DNA from: Rebecca billardiae RCC1528
Lineage: Eukaryota; Protista; Haptophyta
Length of the DNA stretch: 64,000 bases
Direction: 5' to 3'
Assembly: GCA_965240325.2 (NCBI GenBank)
Contig: OZ251222.1
Span: 4,650,001 to 4,714,000, forward strand
Part shown: positions 1-64,000 of the stretch, in pieces
How positions within the stretch are numbered: the first letter of the stretch is position 1
How the letters are laid out: each line of letters begins with the position of its first letter
The notes under the pieces: model-generated
Database searches by the model: none
The model's input: the letters and a program-made list of their open reading frames with translations, nothing else
What the model was told of the DNA's origin: nothing
Made by a program: the position numbers and the translations under genes

Positions 1-3000
1 GCTCGCCTCCGCCGCCACCGCCGTCGCCGCCGCCAAGCCCGCCTCCGTCTCCGCCACCGCCGAGCCCGCCGCCGCCACCCCCGCCATCGCCACCGCCGAG
101 TCCGCCACCACCGAGCCCTCCTCCGCCGCCTCCGCCGTCGCCGCCGCCGAGCCCTCCACCAAGCCCGCCGCCGCCGAGCCCACCGCCTCCCCCGCCGCCA
201 TCGCCACCTCCGTCGCCCCCGCCGCCCAGCTCGCCACCGCCGCCACCGCCGTCGCCGCCACCGAGCCCGCCTCCGTCTCCGCCGCCGCCGAGCCCGCCGC
301 CGCCACCGCCGCCGTCGCCACCGCCGTCGCCGCCACCGCCCAGCTCGCCACCGCCGCCACCGCCGTCGCCGCCACCCAGCCCGCCTCCCAGTCCGCCACC
401 GCCGAGCCCACCGCCGCCTCCGCCGCCATCGCCACCACCGTCGCCACCGCCGCCCAGCTCGCCACCGCCGCCACCGCCGTCGCCGCCGCCGAGCCCTCCA
501 CCAAGCCCACCACCGCCGAGCCCGCCGCCGCCACCGCCGCCATCGCCACCGCCGTCGCCCCCACCGCCCAGCTCGCCACCGCCGCCACCGCCGTCGCCGC
601 CACCCAGCCCGCCTCCCAGTCCGCCACCGCCGAGCCCACCGCCGCCTCCGCCGCCATCGCCACCACCGTCGCCACCGCCGCCCAGCTCGCCACCGCCGCC
701 ACCGCCGTCGCCGCCGCCGAGCCCTCCACCAAGCCCACCACCGCCGAGCCCGCCGCCGCCACCGCCGCCATCGCCACCGCCGTCGCCCCCACCGCCCAGC
801 TCGCCACCGCCGCCTCCGCCGTCGCCGCCACCCAGCCCGCCTCCCAGTCCGCCACCGCCGAGCCCACCGCCGCCTCCGCCGCCATCGCCACCACCGTCGC
901 CACCGCCGCCCAGCTCGCCACCGCCGCCACCGCCGTCGCCGCCGCCGAGCCCTCCACCAAGCCCACCACCGCCGAGCCCGCCGCCGCCACCGCCGCCATC
1001 GCCACCGCCGTCGCCCCCACCGCCCAGCTCGCCACCGCCGCCTCCGCCGTCGCCGCCACCCAGCCCGCCTCCCAGTCCGCCACCGCCGAGCCCACCGCCG
1101 CCTCCGCCGCCATCGCCACCACCGTCGCCACCGCCGCCCAGCTCGCCACCGCCGCCACCGCCATCGCCGCCGCCGAGCCCTCCACCAAGCCCACCACCGC
1201 CGAGCCCGCCGCCGCCACCGCCGCCATCGCCACCGCCGTCGCCCCCACCGCCCAGCTCGCCACCGCCGCCACCGCCGTCGCCGCCGCCGAGCCCGCCTCC
1301 GTCTCCGCCACCGCCGAGCCCGCCGCCGCCACCGCCGCCGTCGCCACCGCCGTCGCCCCCACCGCCCAGCTCGCCTCCGCCGCCACCGCCGTCGCCGCCG
1401 CCGAGCCCGCCTCCGTCTCCGCCACCGCCGAGCCCGCCGCCGCCACCGCCGCCGTCGCCACCGCCATCTCCACCGCCGAGTCCGCCACCACCGAGCCCTC
1501 CTCCGCCGCCTCCGCCGTCGCCGCCGCCGAGCCCTCCACCAAGCCCGCCGCCGCCGAGCCCACCGCCTCCCCCGCCGCCATCGCCACCACCGTCGCCACC
1601 GCCGCCCAGCTCGCCACCGCCGCCACCGCCGTCGCCGCCGCCGAGCCCACCACCGAGCCCGCCACCCCCGGGCCCGCCGCCGCCTCCGCCGCCATCTCCG
1701 CCGCCGTCGCCACCACCGCCCAGCTCGCCGCCGCCGCCACCGCCGTCGCCGCCGCCGAGCCCGCCACCCAGCCCGCCACCGCCGAGCCCGCCGCCGCCTC
1801 CGCCGCCATCGCCGCCGCCGTCGCCACCACCACCCAGCTCGCCTCCGCCGCCACCGCCGTCGCCGCCGCCGAGCCCGCCTCCGTCTCCGCCACCGCCGAG
1901 CCCGCCGCCGCCACCGCCGCCGTCGCCACCGCCGTCGCCCCCACCGCCCAGCTCGCCTCCGCCGCCACCGCCGTCGCCGCCGCCGAGCCCGCCTCCGTCT
2001 CCGCCACCGCCGAGCCCGCCGCCGCCACCGCCGCCGTCGCCACCGCCATCTCCACCGCCGAGTCCGCCACCACCGAGCCCTCCTCCACCGCCTCCGCCGT
2101 CACCGCCGCCGAGCCCTCCACCAAGCCCACCGCCGCCGAGCCCACCGCCTCCCCCGCCGCCATCGCCACCACCGTCGCCACCGCCGCCCAGCTCGCCGCC
2201 GCCGCCACCGCCATCGCCGCCGCCGAGCCCGCCGCCGTCTCCGCCGCCGCCGAGCCCGCCGCCGCCACCGCCGCCGTCGCCACCGCCGTCGCCGCCACCG
2301 CCCAGCTCGCCACCGCCGCCACCGCCGTCGCCGCCGCCGAGCCCTCCACCAAGCCCACCACCGCCGAGCCCGCCGCCGCCACCGCCGCCATCGCCACCGC
2401 CGTCGCCCCCACCGCCCAGCTCGCCACCGCCGCCTCCGCCGTCGCCGCCACCCAGCCCGCCTCCCAGTCCGCCACCGCCGAGCCCACCGCCGCCTCCGCC
2501 GCCATCGCCACCACCGTCGCCACCGCCGCCCAGCTCGCCACCGCCGCCACCGCCGTCGCCGCCGCCGAGCCCTCCACCAAGCCCACCACCGCCGAGCCCG
2601 CCGCCGCCACCGCCGCCATCGCCACCGCCGTCGCCCCCACCGCCCAGCTCGCCACCGCCGCCTCCGCCGTCGCCGCCACCCAGCCCGCCTCCCAGTCCGC
2701 CACCGCCGAGCCCACCGCCGCCTCCGCCGCCATCGCCACCACCGTCGCCACCGCCGCCCAGCTCGCCACCGCCGCCACCGCCGTCGCCGCCACCGAGCCC
2801 GCCTCCGTCTCCGCCGCCGCCGAGCCCGCCGCCGCCACCGCCGCCGTCGCCACCGCCGTCGCCGCCACCGCCCAGCTCGCCACCGCCGCCACCGCCGTCG
2901 CCGCCACCCAGCCCGCCTCCCAGTCCGCCACCGCCGAGCCCACCGCCGCCTCCGCCGCCATCGCCACCACCGTCGCCACCGCCGCCCAGCTCGCCACCGC

Positions 3001-6000
3001 CGCCACCGCCGTCGCCGCCGCCGAGCCCTCCACCAAGCCCACCACCGCCGAGCCCGCCGCCGCCACCGCCGCCATCGCCACCGCCGTCGCCCCCACCGCC
3101 CAGCTCGCCACCGCCGCCACCGCCGTCGCCGCCACCCAGCCCGCCTCCCAGTCCGCCACCGCCGAGCCCACCGCCGCCTCCGCCGCCATCGCCACCACCG
3201 TCGCCACCGCCGCCCAGCTCGCCACCGCCGCCACCGCCGTCGCCGCCGCCGAGCCCTCCACCAAGCCCACCACCGCCGAGCCCGCCGCCGCCACCGCCGC
3301 CATCGCCACCGCCGTCGCCCCCACCGCCCAGCTCGCCACCGCCGCCTCCGCCGTCGCCGCCACCCAGCCCGCCTCCCAGTCCGCCACCGCCGAGCCCACC
3401 GCCGCCTCCGCCGCCATCGCCACCACCGTCGCCACCGCCGCCCAGCTCGCCACCGCCGCCACCGCCGTCGCCGCCGCCGAGCCCTCCACCAAGCCCACCA
3501 CCGCCGAGCCCGCCGCCGCCACCGCCGCCATCGCCACCGCCGTCGCCCCCACCGCCCAGCTCGCCACCGCCGCCTCCGCCGTCGCCGCCACCCAGCCCGC
3601 CTCCCAGTCCGCCACCGCCGAGCCCACCGCCGCCTCCGCCGCCATCGCCACCACCGTCGCCACCGCCGCCCAGCTCGCCACCGCCGCCACCGCCATCGCC
3701 GCCGCCGAGCCCTCCACCAAGCCCACCACCGCCGAGCCCGCCGCCGCCACCGCCGCCATCGCCACCACCGTCGCCCCCACCGCCCAGCTCGCCACCGCCG
3801 CCACCGCCGTCGCCGCCGCCGAGCCCGCCTCCGTCTCCGCCACCGCCGAGCCCGCCGCCGCCACCGCCGCCGTCGCCACCGCCGTCGCCCCCACCGCCCA
3901 GCTCGCCTCCGCCGCCACCGCCGTCGCCGCCGCCGAGCCCGCCTCCGTCTCCGCCACCGCCGAGCCCGCCGCCGCCACCGCCGCCGTCGCCACCGCCATC
4001 TCCACCGCCGAGTCCGCCACCACCGAGCCCTCCTCCGCCGCCTCCGCCGTCGCCGCCGCCGAGCCCTCCACCAAGCCCGCCGCCGCCGAGCCCACCGCCT
4101 CCCCCGCCGCCATCGCCACCACCGTCGCCACCGCCGCCCAGCTCGCCACCGCCGCCACCGCCGTCGCCGCCGCCGAGCCCACCACCGAGCCCGCCACCCC
4201 CGGGCCCGCCGCCGCCTCCGCCGCCATCTCCGCCGCCGTCGCCACCACCGCCCAGCTCGCCGCCGCCGCCACCGCCGTCGCCGCCGCCGAGCCCGCCACC
4301 CAGCCCGCCACCGCCGAGCCCGCCGCCGCCTCCGCCGCCATCGCCGCCGCCGTCGCCACCACCACCCAGCTCGCCACCGCCGCCACCGCCGTCGCCGCCG
4401 CCGAGCCCGCCTCCGTCTCCGCCACCGCCGAGCCCGCCGCCGCCACCGCCGCCGTCGCCACCGCCGTCGCCCCCACCGCCCAGCTCGCCTCCGCCGCCAC
4501 CGCCGTCGCCGCCGCCGAGCCCGCCTCCGTCTCCGCCACCGCCGAGCCCGCCGCCGCCACCGCCGCCGTCGCCACCGCCATCTCCACCGCCGAGTCCGCC
4601 ACCACCGAGCCCTCCTCCACCGCCTCCGCCGTCACCGCCGCCGAGCCCTCCACCAAGCCCACCGCCGCCGAGCCCACCGCCTCCCCCGCCGCCATCGCCA
4701 CCACCGTCGCCACCGCCGCCCAGCTCGCCGCCGCCGCCACCGCCATCGCCGCCGCCGAGCCCGCCGCCGTCTCCGCCGCCGCCGAGCCCGCCGCCGCCAC
4801 CGCCGCCGTCGCCACCGCCGTCGCCGCCACCGCCCAGCTCGCCACCGCCGCCACCGCCGTCGCCGCCGCCGAGCCCTCCACCAAGCCCACCACCGCCGAG
4901 CCCGCCGCCGCCACCGCCGCCATCGCCACCGCCGTCGCCCCCACCGCCCAGCTCGCCACCGCCGCCTCCGCCGTCGCCGCCACCCAGCCCGCCTCCCAGT
5001 CCGCCACCGCCGAGCCCACCGCCGCCTCCGCCGCCATCGCCACCACCGTCGCCACCGCCGCCCAGCTCGCCACCGCCGCCACCGCCGTCGCCGCCGCCGA
5101 GCCCTCCACCAAGCCCACCACCGCCGAGCCCGCCGCCGCCACCGCCGCCATCGCCACCGCCGTCGCCCCCACCGCCCAGCTCGCCACCGCCGCCTCCGCC
5201 GTCGCCGCCACCCAGCCCGCCTCCCAGTCCGCCACCGCCGAGCCCACCGCCGCCTCCGCCGCCATCGCCACCACCGTCGCCACCGCCGCCCAGCTCGCCA
5301 CCGCCGCCACCGCCGTCGCCGCCGCCGAGCCCTCCACCAAGCCCACCACCGCCGAGCCCGCCGCCGCCACCGCCGCCGTCGCCACCGCCGTCGCCGCCAC
5401 CGCCCAGCTCGCCACCGCCGCCACCGCCGTCGCCGCCGCCGAGCCCGCCTCCGTCTCCGCCGCCGCCGAGCCCACCGCCGCCTCCGCCGCCATCGCCACC
5501 ACCGTCGCCACCGCCGCCCAGCTCGCCACCGCCGCCACCGCCGTCGCCGCCGCCGAGCCCTCCACCAAGCCCACCACCGCCGAGCCCGCCGCCGCCACCG
5601 CCGCCATCGCCACCGCCGTCGCCCCCACCGCCCAGCTCGCCACCGCCGCCACCGCCGTCGCCGCCACCCAGCCCGCCTCCCAGTCCGCCACCGCCGAGCC
5701 CACCGCCGCCTCCGCCGCCATCGCCACCACCGTCGCCACCGCCGCCCAGCTCGCCACCGCCGCCACCGCCGTCGCCGCCGCCGAGCCCTCCACCAAGCCC
5801 ACCACCGCCGAGCCCGCCGCCGCCACCGCCGCCGTCGCCACCGCCATCTCCACCGCCGAGTCCGCCACCACCGAGCCCTCCTCCACCGCCACCGCCGTCA
5901 CCGCCGCCGAGCCCTCCACCAAGCCCACCGCCGCCGAGCCCACCGCCGCCCCCGCCGCCATCGCCACCACCGTCGCCACCGCCGCCCAGCTCGCCGCCGC

Positions 6001-9000
6001 CGCCACCGCCGTCGCCGCCGCCGAGCCCGCCTCCGTCTCCGCCACCGCCGAGCCCGCCGCCGCCACCGCCGCCGTCGCCGCCGCCGTCGCCACCACCGCC
6101 CAGCTCGCCACCGCCGCCACCGCCATCGCCGCCGCCGAGCCCGCCACCCAGCCCGCCGCCGCCGAGCCCGCCGCCGCCACCGCCGCCATCGCCACCACCG
6201 TCGCCCCCACCGCCCAGCTCGCCTCCGCCGCCACCGCCGTCGCCGCCGCCGAGCCCGCCTCCGTCTCCGCCGCCGCCGAGCCCGCCGCCGCCACCGCCGC
6301 CATCCCCACCGCCATCGCCACCGCCGCCCAGCTCGCCACCGCCACCACCGCCGTCGCCGCCGCCGAGCCCGCCACCGAGCCCGCCACCGCCGAGCCCGCC
6401 GCCGCCTCCGCCGCCATCGCCACCGCCATCTCCACCGCCGCCCAGCTCGCCACCGCCGCCACCGCCGTCGCCGCCGCCGAGCCCGCCACCGAGCCCGCCA
6501 CCGCCGAGCCCGCCGCCGCCGCCGCCGCCATCGCCACCGCCGTCGCCCCCACCGCCCAGCTCGCCACCGCCGCCACCGCCGTCGCCGCCGCCGAGCCCGC
6601 CTCCGTCTCCGCCACCGCCGAGCCCGCCGCCGCCACCGCCGCCGTCGCCACCGCCATCTCCACCGCCGAGTCCGCCACCACCGAGCCCTCCTCCACCGCC
6701 ACCGCCGTCACCGCCGCCGAGCCCTCCACCAAGCCCACCGCCGCCGAGCCCACCGCCGCCCCCGCCGCCATCGCCACCACCGTCGCCACCGCCGCCCAGC
6801 TCGCCGCCGCCGCCACCGCCGTCGCCGCCGCCGAGCCCGCCACCGAGCCCGCCACCGCCGGGCCCGCCGCCGCCACCGCCGCCGTCGCCGCCGCCGTCGC
6901 CACCACCGCCCAGCTCGCCACCGCCGCCACCGCCATCGCCGCCGCCGAGCCCGCCACCCAGCCCGCCGCCGCCGAGCCCGCCGCCGCCACCGCCGCCATC
7001 GCCACCACCGTCGCCCCCACCGCCCAGCTCGCCTCCGCCGCCACCGCCGTCGCCGCCGCCGAGCCCGCCTCCGTCTCCGCCGCCGCCGAGCCCGCCGCCG
7101 CCACCGCCGCCATCCCCACCGCCATCGCCACCGCCGCCCAGCTCGCCACCGCCACCACCGCCGTCGCCGCCGCCGAGCCCGCCACCGAGCCCGCCACCGC
7201 CGAGCCCGCCGCCGCCTCCGCCGCCATCCCCACCGCCATCTCCACCGCCGCCCAGCTCGCCACCGCCGCCACCGCCGTCGCCGCCGCCGAGCCCGCCACC
7301 GAGCCCGCCACCGCCGAGCCCGCCGCCGCCGCCGCCGCCATCGCCACCGCCGTCGCCCCCACCGCCCAGCTCGCCACCGCCGCCACCGCCGTCGCCGCCG
7401 CCGAGCCCGCCTCCGTCTCCGCCACCGCCGAGCCCGCCGCCGCCACCGCCGCCGTCGCCACCGCCATCTCCACCGCCGAGTCCGCCACCACCGAGCCCTC
7501 CTCCACCGCCACCGCCGTCACCGCCGCCGAGCCCTCCACCAAGCCCACCGCCGCCGAGCCCACCGCCGCCCCCGCCGCCATCGCCACCACCGTCGCCACC
7601 GCCGCCCAGCTCGCCGCCGCCGCCACCGCCGTCGCCGCCGCCGAGCCCGCCACCGAGCCCGCCACCGCCGGGCCCGCCGCCGCCACCGCCGCCGTCGCCG
7701 CCGCCGTCGCCACCACCGCCCAGCTCGCCACCGCCGCCACCGCCATCGCCGCCGCCGAGCCCGCCACCCAGCCCGCCGCCGCCGAGCCCGCCGCCGCCAC
7801 CGCCGCCATCGCCACCACCGTCGCCCCCACCGCCCAGCTCGCCTCCGCCGCCACCGCCGTCGCCGCCGCCGAGCCCGCCTCCGTCTCCGCCGCCGCCGAG
7901 CCCGCCGCCGCCACCGCCGCCATCCCCACCGCCATCGCCACCGCCGCCCAGCTCGCCACCGCCACCACCGCCGTCGCCGCCGCCGAGCCCGCCACCGAGC
8001 CCGCCACCGCCGAGCCCGCCGCCGCCTCCGCCGCCATCCCCACCGCCATCTCCACCGCCGCCCAGCTCGCCACCGCCGCCACCGCCGTCGCCGCCGCCGA
8101 GCCCGCCACCGAGCCCGCCACCGCCGAGCCCGCCGCCGCCGCCGCCGCCATCGCCACCGCCGTCGCCCCCACCGCCCAGCTCGCCACCGCCGCCACCGCC
8201 GTCGCCGCCGCCGAGCCCGCCTCCGTCTCCGCCACCGCCGAGCCCGCCGCCGCCACCGCCGCCGTCGCCACCGCCATCTCCACCGCCGAGTCCGCCACCA
8301 CCGAGCCCTCCTCCACCGCCACCGCCGTCACCGCCGCCGAGCCCTCCACCAAGCCCACCGCCGCCGAGCCCACCGCCGCCCCCGCCGCCATCGCCACCAC
8401 CGTCGCCACCGCCGCCCAGCTCGCCGCCGCCGCCACCGCCGTCGCCGCCGCCGAGCCCGCCACCGAGCCCGCCACCGCCGGGCCCGCCGCCGCCACCGCC
8501 GCCGTCGCCGCCGCCGTCGCCACCACCGCCCAGCTCGCCACCGCCGCCACCGCCATCGCCGCCGCCGAGCCCGCCACCCAGCCCGCCGCCGCCGAGCCCG
8601 CCGCCGCCACCGCCGCCATCGCCACCACCGTCGCCCCCACCGCCCAGCTCGCCTCCGCCGCCACCGCCGTCGCCGCCGCCGAGCCCGCCTCCGTCTCCGC
8701 CGCCGCCGAGCCCGCCGCCGCCACCGCCGCCATCCCCACCGCCATCGCCACCGCCGCCCAGCTCGCCACCGCCGCCACCGCCGTCGCCGCCGCCGAGTCC
8801 TCCACCAAGCCCACCACCGCCGAGCCCGCCGCCGCCTCCGCCGCCATCGCCACCGCCGTCGCCCCCACCGCCCAGCTCGCCACCGCCGCCACCGCCGTCG
8901 CCGCCGCCAAGCCCGCCTCCGTCTCCGCCACCGCCGAGCCCGCCGCCGCCTCCGCCACCGTCGCCACCGCCGTCGCCCCCACCGCCCAGCTCGCCACCGC

Positions 9001-12000
9001 CGCCACCGCCGTCGCCGCGGCCGAGCCCGCCTCCGTCTCCGCCACCGCCGAGCCCGCCGCCGCCACCGCCGCCGTCGCCACCGCCATCTCCACCGCCGCC
9101 CAGCTCGCCACCGCCGCCACCGCCGTCGCCGCCGCCGAGCCCGCCACCCAGTCCGCCACCGCCGAGCCCGCCGCCGCCACCGCCGCCGTCGCCACCGCCA
9201 TCTCCACCGCCGAGTCCGCCACCACCGAGCCCTCCTCCGCCGCCTCCGCCGTCGCCGCCGCCGAGCCCTCCACCAAGCCCGCCGCCGCCGAGCCCACCGC
9301 CTCCCCCGCCGCCATCGCCCCCACCGTCGCCCCCACCGCCCAGCTCGCCTCCGCCGCCACCGCCGTCGCCGCCGCCGAGCCCACCACCGAGCCCGCCACC
9401 CCCGGGCCCGCCGCCGCCTCCGCCGCCATCTCCGCCGCCGTCGCCACCACCGCCCAGCTCGCCACCGCCGCCACCGCCGTCGCCGCCACCGAGCCCTCCA
9501 CCAAGCCCACCACCGCCGAGCCCGCCGCCGCCTCCGCCGCCATCGCCGCCGCCGTCGCCACCACCACCCAGCTCGCCACCGCCGCCACCGCCGTCGCCGC
9601 CACCCAGCCCGCCACCCAGTCCGCCACCGCCGAGCCCGCCGCCGCCTCCGCCGCCATCGCCACCACCGTCGCCACCGCCGCCCAGCTCGCCACCGCCGCC
9701 ACCGCCGTCGCCGCCACCCAGCCCGCCACCCAGTCCGCCACCACCGAGCCCGCCGCCGCCGCCGCCGCCATCGCCACCACCGTCGCCCCCACCGCCCAGC
9801 TCGCCACCGCCGCCACCGCCGTCACCGCCGCCGAGCCCGCCTCCGTCTCCGCCACCGCCGAGCCCGCCGCCGCCACCGCCGCCGTCGCCACCACCGTCGC
9901 CCCCACCGCCCAGCTCGCCTCCGCCGCCACCGCCGTCGCCGCCGCCGAGCCCGCCTCCGTCTCCGCCACCGCCGAGCCCGCCGCCGCCACCGCCGCCGTC
10001 GCCACCACCGTCGCCCCCACCGCCCAGCTCGCCTCCGCCGCCACCGCCGTCGCCGCCGCCGAGCCCGCCTCCGTCTCCGCCACCGCCGAGCCCGCCGCCG
10101 CCACCGCCGCCGTCGCCACCACCGTCGCCCCCACCGCCCAGCTCGCCACCGCCGCCACCGCCGTCGCCGCCGCCAAGTCCGCCTCCGTCTCCGCCACCGC
10201 CGAGCCCGCCGCCGCCACCGCCGCCATCGCCACCGCCATCTCCACCGCCGAGTCCGCCACCACCGAGCCCTCCTCCGCCGCCTCCGCCGTCGCCGCCGCC
10301 GAGCCCTCCACCAAGCCCGCCGCCGCCGAGCCCACCGCCTCCCCCGCCGCCATCGCCACCACCGTCGCCCCCACCGCCCAGCTCGCCTCCGCCGCCACCG
10401 CCGTCACCGCCGCCGAGCCCGCCTCCGTCTCCGCCACCGCCGAGCCCGCCGCCGCCACCGCCGCCGTCGCCACCACCGTCGCCCCCACCGCCCAGCTCGC
10501 CTCCGCCGCCACCGCCGTCGCCGCCGCCGAGCCCGCCTCCGTCTCCGCCACCGCCGAGCCCGCCGCCGCCACCGCCGCCGTCGCCACCACCGTCGCCCCC
10601 ACCGCCCAGCTCGCCTCCGCCGCCACCGCCGTCGCCGCCGCCGAGCCCGCCTCCGTCTCCGCCACCGCCGAGCCCGCCGCCGCCACCGCCGCCGTCGCCA
10701 CCACCGTCGCCCCCACCGCCCAGCTCGCCACCGCCGCCACCGCCGTCGCCGCCGCCAAGTCCGCCTCCGTCTCCGCCACCGCCGAGCCCGCCGCCGCCAC
10801 CGCCGCCATCGCCACCGCCATCTCCACCGCCGAGTCCGCCACCACCGAGCCCTCCTCCGCCGCCTCCGCCGTCGCCGCCGCCGAGCCCTCCACCAAGCCC
10901 GCCGCCGCCGAGCCCACCGCCTCCCCCGCCGCCATCGCCCCCACCGTCGCCCCCACCGCCCAGCTCGCCACCGCCGCCACCGCCGTCACCGCCGCCGAGC
11001 CCGCCTCCGTCTCCGCCACCGCCGAGCCCGCCGCCGCCACCGCCGCCGTCGCCACCACCGTCGCCCCCACCGCCCAGCTCGCCACCGCCGCCACCGCCGT
11101 CGCCGCCGCCAAGTCCGCCTCCGTCTCCGCCACCGCCGAGCCCGCCGCCGCCACCGCCGCCGTCGCCACCACCGTCGCCCCCACCGCCCAGCTCGCCTCC
11201 GCCGCCACCGCCGTCGCCGCCGCCGAGCCCGCCTCCGTCTCCGCCACCGCCGAGCCCGCCGCCGCCACCGCCGCCGTCGCCACCACCGTCGCCCCCACCG
11301 CCCAGCTCGCCACCGCCGCCACCGCCGTCGCCGCCGCCAAGTCCGCCTCCGTCTCCGCCACCGCCGAGCCCTCCGCCGCCACCGCCGCCATCGCCACCGC
11401 CATCTCCACCGCCGAGTCCGCCACCACCGAGCCCTCCTCCGCCGCCACCGCCGTCGCCGCCGCCGAGCCCTCCACCAAGCCCGCCGCCGCCGAGCCCACC
11501 GCCTCCCCCGCCGCCATCGCCACCACCGTCGCCCCCACCGCCCAGCTCGCCTCCGCCGCCACCGCCGTCGCCGCCGCCGAGCCCACCACCGAGCCCGCCA
11601 CCCCCGGGCCCGCCGCCGCCTCCGCCGCCATCGCCGCCGCCGTCGCCACCACCGCCCAGCTCGCCACCGCCGCCACCGCCGTCGCCGCCGCCGAGCCCAC
11701 CACCGAGCCCGCCACCCCCGGGCCCGCCGCCGCCTCCGCCGCCATCTCCGCCGCCGTCGCCACCACCGCCCAGCTCGCCACCGCCGCCACCGCCGTCGCC
11801 GCCACCGAGCCCTCCACCAAGCCCACCACCGCCGAGCCCGCCGCCGCCTCCGCCGCCATCGCCGCCGCCGTCGCCACCACCACCCAGCTCGCCACCGCCG
11901 CCACCGCCGTCGCCGCCACCCAGCCCGCCTCCCAGTCCGCCACCGCCGAGCCCGCCGCCGCCTCCGCCGCCATCGCCACCACCGTCGCCACCGCCGCCCA

Positions 12001-13209
12001 GCTCGCCACCGCCGCCACCGCCGTCGCCGCCACCCAGCCCGCCACCCAGTCCGCCACCACCGAGCCCGCCGCCGCCGCCGCCGCCATCGCCACCACCGTC
12101 GCCCCCACCGCCCAGCTCGCCACCGCCGCCACCGCCGTCACCGCCGCCGAGCCCGCCTCCGTCTCCGCCACCGCCGAGCCCGCCGCCGCCACCGCCGCCG
12201 TCGCCACCACCGTCGCCCCCACCGCCCAGCTCGCCTCCGCCGCCACCGCCGTCGCCGCCGCCGAGCCCGCCTCCGTCTCCGCCACCGCCGAGCCCGCCGC
12301 CGCCACCGCCGCCGTCGCCACCACCGTCGCCCCCACCGCCCAGCTCGCCTCCGCCGCCACCGCCGTCGCCGCCGCCGAGCCCGCCTCCGTCTCCGCCACC
12401 GCCGAGCCCGCCGCCGCCACCGCCGCCGTCGCCCCCACCGTCGCCCCCACCGCCCAGCTCGCCTCCGCCGCCACCGCCGTCGCCGCCGCCAAGTCCGCCT
12501 CCGTCTCCGCCACCGCCGAGCCCGCCGCCGCCACCGCCGCCATCGCCACCGCCATCTCCACCGCCGAGTCCGCCACCACCGAGCCCTCCTCCGCCGCCTC
12601 CGCCGTCGCCGCCGCCGAGCCCTCCACCAAGCCCGCCGCCGCCGAGCCCACCGCCTCCCCCGCCGCCATCGCCACCACCGTCGCCCCCACCGCCCAGCTC
12701 GCCTCCGCCGCCACCGCCGTCACCGCCGCCGAGCCCGCCTCCGTCTCCGCCACCGCCGAGCCCGCCGCCGCCACCGCCGCCGTCGCCACCACCGTCGCCC
12801 CCACCGCCCAGCTCGCCTCCGCCGCCACCGCCGTCGCCGCCGCCGAGCCCGCCTCCGTCTCCGCCACCGCCGAGCCCGCCGCCGCCACCGCCGCCGTCGC
12901 CACCACCGTCGCCCCCACCGCCCAGCTCGCCTCCGCCGCCACCGCCGTCGCCGCCGCCGAGCCCGCCTCCGTCTCCGCCACCGCCGAGCCCGCCGCCGCC
13001 ACCGCCGCCGTCGCCACCACCGTCGCCCCCACCGCCCAGCTCGCCACCGCCACCACCGCCGTCGCCGCCGCCAAGTCCGCCTCCGTCTCCGCCACCGCCG
13101 AGCCCGCCGCCGCCACCGCCGCCATCGCCACCGCCATCTCCACCGCCGAGTCCGCCACCACCGAGCCCTCCTCCGCCGCCTCCGCCGTCGCCGCCGCCGA
13201 GCCCTCCAC

Positions 13210-13240
<31 letters not shown>

Positions 13241-16200
13241 ACCGCCGCCATCGCCCCCACCGTCGCCCCCACCGCCCAGCTCGCCTCCGCCGCCACCGCC
13301 GTCACCGCCGCCGAGCCCGCCTCCGTCTCCGCCACCGCCGAGCCCGCCGCCGCCACCGCCGCCGTCGCCACCACCGTCGCCCCCACCGCCCAGCTCGCCA
13401 CCGCCGCCACCGCCGTCGCCGCCGCCAAGTCCGCCTCCGTCTCCGCCACCGCCGAGCCCGCCGCCGCCACCGCCGCCGTCGCCACCACCGTCGCCCCCAC
13501 CGCCCAGCTCGCCTCCGCCGCCACCGCCGTCGCCGCCGCCGAGCCCGCCTCCGTCTCCGCCACCGCCGAGCCCGCCGCCGCCACCGCCGCCGTCGCCACC
13601 ACCGTCTCCCCCACCGCCCAGCTCGCCTCCGCCGCCACCGCCGTCGCCGCCGCCGAGCCCGCCTCCGTCTCCGCCACCGCCGAGCCCGCCGCCGCCACCG
13701 CCGCCGTCGCCACCACCGTCGCCCCCACCGCCCAGCTCGCCACCGCCGCCACCGCCGTCGCCGCCGCCAAGTCCGCCTCCGTCTCCGCCACCGCCGAGCC
13801 CTCCGCCGCCACCGCCGCCATCGCCACCGCCATCTCCACCGCCGAGTCCGCCACCACCGAGCCCTCCTCCGCCGCCACCGCCGTCGCCGCCGCCGAGCCC
13901 TCCACCAAGCCCGCCGCCGCCGAGCCCACCGCCTCCCCCGCCGCCATCGCCACCACCGTCGCCCCCACCGCCCAGCTCGCCTCCGCCGCCACCGCCGTCG
14001 CCGCCGCCGAGCCCACCACCGAGCCCGCCACCCCCGGGCCCGCCGCCGCCTCCGCCGCCATCGCCGCCGCCGTCGCCACCACCGCCCAGCTCGCCACCGC
14101 CGCCACCGCCGTCGCCGCCACCCAGCCCGCCACCCAGTCCGCCACCGCCGAGCCCGCCGCCGCCGCCGCCGCCATCGCCACCACCGTCGCCCCCACCGCC
14201 CAGCTCGCCACCGCCGCCACCGCCGTCGCCGCCGCCGAGCCCGCCTCCGTCTCCGCCACCGCCGAGCCCGCCGCCGCCACCGCCGCCGTCGCCACCACCG
14301 TCGCCCCCACCGCCCAGCTCGCCACCGCCGCCACCGCCGTCGCCGCCGCCAAGCCCGCCTCCGTCTCCGCCACCGCCGAGCCCGCCGCCGCCACCGCCGC
14401 CATCGCCACCGCCATCTCCACCGCCGAGTCCGCCACCACCGAGCCCTCCTCCGCCGCCTCCGCCGTCGCCGCCGCCGAGCCCTCCACCAAGCCCGCCACC
14501 GCCGAGCCCACCGCCTCCCCCGCCGCCATCGCCACCACCGTCGCCCCCACCGCCCAGCTCGCCTCCGCCGCCACCGCCGTCGCCGCCGCCGAGCCCACCA
14601 CCCAGTCCGCCACCCCCGGGCCCGCCGCCGCCACCGCCGCCATCGCCGCCGCCGTCGCCACCACCACCCAGCTCGCCACCGCCGCCACCGCCGTCGCCGC
14701 CACCCAGCCCGCCACCCAGTCCGCCACCGCCGAGCCCGCCGCCGCCGCCGCCGCCATCGCCACCACCGTCGCCCCCACCGCCCAGCTCGCCACCGCCGCC
14801 ACCGCCGTCGCCGCCGCCGAGCCCACCACCGAGCCCGCCACCCCCGGGCCCGCCGCCGCCACCGCCGCCATCGCCGCCGCCGTCGCCACCACCACCCAGC
14901 TCGCCACCGCCGCCACCGCCGTCGCCGCCACCCAGCCCGCCACCCAGTCCGCCACCGCCGAGCCCGCCGCCGCCGCCGCCGCCATCGCCACCACCGTCGC
15001 CCCCACCGCCCAGCTCGCCACCGCCGCCACCGCCGTCGCCGCCGCCGAGCCCGCCTCCGTCTCCGCCACCACCGAGCCCGCCACCCCCGGGCCCGCCGCC
15101 GCCTCCGCCGCCATCGCCGCCGCCGTCGCCACCACCGCCCAGCTCGCCGCCGCCGCCACCGCCGTCGCCGCCGCCAAGCCCGCCACCCAGTCCGCCACCG
15201 CCGAGCCCGCCGCCGCCACCTCCGCCGTCGCCACCACCGTCGCCCCCACCGCCCAGCTCGCCACCGCCGCCACCGCCGTCGCCGCCACCCAGCCCGCCAC
15301 CCAGTCCGCCACCGCCGAGCCCGCCGCCGCCGCCGCCGCCATCGCCACCACCGTCGCCCCCACCGCCCAGCTCGCCACCGCCGCCACCGCCGTCGCCGCC
15401 GCCGAGCCCGCCTCCGTCTCCGCCACCGCCGAGCCCGCCGCCGCCACCGCCGCCGTCGCCACCACCGTCGCCCCCACCGCCGAGCTCGCCTCCGCCGCCA
15501 CCGCCGTCTCCGCCGCCGAGCCCGCCTCCGTCTCCGCCACCGCCGAGCCCGCCGCCGCCACCGCCGCCGTCGCCACCACCGTCGCCCCCACCGCCCAGCT
15601 CGCCTCCGCCTCCACCGCCGTCGCCGCCGCCAAGCCCGCCTCCGTCTCCGCCACCGCCGAGCCCGCCGCCGCCACCGCCGCCGTCGCCACCACCGTCGCC
15701 CCCACCGCCCAGCTCGCCGCCGCCGCCACCGCCGTCGCCGCCGCCAAGCCCGCCACCCAGTCCGCCACCGCCGAGCCCGCCGCCGCCACCTCCGCCGTCG
15801 CCACCACCGTCGCCCCCCCCGCCCAGCTCGCCACCGCCGCCACCGCCGTCGCCGCCGCCGAGCCCGCCTCCGTCTCCGCCACCGCCGAGCCCGCCGCCGC
15901 CACCGCCGCCGTCGCCACCACCGTCGCCCCCACCGCCCAGCTCGCCTCCGCCGCCACCGCCGTCTCCGCCGCCGAGCCCGCCTCCGTCTCCGCCACCGCC
16001 GAGCCCGCCGCCGCCACCGCCGCCGTCGCCCCCACCGTCGCCCCCACCGCCCAGCTCGCCTCCGCCGCCACCGCCGTCGCCGCCGCCAAGCCCGCCTCCG
16101 TCTCCGCCACCGCCGAGCCCGCCGCCGCCACCGCCGCCGTCGCCACCGCCATCTCCACCACCGAGTCCGCCACCACCGAGCCCTCCTCCGCCGCCTCCGC

Positions 16201-19200
16201 CGTCGCCGCCGCCGAGCCCTCCACCAAGCCCGCCGCCGCCGAGCCCACCGCCTCCCCCGCCGCCATCGCCACCACCGTCGCCACCGCCGCCCAGCTCGCC
16301 ACCGCCGCCACCGCCGTCGCCGCCGCCGAGCCCACCACCGAGCCCGCCACCCCCGGGCCCGCCGCCGCCACCGCCGCCATCGCCGCCGCCGTCGCCACCA
16401 CCGCCCAGCTCGCCGCCGCCGCCACCGCCGTCGCCGCCGCCAAGCCCGCCACCCAGTCCGCCACCGCCGAGCCCGCCGCCGCCACCTCCGCCGTCGCCAC
16501 CACCGTCGCCCCCACCGCCCAGCTCGCCACCGCCGCCACCGCCGTCGCCGCCACCCAGCCCGCCACCCAGTCCGCCACCGCCGAGCCCGCCGCCTCCCCC
16601 GCCGCCATCGCCACCACCGTCGCCCCCACCGCCCAGCTCGCCACCGCCGCCACCGCCGTCGCCGCCGCCGAGCCCGCCTCCGTCTCCGCCACCGCCGAGC
16701 CCGCCCGCCGCCACCGCCGCCGTCGCCACCACCGTCGCCCCCACCGCCCAGCTCGCCTCCGCCGCCACCGCCGTCTCCGCCGCCGAGCCCGCCTCCGTCT
16801 CCGCCACCGCCGAGCCCGCCGCCGCCACCGCCGCCGTCGCCCCCACCGTCGCCCCCACCGCCCAGCTCGCCTCCGCCGCCACCGCCGTCGCCGCCGCCAA
16901 GCCCGCCTCCGTCTCCGCCACCGCCGAGCCCGCCGCCGCCACCGCCGCCGTCGCCACCACCGTCGCCCCACCGCCCAGCTCGCCTCCGCCGCCACCGCCG
17001 TCGCCGCCGCCAAGCCCGCCTCCGTCTCCGCCACCGCCGAGCCCGCCGCCGCCACCGCCGCGTCGCCACCGCCATCTCCACCGCCGAGTCCGCCACCACC
17101 GAGCCCTCCTCCGCCGCCTCCGCCGTCGCCGCCGCCGAGCCCTCCACCAAGCCCGCCGCCCCCGGGCCCGCCGCCGCCACCGCCGCCATCGCCGCCGCCG
17201 TCGCCACCACCGCCCAGCTCGCCCGCCGCCGCCACCGCCGTCGCCGCCGCCAAGCCCGCCACCCAGTCCGCCACCGCCGAGCCCGCCGCCGCCACCTCCG
17301 CCGTCGCCACCACCGTCGCCCCCACCGCCCAGCTCGCCACCGCCGCCACCGCCGTCGCCGCCACCCAGCCCGCCACCCAGTCCGCCACCGCCGAGCCCGC
17401 CGCCGCCGCCGCCGCCATCGCCACCACCGTCGCCCCCACCGCCCAGCTCGCCACCGCCGCCACCGCCGTCGCCGCCGCCGAGCCCGCCTCCGTCTCCGCC
17501 ACCGCCGAGCCCGCCGCCGCCACCGCCGCCGTCGCCACCGCCATCTCCACCGCCGAGTCCGCCACCACCGAGCCCTCCTCCGCCGCCTCCGCCGTCGCCG
17601 CCACCCAGCCCGCCACCCAGTCCGCCACCGCCGAGCCCGCCGCCGTCGCCGCCGCCATCGCCACCACCGTCGCCACCGCCGCCCAGCTCGCCACCGCCGC
17701 CACCGCCGTCGCCGCCACCCAGCCCGCCACCCAGTCCGCCACCGCCGAGCCCGCCGCCGCCTCCGCCGCCATCGCCACCGCCGTCGCCACCACCGCCCAG
17801 CTCGCCGCCGCCGCCACCGCCGTCGCCGCCGCCGAGCCCACCACCCAGTCCGCCACCCCCGGGCCCGCCGCCGCCTCCGCCGCCATCGCCGCCGCCGTCG
17901 CCCCCACCGCCAAGCTCGCCACCGCCGCCACCGCCGTCGCCGCCGCCGAGCCCGCCTCCGTCTCCGCCACCGCCGAGCCCGCCGCCGCCACCGCCGCCGT
18001 CGCCACCACCGTCGCCCCCACCGCCCAGCTTGCCTCCGCCGCCACCGCCGTCGCCTCCGCCAAGCCCGCCTCCGTCTCCGCCACCGCCGAGCCCGCCGCC
18101 GCCACCGCCGCCATCGCCACCGCCATCTCCACCGCCGAGTCCGCCACCACCGAGCCCTCCTCCGCCGCCTCCGCCGTCGCCGCCGCCGAGCCCTCCACCA
18201 AGCCCGCCGCCGCCGAGCCCACCGCCTCCCCCGCCGCCATCGCCACCTCCGTCGCCACCGCCGCCCAGCTCGCCACCGCCGCCACCGCCGTCGCCGCCAC
18301 CCAGCCCGCCACCAAGCCCGCCACCGCCGAGCCCGCCGCCGCCGCCGCCGCCATCGCCACCACCGTCGCCACCGCCGCCCAGCTCGCCACCGCCGCCACC
18401 GCCGTCGCCGCCACCCAGCCCGCCACCCAGTCCGCCACCCCCGGGCCCGCCGCCGCCTCCGCCGCCATCGCCGCCGCCGTCGCCACCACCACCCAGCTCG
18501 CCACCGCCGCCACCGCCGTCGCCGCCACCCAGCCCGCCACCCAGTCCGCCACCGCCGAGCCCGCCGCCGCCGCCACCGCCATCGCCACCACCGTCGCCCC
18601 CACCGCCCAGCTCGCCACCGCCGCCACCGCCGTCGCCGCCGCCGAGCCCGCCTCCGTCTCCGCCACCGCCGAGCCCGCCGCCGCCACCGCCGCCGTCGCC
18701 CCCACCGTCGCCACCACCGCCCAGCTCGCCTCCGCCGCCACCGCCGTCGCCGCCGCCAAGCCCGCCTCCGTCTCCGCCACCGCCGAGCCCGCCGCCGCCG
18801 CCGCCGCCGTCGCCCCCACCGTCGCCCCCACCGCCTAGCTCGCCTCCGCCGCCACCGCCGTCGCCGCCGCCAAGCCCGCCTCCGTCTCCGCCACCGCCGA
18901 GCCCGCCGCCGCCACCGCCGCCGTCGCCCCCACCGTCGCCACCACCGCCCAGCTCGCCTCCGCCGCCACCGCCGTCGCCGCCGCCAAGCCCGCCTCCGTC
19001 TCCGCCACCGCCGAGCCCGCCGCCTCCACCGCCGCCGTCGCGACCACCGTCGCCCCCACCGCCCAGCTTGCCTCCGCCGCCACCGCCGTCGCCTCCGCCA
19101 AGCCCGCCTCCGTCTCCGCCACCGCCGAGCCCGCCGCCGCCACCGCCGCCATCGCCACCGCCATCTCCACCGCCGAGTCCGCCACCACCGAGCCCTCCTC

Positions 19201-22200
19201 CGCCGCCTCCGCCGTCGCCGCCGCCGAGCCCTCCACCAAGCCCGCCGCCGCCGAGCCCACCGCCTCCCCCGCCGCCATCGCCACCTCCGTCGCCACCGCC
19301 GCCCAGCTCGCCACCGCCGCCACCGCCGTCGCCGCCACCCAGCCCGCCACCCAGTCCGCCACCGCCGAGCCCGCCGCCGCCGCCGCCGCCATCGCCCCCA
19401 CCGTCGCCCCCACCGCCCAGCTCGCCACCGCCGCCACCGCCGTCGCCGCCGCCGAGCCCGCCTCCGTCTCCGCCACCGCCGAGCCCGCCGCCGCCACCGC
19501 CGCCGTCGCCACCACCGTCGCCCCCACCGCCCAGCTCGCCTCCGCCGCCACCGCCGTCGCCGCCGCCGAGCCCGCCTCCGTCTCCGCCACCGCCGAGCCC
19601 GCCGCCGCCACCGCCGCCGTCGCCACCGCCATCTCCACCGCCGAGTCCGCCACCACCGAGCCCTCCTCCGCCGCCTCCGCCGTCGCCGCCGCCGAGCCCT
19701 CCACCAAGCCCGCCGCCGCCGAGCCCACCGCCTCCCCCGCCGCCATCGCCACCACCGTCGCCACCGCCGCCCAGCTCGCCACCGCCGCCACCGCCGTCGC
19801 CGCCACCCAGCCCGCCACCCAGTCCGCCACCGCCGAGCCCGCCGCCGCCGCCACCGCCATCGCCACCACCGTCGCCCCCACCGCCCAGCTCGCCACCGCC
19901 GCCACCGCCGTCGCCGCCGCCGAGCCCGCCTCCGTCTCCGCCACCGCCGAGCCCGCCGCCGCCACCGCCGCCGTCGCCCCCACCGTCGCCACCACCGCCC
20001 AGCTCGCCTCCGCCGCCACCGCCGTCGCCGCCGCCAAGCCCGCCTCCGTCTCCGCCACCGCCGAGCCCGCCGCCTCCACCGCCGCCGTCGCGACCACCGT
20101 CGCCCCCACCGCCCAGCTCGCCTCCGCCGCCACCGCCGTCGCCGCCACCGAGCCCGCCACCCAGCCCGCCACCGCCGAGCCCGCCGCCGCCACCGCCGCC
20201 GTCGCCACCGCCATCTCCACCGCCGAGTCCGCCACCACCGAGCCCTCCTCCGCCGCCTCCGCCGTCGCCGCCGCCGAGCCCTCCACCAAGCCCGCCGCCG
20301 CCGAGCCCACCGCCTCCCCCGCCGCCATCGCCACCTCCGTCGCCACCGCCGCCCAGCTCGCCACCGCCGCCACCGCCGTCGCCGCCACCCAGCCCGCCAC
20401 CCAGTCCGCCACCGCCGAGCCCGCCGCCGCCGCCGCCGCCATCGCCCCCACCGTCGCCCCCACCGCCCAGCTCGCCACCGCCGCCACCGCCGTCGCCGCC
20501 GCCGAGCCCGCCTCCGTCTCCGCCACCGCCGAGCCCGCCGCCGCCACCGCCGCCGTCGCCACCACCGTCGCCCCCACCGCCCAGCTCGCCTCCGCCGCCA
20601 CCGCCGTCGCCGCCGCCGAGCCCGCCTCCGTCTCCGCCACCGCCGAGCCCGCCGCCGCCACCGCCGCCGTCGCCACCGCCATCTCCACCGCCGAGTCCGC
20701 CACCACCGAGCCCTCCTCCGCCGCCTCCGCCGTCGCCGCCGCCGAGCCCTCCACCAAGCCCGCCGCCGCCGAGCCCACCGCCTCCCCCGCCGCCATCGCC
20801 ACCACCGTCGCCACCGCCGCCCAGCTCGCCACCGCCGCCACCGCCGTCGCCGCCACCCAGCCCGCCACCCAGTCCGCCACCGCCGAGCCCGCCGCCGCCG
20901 CCACCGCCATCGCCACCACCGTCGCCCCCACCGCCCAGCTCGCCACCGCCGCCACCGCCGTCGCCGCCGCCGAGCCCGCCTCCGTCTCCGCCACCGCCGA
21001 GCCCGCCGCCGCCGCCGCCGCCGTCGCCCCCACCGTCGCCCCCACCGCCTAGCTCGCCTCCGCCGCCACCGCCGTCGCCGCCGCCAAGCCCGCCTCCGTC
21101 TCCGCCACCGCCGAGCCCGCCGCCGCCACCGCCGCCGTCGCCCCCACCGTCGCCCCCACCGCCTAGCTCGCCTCCGCCGCCACCGCCGTCGCCGCCGCCA
21201 AGCCCGCCTCCGTCTCCGCCACCGCCGAGCCCGCCGCCGCCACCGCCGCCGTCGCCACCACCGTCGCCCCCACCGCCCAGCTCGCCACCGCCGCCACCGC
21301 CGTCGCCGCCGCCGAGCCCGCCTCCGTCTCCGCCACCGCCGAGCCCGCCGCCGCCACCGCCGCCGTCGTCACCGCCATCTCCACCGCCGAGTCCGCCACC
21401 ACCGAGCCCTCCTCCGCCGCCTCCACCGTCGCCGCCGCCGAGCCCTCCACCAAGCCCGCCGCCGCCGAGCCCACCGCCTCCCCCGCCGCCATCGCCACCA
21501 CCGTCGCCACCGCCGCCCAGCTCGCCACCGCCGCCACCGCCGTCGCCGCCGCCGAGCCCACCACCGAGCCCGCCACCCCCGGGCCCGCCGCCGCCACCGC
21601 CGCCATCGCCACCACCGTCGCCCCCACCGCCCAGCTCGCCTCCGCCGCCACCGCCGTCGCCGCCGCCGAGCCCGCCTCCGTCTCCGCCACCGCCGAGCCC
21701 ACCGCCGCCTCCGCCGCCGTCGCCGCCGCCTTCGCCACCGCCACCCAGCTCGCCACCGCCGCCACCGCCGTCGCCGCCACCGAGCCCTCCACCAAGCCCG
21801 CCACCACCGAGCCCGCCGCCGCCACCTCCGCCGTCGCCACCACCGTCGCCCCCACCGCCCAGCTCGCCTCCGCCGCCACCGCCGTCGCCGCCGCCGAGCC
21901 CGCCACCCAGCCCTCCACCGCCGAGCCCGCCGCCGCCACCGCCGCCGTCGCCACCGCCATCTCCACCGCCGAGTCCGCCACCACCGAGCCCTCCTCCGCC
22001 GCCTCCGCCGTCGCCGCCGCCGAGCCCTCCACCAAGCCCGCCGCCGCCGAGCCCACCGCCTCCCCCGCCGCCATCGCCACCACCGTCGCCACCGCCGCCC
22101 AGCTCGCCACCGCCGCCACCGCCGTCGCCGCCGCCGAGCCCACCACCGAGCCCGCCACCCCCGGGCCCGCCGCCGCCACCGCCGCCATCGCCGCCGCCGT

Positions 22201-25200
22201 CGCCACCGCCGCCCAGCTCGCCGCCGCCGCCACCGCCGTCGCCGCCGCCGAGCCCGCCACCCAGCCCGCCGCCGCCGAGCCCTCCCCCTCCCCCGCCGCC
22301 ATCGCCACCTCCGTCGCCACCGCCGCCCAGCTCGCCACCGCCGCCACCGCCGTCGCCGCCACCCAGCCCGCCACCCAGTCCGCCACCGCCGAGCCCGCCG
22401 CCGCCGCCGCCGCCATCGCCACCACCGTCGCCCCCACCGCCCAGCTCGCCACCGCCGCCACCGCCGTCGCCGCCGCCGAGCCCGCCTCCGTCTCCGCCAC
22501 CGCCGAGCCCGCCGCCGCCACCGCCGCCGTCGCCACCGCCATCTCCACCGCCGAGTCCGCCACCACCGAGCCCTCCTCCGCCGCCTCCGCCGTCGCCGCC
22601 GCCGAGCCCTCCACCAAGCCCGCCGCCGCCGAGCCCACCGCCTCCCCCGCCGCCATCGCCACCTCCGTCGCCACCGCCGCCCAGCTCGCCACCGCCGCCA
22701 CCGCCGTCGCCGCCACCCAGCCCGCCACCCAGTCCGCCACCGCCGAGCCCGCCGCCGCCGCCACCGCCATCGCCACCACCGTCGCCCCCACCGCCCAGCT
22801 CGCCACCGCCGCCACCGCCGTCGCCGCCGCCGAGCCCGCCTCCGTCTCCGCCACCGCCGAGCCCGCCGCCGCCACCGCCGCCGTCGCCACCACCGTCGCC
22901 CCCACCGCCCAGCTCGCCTCCGCCGCCACCGCCGTCGCCGCCGCCAAGCCCGCCTCCGTCTCCGCCACCGCCGAGCCCGCCGCCGCCACCGCCGCCGTCG
23001 CCACCACCGTCGCCCCCACCGCCCAGCTCGCCTCCGCCGCCACCGCCGTCGCCGCCGCCAAGCCCGCCTCCGTCTCCGCCACCGCCGAGCCCGCCGCCGC
23101 CACCGCCGCCGTCGCCACCGCCATCTCCACCGCCGAGTCCGCCACCACCGAGCCCTCCTCCGCCGCCTCCGCCGTCGCCGCCGCCGAGCCCTCCACCAAG
23201 CCCGCCGCCGCCGAGCCCTCCGCCTCCCCCGCCGCCATCGCCACCTCCGTCGCCACCGCCGCCCAGCTCGCCACCGCCGCCACCGCCGTCGCCGCCACCC
23301 AGCCCGCCACCCAGTCCGCCACCGCCGAGCCCGCCGCCGCCGCCGCCGCCATCGCCACCACCGTCGCCCCCACCGCCCAGCTCGCCGCCGCCGCCACCGC
23401 CGTCGCCGCCGCCGAGCCCGCCACCCAGCCCGCCGCCGCCGAGCCCTCCGCCTCCCCCGCCGCCATCGCCACCTCCGTCGCCACCGCCGCCCAGCTCGCC
23501 ACCGCCGCCACCGCCGTCGCCGCCACCCAGCCCGCCACCCAGTCCGCCACCGCCGAGCCCGCCGCCGCCGCCGCCGCCATCGCCACCACCGTCGCCCCCA
23601 CCGCCCAGCTCGCCACCGCCGCCACCGCCGTCGCCGCCGCCGAGCCCGCCTCCGTCTCCGCCACCGCCGAGCCCGCCGCCGCCACCGCCGCCGTCGCCAC
23701 CGCCATCTCCACCGCCGAGTCCGCCACCACCGAGCCCTCCTCCGCCGCCTCCGCCGTCGCCGCCGCCGAGCCCTCCACCAAGCCCGCCGCCGCCGAGCCC
23801 ACCGCCTCCCCCGCCGCCATCGCCACCTCCGTCGCCACCGCCGCCCAGCTCGCCACCGCCGCCACCGCCGTCGCCGCCACCCAGCCCGCCACCCAGTCCG
23901 CCACCGCCGAGCCCGCCGCCGCCGCCACCGCCATCGCCACCACCGTCGCCCCCACCGCCCAGCTCGCCACCGCCGCCACCGCCGTCGCCGCCGCCGAGCC
24001 CGCCTCCGTCTCCGCCACCGCCGAGCCCGCCGCCGCCACCGCCGCCGTCGCCACCACCGTCGCCCCCACCGCCCAGCTCGCCTCCGCCGCCACCGCCGTC
24101 GCCGCCGCCAAGCCCGCCTCCGTCTCCGCCACCGCCGAGCCCGCCGCCGCCACCGCCGCCGTCGCCACCACCGTCGCCCCCACCGCCCAGCTCGCCTCCG
24201 CCGCCACCGCCGTCGCCGCCGCCAAGCCCGCCTCCGTCTCCGCCACCGCCGAGCCCGCCGCCGCCACCGCCGCCGTCGCCACCGCCATCTCCACCGCCGA
24301 GTCCGCCACCACCGAGCCCTCCTCCGCCGCCTCCGCCGTCGCCGCCGCCGAGCCCTCCACCAAGCCCGCCGCCGCCGAGCCCACCGCCTCCCCCGCCGCC
24401 ATCGCCACCACCGTCGCCACCGCCGCCCAGCTCGCCACCGCCGCCACCGCCGTCGCCGCCGCCGAGCCCACCACCGAGCCCGCCACCCCCGGGCCCGCCG
24501 CCGCCTCCGCCGCCATCGCCGCCGCCGTCGCCACCACCGCCCAGCTCGCCGCCGCCGCCACCGCCGTCGCCGCCGCCGAGCCCGCCTCCGTCTCCGCCAC
24601 CGCCGAGCCCACCGCCGCCTCCGCCGCCGTCGCCGCCGCCTTCGCCACCGCCACCCAGCTCGCCACCGCCGCCACCGCCGTCGCCGCCACCGAGCCCTCC
24701 ACCAAGCCCGCCACCACCGAGCCCGCCGCCGCCACCTCCGCCGTCGCCACCACCGTCGCCCCCACCGCCCAGCTCGCCTCCGCCGCCACCGCCGTCGCCG
24801 CCGCCGAGCCCGCCACCCAGCCCTCCACCGCCGAGCCCGCCGCCGCCACCGCCGCCGTCGCCACCGCCATCTCCACCGCCGAGTCCGCCACCACCGAGCC
24901 CTCCTCCGCCGCCTCCGCCGTCGCCGCCGCCGAGCCCTCCACCAAGCCCGCCGCCGCCGAGCCCGCCGCCTCCCCCGCCGCCATCGCCACCTCCGTCGCC
25001 CCCGCCGCCCAGCACGCCACCGCCGCCACCGCCGTCGCCGCCGCCGAGCCCGCCACCCAGCCCGCCACCGCCCGGCCCGCCGCCACCACCGCCGCCATCC
25101 CCGCCGCCGTCGCCGCCACCGCCCAGCTCGCCACCGCCGCCACCGCCGTCGCCGCCGCCGAGCCCGCCTCCGTCTCCGCCACCGCCAAGTCCGCCGCCGC

Positions 25201-28200
25201 CACCGCCGCCGTCGCCTCCGCCGTCACCGCCACCCTCGCCACCACCGCCGAGCCCGCCGCCACCACCGCCGCCGTCGCCACCACCCAGACCACCGCCATC
25301 GCCGCCACCACCGAGCCCGCCGCCACCACCGCCACCGTCGCCGCCGCCGACCCCGCCTCCGTCGCCACCACCGCCGAGCCCGCCGCCACCACCGCCACCG
25401 TCGCCGCCGCCGACCCCGCCTCCGTCGCCACCACCGCCGAGCCCGCCGCCACCACCGCCACCGTCGCCGCCGCCGACCCCGCCTCCGTCGCCACCACCGC
25501 CGAGCCCGCCGCCACCACCGCCACCGTCGCCGCCGCCGACCCCGCCTCCCTCGCCACCACCGCCGAGCCCGCCGCCGCCACCGCCGCCGTCGCCACCGCC
25601 GAACCCGCCTCCGTCTCCACCACCGCCAAGTCCGCCGCCGCCACCGCCGCCGTCGCCACCACCCAGACCACCGCCATCGCCGCCACCACCGAGCCCGCCG
25701 CCACCACCGCCACCGTCGCCACCGCCATCTCCACCGCCATCGCCGCCACCACCGAGCCCGCCGCCACCACCGCCGCCGTCGCCACCACCCAGACCACCGC
25801 CATCGCCGCCACCACCGAGCCCGCCGCCACCACCGCCGCCGTCGCCACCACCCAGACCACCGCCATCGCCGCCACCACCGAGCCCGCCGCCACCACCGCC
25901 ACCGTCGCCGCCGCCGACCCCGCCTCCGTCGCCACCACCGCCGAGCCCGCCGCCACCACCGCCACCGTCGCCGCCGCCGACCCCGCCTCCGTCGCCACCA
26001 CCGCCGAGCCCGCCGCCACCACCGCCACCGTCGCCACCACCCAGACCACCGCCATCGCCGCCACCACCGAGCCCGCCGCCACCACCGCCACCGTCGCCGC
26101 CGCCGACCCCGCCTCCGTCGCCACCACCGCCGAGCCCGCCGCCACCACCGCCACCGTCGCCGCCGCCGACCCCGCCTCCGTCGCCACCACCGCCGAGCCC
26201 GCCGCCACCACCGCCACCGTCGCCGCCGCCGACCCCGCCTCCGTCGCCACCACCGCCGAGCCCGCCGCCACCACCGCCACCGTCGCCACCGCCATCTCCA
26301 CCGCCATCGCCGCCACCACCGAGCCCGCCGCCACCACCGCCGCCGTCGCCACCACCCAGACCACCGCCATCGCCGCCACCACCGAGCCCGCCGCCACCAC
26401 CGCCGCCGTCGCCACCACCCAGACCACCGCCATCGCCGCCACCACCGAGCCCGCCGCCACCACCGCCACCGTCGCCGCCGCCGACCCCGCCTCCGTCGCC
26501 ACCACCGCCGAGCCCGCCGCCGCCACCGCCGCCGTCGCCACCACCCAGACCACCGCCATCGCCGCCACCACCGAGCCCGCCGCCACCACCGCCGCCATCG
26601 CCGCCGCCGACCCCGCCTCCGTCGCCACCACCGCCGAGCCCGCCGCCACCACCGCCGCCGTCGCCACCACCCAGACCACCGCCATCGCCGCCACCACCGA
26701 GCCCGCCGCCACCACCGCCGCCATCGCCGCCGCCGACCCCGCCTCCGTCGCCACCACCGCCGAGCCCGCCGCCGCCACCGCCGCCGTCGCCACCACCCAG
26801 ACCACCGCCATCGCCGCCACCACCGAGCCCGCCGCCACCACCGCCGCCATCGCCGCCGCCGACCCCGCCTCCGTCGCCACCACCGCCGAGCCCGCCGCCA
26901 CCACCGCCGCCGTCGCCACCACCCAGACCACCGCCATCGCCGCCACCACCGAGCCCGCCGCCACCACCGCCGCCATCGCCGCCGCCGACCCCGCCTCCGT
27001 CGCCACCACCGCCGAGCCCGCCGCCACCACCGCCACCGTCGCCGCCGCCGACCCCGCCTCCGTCGCCACCACCGCCGAGCCCGCCGCCGCCACCGCCGCC
27101 GTCGCCACCACCCAGACCACCGCCATCGCCGCCACCACCGAGCCCGCCGCCACCACCGCCGCCATCGCCGCCGCCGACCCCGCCTCCGTCGCCACCACCG
27201 CCGAGCCCGCCGCCACCACCGCCGCCGTCGCCACCACCCAGACCACCGCCATCGCCGCCACCACCGAGCCCGCCGCCACCACCGCCGCCATCGCCGCCGC
27301 CGACCCCGCCTCCGTCGCCACCACCACCGAGCCCGCCGCCACCACCGCCACCGTCGCCGCCGCCGACCCCGCCTCCGTCTCCACCACCACCGAGCCCGCC
27401 GCCACCACCGCCGCCGTCGCCACCACCCAGACCACCGCCATCGCCGCCACCACCGAGCCCGCCGCCACCACCGCCACCGTCGCCGCCGCCGACCCCGCCT
27501 CCGTCTCCACCACCGCCGAGCCCGCCGCCACCACCGCCGCCATCGCCGCCGCCGACCCCGCCTCCGTCGCCACCACCGCCGAGCCCGCCGCCACCACCGC
27601 CGCCGTCGCCACCACCCAGACCACCGCCATCGCCGCCACCACCGAGCCCGCCGCCACCACCGCCGCCATCGCCGCCGCCGACCCCGCCTCCGTCGCCACC
27701 ACCACCGAGCCCGCCGCCACCACCGCCACCGTCGCCGCCGCCGACCCCGCCTCCGTCTCCACCACCACCGAGCCCGCCGCCACCACCGCCGCCGTCGCCA
27801 CCACCCAGACCACCGCCATCGCCGCCACCACCGAGCCCGCCGCCACCACCGCCACCGTCGCCGCCGCCGACCCCGCCTCCGTCTCCACCACCGCCGAGCC
27901 CGCCGCCACCACCGCCGCCGTCGCCGCCGCCGACCCCGCCTCCGTCGCCACCACCGCCGAGCCCGCCGCCACCACCGCCACCGTCGCCGCCGCCGACCCC
28001 GCCTCCGTCGCCACCACCGCCGAGCCCGCCGCCACCACCGCCACCGTCGCCGCCGCCGACCCCGCCTCCCTCGCCACCACCGCCGAGCCCGCCGCCACCA
28101 CCGCCGCCGTCGCCACCACCCAGACCACCGCCATCGCCGCCACCACCGAGCCCGCCGCCACCACCGCCGCCGTCGCCTCCTCCCTATCCGCCACCGTCGC

Positions 28201-28280
28201 CGCCACCACCGAGCCCGCCGCCGCCCCCGCCGCCGTCGCCTCCGCCGTCGCCGCCGCCGAGCCCACCGCCCTCACCGCCG
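1..28280 (+). repeat. Coding minisatellite: 114-bp (38 aa) and 63-bp (21 aa) Ser-Pro units in higher-order repeats
   Basis: Units SSP6SP3SP3SP4SP7SP3SP4 and SP3SP3SP4SP7. Diagnostic variants recur at 810 bp (5861, 6671, 7481, 8291), 1050 bp (19041/20091), 2532 bp (1670/4202) and 2910 bp (21731/24641). From ~25270 only 63-bp units with Thr/Arg substitutions occur. Confidence 0.97.
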
Positions 28281-31200
28281 CAGCCAATCAGTGGCGGTGG
28301 CGGCGGCGGCCCTGGCGGACCGGCTCCTCCGCCGTCGCCACCGCCCTCGCCTCCGCCCTCGCCTCCACCGAGCGGCGGTGGTGGCGGTGGCGGTGCAGGT
28401 CCTACGCCGCCACCGTCACCACCGCCCTCGCCGCCGCCAGCCGGCGGTGGCGATGGGGGTGGTGCTGGTGGCCCCACGCCGCCACCATCACCGCCACCAT
28501 CGCCTCCGCCGAGCGGTGGCGGCGGCGGCGGCGGGGGCGGTGGTGGCCCCACGCCGCCGCCCTCGCCGCCACCATCGCCACCACCAGCTGGCGGCGGCGG
28601 AGGCCGCGGCGGCGGACCCACGCCGCCGCCCTCGCCGCCGCCCTCGCCGCCGCCTCCGGGCGACTGGATCAGCCAGGCGGTCGAGGAGCTGCTCGGCCTG
28701 GGCGTGCTGCCGGACCCAGAGCCCGCGGCGACCACTTCGTCCGCGACTCCTGCGCCCACGGGCGGCGGCGGCGGCGGCGGCGCGGACGAGACGTTTGGCG
28801 AGGCGAGCTACCGCGCCGACCGTGTCAACGAGGCGGTGGACGACTTCCTCGTGCGCCAGATCAGCAGCACGGGGCCGGGCGTGACGAGCGTCTCGAGCGT
28901 GGAGACGCAGTACGGCACGGCGGGCATCGTGCTGCGGGGCGTCGACACCTCGACGTTCGGGCTGAGCGACATTGTCGTCGACTCGCCCGCCGTGCCGGTG
29001 TCGGACGGCGACACGGCCGCCGCCACGTTCACCATCCCCGTGTCCACGCTCGAGTTCATGCTGGGCCGCGGGCTGCTCAACGTGACCAACGCGTCCGAGA
29101 TCCGCTCGCTGCACGTGGCCGTCGTGCTGTGGGAGAACAACTACCGCGCGTTCGCCGGGCTCGACGGGTTCGTCCTCGCGGACACGCTCACGAGCGTGAC
29201 CGTGTGGCTCAACGGCGCGCCGCTCGACGTGGACTTCACGCAGCTCACGCAGCCGGGCGAGGCGCCGCCCGTGGTGACGATCTCGCTGCCGGTCGACCCG
29301 TCCGTGCTGCCGGCCGAGAGCGCGGGCTTCAGCTGCCGCTTCTGGGGCGGCGACGCGTGGGAGAACAAGGGGTGCGTGGACGTGGGCGACCCGCTCGACT
29401 CGGTGGTCGAGTGCGAGTGCACGCACCTCACCGACTTCATCGCCGTGTACGAGGCGAGCGCCGCGCTGACCGAGGACCCCGGCCTGGCGTCGACCGACCC
29501 GCCGCTCAACGTGAATGCGATCTCGCTCGACCGCGTGAGCTTCTCGTACACGGCGCTGGTGATCCTCTTCTTCCTGCTGCTGGTCTACGCCTCGCTCTAC
29601 TACTGCGCGCACAGGCGGGACCGGCACATCGAGCGCGAGCCATTCGTGCCGCTGTGGAAGCGCAAGGAGGACGAGCACCTGTGCTACGCGCTCGGCGCCG
29701 CGCTGATCTCGCGCTCGACCGTCTCGTGGTGGCTCGCGCGGCTGCCGGGCGAGCTGGACACGTCGCGGCAGCGCGTGACGGTGCTGTACAACACGCTGCT
29801 CGCCGAGCTGCTGATGATCCTCGTCTTCATCGGGCAGGACAACTCGCTCGCGCACCAGGTGCTCACGCTCGCCGCGGTCTCGATCGCGGCGGGCGTGCCC
29901 TTCGAGTTCGCCATCCACTTCCTCTTCCGCTGGGCGAACCGGCGCCGCCCGCTGCACCGGCTCAAGGCGAAGCTCATCAAGAAGTACGGCCGAGAGCTCA
30001 GGCAGCGGACGCTGTGGCGCCGCTTCTGGCGCCCGTTCTGCGGCGGCTGCGCGCGCGTGCTCCCCTTCCGCATCGGCCTCGCGCCGCGTGAGGAGGAGTT
30101 CACCTCGGCCGTGCCGACCAAGCCGCCCGAGGTGGACGACCCGAGTCTCATGTCGCCGCGCCGCACGTCGGCGCCGATCCGGCCCATGGCACTGACCTTG
30201 CCGGCCTCGCCGCCGCCCAGCCCGCCGCCGCCGTCACGCCCGCGCCCTGCTGACTCGGGCTTGGCACTGTCCTTGCCCGCCTCGCCGCCGCCCGGCCCGC
30301 CGCAGCCGTCGCGGCCGCGGCTTGGGTCGGTCGTGGCGCGCATGCGCGCGCAGGCGGACGCGGAGGCGGCCGCGGAGGCTGCCGGAGAGCCGAGGTCTCC
30401 TCCGCCCGCCCGCCGCCATCGGGCTTCAGCTGCCCGACGCGTGCTCCGCGCTGCGCGCGCCTCGGAGTCGAGCGATGACGAGGCGGCTGAGCAGGCGTCC
30501 AGGCTAGCGGCGCTCGAGCGGCGTGCGTCGCAGCTGGGCATTCTGCAAGACTGGCACGACCTGATCGCCGACGACTCGGACTCTGACTCGGACACGGACA
30601 CGAGCTCCCGCGCGCGGACGCACGACCTGAGCTCGCTGAGCGACACCGCGTCCCACGTCGGCGCCAGGCGCGCCTCGCCCTCGCTGGCGAGCCCCGCCCA
30701 GAAGGCGGGCGCGCACGGCGCGGACAGCAGCAGCGTGCCGCTGCCGCTGCTCTCCGCCGCGCACAAGCTGCTGTACGTCTGCCCGTCCAAGGTGGGCATC
30801 GCGCCGCGCCACGGCGAGCAGGTGGAGAACGCGGGCGCGCGCGACTCGATCCGGATGCCCGCCAAGGCGCTGATGGCGGTGCACACGCGCCGCGGCGAGA
30901 TGGTGGGCTTCTTCGTGCACGTGGGCGTGGCGGACGCGACCGAGCTCGCGCGCAAGCGCTTCAACGAGCGCCGCGTCGCGACGCAGCGGCGGCTCGCCAG
31001 CCCGCTCAAGCGCATGATGGACGCCATCGTGCCGAGCCATCGGCACGAGGAGGACGCCGGCGCGCACGCCGACGTGGAGGGCGATGTGCAGCACACCGAG
31101 TACCGGCCGGAGCACGTGCCCGACCTGCGCTTCGTGCAGGCGCACCTCGTGTACAAGGCGGCCGACGCGCCCGCCGACCAGGTGGCCACGCGCTACTACC

Positions 31201-31901
31201 ACGTCAAGCCGACCGCGGCCGAGCGGCTCGCGAAGAAGCGCAGCGCGATGGTGCACGTCGTGCCCTTCGGCTCGCCCTTTGTCGACGGCCGGCCCGTGCA
31301 CTCGGCTGACCTCTTCTGCGAGCCCGACGTGGCGCGCGCGCACCTGCTGGCCGCGTACGCAAAGGTGCCGGGGCGGGCGGCCGCGCCTTCGCCGTCCGCG
31401 GCGGTGGAGCCCGACGCGGCCGGCAGGCGGCGGGGCTCGACCGGCGCGGCGGCCCGGGCCGCGGAGGCGGCGAAGCCGCACTCGCCCCGCCGCCGCCGGC
31501 TCGCCGCGTCCGAGCAGCTCTCGGACGTGGAGGCGTACTCGCGCATCGACGAGAAGTCGCTCAAGATCGCGCAGCTGTGGTGGTCGCTGCCGCGCCGGTG
31601 GAAGGTGCTGCTCGCGTGGAGCGTGCACGCTGTGCTCGGGCTGGCCATGTACTTCGCGATCATCCTGTACTCGCTCACCAACCCGATCCTGCAGGACCTC
31701 GGCATGTGGACGGGCCCGGTCGTGTCGACGGTCGTGCACGCGCAGCTCATCAAGCTGTTCGTGATGGAGCCGGCCGTGGCGTTCGCGTCGCCGCTCGCCA
31801 AGTTTGCGCTGGCGTGCCTGCCGGAGGAGGTGCAGGACATGATCGTGGAGTACATCCTCTCGCCCATCGGGCGGCTCTTCGCGCTGTGCACGATCCATTG
31901 A
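3..31901 (+). CDS. Giant extensin-like (Ser-Pro) stalk + GAIN/GPS + polycystin-1-like 5-TM membrane protein, 5'-partial (>=10,632 aa)
   Basis: The frame starting at base 3 (TCG CCT CCG) is the same as ORF 18030..31901 and has no stop; the 18030 start is only an internal TTG. GPS motif CRFW..W.NKGC...CECTHL|TDF at 29334-29438. TM1 ~29541-29610. TM2 follows TSRQRVTVLY, resembling the PKD1-family TRxQR motif. TM3 ~29847-29933. TM4/TM5 ~31605-31820. Four single-C indels at 16704-17223 cancel out. Confidence 0.85.
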
Positions 31902-32341
31902 GTGGCCCTGCGCTGGACTCTGACCCGCGGAGCCGCGGAGCCGTCAAGAGCCGTCGCTACCGCTGTACCGCCGATCGATCGACGACGACTTATCTGAGAC
32001 GGTTACAGAAGCCTACTCTACAGCAGATCGAGCCTCTGATTAGCGCCGGTGTGATGGCTGGGGTAGCTCGAGACAACTGGATATCTGGATCGACACTGCC
32101 GATGATCTCCGGATGAAGCAAGCATGCAGTCATGCACGTTCTCGACCAGGGCGAGCGGTATGGTGCTCACGCTGGCGCCGCCATTCGGCTCCCCCGCGGC
32201 GGCCCGGCCGGGGCCCTGGGCGCCCCTGGCGGGATGAAATTCCAAATTCGTCGGATTATTTTCCCCGCGATCTCGGCCGAAAACGCGTGCGGACCAGCAG
32301 GGCACGAGGGTCGGCCTGGCCCGGTCGTATCCGTAGCCACG

Positions 32342-33136
32342 ATGGCAGGCGTGCAGACGATGGCGCTCCTCGCGTTCGGGCTGGTGTCGGCCGCTGGCAT
32401 GGTAGCCGACTCGCGGCTGGCCTCGCCGCGTGTCAGCCCACTCCGACGCGTTGCACTCGCGAGGCAGCCGACCGGGATGCAGCGCATGTGCGCTTCGCCT
32501 GCCGCTCCTGAGCCGCAGGTTGGTGACGAGGCCGCGACGCGCAAAGAGCTGAAGGGGGAGCTGCGCGAGGTCGTCGCCCCGCTGCGGGTGGGCTTCGACG
32601 CGACGCCGGAGCAGCAGTCCGAGGTGCTCGAGATTGTGGAGGAGCTAGAGACGTTCAACCCGACCCCGGAGCCCCTGAAGTCGCCGGGAATCGCCGGCAA
32701 GTGGAATCTCATTTACACGTCGTCGCCAAGCGTGCGCGGCGTGCAGGGTGTGATGGGCGTGAACCAGTGGTTCCGCGACGCGAGTATGACGGGCTTCGTG
32801 CAGGACGTCCGTATCGAGCCCAACTACATGAAGTACGTGGAGACTGTCGAGTTTCCCGGGCTCGTCGCATCGATGGTCGGCAATGTCGCGGTCGCCGAGG
32901 GCTTCTGGACCATCATGGAGGATGAGCCCAACACGATGGTCACCGACGCCAACAAGGTCACGGTCGGCCCGATGAAGTACGATTCGGATCAGTGGCAGTC
33001 GCTCCGCTGCCTCATGATCCAGGACGTCACCTACCTTGACGAGGACCTGCGCATCCAGCATGGGCTCGTGCCAAACATCATCTTCGTGTTCGAGCGCATG
33101 CCGGAAGATACAGTGCTTGCGGATGGGTCAACGTGA
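32342..33136 (+). CDS. Plastid lipid-associated protein / fibrillin family (264 aa)
   Basis: Hydrophobic signal peptide plus Arg/Ser-rich transit-like region. Fibrillin-type ATPEQQSEVLEIVEELETFNPTPEP..GKWNLIYTS and C-terminal VTYLDEDLRI...IFVFER. Intronless. Confidence 0.85.
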   Translation: MAGVQTMALLAFGLVSAAGMVADSRLASPRVSPLRRVALARQPTGMQRMCASPAAPEPQVGDEAATRKELKGELREVVAPLRVGFDATPEQQSEVLEIVEELETFNPTPEPLKSPGIAGKWNLIYTSSPSVRGVQGVMGVNQWFRDASMTGFVQDVRIEPNYMKYVETVEFPGLVASMVGNVAVAEGFWTIMEDEPNTMVTDANKVTVGPMKYDSDQWQSLRCLMIQDVTYLDEDLRIQHGLVPNIIFVFERMPEDTVLADGST

Positions 33137-33504
33137 GTGAGCGAGATCCCGCGCAGCACGATTCCTGGCAAGCTTCACAGTCAGTCTTCCGGCGGGTGGC
33201 GTCACGGAATGAACGGCATTGCGAGGCGTCCGAACTCGAAGCCTTGAGTACTGCGCGCCGTTGCTGGGCCTGCTCGGCCTCGGCCCCGGGCAAGCATGCC
33301 TGTATAGTGTATGGACCGCACAGACCGGGCAGACCCGCCGCAGACCGGGCCGGTCGACCGGCGTGGCTCAGCGTGGCTGCTCGGCATAGCAGTGGCACGG
33401 CTGTCGTCGTACATACTAATAGCGCACGCTGCGTGCTTTACTGATGACGACTCGATTACTACCGAACGCTGCTGGATGTCAGTGTGCGTATTGTCATCAG
33501 CATC

Positions 33505-33630
33505 AGATTATATTATATTATTATTATATCATTATTATATAGTATTATATGTATGTATATATATAAATAATATATTATCTATATATATATATTAATAAAA
33601 TTTTAATATATATATATCGTCTATATATAC
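33505..33630. repeat. AT-rich / degenerate (TA)n island
   Basis: Nearly pure A/T tract between the convergent fibrillin and MsrB-like genes. Confidence 0.9.
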
Positions 33631-33924
33631 GGACGACTATGATGATCGGTCACTGCCGAGAGACTCAGTCAGAGTTAATCGTGGTCGACACCAACGCATT
33701 CTTATATATATATACTGTTCGTTGCTTCACCGAGTTCACGGGCACGGCCGCTGCTCACCGATGCCGCGGCCTCGGGCAATATGATGAAGCCTCCGAACTC
33801 CGGTCATCAGGACCGTGGCGATGGGGGCTGACCCGCGTCGCTACCGAGCCAGACGAGAAAATGGCGCGCTGAGTTGCGTGACGAGACACCAAGACGAGGA
33901 CGATGGGTGTGGCAAAGACCACGC

Positions 33925-34781
33925 TCACTTGGTCGGGTTGCCAGCGACGGAGACCAGGTTGATGCAGTACCGGTTACCGGACGAGTCCGGAAGGTTGTGC
34001 CCTGTCGCAATGCGCGTCACGCGACGGGCAGCACACGGGGGTCCATGAGTGCATGGAGGCTGCAGCAGCTCTTGCGGGCGCACTCGACACGCTCGGAGCA
34101 CACGTACCAAGGTGAGTACCATCGACGCTCACGCACTCGCCGTCAGGCAGGATGCGCACGTAGTCCCAGTTCACCTCCTCGTCACGGAACGAGGGCCAGC
34201 CGTGGCCCTTGGACTCGCGCACGAACTGCTCAAACGTGCGGCCGCGGGGCGCGGTGAAGAGCGGCGTGCCCGAGTTCGAGTCGTAGAATGCGATCTCGCC
34301 GGTGCTCTTGCTCGCGTCGGCCAGGAAGTTGGTCGTCTCCCAGTACCCGCTCCGCTCCGCAAAGTGGCGGTTGAAGTTGCAGATCCGGTCCGCGAGCTTC
34401 GGGTCGCAGCCGTAGCGGAGGTTCTGCTGCACCGGCGTCTCGCTCGTGCCATGGGCCTTGGGTGCCATGACCGACTCATCGCCCATGACCACAGGGCCGT
34501 CAAACTTCTTCTCGTTCGACATGAGGTTTTTCAGAAAGTTCATAGAAATGCGCGAGCGCTGGCAGGCCGGGCGCAGGTGCGACGCGCACGAGACGGTCGC
34601 AAGGCCTGCCACAGAGAGGCGAGGCGCGTCATGCACGTGCGCGCACGGCTTGAGTAGACGGTGCACGCAGTTTGCGCCCACGTCGCTCAACGGACGGGAT
34701 GGGTGGCCCGGGCACGCGCGGCGGGTGCGTGCTCACACCTGCGGTGAGGAGGACGCTACCGAGCAACTTCGCGGAGCCCAT
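33925..34781 (-). CDS. msrB: Methionine-R-sulfoxide reductase (MsrB/SelR)-like, plastid-targeted; join(34781..34739, 34605..34108, 34001..33925), 205 aa
   Basis: HGWPSF, THLG|HNLPD and RYCIN motifs are joined by two GT-AG introns (34738-34606, 34107-34002). The spliced N-terminus MGSAKLLGSVLLTAGLATVSC-ASHLRP looks like signal plus transit peptide. Confidence 0.85.
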
Positions 34782-34987
34782 GAGTCTCGCCTGCGCGACC
34801 AACCTTGCGTCTGGGCGTGAATCAGCAGTGGCGAAGACCAGAAGCTTCGCGGCAGGGGCAAGGCCGTTGTAATAAACTGTGCTGCGGGTGCAGCTCGTCC
34901 GTCGTGACCCGTCAACTCGGCAAACACAGTCGGCCAACGGAGTCCGCCCGCCGAGCGACGCGAGGCCCGAGGACTCACCCGCCGAGC
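34782..34987. promoter_or_regulatory. Probable bidirectional promoter (MsrB-like / SDR)
   Basis: Divergent ATGs separated by only 206 bp. Confidence 0.45.
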
Positions 34988-35786
34988 ATGAGCAAGCCGC
35001 TGGCTGTGATCGTGGGCGTCGGCGACGGGCTTTCCGCGGCTGTTGCGCGGGCGCTTGCCCCGACCTACCAGCTCGTGCTCGCCGCGCGCACACCGGAGAA
35101 GATGGCATCGCTCGCCGAGGAGACGTCCGCACGGACGGTGCTGATGGATGCGACCAGTGCGGAGGACATGGAGCGGCTGTTCGCTGGGCTTGAGGCGCCA
35201 CCGCGAGTCGCGATATACAACCCATCGCGCCGAGTCGCGGGCCCCATCCAGGATCTGGACCCTGCAGAAGTCAAGCAGGCACGCGCAACATCGCCAATTG
35301 CACACTGCACACGCGCCGCGTGGATCGTGCGCTGCGCTCATGATGTGTCGTCCACCCGCGGTGCTCTGCGGTGCACAGGCCGTTGATGTCACGGCATTCG
35401 GAGCGTTCCTCCTCGGGCAGGCCGCGACACGTGCAATGCTCAAGGCAGAGCCCGACGAGCGCGGCGTTCGAGGCACGATCCTCTTCACGGGCGCCTCGGC
35501 GGGCGTGAAGGGCTTCCCGCGCTCGACGCCTTTTGCTATGGGCAACTTCGCCAAGCGCGGCTTGGCCGAGGCCATGGCGCGCGAGTTGCATCCGCAGGGG
35601 ATCCACGTCGCGTGGGTCTGCATCGACGGCGCGATCCGCAACCCTGGGCGCACGGAGCCCGCCGAGAAGCCCGACAGCATGCTGTCTCAAGACGCGATCG
35701 CACGCAGCTACCTGCACCTGATCGAGCAGGACCGCTCGGCGTGGAGCTGCGAGCTCACCCTGCGCCCTTGGGTGGAGAACTGGTGA
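34988..35786 (+). CDS. Short-chain dehydrogenase/reductase; join(34988..35278, 35379..35786), 232 aa
   Basis: Rossmann motif VIVGVGDGLS, then GTILFTGASAG and ARELHPQGIHVAWVCIDG. A 100-bp GC-AG intron (CAG|GCACGC...CACAG|GCC) joins two ORF-track frames. Confidence 0.88.
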
Positions 35787-36060
35787 GCACCGCACGGGAT
35801 GGCCCATCAGTTGTTGGAAGGTTTGATGCTTGTCACCGCCGCCGCCGCCCCAAGTCTCAGCCATGAGCCAAGTTGTCGCGAACCAAATGTGAGATGGCGA
35901 TGTCTCGGATCTGACCAATCAGCGTCAAGCTTGACCGAACAAACCACGAGCCGCTCAGAAAATGGTAATTCGGGCGCCCGGCTTTTCGGTCGGCTTCCAG
36001 CCGGTCCTGTGCACGGCATACGCGCGCGCCCCCGAGCGGCCGAGCGAGGCGCGACCAACC

Positions 36061-38790
36061 ATGGATGGCGCTCGCGCTGCGCAGCGGTGCCGGCTCTTTG
36101 GCGTGGCCGGCGCGGTCATCGGCACTGCCCTCGTCTGCTCGGCCGCTCTGCTCCTCCGCGGCCCGTCCGACCCGGCGGGGCACGCGGCGGCGGTCGATCT
36201 GGCCTCCGAGTCGGGCCTCGAGAAGCGGCGTCCGCAGCCGTCGCCCCTGGACAAGCCGCCGCGCCGCACGCTGGAGTACGAGTGGGTGGTCACGAGCGTG
36301 TGGGACCGCCGCCCTGACTGCATGGCCGTCGACGAGCGCTGGCCGCGCCGCGTGCTGCTCGTGAACGGGCAGCACATCGGGCCGCACATCAACGTGACGC
36401 GCGGCGACATTGTCAAGGTGAAGGTGACCAACATGATCGAGGCGCGCGACTTTGGGCACAACGAGATGCACGGCATCACGATCCACTGGCACGGCCTCAA
36501 GCAGCGCTCGAAGACCCAGTGGTCCGACGGCGTCGGCTGGCTGACGCAGTGCCCGATCGGGTACAACCGCTCGTACACGTACGTGCTGGACACGGCGCAG
36601 GACTCGGTGGGCACGCACTGGTGGCACGCGCACACGGGCTCGGACAACGCGGACGGGATGTACGGCGCGTTCGTCGTGCGCGAGCCCGCCAACCGCCGGC
36701 TGCCCAAGGAGTACGCGTACGACGCCGACCTGCCTGTGCTCTTTGTGCAGGGCTGGTGGAACTACTCGGCGCCCTCGCTCGAGTGGGGGCTGCAGCAGCA
36801 GGAGCTGCGCTGGGTGGCGAACGCGCAGTCGATCCTGATGAACGGCAAGGGCGTGAACGGCCCGTCGCTCGACAAGCGCGCCGAGCCCGGCAACAGCGCG
36901 GGCTGCGACCTCGACTCGCTCGACACGTGGTGGACGTACGACATCCAGCCCGGCCGCACGTACAGGCTGCGCGTGGTCGCGGCCGGCACGCTGCTGCCGA
37001 TCAACATCACGATGCCCGGCCACCGCATGACGATCATCGAGGCGGACGGCGCGTACGTGCAGCCGCTCGAGGTCGACGAGCTGCTCGTCAACCTCGGCCA
37101 GCGCTACTCCGTCCTCTTCACCGCCGACCAGCCGGTGGGCAACTACGAGATCGTCGCGAGCGTGTACGGCCGGCAGGCGCGCTCCGGCCAGTGCGCGCTC
37201 GAGTACCGCAAGAGCTTCGAGTACGAGTGGGAGGCGGGCACGTTCTCGACGACGCAGTCGTGCGGCGGGCTCGACCCGGCGGAGGCGGGCGTGGACGCCG
37301 CGCGGCGCGCCGCCCTCGACGGGCAGGCCATCGAGACGAACTTCCGGCTGCCGAGCGGGCTGGCGGTGCTGCACTACACGGGGGCGCCCTACTCGCTCGC
37401 ACGCCTGCACCAAGGGCGGTACGGCTCGGAGGAGGAGAAGCTGCGCGCGCGCACGATCAACTGGGTGCAGAACCTGACGATCGCCCAGCGCGACGCGCTC
37501 AGCCGCCGCGTCGCCGCCTTCGAGAACCGGCTGCGCGCCAACACCAACCTGAACAGCTACGACAGCGGGCAGAAGCTGCCCACCTCGCGCGGCGCGGTGC
37601 CGCGCGTCGACATGGCGCTCACGACGTGGTGGCCGGGCAAGCTGCCGCAGCGCTGGCACGACGACGCGCTGCCGGGGTACATCACGGCGCCGACGCTCGC
37701 CGACGGGCCCGGCGTGCGCGCGGGCGCGCTCCCCGTGTACAAGTGGGCGGTGAACAACGTGACGCAGGCGTTTGGCGCCAAGCGCGGCGTGGCCAGCGCC
37801 AGGGGGCTGCCTGTCGAGACGCAGTTCTACGCCAAGACGGTGCAGGGGTACGAGATCACGCCCGACTACGAGCTGTGGCCGAAGCCCGGCGACGGGCCCA
37901 ACCCGACGTACACGCTCGGCGTCTTCGCGTGGCAGCTCGACTTCGGCGCCATCGTCGACTTTGTCATCTACAATGACGACCTCGCGGAGGAGCACCCGTG
38001 CGCGCACGCCGCGCGCGCCTCGAGGGCGCACGGCGCTCTCGCGCGCCGCCGCGCGCGCTCAGACGCAGGGTGCGCGCGGGCTTGACGCGAGTGGGCGCGC
38101 GCCCGCCCCGCGCGCGGCCCTGCCGCGCGCGCAGCTGGCACATGCACGGCTACTGCTTCCACGTCCTCGGACACGGCACGGGCAAGTTCAGCGCCGCGGA
38201 CCGCTCGCGGCTCAACTGGAAGGACCCGGTGTGCAGGGACACTACGCAGGTGCTGCCGGACACGTGGGCGTACATCCGCGTGCGCTTCGACAATCCGGGT
38301 GCGCGCGCGGCGCGGCAGCGGCCTCGTCCCCGCGCGCGCGACGCGGCGCCCACGCCGAGCGCTCTCAGCCCTCGCCCCGCGTGCGCGCGCCGCCCCCCCC
38401 GTTGCAGGCGTGTGGTACTTCCACTGCCACATGGACTGGCACCTCGAGCTCGGCCTCGGCGCGCTGATGATGGTCAAGGACGGCAAGGACTCGGCGCAGC
38501 GGCTGCCCAGGCCGGCGTCGCTCGACGACTACCGCATGTGCAACGCGCTCGTCAGCTCTGACTGGAACGCGGACGGCTACCGCAAGTTTGGCACCGGCGG
38601 CTGGACCGGCCTGGACAAGAAGCCGCCGGGCGACGCGCCCGCCGCTTGGCGCCAGTTTGGCGACGTGAAGAAGTACGACCAGCTCGCCAGCAGCGGGCGG
38701 AAGGACGCTCTCCAGCAGACGCCGCCGCCACCGTCGCCGTCGTCGTCAAGTCATGGCCGCCGTCATGCGCATCGCCGGCGTGGCCACTAG
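36061..38790 (+). CDS. Multicopper oxidase (laccase/ascorbate oxidase/Fet3 superfamily) with N-terminal membrane anchor; join(36061..37997, 38135..38298, 38408..38790), 827 aa
   Basis: All four copper motifs present after splicing: HWHG, WWHAH, HPWHMHG and [20 protein letters not shown]. GT-AG introns at 37998-38134 and 38299-38407. Confidence 0.93.
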
Positions 38791-39138
38791 TTGAACGGCG
38801 AGTAAGCGGCGGAGTAAGCTGCCGCACAGCTATTCAGCTGACTTGGCCAGTAGGAGTACCGAGAATATATAGCGCCTGCTACGCGTTGAGCGGCGGAGCT
38901 CGTCACTCTCACACTGTGCCGTTGATCACGCCGACGCCGGATTACATTATTCGTCATATATCATTCAGCAGCAGACTGTCCGGCTGACGCTGGCGCCGCG
39001 GGCGGCAGAGTCAGACCAAACGGGCAAAGGGTGCGCGGCGCCGCCGACTCGGCGGGCGGTTCAGACGTCGACGAATACTCGACTAGGTCGACGTTCATCT
39101 GCTCGTCGGTTTAGCTCGCTGCGGCGTACGCGCGCATC

Positions 39139-39160
39139 ATATATATATATATCGTCATCA

Positions 39161-39207
<47 letters not shown>

Positions 39208-39225
39208 TATACTATACGTATACTA
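39139..39225. repeat. (TA)n microsatellite
   Basis: Interrupted long TA run. Confidence 0.95.
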
Positions 39226-41304
39226 GAGACGAGTTGGGCATCCTCCGTGCTGGAGGTCGAGGCGATAGGTGTCTCGGGCGCGCAGCTGTTGTGCGCTGGA
39301 CAGGTTGCACAGGAAACTGTCCTTGGTGTTACATTTCTGAGAGACGGCGCCTCTGAAGGATGGCGCCCGCCCACTCGCCGCTCGTGGGTGGCGCGCGCCT
39401 CGCGTGTCGATGCAGCCCCGCATCATGACTAGCTGAATGCGCGTGTCGTCAGGACTTGTCCGCGTGCGCTACATCCCTTGAGCTAGCACAGCCGGGACCC
39501 CCTCGCCGTCGGCAGTGACTGTCATCATCCCATCACACGTCGCGTGAGACGGCAAACAGCCACAGCAGCATCACCCTCTCGTCCAGGATCATCAGGCAGC
39601 TGGAGACAGTCCTCCCTTCGACGCGTCTCGGAGCGAGCGCACACGCCCAGCTCTATCTGCGTCACACCGCCCGCGCCATCCGTCTCGAGCCCAACGCCCG
39701 TCACCACGCGCAGTATGGCAAACCGTCATGATCGGACCGAGCTCGTCGCCCGAGTGCAGCCTTCGCCCGCAATGCCGCGCGCGAGCATTCGAGTTCGACA
39801 ATAAGTCGTCAGCGACTTGTGGGCCGGCGGGGAGATCCACGCGTGGCATAGATACCATGTAGGTCGTCAGCTCCTGCTCGGTGTACGCACGCGCTCTGCA
39901 TCTGAACACTTGATAGAAGCTCTCGATCATCACCATCGAGCTGTCTACGTGAGCCTGTGCGACCGTCTGCGCAACACCTCGCGCCTCACCCTTGATGCTG
40001 AGCTCACGCGAGACAAAGAAGGCTATGTAGGGCTCAATGACATTCATACAGTGAGAGCGTCCTTGCCGCAGCGAGCGACAGCTTCCTTCGCCCGCTTCTT
40101 AGCACTCGCCCTGCTGTTCTTGGGCGTGAGTGAGGCGTGGTGCCTCGTCAGCCTGCTGAGCGGTTCTTGTCGATGCGTGTCACAGCGCGGAAGCAGGTGT
40201 GCGTTCGCGAGGCGTCGTGCGTGGATGCCGTTCTTCATGCTGACGACATAGATAGACTGCGTAGCGGCCGTCTCCTCATCCAAGAGCCTCGAGCATGCCA
40301 CGACTCTGACACTTCAGCGCTCCGGCCGGCGCGCATGCACCATCAAGTGCAACCGAGCGGTTGAGAGGTAGCCGCCGCCAGCTTTTCGACCCTCACCAAC
40401 ACGCGCTGGATGAACATTGCAAGGTTGTCGCATACTATGAGTGTCGCGTGTCTCTTCCCGCGACTGTTGCTGCGCAACGTGATGTGCAAGACCAGTCGCG
40501 CGCGCGCTCCATCCAATACACGCACGGCTGATGAATGGACGTGGCCGAGCGCAAGCACGCACGCGCGAGTCGTAGGCTGCGAACGTCGTGTGCGGCCAGA
40601 CTGCGACGTGCACGGCACGTATCCACCTTGCATTGCTACGTCTCTTCACACCGGGCCTGGGACTCTTCCAGGCTGAGACGGCCTGCTCTGCTGCCCTCTG
40701 TGACTCAGATGCCGCGCGAACGTGCCGCGCGGCTGCGCGATGTCGCGATTGGAGCTCAAGGGTGGTTGACTTTCGGTACATGCTACTCAAGCAGGAAGAG
40801 GCCGATCGAGGCGCGGAGTGGCGCGCTGCACCCGCAACAGCGGGCATCGTGCAGCGCGCGAGAGCGCGCGCCGCTTCCGGGCGCACGGCGACGGCGCCAT
40901 GTACCGAAAGACGGGTGGACAGGTCGCGTCCACTGGGAATGTAACATCTGTCAGTCGCGGGCGGTCATTTTTCCGTGCAACCTGTCGCTGCCGAGTCCTA
41001 CCTCGCGCGGATCGAGGAGCGAGGTGCGCGCCGATGATGCCCGCTGAATGCCCCCTTTTGGGGCTCCGACGAGGCGGCAAGAGCCAGAGCAGCTCGCCTT
41101 GCAACGAAGTGGAATGGCTCGGGGGCGCCCGAGAAGCCACTCTCACTCCAGGTGATGCAGCAGCCAGCCGTCACTGCCGTGTACCCGTAGAAGGTTCATG
41201 ACGAATTCTGCGAGCTGGGTGCAACAGAGTGAGAGGCCACACGGCGAGCCCCGCCGTCACGCAGCTCGTACACACTCAGTTATTGTACCAATAACACGAC
41301 CACA
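39226..41304 (-). mobile_element. Putative decayed insertion (~2.08 kb) bounded by an 18-bp direct repeat
   Basis: TATACTATACGTATACTA at both 39208-39225 and 41305-41322. The interior has lower GC than nearby genes and broken minus-strand ORFs (40633-40343, 40301-40044, 40047-39592) of unrecognised family. Confidence 0.4.
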
Positions 41305-41511
41305 TATACTATACGTATACTACTACAGCAGAGTACCGATCCGTGCCAGCGTCCGGAGCGCATTACAGTTACTATACTGCTGTACCCGACGAAGATCGGG
41401 CCACGTAGCCGATATCATTATTTATCAGCCGCCGAGCATCAGTACGGTTCGGTAGTTGCGCCATTCAGCGCATATCGTCAGCGCATCACCAGCAGATCAC
41501 GACTCACGTCG

Positions 41512-42385
41512 TCACTTGCTGGCTTTCGTCTTGCCCCCGCCGCTCGCCGCGGGGAGGCCTTTGCTGCCTGGCTTGGCGCTGCCCCGGCGCTGCTTGTAGC
41601 TCAGGTTGGAGCCCTGCCGCGAGAGCCGGCGCGCCTGCGTGGGCGGCGGTGCTGCCGCCGGCGGCGCTGCCGCCGCCGCGGCGTCCGCGGCCGCCCTCAC
41701 CGCATCGCGCATCGTGCGCGACAGCTCGGTCGCGGGCGGTTGCGGACGCAGCCCGGCGGAGCGCTCCTGCCTGCGCTCGAGCTCCTGCAGCTGGCGCGTC
41801 GAGCGCACGACGTCGCGCTCCTGCAGCGGGTTCGAGCCGAGCCGCGCCTCGAGCGCCTCGCCCGGCGACACGACGGTCGCGGCCGGGTTGGCGCTGGGCC
41901 GCGGCCCCTGGAACTGGGGCGCCCACGCGGTGCGCGGCCGCGCGCGCAGGCCGAGGCCCCACTCTGCGAGCTCGTGCGTCGTGGGCTCGGAGGACTGCAT
42001 GGGCACGCGCGTGCCGATCCGCGTCGCGCCCGCCACGGCCGTCGACGCCTTGACCAGCGGGTCGAGCTCCGGCCGGCGCTCGACCACCGTGCGCCACGCG
42101 GTCGGCGGCGGCGGCCGCGCGGCGCGTGAGTCGCGCGCGCTCTGCTCCATCAGCTGCACCGCCTCGCCGATCTGCCCGCGGTCCGAGAGCATGTGCAGCT
42201 GGAGCTCGAGCGCGACCGCGATCTCGGAGGCGCGGCGTGGCTTCGGCCGCGCCGCCGCCGCCGTCGCGGGCCGCCTCGACGACTCGCGCCGCTGCTGCCG
42301 CTCCGCCTTCTCGAGCTGCAGGCTGTGCGTCGAGGAGCGGCGCGCGGACACGCTCGAGCGACGGCCGGAGATGCCGCCACCGCCG

Positions 42386-42433
<48 letters not shown>

Positions 42434-43530
42434 GGGCGCTGCGTGCCCGGCGCGCTCGCGGGGCGGGTGCGCGAGGCGATGCCCATCATCGCGCCGAACA
42501 TGTGCTCCGAGAGCAGGTCGGGGTCGCCGCACGCGCGCACCTCCCCCGAGCGCTCGGGCTCGGGCAGCTCGTCGGGCGGCCGCCCCCCCGCCACGGCGTG
42601 CAGCACCGCGCCCGTGCTGAGCGGCGCGTACGGGTACTGCGCGTACACGGGCAGCGGGAGCGCGGGCTCGCCGCGCCGGTTGACGCCCTCGGCGAAGGGC
42701 GAGCGCGCGACCGCCGCCCCGTCGAACGCCGCGCCGCCCTCGCGATCAACGCCGCCGCCGCCGCCGCCGCCGCCGAGCACGTCGGCGCCGTCCGGCAGCT
42801 CGGGCGCCGCGCGCAGCGGGATGGGCGCGGGCTCGTGGCCCTTCGTGTCGTCGTACAGGTGGCGCAGGGGGCGGACGAGCTGCGCGCCGCCGCCGAGCGC
42901 GCCCGTGCCCGCGCCCTCGATCCAGTCGCACCGCCGGCCGAGCGCCTCGCGCCAGTTGCGGTACTCCACCGCCTTGCGCCACCTGGCCGCCTCCGTGAGC
43001 GCCGCGTGCTCGACCGCGCCCAGCCCGACGTGGTCGGCGATCGACGCGTCGGCGCCCTCCTCGAGGAGGAAGGAGCAGACGGGGACGTGGCCCGCCTTGG
43101 CCGCGTACACCAGCGCCGTGTGCCCCGTCTCGCTCTGCGAGTTCAGCGCGCCGGGCGCCGCGTTGAGCAGCAGCCGCACGATGTGCGCGTTGCCCATCGA
43201 CGCCGCCATGTGCAGCGCGTTCTGCCCGCCGCCGTTGCGCGCGAGCACGTCGGCGCGCTTGCGCAAGAGGGAGACGCAGATGCGCGGCCGCTGGAGCATC
43301 ACGGCCAGCAGCAGCGGCTGCCCGTCGTTCACGTCCACGGGCTCGTCGGCCGAGCCGGCCGCGAGCAGCTCGTCCACACGGCTCAGGCTGCACGCGTCCA
43401 CCGCGCGGAGCAGCGGCGTGCGGGTCCGGGCGGAGGGCAGCGCGGGAGGTTGCTTGACTCGGATCTTGGTGAAGTCCACGCGCCGCACCCTTGGCACGCC
43501 CACGGGTCTCGGACGAGCGTCGAACGGCAT
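41512..43530 (-). CDS. Ankyrin-repeat protein (672 aa) with low-complexity C-terminus
   Basis: Ankyrin consensus repeats TPLLRAV, GQPLLLAV..LLRKRADV, GQNALHMAASMGNAHIVRLLL and GHTALVYAAKAGHVPVCSFLLEEGAD. Poly-Gly tracts follow. Confidence 0.85.
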
Positions 43531-43859
43531 GAGCGCGTCGCCGAAAGCCTTGCTGCCGCGTGCGCCGGCACGGGTGGGGCTGGCCGCGCTTTAGCAGCTG
43601 TAACGTCGTCATCATTGACTCCAGTTGCAGCCGGTCCGGTCGTTACAATACTGTCAGTGTCAGCCGTGACCGACCTCCCTTGGCCGTCCCGAGCTCCCGA
43701 GCGACCGGACTCGGCAACTGAGTGCAGCGGCAGAGGGCACGGAGGGGCAGACCCGCAGACACGCCGACGGCAGCACGCTTCTGTCGCCTTCTGCGCAGCG
43801 GGCTGCAGCGCCAAGGGTCCCTGGAATCGCCACCACGACCACTGCATGTCTGCGGCCAG

Positions 43860-45642
43860 CTAGTGGCAGTCGAACGCGCCGTCGCCGATGAACTCGCGCA
43901 TCAGCGAGGTCGAGGGCACCTGCGGCACACGCGGGCGCGGCGCGCGCGTCAGCTGCGAGCGCGCGGCCGCTGCCCGCCTCTCTCTCTCTCGCGCGCGCGC
44001 GCTCTCTCTCTCGGGCGCGCGCGGCGTCGGTCCGTGCGCGCGCACCAGAGAGGCGGTGCACGCGTTGAACTGCGTGAGCATCGAGAGCAGCTCCTGCGCC
44101 TTGTGGAACTCGGGCTCATGCGGCTGCACTGCGGTCAGCAGCGGCTCGACAAACGGCTTGAGCACCTGCGCGGGAACGGGGGCGCGCGCGCGCGCCGCGC
44201 CGCGCGCACACCGCTCGTCACGGGCCCCCGCCCCCGGCGCGCCCCACCGCGCCCCACCGCGCCCCAGCGCGCACCCTGAGCTCGTACTCCATGCCCGAGT
44301 TCATCACGTAGTCGACCGAGTCCTGGTGCGGGAAGATCCACGTGTGCTCGCCGCGCCGCACGTTCTGCCACATCGAGAGCGTGCGCGCGGCGGAGTGCCC
44401 GCGGAAGAGGAAGTCGCGGCACATGCGGCGCAGCAGCCGGTGGTCCGTCGTGCGGATCGCGTTCGTCTCGTCCAGCTGCAGCGCGGACAGCGGCGAGATG
44501 TAGATCTTGAAGACGCGCTCCTTGGGCACGGTGCTCGTGTACTCGGGGTTGAGCGCGTGGATCCCCTCGATCACGAGGATCGACTGGCCCTCGGGCAGCC
44601 GGAACTTCTTGCCCGCGCCGTCGCGGTACCCCGTCTTCATGTTGTACGTCGGCGTGAGCACCTCCTCGCCGCGCAGCAGCGCGTTGATGTGCTCGTTCAC
44701 CAGCGGCACGTCCATCGCCTCGATCGAGTCGTAGTCCACGTCCGAGCGCTGGCTGCGCACCTTGTACTTGGGCTGCTGGTCGAGCGGCAGGTAGTAGTGG
44801 TCCACGGAGAGCGGCACCGCGTGGAACCCCGCGTTCGCCAGGTACATCGACAGCTTCGTCGCGAAGGTCGTCTTGCCCGAGGAGGTGGGGCCGGCGATGC
44901 AGATCACACCCACCTTGTGCAAAGCGCTCTTCGCCCCGCTGTTGCGCTCGCAGATCGCCTGCGCGATGCCGGCGAGCTTGCCCTCTTGCCGGAACTCGGA
45001 GTGGAGCACGAAGTCGGCCAGCTCGCGCCCCACCGCCTTCAGCTCGTTCAGCTGCCCCACGCACTCGGTCCCCATCATCTTGTCCCACGCCTTGTGGTCG
45101 GCGAACGACGTCATGAGCGTCTGCGAGGGGGTGAAGTCCTCCAGCGCGCCGCCCGAGTTGTTCCACACGACGAAGAGGCCCGGCCCCTGCGGGATGAGCT
45201 TCGGCCGCGCCTGCGCCACGCCGCCCGTACTCGGCAGCAGCGGGAAGATCGCCAGCCGCCACTCCTTCTTGATCGAGTGCACCGCGACCGTCTCGCCCAC
45301 CACGCGCGTCTTGAGCAGGGTGGCCGAGAACGCGAGCTTCTCCTTCTCGAAGTACTTGAGCGCATCGGCATACGGCACCCGCTTCTCCTCGATCTTCGCG
45401 TCGCTCGCGATCAGGTTGTCCAGCGCCGACTGTAGCGCGCTGATCTGCTTGGCCGTGATCGGCGTGCTGTCGTGCAGCTCAAAGTAGTACGCGCCGTCGA
45501 TCGGCCAGCCGCCGTGCAGCATCTCGGGGATCTCGCGCTGCGCGACGACGGAGATGAGCGTGCGCAGCGTGCGCCGGTACAACGCGTCGCATAGCCCGAT
45601 CGCGTCGGGGCCCTCGTGCATGTCGCGCTTCTTCGGTGGCAT
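43860..45642 (-). CDS. Uridine kinase/phosphoribulokinase-family P-loop kinase, long bacterial type with ThrRS-like N-terminal region; join(45642..44275, 44165..44046, 43919..43860), 515 aa
   Basis: IAGPTSSGKTT P-loop, VIEGIHALNP, RLLRRMCRD..RG, GE..WIFP.Q...D..MNS..EYEL and terminal VPSTSLMREFIG. Two GT-AG introns (44274-44166, 44045-43920). Confidence 0.88.
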
Positions 45643-45786
45643 CGTCGGGACAGCGGCGGCGTGCGGCCTGGCCTAGGCAGCCGTGGGAGCTGCCGAAAAG
45701 CCGCCGCTCGCAACCGGGGTCGACGAAACCCCGATGAAGCCGAGGCACGGTCGCACGGAGGCAGCTCTACATCTAACCGGTTCAGC
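45643..45786. promoter_or_regulatory. Probable bidirectional promoter (uridine kinase / IscA-like)
   Basis: Divergent ATGs separated by only 144 bp. Confidence 0.45.
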
Positions 45787-46414
45787 ATGGCGGCGGCCCA
45801 GCGCGTGTTCGCGGTGGGGATTCGGACGCACTTGCCACGCTTCGCTGGGCCATTGCATGCGCTCGCCAGGCCCTCGTACGCACGCATCGCCCCTCTGTAC
45901 TCGGCCATGCGCGCGGGTGCCCACGCGCCGGGCGACTCGCCGCGCACATTCGCCGCGGCGGCGGGGAGAAAACTTCCACCGTCGTTGAAGCTCTCGGACC
46001 GATGCCACAAGACTTTCCAGACGCTACTCTCCTCCAAACCAGAGGCGAGTGCGATGCGCATCACGATGGAAAACGACTGGGGCAGCCCTACGGGCTTTAC
46101 TTTCAAGCTCTCGTTCGCCTACGACGAGGTGCGTGAGGGCGAAGAGGCTGTCGTGCAAGATGGTGCGCGCACTCTAGCGGCGCGGTCCAAAGCCCATGAC
46201 ACGCATGCAGCTCCCCGTGCCCGCACGACTGCGCCTGCGCGGTGAAGATGCGCTTACATGCAGCACATGCGTCGCCGATCGTCCCGCAGGCGTGCGCCTG
46301 TTCGTCGAGAGCAAGGCGCTCTTCAACACATCCTCGGGGCTGCTGGGCGCCACCCTCGACATGGACGATGACCTCCGCATCAGCATCGTGCCCAGGGAGG
46401 GCCGCCCGGACTGA
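45787..46414 (+). CDS. IscA/HesB-like fold protein lacking the canonical Cys motifs, probably mitochondrial; join(45787..46162, 46290..46414), 166 aa
   Basis: Arg/Ala-rich presequence, then LKLSD...MRITMEN..G..GFTFKLSF..EVREGEEAVVQDGVRLFVESKAL...LLGATLD, the A-type carrier pattern. GT-AG intron at 46163-46289. Confidence 0.65.
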
Positions 46415-46825
46415 CGCTGCGGCTCAGCGTCGTGTCGCACTCGCAGGCCGCAACAACTCCAGCAGCACGAGTGCTGAAAGAGTCGCGGAAGGAGGCCTGG
46501 CACGCCTCGCCGAAGCTCATTATGGAAACTGTACCGGCCCGTCGAACGGGGGGTCATGGCCAGTCTGGCAGTCTGCGACGGCCGATCAGCCCATTGGCAC
46601 TGGCAGAACCGTACGCGCGGCCGAGGGTTGAGTCTAGCGGGAGGAACTTTGGGTCTATATATCAGTCTAAGCCATCGTCCGGGCCTACCCGTACTGGCTG
46701 AGTCCGATCGGAAGGCGGCACTGCAAGCCAGGCAATCGGCCGGCGGCCCGCGGGCGGAATTGTTATCGGCCGGCAGGCCGCGGCGGCGGCTTGAGTAGTG
46801 TGGTGTCTTATAATTGACTATTGAG

Positions 46826-46896
<71 letters not shown>
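46826..46896. repeat. (TA)n microsatellite
   Basis: Pure TA run of about 60 bp. Confidence 0.97.
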
Positions 46897-47735
46897 TGTG
46901 ACTCACTGTGACCGGGCTGCAGACACCTGCATCATAAGCGCAGCTTCCCCAGCCTGCCACTGGCGGGATCAGCGCCAACATCATTCGGCATTCCGTGTAC
47001 TCACCGCCGCATTGTAATTAATGTGCCAATGAAAGCGCCTGCGAGCTGTGGCCGGCTGTAAGAGCAAATAAAAGCCAAAATGTCCACTGACTGATTCTGA
47101 TGTAATTGAAACCTGGCACCCGCCATTGGGACGAACAGCCGGCGCATGCACCTGCCACTCGTACGCAAAGAGGAAAGGCGGCCGCGGGAAGACCGAAGAG
47201 GCAAGAGCACGGCCCGGTTGGCTGCGAGTGCGCACCATTTGTGCAATTAGGGGTGGCACGGGCGCGGTCCGAATCGTCTAAATCGATCAACGCGCTTGAG
47301 TCGTGTGTTCGATGTCAGCCGGGCGGCACCTGAACTCCCGGCCGCGGGCGGGATCAGGTCTCAGGAGTAAGGGAAGAGTAGCTACTCAATGGCTAGGGTA
47401 AACAGACGGCCGATGTCGCGAGGCGTCGTGATCGCGCGGGCACCATGTGCGCGCGGGGCCGGCCGGGCGGGAACGGGCATGAAACCGGCCAGACCCGCAG
47501 TCGCCCGGAACTCAGTCTGCAGACCCGGACCTACGCCCCGGACCCCCCCCCCCCCGACAAGCGGTGTGGGGGTTGGTCCGATACGGTCCGGCTGCAGATG
47601 GCCCGGAACTCCGGATGAGTCCAGCCAAAGGGCGGTGTCCAGCCCAGCAGGTGGGCTGACGCAGCACGCGGCCGAGCTGCGCCTGGCGTCCGTCAGCGCG
47701 GGCAGGGTTCTGGGCGGCCTGCCGCGCGCGGCGCG

Positions 47736-50700
47736 ATGGGCGTCCCCGCCTTCTTCAAGTGGCTCTCGACCAAGTACCCCAAGGTGGTCGTCGACGTGCT
47801 CGAGGAGCACCAGCAGTGGGTCGACGGCCAGCGGCAGCCGGTGGACACGTCGCAGCCCAACCCGAACGGCATCGAGTTTGACAACCTCTTCCTGGACATG
47901 AACGGCATCATCCACCCGGCGTCGCACCCGGAGGACCGCCCCGCGCCCAAGACCGAGGACGACATGTACCTCTGCATCGCCGAGTACCTCGAGCGCGTGT
48001 TTGCGTGCGTGCGGCCGCGCAAGCTGCTCTTCATGGCGATCGACGGCGTCGCGCCGCGCGCCAAGATGAACCAGCAGCGCTCGCGCCGGTTCAAGTCGGA
48101 CCAGGAGCGGCGCGAGGCGGCGCGCGTCGAGGCCGAGGTCCGCGCCGAGTGGGAGCAGGAGGGTCGCGAGCTCCCCGAGCAGGCCGAGCCGTTCGACTCG
48201 AACGTGATCACGCCGGGCACGCCGTTCATGGACGGGCTCGCGACCTTCCTGCGCGCGTTCGTGTGCCACAAGCAGAGCACGGACGCGGGGTGGCGGCACA
48301 TCCGCGTGATCCTGAGCGACGCCTCCGTCCCCGGCGAGGGCGAGCACAAGATCATGGAGTACATCCGGCAGCAGCGCGCGCAGCCCGGGTACGACGCGTG
48401 CACGCACCACGCGCTGCACGGGCTGGACGCCGACCTGATCATGCTCGCGCTGGCGACGCACGAGCCGTACTTCACGATCGTGCGCGAGTACGTGGGCAAG
48501 GGCAACCGCCAGCCGCCCAAGCGCGGCGCGGACGCGCTCGAGGCGCAGGTCGCCGCGCAGCGCCGCGGCGAGTTTGGCGACGGCGGCGGCGGCGGCGGCG
48601 GCGGCGGCGCGCCGGGCGCGCCGGGCGGCTCCGAGCCCGCGCCCACGCCGTTCCAGTTCCTGCACGTGTACGTGCTGCGCGAGTACCTGCACAAGGAGTT
48701 CTACGAGGCGCGCTTCTGCGCGCCCGACCAGTTCGACCTCGAGCGCTTCATCGACGACTTCATCTTCCTCTGCTTCTTCGTGGGCAACGACTTCCTGCCG
48801 CATGTGCCGTCGCTCGAGATCCGCGAGGGCGCGATCGACACTTTGCTCGAGCTGTACAAGGCGCTGTTCGCGCGGCCGGGCGGCGGCTTCCTGTGCCGCG
48901 GCGCGGAGGTGGACCTGCGCCGCGTCAAGCAGCTCACGTGCGAGATCGCCGCGCTCGAGCCCGAGCTCCTCCGCCGCCGGCGCGAGAACGAGCAGCGCGA
49001 GGAGGCGAGGCGGCAGCAGCGCAAGGTGGAGGTGGCGCAGCGCACCGCCGAGCAGCGCCACCTCTCGCTGCTCGGCGAGATCGCGCAGACGCCGCAGCAG
49101 ATGGCGGAGCTCGCCGCCGCGGCCGGCACCGCCTCGGGCGCGCCGCCGCCCACCAAGCGCGCGCGCTCCGCCGGCGGCGCGCCCATGGCCGCCGCGGGCT
49201 CCTCTGACGACGGGCTGCTGCTCGTCCTTGACCGCATCAAGGAGTACGCGGACAGCGACGCGGACGAGCCGCTCGAGCTGCCCGCGTCGCTCTCGGGGTA
49301 CGAGCGCCGGATGGCGCACCAGTACTGCGACGAGCTCGGCCTCGACCACCCGACCATCGGCTCCGACCCGTACCGCCGCATCGTCCTCAAGAAGCGCCAG
49401 CCGCGCGCGGGCGACGGCGCGAGTGCCGCGTCGCAGCGCACGACGAGCGCGTCCGACTTCAAGGAGAAGCTCAAGTCGATCCTGCGCGAGAACGCGGAGG
49501 TGGCCGAGCCGACGGACACGGTCGAGCTCGGCCGCGACGGCTGGCGCGAGCGGTACTACTCGCAGAAGCTGGGCGAGGGCTGGGAGGGCTCCGTGGGCGA
49601 GATGTGCCGCGCGTACGTGGAGGGGCTGTGCTGGGTGATGGCCTACTACTACGACGGATGCGCGTCGTGGCACTGGTTCTACCCGTTCCACTACGCGCCG
49701 TTCGCGACGGACCTGGCGAGCGCGGTGGACATGGCGGAGATGGACGTGCGCTTCGAGCTGGGCGAGCCCTTCCGCCCGTTCGAGCAGCTGATGGGCGTGC
49801 TGCCGCCCGGCTCTGCGCACGCGCTGCCGCGCGCGATGGCGGAGCTGATGGTCGACAAGACGTCGGCGCTCGCGCACATCTACCCGCTGCAGTTCGACTC
49901 GGACATGAACGGCAAGAAGTTCGCGTGGCAGGCGGTCGTGCTGCTGCCCTTCATCGACCAGGCGCGCGCGCCTGCGCGCGCGCGCGCGCGCGCCTCGGCC
50001 GCGCGCGCTGAGCCATGCCATGCGCGCGCGCGCGCCCGCCCTTCCGCCGCGCTGCCCCGCGCCCCCGCGCCGCGCCCCCGCGCCGCGCCCGCTCGGCTGG
50101 CCGTTTGCGCATGCAGGAGGAGCTGCTCTCCGCGGCGCGCGCGGTGGAGCACACGCTCACGCCGGAGGAGCGGCGTCGCAACAGCGTGGGCGAGACGCTG
50201 GTCTTCGTCTCCGAGCACCACCCGCTCTCCAAGCCGCTCACGCAGCTGCAGCAGGAGGCGCGCGCGCAGGGCGGCGCGGACGCGCCCGCGGCCGCACCCA
50301 GCGGCGGCGCGGCCGCGCGGCGCGTGCAGCTCTCGATGAAGCTCTCAAGAGGTGCACACGCGCGCGCCGCCCGCGCGCACGCACGCCGCGCGCCCGCGCG
50401 CGCACGCGTGCCGCGGCGCCCACGCCCTCCCCGCCCTCCCCGCGCCGCCCCTTTCGCCCCGCGCCACTGCGCCAGGCATGGGCGGCGCCATCTATGCGCT
50501 CGCGCACGCACCGATGATCGGCGAGGTGTGCGCGGCGCCGCCCTTCCGGGGCGAGCGCCAGGCCGACCGGCTGCGCGACTTTGAGACGCGCGCGACGTAC
50601 GGCGGGTACGCGCTGCCGCCGCACGCGCCGCACAAGCCCGTGCTCCTGCCCGGCGTGCAGCTGCCGCGCCCGACGCTCTCGAGCTACGACATGCCGAGCT

Positions 50701-51407
50701 CCACCAAGTTCCTGAGGCCGAGGCGCATCGGCGGGCCCCAGCAGCTCTCAGCAGCGCAGCGCGAGGCGCTGCTGCCGGCCGCGCCGCCGCGCCCGGTGCC
50801 GATGGGCGCGGGGCTCGGGCTGGCCAACCTCGGCGCCGGCCGGGGTGGCCGGGGCGGCGGCGCGCTGGGCATCCTGCCCGCGCCGCCGCCGATGCCGCCG
50901 ATGCCTGGCCGGCTCCCGCACCCGCACCAGTCGCCGCCGCCGAGCGCGCACCCCGCCGGCTGCGGCGGCTCGGCCGCCCCGCCGGCCGGGAGCCTGGCGG
51001 CGCGGTACGCGCTGCCGATGCCGGCCGCGCCGGCCGCGCGCAGCCAGGCCGGTGGCGCACCGCGGTCGGCGCTGCCGCTGCCACCGCCCAACCGCCCGCC
51101 CGCGGGCGGGCAGCGCGCGCCGCCTGCGCCGCCCATCCCGCCGCTCGGGCCCGCGCCTGCGAGCGCGTACGCGCGCGCCGGTCGCGGAGGCGCGGCTGCG
51201 TCCGCCGGCGCGGGCTCGCTGCTGCCACCGCCGCATGCGCGCCCGCCGAGCGCGCCCGCCGGCGCGCGCCTCCTGCCGCCGCCCACGAATGCGGCCAAGC
51301 CGGCCGGGGCGCAGGGCGCGGGCGTGGCCAAGCCGGCGGCGGCAACCTCGGCGGCAAACCAGGCGGCCGCCGCACTGCTGCGCGAGCAGCTGATGAAGAA
51401 GTCGTAG
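47736..51407 (+). CDS. XRN2: 5'-3' exoribonuclease 2 (XRN2/Rat1) with inserted R3H domain; join(47736..49961, 50117..50351, 50476..51407), 1130 aa
   Basis: MGVPAFFKWLS.KYP, NPNGIEFDNLFLDMNGIIHP, AIDGVAPRAKMNQQRSRRF, FDSNVITPGTPFM, PGEGEHKIM, GLDADLIML, FFVGNDFLPH, WFYPFHYAP, DMNGKKFAWQAVVLLPFID. Introns at 49962-50116 (GC-AG) and 50352-50475 (GT-AG). Confidence 0.93.
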
Positions 51408-51821
51408 GGCCGCGGCGGCTGCACGTCTCACTCACGTCGTCTGCGCCGCCTGGGAACTGCAACGCGCAGCCTGAGGCTGCAAGCTGTCCGAACGCGGCCG
51501 CCGGCCGGCGACGCAGACGGGCCCCGATGCCTGACCGGGCTGACGGCGGACGCGGCTCGTCAGCTCGACGTTCCTGCTGGGATAAACGCGGCCTTCGGAA
51601 TCGGAGGCCATGAGCCCGAAGAGCCAACTAGCCAAGAGGCGCAAGAACTGATCATCAGCGGTGTCATCGCACTCGCAGTCGTCGTGACACCGCTGTGTGT
51701 CGCCGGATCTGTCAGTCATAGCATGATCAGTGATTCAGGCTTCAGCACTACCAGTGCCAAGGGCGGTTGACTGAGTAGAGTGACGGCCCGATGTCTGAGC
51801 GCTGAGCCTGGCCGTGCCTGG

Positions 51822-52706
51822 GGCTTGTCCCCTACACCCCTGGCTCGGGGGACGGCTGCCGTGGCGGCCGGTGGGTGCGTGCTCGCCGAGCGTCCTAGCG
51901 GTCGATTGCGGGGCGTTCCGTGGCGGCACGCTGGGCGGGGCGGGCCCCAAGACGTAGGGGAACGTCGACAAAGCAGCCCGCTGATGTCTCTCCTCGCTCG
52001 TCGCCCTTGCGGTTGGCGCGCGCAACCACTTGCGGGCTTGAGCTTGTGCCGAGCGGTCACTTCCTGCCAGCCGACTCGACATGTGGGGAGCCTGGGCGCG
52101 ATGAGATGGCTCGGGGAGGTGGGGGTATGTATGCACAATGTATACGTACACGCGCGCTGGACTTCCGACCCCGCACGCCGCCTGAAAGAGGTCACGTTAG
52201 GCACGCGTCGCGCTCTCGCGTTTCAAACGGTGTGTGCCGCACGACATTTCCAGAGTCACGGATCACTGATCGAGCTGCTTTCCTGGTCGCCCATAGCACA
52301 GATAAGCCTACCCGACTAGCCCCATGCGTGACGGCCGGGTCTTGAGTGCTATGGCACCACTTGTAGCAGCTTCTTGCACGCTAGGCACTGCCACAAGCGC
52401 CGCGAGCCAGCTTCGTGAGCATTTGAACGCAGACACAAGGTGCGGAGGCAGTCTTCAGGGCGTGGCAATGGCATGGGAGTCCGCGTCTAGTGTTGTACAC
52501 GCAATGCGACGGCGCGCACACGCGCGACTACGTGCCACAAGGCCGGTGATACCCGCGAGCCGCCACGCTCACGCGCCCGTCGCTCCTCCAGCCGCCGCTT
52601 GGCGACGCCGCCCGGACTCAGCGACGACACTGGTCGCGGCCTCCCGGAATACAGGGGGGGGGGGGGGGACCTGTATTTACCCGTCCAGGGGTTTAGGAGA
52701 TAAGCC
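51822..52706. mobile_element. Possible non-autonomous PIF/Harbinger-like MITE (885 bp)
   Basis: 22-bp imperfect TIR (19/22): GGCTTGTCCCCTACACCCCTGG at 51822-51843 versus the reverse complement of 52685-52706. TGG lies immediately outside both ends (3-bp TSD candidate). No coding capacity. Confidence 0.5.
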
Positions 52707-52829
52707 TGGGGTGGAGTGAGTCTGTGAGTGAGCTGGGGCGCCATCGTGCGGGGTTTCCGCCGGGCGGAAGAGCTCTGCGCAACCGCCGAGCGCTCCCGCT
52801 GGCGCCGAGTCAATTCACCTGCCGCCGCC

Positions 52830-54170
52830 ATGCGCGGCTACGAGAACGTCGGCGCGGAGCGGGATGAGGAGGCGCGACGACCCGTGGCGCGGCCGTGTTG
52901 TGTCGCCGCAGTGGGAGCTGCGCTCGCGCTCGGGCTTGTGATCGCGCTCGCGCCCCGAGCCTCGCCGCAGCCAGAGAGCAGCGCGCCGGTGGTGGCCGGG
53001 GACGCACGCGTCGAGCAAGCGGGCGCCGCAGCAGAGCCGGCAGAGTCCGCGTCCGCCGCACCGGCGGAGTCCAATTACGACCTCGACGAGAGCGGGTGCA
53101 TCCGGTCGGCCCCGCAGACGTACGACGGGGGCGGCCAGGTCGGCTTTGTGTTTGGCGCGACCGACATCTACGCCAACAAGTTTGCGTTCAAGTGCATCGC
53201 CGCAGTCGAGTCGCTCGTGCGCGTCGGCGGGTGGATGGGGCCGATCTACATCTTCTCGGGCTCGATCTCCGGCTTGCCGTCGCCCTGCTTCGACCAGCGG
53301 CGGCTGCGCGAGACGACGGGCAACCCGAACATCCACGTGCTCGACCACCTGTACAGGCGGATCAAGGCGCTGCCCGGCGCGTTCAACTTTGGCGGCCAGC
53401 TGCTGCGCACGAGCGCCAAGGCGATCAAGGGGCTGATGCTCGACCTGGTGGGCGAGAGCGGGCCGCCGATCCTCATCTTCCACGACTGCGACAAGGTCGT
53501 CGCGCAGCCCGGCTGCGTCGCGGACATGGTGCGGCAGCCGCCCGTGTTCAGCGCGCAGCGGCAGCTGCTGCTCAGCAGGATGGAGGCGCGCTGCCTGCCG
53601 AACGAGGCGGGGCGGTGCGGCGACGGCATCCACACGGGCGTGGTCGCGCTGCACCGCGAGTACTCCCTCCCATTCGCCCGCGCGTGGGCGCGGCACCACC
53701 TGCTCAAGCCCAAGCTGTACGACCGGTACACGCTGTGGCACGCGTGGAACGCGTCCAGGCAGAGGGACGGCTCGCACCTCTGGACCGCCGCAAACCTGAG
53801 CGAGCCGTACCGGGACGTGATGTGGAAGCCGGGCAAGCCGTCGTGCTTCAACCACATCTCGGGCGGGCGCTGCCACGAGTTCGGCCCCCACGCGTCGCGC
53901 CGCTTCATCCAGAAGCTCTGCCTGAAGAGCGAGTACCCACCGCGGTGCAACTCAGAGCTGTACCGGCCGCCGCCGGGCGAGCTCGGGCTCAACTGGTGCG
54001 GCGGCGGGCGGGGGAAGCGCGCGCAGGATCCCGCGACGAGCCGGCCCACTCGGCCGGCCGCGCGGACGCCGCGCAGCCGCCGCCAGCTCGCCCGCGCCTC
54101 CGGGTCCCGAGGGGCCAGGGCGACACCGCGCAGCGCCATGCCGGCCCCTTCGGACGACGATGCGCAATAA
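52830..54170 (+). CDS. Type II membrane protein, putative GT-A glycosyltransferase (446 aa)
   Basis: Short cytosolic tail, TM VAAVGAALALGLVIALA and Ala/Glu/Ser stem. Hydrophobic strand plus DxD (ILIFHDCD), then IHTGVVAL and YDR. Confidence 0.6.
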   Translation: MRGYENVGAERDEEARRPVARPCCVAAVGAALALGLVIALAPRASPQPESSAPVVAGDARVEQAGAAAEPAESASAAPAESNYDLDESGCIRSAPQTYDGGGQVGFVFGATDIYANKFAFKCIAAVESLVRVGGWMGPIYIFSGSISGLPSPCFDQRRLRETTGNPNIHVLDHLYRRIKALPGAFNFGGQLLRTSAKAIKGLMLDLVGESGPPILIFHDCDKVVAQPGCVADMVRQPPVFSAQRQLLLSRMEARCLPNEAGRCGDGIHTGVVALHREYSLPFARAWARHHLLKPKLYDRYTLWHAWNASRQRDGSHLWTAANLSEPYRDVMWKPGKPSCFNHISGGRCHEFGPHASRRFIQKLCLKSEYPPRCNSELYRPPPGELGLNWCGGGRGKRAQDPATSRPTRPAARTPRSRRQLARASGSRGARATPRSAMPAPSDDDAQ

Positions 54171-54573
54171 CGGCGGCATGGTGGAGCATGCGTAGATGCA
54201 TGTCTTGGACGAGCAAAATGCTCGCAGGCGAGGATGCGCTCGACACCCGGAGGGCGGCGAGCAAGCCATTCCTCACGCTGCCAGGAGAGCCGAGCAGGAA
54301 ACGCTGCTCGGTCGTAGCCTACTCGCAATACACCGCGGCAGCCTGCATACTACTAGCCTACACTCTACAGTAATGTACTACGTCTACGTCTCTCGCCTGC
54401 AGCACGACCGACGGCCGCCCTACGGCTAGGTGAGGGGCGCGTTGGTCGTGCTGCAACAGCCGGCCGGCCTCCGGTGGAAAGCACGTCCGCGGGACGACTG
54501 GCCGTCAGACCGAGGCGAGACCGATCTTTGTCGTGCGCACGTGTTACAGCAGCAGCATCCTCGGAAAGGACGC

Positions 54574-55494
54574 ATGTCAACGGGTGCAGGCGGGCAGGGC
54601 CCGGGATGCACGAATGCCTACGAGCGCGCGGCACGCACGGACTCGTCCGTTGTGCGCGACGATGCTTCTGGGATCAACATGGACGTCGTCGCCCTCTTCA
54701 AGCGCCTGGCGTCCGACGAGACGGATCCCTTCCGGAGACACAAGCAGGAAATGATGCGCGTGTTCGCGTCCCGCCTGCGAGCCCACCCCAGACCGACCGT
54801 GGTCGACATTGGCTGCGGCGCCGGCCTTGATCTCGAGCTGCTCCGGCCGGAGCTGGACGATGGCGCGCAGCTCGTAGGCGTGGACAAGATGGGCGCCGCG
54901 CTGGCCGCAGGGCGTGAATTGCACCCGTTGATCAGGTTCATCGAGGCCGACGCCCTCCATCTGCCGATCGAGCCGGGCTCGGCGGACGGCGCATGCGCCT
55001 CGCGGCTGCTCTTCCACGTGGCGCAGCTCGACGCAGCGCTCGACTCGATCGTGCGCGTCCTCAGACCGGGCGGCGCCGGGCTGCTCTGCGAGGGAGACAC
55101 GCGCGCGATGCAGGTTCTGTGCGCCTCAGACGCCGTCGGGCGGGCCGCCGCTGCGCGGGCTGCGGCCATGGAAAAGGCTGTCGCCAATCCACACGCCGCC
55201 GTGTGTGCATACGAGGCGTTGTTGCGCCGATCTGACGTGACAGACGTGTCGCTGCGTGCAAGCACCATCATCGCATTCGACTCGCACCGCCCGGTGGGAA
55301 CGGACGCCATGATCCTTGCGAGTGACCAGCAGTTCATCGCGGCAAGTGTGCAGCGGGGTGCCCTCGCGCAGCCGGACGCAGACGCCTATCTGGCCGCCAT
55401 GCGACGCGAGGAGGGCGCGCCCAGCCTGGTGCAGCTGGCCACACTCTTCGAGGTCTCGTTCACCAAGACAGACGACGGGCTGCGGGCGTCATGA
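54574..55494 (+). CDS. Class I SAM-dependent methyltransferase (~306 aa)
   Basis: Motif I VVDIGCGAG, LVGVD, FIEADALHLP..PGSADG and IVRVLRPGG. Start codon uncertain. Confidence 0.85.
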   Translation: MSTGAGGQGPGCTNAYERAARTDSSVVRDDASGINMDVVALFKRLASDETDPFRRHKQEMMRVFASRLRAHPRPTVVDIGCGAGLDLELLRPELDDGAQLVGVDKMGAALAAGRELHPLIRFIEADALHLPIEPGSADGACASRLLFHVAQLDAALDSIVRVLRPGGAGLLCEGDTRAMQVLCASDAVGRAAAARAAAMEKAVANPHAAVCAYEALLRRSDVTDVSLRASTIIAFDSHRPVGTDAMILASDQQFIAASVQRGALAQPDADAYLAAMRREEGAPSLVQLATLFEVSFTKTDDGLRAS

Positions 55495-55782
55495 CTCGCT
55501 GCGCGCGCTACTGACGATGCCACTGAGTCCGATGCGCCACTGAGTCCGAGGCCCGCTCCGCGGCTCCGCGCGGCTCCGCCCGGTCGGAGTAGCGGTGACG
55601 AGTGACGGACGCCACCGATCACCGATGCTTCGCCGTTGCCGAGTTACAAACTACAAGTACAAGTGCTGCGCGCGAGTACTGACTGTCTGACTCACTGAGT
55701 TACACTCTTACAGTCTCAGCGTCTCAGCAGGCGGGCGAGTCTGAGTCACGTACTGCTATACTAGAAGTGCGCCGCCGCGCTA

Positions 55783-57712
55783 CCAGGTCGTTCCCCCTGC
55801 ACTGGGAATCCGCGGTTTGGACATACGAGAAAAACAGCCGCAGGACGCACCCGTCGCTACCCGCGAATAAGATTTTCAGGTCTCGCGGGTGCGGATGTGC
55901 GTCAATCGATGAGCTGGTCTCGCAATCCCAAAATTGAGCCGCAATGAGATAGATGGTGCAGGGAGCCCCCGGCCGGTGGCGGCTCGGCAGGCGAGGGCCG
56001 ACCAAATCTTGACCTTTGCCCTCGGCGGCAGGGCGGGCAGGCGAAGGCGGCCGAGCGCCGTTGGCGGCCGGCGCGCCCGGGGCACGGCGCTGCGGGCGCG
56101 GATGTGCTCGCGGAGCCGGCTTGCGTGGACAGGCTGTTGCGGGAGAGTATATGGCGCCCTCCTGCGCCGCGCGTCTCGCGCCACGCCTCTTTTCGCCGCG
56201 GCTCAGGGCAGCGCGCACGCGCGCGCCGCCTCGGAGGCCAGGGCCGCACCGTGCCCGCGCCGCAGCCGCAACCGCGCGCGCGCCGTGCGCGGCGTGGTCG
56301 GGAAGGAACGGGGGGTGCTGCCGGGCGAGATGACGACATCATGTGCGCACGCCATGCCGCCCCGCGGCGCCGCGAAAGGGCACGATAACGGATCCGCACA
56401 GCTGTTGACGAGTGCTGATTTCTTGTCGTGCCTGAAGCCAGACCTCGGAGCTCGAAGAAGATGATGAAAGTGCATCCGCGCGAGGAAAGCGTCGCACCCA
56501 GCACTTCTACACGACCACGTGGTGATGAACATTCATGTAAGAGTATCCCGCGTGCCCGCTTGGCACTGTTCTGTGTCTCAATGATCGTCCCGGCAAGGGT
56601 CACGACCGCGAGGCCGTGGCACACCATTCATAGTGTGACAACTCGAAGAGGCGTGCAAACGGACCAGCGACACGCTCGGCAAGGCGTGGCGGGGCGGCAT
56701 GGCGTGCGCACATGATATCGCCATCTCGCCCGGCAGCCGTGCCCGTTCCTTCCCGACCACGCCGCGCACGGCGCGCACGCGGTCGGCTGCGGCGCAGGCA
56801 AGGCTGGCCTTGAGGCGACGCGCCGCGTGCGCGCTGCCCTGAGCCGAGGCGAAAGAGGCGTGGCGCAAGTCGCGCGGTGCAGGAGGGCGGCAGATACTCT
56901 CCCACAACAGCCCGTCCACGCACGCCGGCTCCGCAAGCACATCCGCGCCCGCAGCGCCCTGGCCCGGGCGCGGCCCCCGGCAGCGGTCACGACCGCGAGG
57001 CCGCGTGCACACCATTTGTGACAACTCGAAGAGGCGTGCAAATGGACCAGCGACACGCTCGGCAAGGCGTGGCGGGGCGGCATGGCGTGCGCACATGATA
57101 TCGCCATCTCGCCCGGCAGCCGCGCCCGTTCCTTCCCGACCACGCCGCGCACGGCGCGCGCGCGGTCGGCTGCGGCGCAGGCCGAAGGCTGGCCCCGGAG
57201 GCGGCGCGCGCGTGCGCGCTGCCCTGAGCCGAGGCGAAAGAGGCGTGGCGCAAGTCGCGCGGCGCAGGAGGGCGGCAGATACTCTCCCGCAACAGCCCGT
57301 CCACGCACGCCGGCTCCGCAAGCACATCCGCGCCCCCCAGCGCCGGGCCAGCTGCATCGCACTCGCCGCCCGGCCGCAGGCGCAGGGGGCGGGTCAGAAT
57401 CGGTGCTCCGCACCCGCGGGAGGGCTCCCGCCTCCGCGGTTGCACGCGAAGAACTCATTTCCAGCGCCTCGATTTCGTGAGCGGACTATCGCTGACGAGG
57501 CTGATTACTGCGTTCCACGGCTTTGCCGCGCTCGGGATTTGGGTTCTCTAATGGATGGATGTACTTTCGTCATTTTCAATTGGAAACCTCGATTAGATCG
57601 TTCAAGTGGTCTGATAGAGCAAGCGGAAGAATAAATCTGCGTTGCTATGCCGCGGCCTCGTGCTCTGAATAGTGCGAAACCGCGGATTCCCAGTGCAGGG
57701 GGAACGACCTGG
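55783..57712. mobile_element. Non-autonomous Tc1/mariner-type DNA transposon (1930 bp), perfect 36-bp TIRs, TA target duplication
   Basis: CCAGGTCGTTCCCCCTGCACTGGGAATCCGCGGTTT at 55783-55818 and its exact reverse complement at 57677-57712. TA at 55781-82 and 57713-14. No transposase ORF. Confidence 0.88.
56070..57335. repeat. Internal repeats of the transposon: 387-bp tandem duplication plus one inverted copy
   Basis: ~56598-56985 repeats at ~56985-57335. ~56070-56365 is a diverged reverse complement of the same unit. Confidence 0.9.
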
Positions 57713-57721
57713 TACTTATTA

Positions 57722-57768
<47 letters not shown>
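57722..57768. repeat. (TA)n microsatellite
   Basis: Pure TA run just beyond the right TIR. Confidence 0.97.
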
Positions 57769-57771
<3 letters not shown>

Positions 57772-57850
57772 CATTAATATTTAAGTACAGCACGGCTAGC
57801 CGCTACAGCGCAGCAGCAGCATATTATTATGCTCAGCGCCATCATCACAG

Positions 57851-57922
57851 TGATAGCGCATTATATTGATGCATGATGAGCATGATTGATAGCGCATTAT
57901 ATTGATGCATGATGAGCATGAT
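57851..57922. repeat. 36-bp tandem duplication
   Basis: TGATAGCGCATTATATTGATGCATGATGAGCATGAT present twice. Confidence 0.9.
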
Positions 57923-58124
57923 CGAATATATCTCGGCCGGCGAGGAGACAGGAGTCCTGACAGTCCTGGACTCAGTCCACTCCGCTGAGGAGTTCCAGGC
58001 AGTGCGTCAGTGACATTCTGCATATTCAAATCACACCGTCGCGGATCGATGTAGTCCGCGCCGCCTACTGAGTAGTACTAATACTGCTCGGGATCGTCTT
58101 AATTATATTGCCCGACGCGGCGGC

Positions 58125-59588
58125 TCATCTGCTGTCATCATCATCGGCGGCACAATCGTCGCCTCGGCAGCACCCATTGGCTAAGGGGCGTACATTGGCA
58201 GCACTCGCCAGCGACACGCGCCCTGCCACAGCGCGTGTGAGAGCAGCGAAGGCGAGCGCTGCAGCGACCCACGGGCTCGAGCGCACAAACCACGGTGCGA
58301 GCGTGAGCGTGGAGCCTGCGCCAGCCTGGGCCTCTTCTTCGACGAGCAGGTCTACCCCTGCGGCGTCCACGGCATACGAGAGTAGCAGCGCTGCAGCCGT
58401 CATCGCAGCAGAGACGCGCGCGGCCGCAACGCGCGGCGCGGGCGCGGCCGTGCGGGCGGCTCCTGCATCCACGGGCGGACGCCCCGCCCGATCGAGGGGC
58501 GCCTGCCGCAGCGCCGACATGAGCAGGAGGAGGCTCGGCAGGTTGGTAGCGGGTGCGGCGAGTAAGAAGGCGAAGGCGAGGCCCGCGCTCCCGCCCGCCC
58601 GCTGCATCGCTGCGGCGGCGGTGACTGCGGTGTGCTCGCACAGCTGAAGTGGCAGGGAGGCTGCGAGCACAGCCAGCCGCGCAAGCAGCCCGCCCTCGCT
58701 GCCGAGCTCGTGCGGGGCGTTCGGTAGCGACGGCAGCCATCTCATCAGCGCTGCGCTGATGGCAAGCCCTAGCAGCACGGGCGGGAACGTGTCTGCGGCA
58801 CACTGCACTGCGGCGAGCAGCGCCACTCGCAGAGGCGCCAGCGCGCCGCCAGCCCCGGCCAACGCACCTGCCACGCACGTGCGGCGTGCGGGGGCGGGAC
58901 TGGCCGCGCGGACGCTCGCGGGCACGGCGAACCCGGCGGCGACTGCGAGGAGGCCTGCCCCTGCGATCCGCCAGAGCGCCGCCGCTGGGCCCAGGAGCCC
59001 CCACGTGAGCGCGGCGCTGTCGAGACCGGCGGACTGCGAGGCGGTGAGGAACGCCACCACCGCACGCACGGGCACGCCTCCGCGCACGAAGCCCGCGGCG
59101 ACGGGGAGCGCGCCGCACGAGCAGAGCGGGGTGGCGAGCCCAACGAGAGCGCCGCCGACCGGGCCCGCGCCGTGCAGGAACGAGCCCAGCGTCTGCACAG
59201 GGAGCTGCAGCGCCTCCAGCGCCGCAGTCAGGAGTGTCCCGAGGACGATCCAGGGCATCGCTTTCTCCACCTCGGACTGGAGCTCGGCCAGGAAGGTCGG
59301 CGGCCTGTAGTCGGGGTTGTCGATCAGGGGAGCCGACCACTCGTACAGCGGATTCTCGACGAACGGCGCTTCCCACGGGCCGTCGTCTTCGTCGCTCCAC
59401 CCTTCGGGCTTTGCGAGCTCGCTCGCGTCGGGAATGAGGCGCGGCTCGCCTTTGGCGTCGAACTCTGGTGGCACCGCGGCCGGGTCGGGAATGTGCCGCA
59501 GCTTTGCGAGCCGCGCCGCCTTCTCGCAGCAAGACTCGTGGGCCGCAGCGCAGGGCAACAGCACGGCCAGCAAGAGCGCGTGCTTCAT
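58125..59588 (-). CDS. DUF318/ArsP-family permease with signal peptide and calreticulin/calnexin P-domain repeats (487 aa)
   Basis: Signal peptide MKHALLLAVLLPCAAA. P-arm-like IPDPAAVPPEFD..IPD..LAKPEGWSDEDDGPWEAPFVENPLYEWSAPLIDNPDY. Permease motifs GLATPLCSCGALP, AFLTAS, PLQLCEH and AFLLAAPATN. Cys pairs at both ends. Confidence 0.85.
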   Translation of the reverse strand: MKHALLLAVLLPCAAAHESCCEKAARLAKLRHIPDPAAVPPEFDAKGEPRLIPDASELAKPEGWSDEDDGPWEAPFVENPLYEWSAPLIDNPDYRPPTFLAELQSEVEKAMPWIVLGTLLTAALEALQLPVQTLGSFLHGAGPVGGALVGLATPLCSCGALPVAAGFVRGGVPVRAVVAFLTASQSAGLDSAALTWGLLGPAAALWRIAGAGLLAVAAGFAVPASVRAASPAPARRTCVAGALAGAGGALAPLRVALLAAVQCAADTFPPVLLGLAISAALMRWLPSLPNAPHELGSEGGLLARLAVLAASLPLQLCEHTAVTAAAAMQRAGGSAGLAFAFLLAAPATNLPSLLLLMSALRQAPLDRAGRPPVDAGAARTAAPAPRVAAARVSAAMTAAALLLSYAVDAAGVDLLVEEEAQAGAGSTLTLAPWFVRSSPWVAAALAFAALTRAVAGRVSLASAANVRPLANGCCRGDDCAADDDDSR

Positions 59589-60077
59589 GAGAGGCGCGGC
59601 CGGGCCGAGTATGGTACCACGTTCGTGTTGTTCGTGAGCCGGATCTCCAGGATTCTGACGGTCGTGTACTCGCGTAAGCGCGCATACAATGACACTAGCA
59701 TAGTAACAAACTGTACAATTAACATCGCCCCTGCTGAATACTTGTACGGTTGGCAGGATGGCGCTCGTCACTACTTGGGCGACGCGAGGGCCAAGCCTGG
59801 CGCAACGCGCCCAAGGCCGCATACGAGCCTGACGGCCGTGCGCGGGCGCCTCGTGGTGGAGAAGACCCGGTGGCAGCATTCGCGCCGCTTTGTCGACGCC
59901 CTCGCCCCCCCGGCCGGCGGCCCCCGGTTGACCGCACGGAGACCTGCGCTGTGCATGCTCGGCTCGCAGACCGCGACGTCGCGGACAAAGACAGGAGAGC
60001 ACTGAACAGGCGTGGGCACGCGCGCACCGCGCAGCGCTCCTCCCGACCTCAGAGGCGCCGCTCGGCGAGAGTGGCGC

Positions 60078-60599
60078 TCAGAGGTGCTGGTTCCAGTAGT
60101 CGTCTTCAGTCGCCGCCGCGATCTTGCGCGTCCTCTCCGGGGTCGCACCGTCCTGCTCGGCGCGGCCAAGCACCTCGTCGCGGATCTCGCCTTGCCAGCT
60201 GCCCATCTGCCGATGCCGCTCCCAGTACGCAGCGTCGCCGATCGGCACGGTGCCGGCCTCGGGCTTGGGCTGCGGCGCAGCGGCGCCCGAGCCGGCAGCA
60301 CCGGCGCCCGGGGCGGCTGCAGGCGCCGAGGTCGCCGCCGTCCCCTCCTCGCGCAGGTACTCCTGGTGCGCCGCTGCGAGCATCGCCATCTCGGCCGTCC
60401 CGACACTCGGCTCGCCCGCCTTGGGCGGTCGCGAAATCGCCGTCTCGCGGTCAGCGGTGCGCTCGAGCCTCTCGAAGCGCTCGAGCAGGTCGTCCACTCG
60501 GCCCTCCAGCCGGAGTCGCGCGAGGCGCTCGGCGTCGACGGCGCCCCGCAGCTCGAGCACCTCGGCGCGCAGCCTGTTCACCTCGTCCTGCTGCGCCAT
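60078..60599 (-). CDS. Hypothetical coiled-coil protein (173 aa), divergent from the gag-like ORF
   Basis: ATG start, heptad-like N-terminus (EVNRLRAEVLELRGAVDAERLARLRLEGRVDDLLERFERLE), Ala/Pro linker and Trp-containing helical C-terminus. Confidence 0.55.
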   Translation of the reverse strand: MAQQDEVNRLRAEVLELRGAVDAERLARLRLEGRVDDLLERFERLERTADRETAISRPPKAGEPSVGTAEMAMLAAAHQEYLREEGTAATSAPAAAPGAGAAGSGAAAPQPKPEAGTVPIGDAAYWERHRQMGSWQGEIRDEVLGRAEQDGATPERTRKIAAATEDDYWNQHL

Positions 60600-61136
60600 C
60601 CGGGCACCGCGCGCGTCGAGCGTCCCGTTCGCGCGCGATCGGCAGTGCTTCGCGGAGGCGGGAAGGCGACGACGGGGAAGCGGACGATTTCGGGGCGATG
60701 GCCGACGCGACGGGAGTGGCGGGTTTGGCAGTCTGCGGCGGTTATCGCGTTATGACTGCCGGCGCCGCTTCGCCGCCGCCCGATACCCTCCTCCAGCGCC
60801 CCTCCGACCGCACCCCCGCCCGGACGGGCTCGGAGCTCGGAGCTCGCAGCGCGCCCCCGGACAGCGTTCCGAGCGTGTGGCAGCTCGCTTTTGGCGCGGA
60901 CCGCAGAAAAGTGAGCGCGCGCCGGGAGTTGACGGGCAGTGACCGGCTTTGGCGAACAGGAGCGAGTTTCGCCCAGCAGCCGTCCGCTTTCCCGCCCGAC
61001 CGCACGGCGCACCTCGCCCTGCCCGACCGCCGACCGGACCGCCGCCCGACTACCAAACCCAGCCGACGGGCCACGCTTGGCGCCGAGCAGCCGCACGGAC
61101 AACCAGCTGCGCTCCTCCGCCTCCCGCCGTCCCGAC

Positions 61137-63134
61137 ATGGCGGTGCCTGCAGTCCAACGCGTGTCGCGGCGCCGCGCGGCGGCAGCGGCCGTCGTCAACC
61201 AGCAGGTCCTCGGCGCTCGTGGGCGCGGCGGCGGGGGCCGCGGTCGGGGCCGGGGTGGGCGCGCGGGTGGCCGCCAAGCAAGTACCCTGCCGCCTGCCGC
61301 GCCGGTGCAGCAGCTCGGCCCGCTGCCGGTCCAGCCGCCGCCCGCGACCGCGCCGGCGGCCGGTGCCAGGACGACGGCGGGGGCTGCTCCCGCGCCCGCG
61401 CCCGGGCGAGCGGCCGGCGCCGCGTCGACGGCGGCTGCTGCGCAGCCGCAGGCACCCGCCCCCCCGGCCGCGCCCGCTGGCCAGCCGGGCATTCCGACTG
61501 GCCTACCACCCGACCTCGCGAACAGCCTCACTGACTTCCTTCGCGGCGTCCACGGCAACGGTGCGGGTGATGGGGCGGTCGGTGGCCACTCGGGCGCGCC
61601 GCCCGCCGACGGCGCACCGACGGGGCCCACCTCTGTCCCGCCGCCGCGGCCGCCGCCCTGGGGCGTCCGGCCGGCGCCGGACGCGGCGGCGCCCCTCGCC
61701 CCGCCCAGCTCGCTCGTGCCGCATCCCGTCCCCTTCGGTGGGGCTGGCTTCCTTGCGGGGGCCGCGCACGAGTTCGCGAACGCTTGCGCGCTCGCGGGCG
61801 GCGCGGGCGGCCAACTCCGGGGGACCGGGGGGGGGAGGCCGAGCTTCCCGGCTCGCGGGGCGTTTTCGTCCATGCGGCGCGGCTTGGGCGTGCCGGCGAA
61901 CGCGGCGGGTTCGGTCGTCTGGGAGTCCTTCAACATGGCTGAGGTGCCGCACGCGCAGGTCGATCGAAGCGTCTACTTCAACACGAAGGGCGAGCTGCGC
62001 GAGGCCTACCAGCTCCTCAGCCAGCTCCACTTCATACTGCTCGTCGAGCAGGCCGAGGGCTTCTGCACGCGCGCGGGTGACGCCGAGGTGCTGCGCGAGT
62101 ACAGGGGCTTCGTGATGCAGCTCGCTGAGGCGCGCGACTGGCGGGCGGCGGCACAGTTCCACTCTGAATTCTCGGAGAGCCTCGGGCGGGTGCTCGACGC
62201 GCGCTCGGGCGTGGCGGCGCTGGTGGCGAGCATCGGTGGCGGGCGGGAGCCGTTCTTCGACTGCTACAAGAACGACAACCCCTTCCATGACAAGTTTGCC
62301 ATGCGCCCGCTGATGCGCGTCTACGGTGGGAGCATGCCGATTCCGCCGCCGCCGCCGTCGCTGATGGTGCAGGACCTGTCGCCCGGCTTTGGCGGGGCGG
62401 CGCCCGGCGCAGCGGAGTGGGGCTGCTGGTCGTGGTCGGCGCCGATGCAGGTGGCGCCGCACGGGCCCGTGCCGCTCTCGTTCACGTGCGCACCCTCGGC
62501 AGGATCGTCCTGGGCGCCCCGCCCGGCGCTGTGCCCGCCGGCGCCGTACCCGCAGGGGCTGCAGGCGGCAGCGCCGGCCCCGCCGGCGCCGCCGGTACAG
62601 GGGGCGCAGCCCGGGCCCGCGCCGCTCGCGCTCACGTACGTGCCGCCGGCGGGTTCGGCCTGGGCGCCCGGGCCGGCGCCGTACACACCGGCGCCGTACC
62701 CGCCGGGGCCGCAGGCGCCGCCTCCCGGCCCGCCGCCCCCGCCGCCAGGCGGGCCGCCGCGGACGCTGCCGCAACCGTTCCCGGGCGCCGCCTCTGCGGG
62801 GGGCGTGCCGCCGCTGACGCTGGCGCGCGAGCTGGCGCGGTACGGGGGTGTGTGCGACGCGAGCGGGCGGCCCCTGCTCTCGGAGGCCAACCACCGCGTC
62901 TTCCGCGCGCACGGCTGCCTACGGCACCAGCTATTCGGCGACTGCTCCGCGGCGGCGTGCCCGCTGTTCGCCGCGTACCGGTCGGCCGGCGGCCAACCGT
63001 CTGCGCAGATGCAGCACAACTTCACGCTCGCGCACGCCACCAAGTGCGCTCTGTGCGGGAGCCTTGGCCACTTGGCCGGCGCGCACGCTGAGACAGCGCA
63101 CGTGCAGCAGCACACGGGCGTGGGCCGCGTCTAG
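61137..63134 (+). CDS. Gag-like ORF of a DIRS/Ngaro tyrosine-recombinase retrotransposon (665 aa)
   Basis: Pro/Ala-rich flanks around YRGFVMQLAEARDWRAAAQFHSEF, resembling the DIRS/Ngaro gag Y..I..LA...W....YD..FR pattern. C-terminal Cys/His cluster CLRHQLFGDCSAAAC...HATKCALCGSLGHLAGAH. Confidence 0.65.
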   Translation: MAVPAVQRVSRRRAAAAAVVNQQVLGARGRGGGGRGRGRGGRAGGRQASTLPPAAPVQQLGPLPVQPPPATAPAAGARTTAGAAPAPAPGRAAGAASTAAAAQPQAPAPPAAPAGQPGIPTGLPPDLANSLTDFLRGVHGNGAGDGAVGGHSGAPPADGAPTGPTSVPPPRPPPWGVRPAPDAAAPLAPPSSLVPHPVPFGGAGFLAGAAHEFANACALAGGAGGQLRGTGGGRPSFPARGAFSSMRRGLGVPANAAGSVVWESFNMAEVPHAQVDRSVYFNTKGELREAYQLLSQLHFILLVEQAEGFCTRAGDAEVLREYRGFVMQLAEARDWRAAAQFHSEFSESLGRVLDARSGVAALVASIGGGREPFFDCYKNDNPFHDKFAMRPLMRVYGGSMPIPPPPPSLMVQDLSPGFGGAAPGAAEWGCWSWSAPMQVAPHGPVPLSFTCAPSAGSSWAPRPALCPPAPYPQGLQAAAPAPPAPPVQGAQPGPAPLALTYVPPAGSAWAPGPAPYTPAPYPPGPQAPPPGPPPPPPGGPPRTLPQPFPGAASAGGVPPLTLARELARYGGVCDASGRPLLSEANHRVFRAHGCLRHQLFGDCSAAACPLFAAYRSAGGQPSAQMQHNFTLAHATKCALCGSLGHLAGAHAETAHVQQHTGVGRV

Positions 63135-63530
63135 GAGGCGGTGGGCGCACGACGAGATCCCCTGTCGGTGCCCGCCGCGTTCCGCGGCGCGCCGCTCGCT
63201 ATGACTCGCCCGCCCATCACCTCCGCCGAGATGGTCGCGCGCACCGGCCTGCGCGCTGACCTCGCACACAGTCTCGTGCCCAACGCCATGCAGCGCAACT
63301 ACGTGGCGCTGGCGTCCTTCATCCATGCCTTCACCGGCGTTGACCTGTCCGTGGAGCTGCGTGACGGCGTCGATCTGCTCTACCGCGGCGCGCGCGTGTC
63401 GCGGTTCCGTCCCAACCACCGTTCCTCGCTGGCGCAGCCCGAGTTTGTGCGCGCGCGGCTCGCCGAGTATGTGTCATCGGGCGTGCTGGCGGGGCCGGCG
63501 CGCGGCGGCCGGCGCGCGCCGGTCATCTTG
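63135..63530 (+). pseudogene. Truncated N-terminus of DIRS/Ngaro pol (RT), in frame with gag
   Basis: Manual translation (ATG at 63201): LRDGVDLLYRGARVSRFRPNHRSSLAQPEFVRARLAEYVSSGVLAGP, matching the pre-RT G..Y.G...NH.S....V...L..E...G...GP pattern of DIRS-group elements. It then runs into satellite DNA. Confidence 0.65.
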
Positions 63531-64000
63531 CGCCGATCATGCGCGCGCGCCGATCGTCATGCGCCGATCATCATGCGCGCGCGCCGATCATCATGCGCCG
63601 ATCATGCGCGCGCGCCGATCATCATGCGCCGATCATGCGCCGATCATGCGCCGATCATGCGCCGATCATGCGCCGATCATGCGCCCGCGCCGATCATCAT
63701 GCGCCGATCATGCGCGCGCGCCGATCATCATGCGCCGATCATGCGCCGATCATGCGCCGATCATGCGCCCGCGCCGATCATCATGCGCCGATCATGCGCG
63801 CGCGCCGATCATCATGCGCCGATCATGCGCCGATCATGCGCCGATCATGCGCCGATCATGCGCCGATCATGCGCCCGCGCCGATCATCATGCGCCGATCA
63901 TGCGCCGATCATGCGCGCGCGCCGATCATCACGCGCCGATCATGCGCCGATCATGCGCCCGCGCCGATCATCATGCGCCGATCACGCGCGCGCGCCGATC
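63512..64000. repeat. 11-bp minisatellite (GCGCCGATCAT)n with +CAT and +GCGC variants, continuing past the window end
   Basis: Directly visible tandem array. Confidence 0.97.

Follow-up and report, generated by a model that had tools for sequence, protein, structure and literature searches.

A candidate giant Ser-Pro-rod, receptor-like surface protein in a Pavlovales-type haptophyte

What kind of protein could be encoded by a reading frame of more than ten thousand codons, most of them for Ser and Pro? This question is raised by a 64,000-nucleotide stretch of the Rebecca billardiae genome (the window; contig OZ251222.1, positions 4,650,001 to 4,714,000), in which a stop-free frame of 10,632 codons (3..31898 on the forward strand) is open at the window start and ends in a TGA stop. 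The initial annotation had read it as a single stop-free frame of >10,600 aa with its N-terminus beyond the window, and this reading stands. The window covers the 3' 31.9 kb of the gene, and the head and the signal peptide are outside it. In one and the same frame an SPn repeat is followed by a Gly-run hinge, a GAIN/GPS domain and five membrane helices (Table 1). The next gene downstream, 230 nt past the stop, is unrelated; as its ORF at 32132 is a PAP_fibrillin, a downstream continuation as a channel half was rejected. The architecture is well supported by the sequence anatomy, the coding frame, the folds and the family of the protein. It was concluded, with a probability of roughly 0.6, that the locus is a real gene for a giant Ser-Pro-rod receptor-like surface protein of a Pavlovales-type haptophyte, which may form a cleavable hair doubling as a tension or adhesion sensor.

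Table 1. Features of the giant frame, with their positions in the window.
Feature	Position	Strand	Remarks
Ser-Pro (SP3, SP4, SP6, SP7) repeat array	3..28280	+	9,426 codons, open at window start
Out-of-frame island 1	16704..16966	+	+1 base at 16704, -1 base at 16966; 87 Ala/Thr-rich residues
Out-of-frame island 2	17061..17222	+	-1 base at 17061, +1 base at 17222; 54 Arg/His-rich residues
Hinge	28281..28658	+	runs of 7-11 Gly alternating five times with (PPPS)3 blocks; joins rod to GAIN in frame
GAIN domain	28800..29459	+	one helix and a beta sandwich, GPS motif at the end
TM1	29547-29636	+	hydrophobic segment, modelled helix
TM2	29763-29828	+	hydrophobic segment, modelled helix
TM3	29847-29936	+	hydrophobic segment, modelled helix
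Cytoplasmic region TM3-TM4	29937..31595	+	~550 aa, mostly disordered
Alpha/beta domain inside the TM3-TM4 region	30768-31361	+	confidently modelled; motifs LLYVCP, GEMVGFFV, PDLRFVQ, CEPDVA
TM4	31596-31679	+	
TM5	31698-31814	+	followed by a C-terminal helix
TGA stop	31899-31901	+	

It should be noted that the absence of stops proves nothing here, because in an array of 84% GC none of the six frames is far from open. It is the codon-position pattern, and not openness, that constitutes the actual evidence for coding. Variation among the repeat copies was 16–21% at the third codon position as compared to ~1% at positions 1 and 2, and 3560 synonymous against 84 non-synonymous differences (42:1) were counted in the SP frame across the array. 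For four of the other frames the same ratio was 0.0–0.13; the mirrored Gly frame reached 12.7. Since differences between copies are nearly confined to third codon positions, the rod frame is, judged from this pattern, under purifying, protein-level selection as Ser-Pro. A Gly-rich gene on the reverse strand was rejected: its ratio of 12.7 mirrors the Pro codons, the frame contains a stop, and opposite the uniform Ser of the forward frame it has Leu in alternation with Asp/Glu. The rod (residues 1–9,426) is 79% Pro and 20% Ser, with 770 SP3, 476 SP4, 185 SP6 and 291 SP7 runs. Its basic unit is 114 nt (38 aa), present in 127 canonical copies, and the higher-order periods range from 228 to 2,532 nt, every one of them a multiple of three. 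From ~25275 the rod switches to 63-nt (21-aa) units of the SPPP[T/R]PPP type. The ~9,420 almost pure Ser/Pro residues claimed earlier are, in the assembled sequence, confirmed in number and composition, but their purity is interrupted by the two out-of-frame islands.

The hinge, with tandem periods of 69/72 nt (TRF), leads into a GAIN domain whose GPS contains four Cys, two Trp and the motif HL|T, followed by the stalk TDFIAVYE. An intact GPS with HL|T at 29424–29432 had been predicted, and it was found exactly there. Profile search and structure prediction, both suggested as checks, agree on the domain. The Pfam GPS profile matched with 26 bits (cutoff 22.5; E 1.4e-5), and two independent AlphaFold models both resemble the GAIN domains of adhesion GPCRs, with Foldseek matches to CELSR1, BAI3, BAI2, CD97, GPR110 and latrophilin (E 3.5e-6 to 1e-3) and Z scores of 12–14 in VIA structural alignment. 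HLT is kept in both of the two relatives with an aligned GPS. The GPS motif is predicted to be cleavage-competent, and the domain may undergo autoproteolysis.

Five transmembrane segments like PKD1 TM1–5 had also been proposed, and five helices were indeed modelled. In two models the top structural match of this base was PDB 8z6b chain A (polycystin-1 3070–3610), with Z 17.3 and 16.9, an rmsd of 3.4 A over 181–183 residues and 18–19% identity, as against Z 6.8 for the next unrelated structure. The polycystin-1 match came only from the VIA-align wide structure search. With the post-GPS fragment Foldseek gave a best E of 2.5 in the PDB, only weak GPS proteins among the AFDB clusters and nothing useful in the ESM Atlas, and the family profile run against PDB sequences returned no PKD1 chain and only chance-level dopamine-receptor matches. 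By hhalign, a weak sequence link (E 4e-5, probability 70%) was obtained between the base and the region behind the GPS in a REJ-GPS protein. The PKD1/REJ comparison that had been recommended was productive at the level of structure and through this hhalign link, but sequence profiles recovered neither REJ nor PKD1. No other structure in the PDB comes close to polycystin-1 TM1–TM5 in resemblance to the modelled base. The alpha/beta domain of its cytoplasmic region had no fold match in the structure searches and no Pfam family; a PLAT-like or a PH-like fold was considered, with no support for either.

The family to which the base belongs is small and has no name; 27 matches were obtained among 1.84 billion proteins, and one member stems from an MMETSP transcriptome. 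No PKD2-like or MST3-type protein occurred among the 27 sequence matches that were examined closer. Conservation in the family extends through the entire base and is highest in the TM4–TM5 block (invariant W, W and E-P), and the relatives end at the same point. A family profile search of proteins gave a single match, a Sec7 protein of Diacronema lutheri, and a single-protein search of metagenome contigs found no relative.

Likeness to the polycystin-1 family is partial. The haptophyte protein shares with it the GAIN/GPS with HL|T and stalk, and the topology of TM1, a loop, TM2–TM3, a long cytoplasmic loop and TM4–TM5. On the other hand, the cytoplasmic TM1–TM2 loop, only ~42 residues long and carrying the family motifs REPxxPxWK and SWWLxRLPGE, gave no Pfam PLAT match at E<=1. 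The TM6–TM11 channel half is absent, as the ORF stops after TM5 and no Pfam PKD_channel or Polycystin_dom was found. No Pfam REJ match was obtained in 28203–31898, and in the part covered by the window rod and hinge directly adjoin GAIN. Polycystin-1 has a C-terminal coiled-coil tail, which the haptophyte protein lacks, and its ectodomain consists of Ig-like PKD, LRR or lectin domains instead of a low-complexity rod. The earlier description as a polycystin-1-like receptor accordingly applies to the GAIN/GPS and the TM1–TM5-like base, but not to PLAT, TM6–11 or, within the window, REJ. Adhesion GPCRs are similar in the GAIN fold, the conserved GPS and a tethered-agonist-like stalk (T-x-F-hydrophobic). 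However, they possess a 7tm_2 bundle, whereas the haptophyte base has five helices, no Pfam 7tm_2 match and, as its best match of this kind, the ADGRF1 7TM at Z 6.7.

The closest published analogue is MST3 (Mstax) of Chlamydomonas reinhardtii, the mastigoneme core protein of 8,572 aa (Dai et al. 2024, PMC11015965; Wang et al. 2023, PMC10602792), described in 2024 as having a poly-hydroxyproline core and a PKD2-like anchor (PMC11015965). Both are giant single-chain Pro-rich filaments on a polycystin-type transmembrane module (8,572 versus >10,632 aa), and both occur in flagellate algae. A glycosylated polyproline-II helix is expected for the MST3 rod and may be formed by the haptophyte rod too. 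The MST3 anchor is a partial PKD2-like transmembrane domain without S1 that is completed by SIP (PMC11015965; PMC10602792). Such a domain is absent from the haptophyte protein, whose base matches polycystin-1 TM1–TM5 and has no channel-type Pfam domain; conversely, no GAIN/GPS is reported for MST3. The rod motifs also differ, P13...P11(XXP)3 in MST3 (PMC11015965) against SP3/SP4/SP6-7 here. MST3 belongs to the Chlorophyta and the giant rod protein to the Haptophyta, and no sequence homology was detected between them.

Extensin/HRGP-type Ser-Pro(3-5) repeats are present in the haptophyte rod. In extensins and HRGPs of plants and green algae, Hyp arabinosylation and Ser galactosylation classically take place at Ser-Pro(3-7) repeats, and typical extensins are about ten times shorter than this rod. 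It differs from them further in being membrane-anchored, in lying outside the green lineage and in being essentially devoid of Tyr cross-linking motifs, with one Tyr in 9,426 residues. In the literature examined no demonstration of hydroxyproline glycosylation in haptophytes was found. TLP-4, a single extended peptide with 3.1 A per residue, forms a free glycan-coated fibril (PMC11725842). A literature search found no paper describing a Ser-Pro rod on a GAIN domain and a polycystin-1 front-half base. The architecture had been put forward as one not recognised before; by that search this holds for the exact design, but MST3, with its 8,572 aa and PKD2-like anchor, has been in print since 2024 (PMC11015965).

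From outside to inside the protein would comprise a head, the Ser-Pro rod (9,426 residues or more), the Gly-rich hinge, the GAIN domain with its GPS and the five-helix base. It could be described as a "single-pass-like" giant, whose base carries a family-specific TM3–TM4 cytoplasmic domain and has neither PLAT nor the channel half. As for modification, rod length, cleavage, location and signalling, we infer a sequence of steps. The rod would be prolyl-hydroxylated and O-glycosylated and become a stiff polyproline-II filament of up to ~2.9 micrometres. GAIN would cut itself at HL|T, after which the filament would be held only non-covalently. Tension could then strain or remove the filament and expose the TDFIAVYE stalk to the five-helix base, which in turn may alter the state of the cytoplasmic domain. 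The protein as a whole could be functioning as a hair of the cell surface or the flagellum that can be cleaved and also senses tension or adhesion. MST3 provides a precedent for a poly-hydroxyproline filament on a polycystin-type anchor (PMC11015965).

It could also be that the protein is purely structural, the rod forming the core of a hair or scale layer on the flagellum or cell surface, or tethering it, and GAIN and base serving only as anchor and release point, with no signalling. MST3 is a structural mastigoneme core (PMC11015965), the rod makes up ~89% of the window protein, and Pfam recognises no signalling domain in this copy. However, the cytoplasmic domain is, together with TM4–TM5, among the best conserved parts of the family, and some paralogues, one of them in Diacronema lutheri, carry a Sec7-PH Arf-GEF module inserted in the cytoplasmic region; neither would be expected of a passive anchor, and a hair without signalling appears rather unlikely. 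As an extension of the sensor reading, the base may be a free-standing polycystin-1 front half and dock in trans with PKD2/TRPP-type channel subunits that are products of separate genes, so that the hair gates a Ca2+ channel directly; this is a speculative proposal and was considered doubtful.

Another explanation is that the locus is in part an artefact or a decaying gene, in which case the 28-kb array would have a wrong copy number through mis-assembly, or would be an expansion turned pseudogene, with the islands as its scars. Aligned with the sister copy 12662–13381, the region of the islands shows 22 mismatches in 718 nt and four 1-nt indels, all located in C/G runs of 16704–17222. The copy number of the array is uncertain because its kilobase blocks are 99.4–99.8% identical over 1 kb. 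Nevertheless, the four indels form two compensated frameshift pairs and the frame is regained after each pair, the periods keep to multiples of three, and the 42:1 ratio extends across the array. The C-terminal 1,060 aa are undamaged, and their alignment with relatives covers the full length. No exact repeat in the array exceeds 1,544 nt, thus ordinary long reads can anchor it, and artefact or decay seems improbable. That rod and receptor are separate products, with a start or splice downstream of the array giving only a ~1,100-aa GAIN-base protein or the rod being a separate secreted HRGP, would agree with the gene models of two family members (P0003, P0006) that have no ectodomain, but it is very improbable given that no stop or frame change occurs across rod, hinge and GAIN, that the hinge combines rod-type PPPS blocks with Gly runs, and that two relatives (L002, L003), at contig edges, carry Ser-Pro stretches directly upstream of GAIN in the same ORF.

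If made as encoded, the sensor-type hair protein favoured here would be among the longest proteins known to us, and its rod would span roughly half of a cell 5 micrometres long. Ser-Pro rods of the extensin type would then reach beyond the green lineage, and GAIN with the TM1–TM5 half of polycystin-1 would be seen to exist as a module of its own in a distant protist. After MST3, this would be the second independent case in which a polycystin-type membrane module tethers a giant proline filament. Should docking in trans prove true, MST3 would represent the back half only, animal polycystin-1 would have arisen from fusion of two filament-anchoring modules, and filament-to-polycystin mechanotransduction would be older than animals. 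The finding is relevant to the function of polycystin-1's N-terminal membrane half, which is poorly understood, and to the ways in which surface hairs are built and sensed by flagellates.

The first 28 kb of the 64-kb window have a G+C content of 83-85% and a strong excess of C. No stop interrupts plus-strand frame 3 between base 3 and 31898 (10,632 codons), and the window start cuts this open frame at its 5' end. Codons 1-9,426 consist of Ser-Pro repeats with 79% Pro and 20% Ser. Over 1-28281, Tandem Repeats Finder gave a repeat unit of 114 nt (38 aa), together with periods of 228 and 468 nt. Self-comparison revealed higher-order blocks of 582, 810, 1,620, 2,316 and 2,532 nt, each a multiple of three, some of them 99.4-99.8% identical per kilobase. 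From about 25275 the 3' part of the rod has a 21-aa unit in which Thr or Arg replaces one Ser. Pro runs of length 3, 4, 6 and 7 occur 770, 476, 185 and 291 times, respectively. That the rod is stop-free is little evidence of coding, because four of the six reading frames have no more than three stops over the whole array. It was found that rod copies differ by 16-21% at codon position 3 and by about 1% at the first two positions. In a six-frame control over the array, comparison of repeat copies in the Ser-Pro frame counted 3,560 synonymous differences against 84 non-synonymous ones (ratio 42); the ratio is 12.7 for the mirrored Gly-rich minus-strand frame and 0.0-0.13 for the four other frames. 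The value of 12.7 is expected because GGN complements CCN. The minus frame has a stop, and it reads the uniform Ser positions partly as Leu and partly as Asp/Glu. This open frame (GGGL/GGGD, 2-28183) was rejected as a gene, being a complement artefact of the Pro codons. Third-position variation and the six-frame ratios are decisive: protein-level selection acts on the plus-strand Ser-Pro frame.

The longest exact internal repeat of the array is 1,544 nt. As no exact repeat reaches 2 kb, the array is in principle resolvable by long reads. Alignment of 16601-17320 with its closest sister copy (12662-13381) showed 22 mismatches. The two copies are further separated by four single-base indels, +1 at 16704, -1 at 16966, -1 at 17061 and +1 at 17222. 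These indels form two compensated frameshift pairs, each of which restores the frame, leaving one island of 87 residues rich in Ala/Thr and one of 54 residues rich in Arg/His. The pairs could be real compensated mutations, with true inserts in the rod, or each could be a block shifted by one base in consensus polishing of a C-rich repeat.

The rod continues in frame into a hinge, which looks like a flexible joint between the rod and the globular base. The model of the following GAIN domain matches GAIN domains of CELSR1, BAI3, BAI2, CD97, GPR110 and latrophilin in Foldseek (E 3.5e-6 to 1e-3), and its VIA-align scores against these same domains are Z 12-14. The GPS is above the Pfam gathering score, and HLT is kept in the two relatives with an aligned GPS. 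The residues that follow the cleavage motif resemble adhesion-GPCR tethered agonists.

Features of the giant Ser-Pro gene and of the genes downstream (window positions)
Feature	Position	Strand	Remark
Hinge	28281-28658	+	five Gly runs alternating with (PPPS)3 blocks, in the rod's frame
GAIN domain	28800-29459	+	about 220 residues; modelled as one helix and a beta sandwich
GPS motif HL|T	29424-29432	+	four Cys, two Trp; followed by TDFIAVYE
Alpha/beta domain in TM3-TM4 cytoplasmic region	30768-31361	+	confidently modelled
TGA stop	31899-31901	+
PAP_fibrillin	32132-33136
Short-chain dehydrogenase fragment	35148-35786
Multicopper oxidase	35935-38082
XRN 5'-3' exonuclease with R3H domain	47619-50336
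ArsP-type permease ORF and calreticulin-like stretch	58128-60077	-

After the GPS the base runs as TM1, a cytoplasmic loop of about 42 residues, a TM2-TM3 hairpin, a cytoplasmic region of about 550 residues, a TM4-TM5 hairpin and finally a helix at the C-terminus. For this post-GPS fragment Foldseek gave no useful match. At the sequence level the link to polycystin-1 is weak, and a search of PDB sequences with the base family profile found no PKD1 chain. In an exhaustive VIA-align structural search of 48,161 PDB representatives, the best match was 8z6b_A, the polycystin-1 chain of the PC1/PC2 complex, at residues 3071-3610 (TM1-TM5). The alignment covers 181 residues (rmsd 3.4 A, 18% identity). 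Chance arrangement of helical bundles can give Z of about 13; the polycystin-1 match exceeds this at Z 17.3, stands far above the other matches (runner-up Z 6.8) and covers all five helices. With another model, built independently, the same region scored Z 16.9. A Pfam search of 28203-31898 found no PLAT, REJ, PKD_channel or 7tm_2 domain. The PAP_fibrillin gene starts 230 nt downstream of the stop, and the C-termini of relatives lie at the same place. Thus, with no PLAT or channel domain, the protein carries only the front half of polycystin-1. The genes downstream are unrelated and of housekeeping type. The initial annotation had proposed a single stop-free Ser/Pro frame, an intact GPS and five TM segments, all of which are borne out. 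Its polycystin-1-like receptor holds for TM1-TM5, and the part of the protein in the window has no PLAT, REJ or channel domain. We put the probability of the overall architecture of rod, hinge, GAIN domain and five-helix base at about 0.8.

When the last 1,060 residues were searched exhaustively with HMMER against 1.84 billion representatives, only 27 proteins matched, the top identities being 35-40%. They come from environmental assemblies, Logan contigs and one MMETSP transcript. REPxxPxWK, SWWLxRLPGE, LLYVCP, GEMVGFFV, PDLRFVQ, CEPDxA and LWWSxPxxW are common to the family, and E-P in TM5 is invariant. Diacronema lutheri KFE25_002018 (P0030) is a hit of the family profile with E 2.7e-93. 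In this protein and in the relatives P0015 and P0003 the cytoplasmic region bears a Sec7-PH (Arf-GEF) module, within the TM3-TM4 loop in P0015 and behind TM5 in P0003, a hint of signalling from the base to membrane trafficking. In the contigs of two relatives (L002 and L003) Ser-Pro sequence lies at the contig edge in the same ORF as GAIN; thus the proline stretch before GAIN is a family trait, at which short-read assemblies break. In L002, which comes from a Logan assembly, a GT-AG intron of 186 nt (1121-1306) lies within the Leu codon of HL|T, so that the gene caller split the gene in two, the upstream part being the one that begins with Ser-Pro.

The nearest published system is MST3 of Chlamydomonas, an 8,572-residue poly-hydroxyproline mastigoneme core whose anchor is a partial PKD2-like domain completed by SIP (PMC11015965). 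The design principle is the same. The rod motif and the lineage differ, and MST3 is anchored by a PKD2-like back half whereas the giant Ser-Pro protein has GAIN and a PC1 front half. Sequence homology between the two was not found, and a full-text search gave no paper joining GPS, GAIN domain and haptophyte.

The rod would be hydroxylated and O-glycosylated to a polyproline-II filament. At a rise of 0.31 nm per residue, as in TLP-4 (PMC11725842), 9,426 residues would extend 2.9 micrometres, more than half of a Pavlova cell of about 5 micrometres (PMC8379373). Self-cleavage at HL|T would leave the filament retained non-covalently. A pull could then strain or shed it and bare the stalk to the five-helix base; stalk exposure under tension is a proposal for polycystin-1 and adhesion GPCRs (PMC9171645, PMC9672506). 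The conserved cytoplasmic domain would relay this signal; the Sec7-bearing paralogues suggest Arf-type trafficking as a possible target. Tension sensing is a tentative reading of the function, and its main rival is a purely structural hair anchor.

More distant matches, namely REJ-GPS giants and one adhesion GPCR, cover the GAIN/GPS region only. The giants (P0024/P0029 and P0021; 2,998-7,067 aa) come from Cyanophora and from a cluster also holding a Rhodomonas salina sequence. By hhalign, TM1-TM3 of the base were linked to the post-GPS part of the giant of that cluster (E 4e-5, 70% probability). In P0021 and P0024, the two scanned with Pfam, no PLAT or PKD_channel follows the GPS. Polycystin-1-like proteins that lack a channel may therefore occur widely among algae.

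Follow-up and report, generated by a model that had tools for sequence, protein, structure and literature searches.

A calreticulin-type P-arm joined to an SO_0444-like ArsP_1 permease in a conserved family of candidate endomembrane metal transporters from diatoms and haptophytes

The ArsP permeases are listed in the TCDB-based literature from bacteria and archaea only; they contain an internal repeat and are classified in the TOG superfamily, not in the ion-transporter superfamily (PMC7176098). The signature of the family is CSC, which becomes USC in its selenoprotein members (preprint 10.1101/2022.07.06.499078). In most cases, the organoarsenical permeases encoded in ars operons have a small thioredoxin-family gene and ArsR as partners. 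Another type is represented by SO_0444 of Shewanella oneidensis (NF033936; TCDB 2.A.119). The SO_0444 mutant does not grow in ZnSO4 or CuCl2, a defect that was complemented, and this Cu/Zn tolerance is known for the Shewanella protein only (PMC3219624), while a homologue is induced by Cd and Cu (PMC10092412). The lectin chaperones calnexin and calreticulin, in turn, carry a P-domain whose Met-Asp-Gly tip is needed for the binding of ERp57, CypB and ERp29 (PMC7687155).

The window analysed here, a stretch of 64,000 nucleotides from the haptophyte Rebecca billardiae with a GC content of 72%, encodes a protein in which a P-arm and an ArsP_1 permease are joined. The coding sequence is a single unbroken ORF on the minus strand, running from an ATG at 59588 to a stop codon at 58125–58127 and specifying 487 residues. 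The original prediction, made from the DNA letters, that one intronless ORF carries all of the parts was therefore correct. The mechanical ORF continues upstream as far as a GTG at 60002; the ATG at 59588 is the supported start, because 85 homologues all begin at the signal peptide. The coding sequence, including its stop codon, is identical in a Logan contig (L001) from an independent read set (ERR14847151). Its GC3 is 0.81, and by BLASTP the protein is 65% and 64% identical to the homologues P0002 and P0003, respectively. It ends in ...GCCRGDDCAADDDDSR, with DDDDSR as the last residues, and not in GCCRGDDC as first read; HESCC, PLCSCG and PLQLCEH were verified at the positions listed below. 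In the following, motif counts refer to 85 aligned family members, and counts of the arm-tip triplet refer to 93 arm-bearing members. The features of the locus are:

58125..59588, minus strand: complete intronless coding sequence, 487 residues plus stop, aligning end-to-end with homologues
59541..59588, minus strand: putative signal peptide, residues 1–16, read from the sequence as A-x-A before His17
59526..59540, minus strand: mature N-terminal HESCC, a putative luminal metal-acceptor site, from family conservation
59301..59498, minus strand: P-arm, residues 31–96, a two-module hairpin in which type-1 and type-2 repeats occur twice each (Pfam PF00262, PDB, AF2, Foldseek)
59370..59399, minus strand: arm tip W-S-D-E-D-D-G-P-W-E, aligned to W-D-E-E-M-D-G-E-W-E, the tip of calreticulin, whose Met is Asp here
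58503..59279, minus strand: ArsP_1/SO_0444-type permease core, residues 104–362, two homologous halves (Pfam, NCBIfam, profile, repeat alignment, fold)
59112..59129, minus strand: PLCSCG at the helix break of the first half, invariant (85/85)
58632..58652, minus strand: PLQLCEH at the helix break of the second half (Cys 84/85, Glu 85/85, His 81/85)
58194..58295, minus strand: extra (ninth) C-terminal transmembrane helix, residues 432–465 (AF2 helix; structural match in the Atlas to SO_0444 with HMA)
58128..58193, minus strand: predicted cytosolic tail with a vicinal CC (58167–58172), the CC present in 82/85 members

Both domain families named in the original prediction, Calreticulin and ArsP_1, scored above their Pfam cut-offs. 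The permease matched ArsP_1 (PF03773) with 68.9 bits (5.3e-19; cut-off 32.3) over residues 104–362. Together with the family CSC and the repeat alignment, this match confirms the two-repeat DUF318/ArsP permease that had been noted along with PLCSCG and PLQLCEH. An hhalign comparison puts the two halves in register (E 0.005), and the second halves of bacterial permeases hit the profile's first repeat at domain E-values as low as 1e-9. The four helix breaks of the permease bear the conserved PLCSCG, SQSAGLDS, PLQLCEH and APATN, and the cysteine of PLQLCEH is also conserved in a bacterial SO_0444-type protein.

In the full AF2 model (pLDDT 83, pTM 0.80), the predicted fold is nearest to the ArsB, Pho90, INDY, TRAP and CNT transporters (Z 5.5–10.8, after which the scores fall to Z <5), Z 8–11 being a range in which helical bundles may match by arrangement alone. 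Residues 100–415 align over 230–290 residues with these elevator-type transporters (ArsB, Pho90, INDY/VcINDY, TRAP-QM and CNT), and the helix-break and hairpin elements, on which the conserved motifs lie, are shared, but sequence similarity is not detectable. A Foldseek search of the permease part against the PDB returned no match at E ≤0.001. A plain 4+4+1 topology, in which every broken helix forms a full span, is contradicted by the loop charges (+2.9 for the central loop and −1.6 for loop 5–6). Because of this conflict, inverted halves containing hairpins are the preferred model. The ninth helix, preceded by an acidic loop and followed by a basic segment, probably brings the tail back to the cytosol. 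Judged from charge bias and analogy, the N-terminus and the arm would be luminal, and the central loop and the tail cytosolic.

By sequence and predicted structure, the permease groups with the SO_0444 Cu/Zn-efflux type and not with the ars-operon ArsP type. This typing follows from the PLCSCG sequence, which is identical in the bacterial SO_0444-type protein, from the family profile, which scores 138 bits end-to-end against that protein, from the best structural match in the Atlas, an SO_0444 Cu/Zn efflux cluster with HMA in 95% of its members (TM 0.61/0.64, residues 100–486), and from the CC tail at the position of the HMA domain. Common to the algal proteins and SO_0444 are PLCSCG, the second-half cysteine, the two-repeat core and an extra helix at the C-terminal end, after which comes a metal-binding element in the cytoplasm. 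On the other hand, the algal protein is eukaryotic and has a signal peptide, a luminal HESCC and an N-terminal P-arm; a short CC tail takes the place of the folded HMA domain, which is itself absent, QLCEH replaces YICATG, and most algal members bear an ER-retrieval signal. The best NCBIfam match is likewise SO_0444 (NF033936), at 91.4 bits against an equivalog cut-off of 300; the algal protein is therefore a relative and not a member of NF033936 in the NCBI sense, and the transfer of substrate by homology is loose. The original prediction of a DUF318/ArsP metal(loid) transporter acting through Cys motifs stands, with the SO_0444 type replacing the organoarsenical one. Sequence and analogy lead us to favour, with guarded confidence, the view that the algal family comprises secondary transporters of the endomembranes, most probably of the ER, that carry a thiol-loving metal cation of the Cu/Zn/Cd class and derive from the bacterial SO_0444 branch of the ArsP_1 superfamily.

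It seems unlikely that the proteins are instead ArsP-like exporters that sequester As(III)/methylarsenite or organoarsenicals from the cytosol into endomembranes, with the Cys pairs as As(III) ligands. The Pfam family is indeed ArsP_1, the two-repeat core is common to both types, and CSC is shared with the ArsP-type permeases of ars operons adjoining ArsR, ACR3, ArsA and ArsC; but the ars-operon permeases have PFCSCS in place of the PLCSCG of SO_0444, lack the ninth helix and the metal-binding tail, and score only 47–90 bits with the family profile. As(III) is classically bound by vicinal thiols, and the cysteine pairs of the algal proteins fit this role; but Zn, Cu or Ni, rather than As, would be expected from the His-rich segments in the lumen and from the Glu-His of PLQLCEH, and the best structural match carries HMA.

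The assignment to the secretory pathway, also made in the original prediction, is supported by the signal peptide and by the C-termini of most family members. A cleavable signal peptide is predicted for the window protein; all homologues begin with a hydrophobic stretch, have small residues at −1 and −3, and continue directly with H/G-E/P-S-C-C. The mature N-terminus would be H-E-S-C-C. Its CC is kept in 82 of the 85 aligned members and its His in 61, and in some members His-rich runs are inserted at this position. Against the Cu/Zn/Cd reading, vicinal cysteines suit As(III) and Hg(II) as well, and in the ER lumen could simply be oxidised. At the other end, the tail is acidic, and in the alignment its CC falls on the CxxC of the cytoplasmic HMA domain of bacterial relatives. 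A K(X)KXX ending, the COPI-dependent ER-retrieval signal, is found in 69/85 members, and Lys occupies position −3 in 78/85. The window copy (...DDDDSR) lacks this ending, and its exact compartment is therefore less certain. Neither a frameshift nor a small 3' intron that would restore K(X)KXX is evident in the window copy, where the +1 frame reads ...DEPPRRAI and then stops.

We propose that the HESCC end and the arm are luminal and the tail is cytosolic, an orientation shared with the bacterial exporters, so that metal would move from the cytosol into the lumen. The path would start at the CC of the cytosolic tail, lead through an intramembrane Cys/Cys/Cys-Glu-His site made by the helix breaks, possibly with an elevator-type movement, and end on the luminal side at HESCC, by the arm's base. 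Secondary transporters are reversible, and the same core could return luminal metal to the cytosol, or take a thiol substrate such as glutathione or cysteine across the ER membrane, with the arm tying it to the oxidative-folding machinery. We consider this quite unlikely. Among prokaryotic relatives, a small thioredoxin-family CxxC gene is directly adjacent at 8 of 11 loci, hinting at thiol-redox chemistry, but this pairing is a feature of the PFCSCS ars-type branch, and none was seen at the single SO_0444-type locus inspected. Homologues of the arm do recruit PDI-family enzymes (PMC7687155); against this, the His-rich segments and the HMA-equivalent tail indicate metal cations, and the shared orientation with the bacterial exporters speaks against reversal.

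The P-arm is placed immediately before the first membrane helix. The N-terminal segment, on whose P-domain similarity the predicted fusion depended, matches Calreticulin (PF00262) over residues 31–95 with 41.5 bits (1.1e-10; cut-off 25). Since the match spans positions 238–308 of the 369-position profile, which is the P-domain only, the protein has no lectin domain; the gap between the signal peptide and the P-arm is only ~14 residues, and no globular glycan-binding domain was found there. Given this absence, the algal protein would not read glycans. Residues 33–95 align to the P-domains of calnexin (1jhn) and calreticulin (1hhn), and also to the tip peptides 1k91, 5v90 and 3ici. The AF2 hairpin is modelled at pLDDT 94–98 and matches 1jhn and 7qpd_C with a Foldseek probability of 1.00. 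The window protein has type-1 (IxDPxxxKPxDWD) and type-2 (GxWxxxxIxNP) repeats arranged in this hairpin. The distal module is fully canonical, while the proximal type-1 repeat is degenerate and lacks the KPxxW core. Thus, the calreticulin/calnexin repeats without a lectin domain, originally placed at 59307–59492, were correctly located and correspond to residues 33–94.

As compared to the P-domains found in calnexin, calreticulin and calmegin, the algal arm shares the hairpin of type-1 and type-2 repeats, the distal K-P...W/G-x-W core, the acidic tip with the Asp-Gly of the partner-binding turn and, presumably, the location in the ER lumen. However, it has two modules where the chaperones have three or four, its tip is DDG and never MDG, and it is borne by a polytopic transporter, not by the body of a chaperone. 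In the tip, W64, D69, G70 and W72 are each kept in at least 80 of the 85 members (Asp-Gly in 82/85 and 83/85, respectively), and the family sequence W-D-D-E-D-D-G-x-W-E contains five nearly invariant acidic residues in a row. Among the 93 arm-bearing members, the triplet is DDG in 83, EDG in 7, FDG in 2, NDG in 1 and MDG in none. Several lineages have His-rich stretches in place of the P-arm.

These results weaken the suggestion that the arm docks an ERp57-type thiol oxidoreductase. The homology to the P-arm holds, but the Met-Asp-Gly tip does not: Asp-Gly is retained, and the Met position is Asp in the window protein and Met in 0/93 members. Docking of a partner by the arm is, by analogy, plausible but unproven. 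The arm would reach about two modules into the lumen, where its tip may dock a partner with a basic patch (a foldase of the PDI-family, cyclophilin or ERp29-like kind, or a metal acceptor), or may itself bind cations.

The original prediction had offered luminal Ca2+ sensing as an alternative, with the P-arm gating the transporter, and we now regard this as very improbable. The row of five acidic residues at the tip could be taken in its favour. Calcium binding was also ascribed to the P-domain in the older literature. According to a structural review, however, Ca2+ is bound with high affinity by the lectin domain, through Asp328 and backbone carbonyls, and with low affinity at sites in the acidic C-tail (PMC7687155). 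Neither is present here, which leaves Ca2+ sensing by the arm unsupported.

The architecture and all of the motifs are common to more than 90 proteins from diatoms, one raphidophyte and haptophytes, several of them complete transcripts. The same fusion occurs in complete MMETSP transcripts of relatives, which show the parts to be co-translated there and support co-translation in Rebecca billardiae. The fusion of P-arm and permease is thus confirmed as genuine and conserved across diatoms, haptophytes and their kin. A gene-model artefact, in which two adjacent genes or a chance GC-rich ORF are taken for one protein, is effectively refuted: DNA of 72% GC does yield numerous long spurious ORFs in all frames, but the >90 homologues have both parts in one chain at 35–65% identity, several of them as complete transcriptome ORFs, with motifs invariant across the family, and the coding sequence recurs unchanged in the second read set.

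A full-text literature search on an ArsP_1/PF03773 permease with a calreticulin fusion found no paper describing such a protein, and the PF03773/IPR005524 literature likewise held nothing on the fusion. This agrees with the original supposition that the chimera had not been described; it is, however, a widespread algal family and not a singular case. Given the bacterial and archaeal listing in the TCDB-based literature (PMC7176098), this family carries the ArsP transporter class into eukaryotes. When the family alignment was scanned against bacterial and archaeal genome contigs, none of 139 pattern matches was confirmed by tblastn, and an Atlas feature search returned only generic bacterial ArsP_1 clusters, at 0.89. 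In tblastn searches against plasmids, the Ala-rich permease of the window gave no match, whereas P0088, a less biased diatom member, matched 89 records.

The growth of diatoms and haptophytes, which dominate primary production in the sea, is shaped by trace Zn, Cu, Cd and Co. Little has been established about the entry of these metals into the secretory pathway, which leads also to the complex plastid. The algal family provides a concrete, conserved candidate for this entry, with clearly testable residues. We know of no P-arm described so far outside the lectin chaperones; here a transporter has taken it over as a module in its own right. This raises the questions of what the arm binds once its Met-Asp-Gly tip becomes Asp-Asp-Gly, and of why several lineages exchanged the arm for His-rich metal-binding stretches. 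A more speculative and rather unlikely possibility is that these proteins serve red-lineage algae as dedicated metal-loading stations, in the ER and the chloroplast-ER continuum, where release of metal at HESCC would be physically coupled through the arm to a recruited foldase or metal acceptor. If true, this would be the first use of a P-arm outside the lectin chaperones and would introduce a new principle, the insertion of cofactors by a partner tethered to a transporter, with a bearing on the allocation of scarce Zn, Cu, Cd and Co in diatoms and haptophytes.

The transporter gene is an unbroken frame of 487 codons on the minus strand, running from the ATG at 59588 to the stop at 58125–58127. 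A GTG at 60002 opens the longer mechanical ORF, but all of the homologues compared begin with the signal peptide, in register with ATG 59588. The original prediction had joined a calreticulin P-domain arm to an ArsP-type permease in this single ORF, and a Pfam scan confirmed both domains in the uninterrupted frame, well above the curated cut-offs. All of the motifs that it had named were found where it had placed them.

Pfam domains of the transporter
Residues 31–95: Calreticulin, 41.5 bits (cut-off 25)
Residues 104–362: ArsP_1, 68.9 bits (cut-off 32.3)

Because the Calreticulin match is confined to positions 238–308 of the profile (length 369), it is the P-domain only, with the lectin body absent. 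A PDB sequence search bore out the claimed N-terminal similarity, aligning residues 33–95 with the P-domains of calnexin (1jhn) and calreticulin (1hhn), and also with the short peptides of the tip that were co-crystallised with ERp29 and cyclophilin B (5v90, 3ici and 1k91). Two type-1 and two type-2 repeats make up a two-module arm, in which the distal module is canonical and the proximal type-1 repeat is missing its K-P-x-x-W core.

Of the 129 relatives retrieved by a word-indexed protein search, more than 90 carry PF00262 and PF03773 on one chain, with 35–65% identity over nearly the full length. They include proteins of the diatoms Corethron pennatum, Cylindrotheca closterium and Nitzschia, the raphidophyte Heterosigma akashiwo and the haptophyte Phaeocystis antarctica. 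The same fusion is present in algal transcriptomes: several relatives are complete MMETSP ORFs, so at least these species translate the arm and the permease together. This is a family of fusion proteins rather than a chance event. Its conserved elements were counted in an 85-member alignment.

Conservation in the 85-member alignment
N-terminal CC: 82/85
His three residues before the N-terminal CC: 61/85
Tip residues W64, D69, G70 and W72: 80–83/85
PLCSCG: 85/85
SQSAGLDS residues Q185, G188, D190 and S191: 85/85
PLQLCEH residues C, E and H: 84/85, 85/85 and 81/85, respectively
APATN residues P346 and N349: 85/85
C-terminal CC: 82/85

The ArsP/DUF318 assignment held at the level of the Pfam family, but four lines of evidence place the permease in the branch of SO_0444, the Cu/Zn-efflux transporter of Shewanella oneidensis, and not in the organoarsenical ArsP branch. 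The best NCBIfam match is the SO_0444 family, at 91 bits, far under the equivalog cut-off of 300, and the transporter is thus a relative rather than a member. In tblastn, a diatom member matched 89 plasmid-borne prokaryotic homologues, among which the best E-value belonged to an Aureibacter protein annotated as SO_0444 family and carrying ArsP_1 and a C-terminal metal-binding HMA domain. The algal PLCSCG is identical in this protein, whereas ten ars-operon permeases have PFCSCS in its place. The algal permease profile aligned end to end with the SO_0444-type protein in a single alignment of 138 bits, as against 47–90 bits for ars-type proteins. Among predicted structures, the closest match is a bacterial cluster that bears the name SO_0444 Cu/Zn efflux and has HMA in 95% of its members (TM 0.61/0.64 over residues 100–486, including the extra ninth helix), and the HMA CxxC of the bacterial protein aligns exactly at the algal CC tail. 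SO_0444 is needed for growth with ZnSO4 or CuCl2 and is preceded by a ZntR-like regulator (PMC3219624), a homologue in Nitratiruptor belongs to the genes that Cd and Cu induce most strongly (PMC10092412), and the family signature is a CSC tripeptide, or USC in selenoprotein members (preprint 10.1101/2022.07.06.499078). Among rival readings of the mechanism, sequestration of arsenicals by the transporter is unlikely, and transport in the reverse direction, or of a thiol substrate, is still less likely.

In 8 of the 11 prokaryotic loci inspected (L003, L004, L005, L007, L008, L009, L011 and L012, bacterial or archaeal), the permease gene directly adjoins a small thioredoxin-family gene, usually inside an ars operon, together with ArsR, ACR3, ArsA, ArsC or a rhodanese. 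This pair is conserved in the PFCSCS (ars-type) branch. The encoded proteins have 77–115 residues, mostly 77–81, with a CxxC in seven of the eight and SSCC in that of Arenibacter; they lack a signal peptide and are therefore presumably cytoplasmic. The pairing echoes the oxidoreductase originally proposed to dock on the arm, as a lead and not as support.

The transporter N-terminus resembles a signal peptide, with a putative A-x-A ahead of His17. At the other end, KKxx or KxKxx forms the C-terminus of 69 of the 85 aligned members, and Lys occupies position −3 in 78. Such endings are the classic COPI ER-retrieval signal, which functions only on a cytosolic tail. HMA domains of bacteria are cytoplasmic, so algal and bacterial proteins agree on the side of the tail. 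The window's protein is without a K(X)KXX ending, its C-terminus being ...DDDDSR, and we found no frameshift or intron that would restore it in this copy; its two nearest relatives end in KKTE and KKFD.

Loop charges (family means)
Luminal N-region: −9.5
Central loop: +2.9
Loop 5–6: −1.6
Loop 8–9: −3.7

These charges, together with a basic segment that follows the last helix, fit a luminal N-terminus and a cytosolic central loop and tail, an arrangement that requires a re-entrant element in each half rather than four full spans. In the AF2 model (pLDDT 83, pTM 0.80), the four invariant motifs fall at helix breaks, and elevator-type transporters are the best structural matches to the permease part: Pho90 (Z 10.8), ArsB (10.0), the INDY/DiT1 group (8.0–8.8), and TRAP, YdaH, CNT and NaS1 (5.5–7.3), the rest of the list having Z <5. 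At these values the match to an elevator-type fold is suggestive rather than decisive, and it departs from the published TOG-superfamily assignment of ArsP (PMC7176098).

The tip Met-Asp-Gly is conserved throughout the calnexin/calreticulin family and indispensable for the binding of ERp57, cyclophilin B and ERp29, Asp making key salt bridges and Met filling a hydrophobic pocket (PMC7687155). The aligned triplet of the transporter is Asp-Asp-Gly, and the 93 arm-bearing members have DDG (83), EDG (7), FDG (2) or NDG (1), and never MDG. By alignment, the arm tip is not the canonical docking motif. Strong constraint acts on it nevertheless, W-D-D-E-D-D-G-x-W-E being nearly invariant. The specific docking of PDI, as proposed, is doubtful, and a partner with a basic patch is plausible. 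Sensing of luminal Ca2+, also proposed, has no basis here and is very improbable, because the Ca2+ sites of calreticulin are located in the lectin domain and C-tail (PMC7687155), which the arm-bearing protein lacks.

In a tree of the permease parts (a quick method, rooted on four bacterial proteins with long outgroup branches), the algal family forms one clade. Since arm-bearing members lie on its deepest branches and five arm-less members are nested in at least three places, the arm looks ancestral and repeatedly replaced by metal-binding sequence; three arm-less cases (P0105, P0112/P0116 and P0118) have strongly His-rich N-terminal stretches. This repeated exchange hints at a role of the arm in metal handling on the luminal side. 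In the homologues P0025 and P0033 only the tip module is gone, the second I-x-D-P joining I-x-N-P, with HESCC and the arm base kept; these natural tip-less variants are potentially useful for testing arm function.

A contig from the independent read set ERR14847151 (L001) is 100% identical to window 58082–60691, transporter stop codon included, and an artefact of the gene model is hardly credible. The surroundings hold several further features.

1–28281: 28-kb tandem array of a 228-bp unit with two 114-bp sub-units (about 121 copies, 86% matches, GC 84%, GC skew −0.46)
About 56500–57450: overlapping ORFs with near-duplicate translations, further downstream of the transporter
57722–57775: (TA)n microsatellite, roughly 25 units long, some 350 nt 3′ of the transporter stop
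60078–60599, minus strand: 173-aa ORF just upstream of the transporter
60691–60692: break against L001 1–645
60939–63134, plus strand: long ORF

The array unit is made of GCC/ACC-rich triplets, and its opposite strand would encode a repeat rich in Gly; the array is satellite DNA or else a giant coding region made of repeats. The near-duplicate translations point to a local duplication in tandem. The 173-aa ORF, charged and heptad-like, is called as a gene on L001 too, with no Pfam family on record. Identity with L001 ends at 60691, beyond which L001 is unrelated; the break could reflect an insertion polymorphism, or the assembly may have branched at a repeat. The long ORF a little beyond it had been read as part of a DIRS-type element.

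We lean modestly towards an ER-type exporter. A thiol-loving metal would pass from the cytosol into an ER-type lumen by a ligand relay, starting at the cytosolic CC, continuing at the intramembrane Cys/Cys/Cys-Glu-His site and ending at the luminal HESCC at the arm's foot, where the arm would recruit an acceptor or foldase, or itself bind cations.

The P-arm and the permease are both of known kinds, and the fusion sequences are unannotated in public collections. As originally supposed, we found no paper describing a P-arm/ArsP_1 fusion in the literature searched, and the published listing of the ArsP family is confined to prokaryotes (PMC7176098). The significance of the fusion lies in the organisms involved, and every inference drawn here is directly testable.
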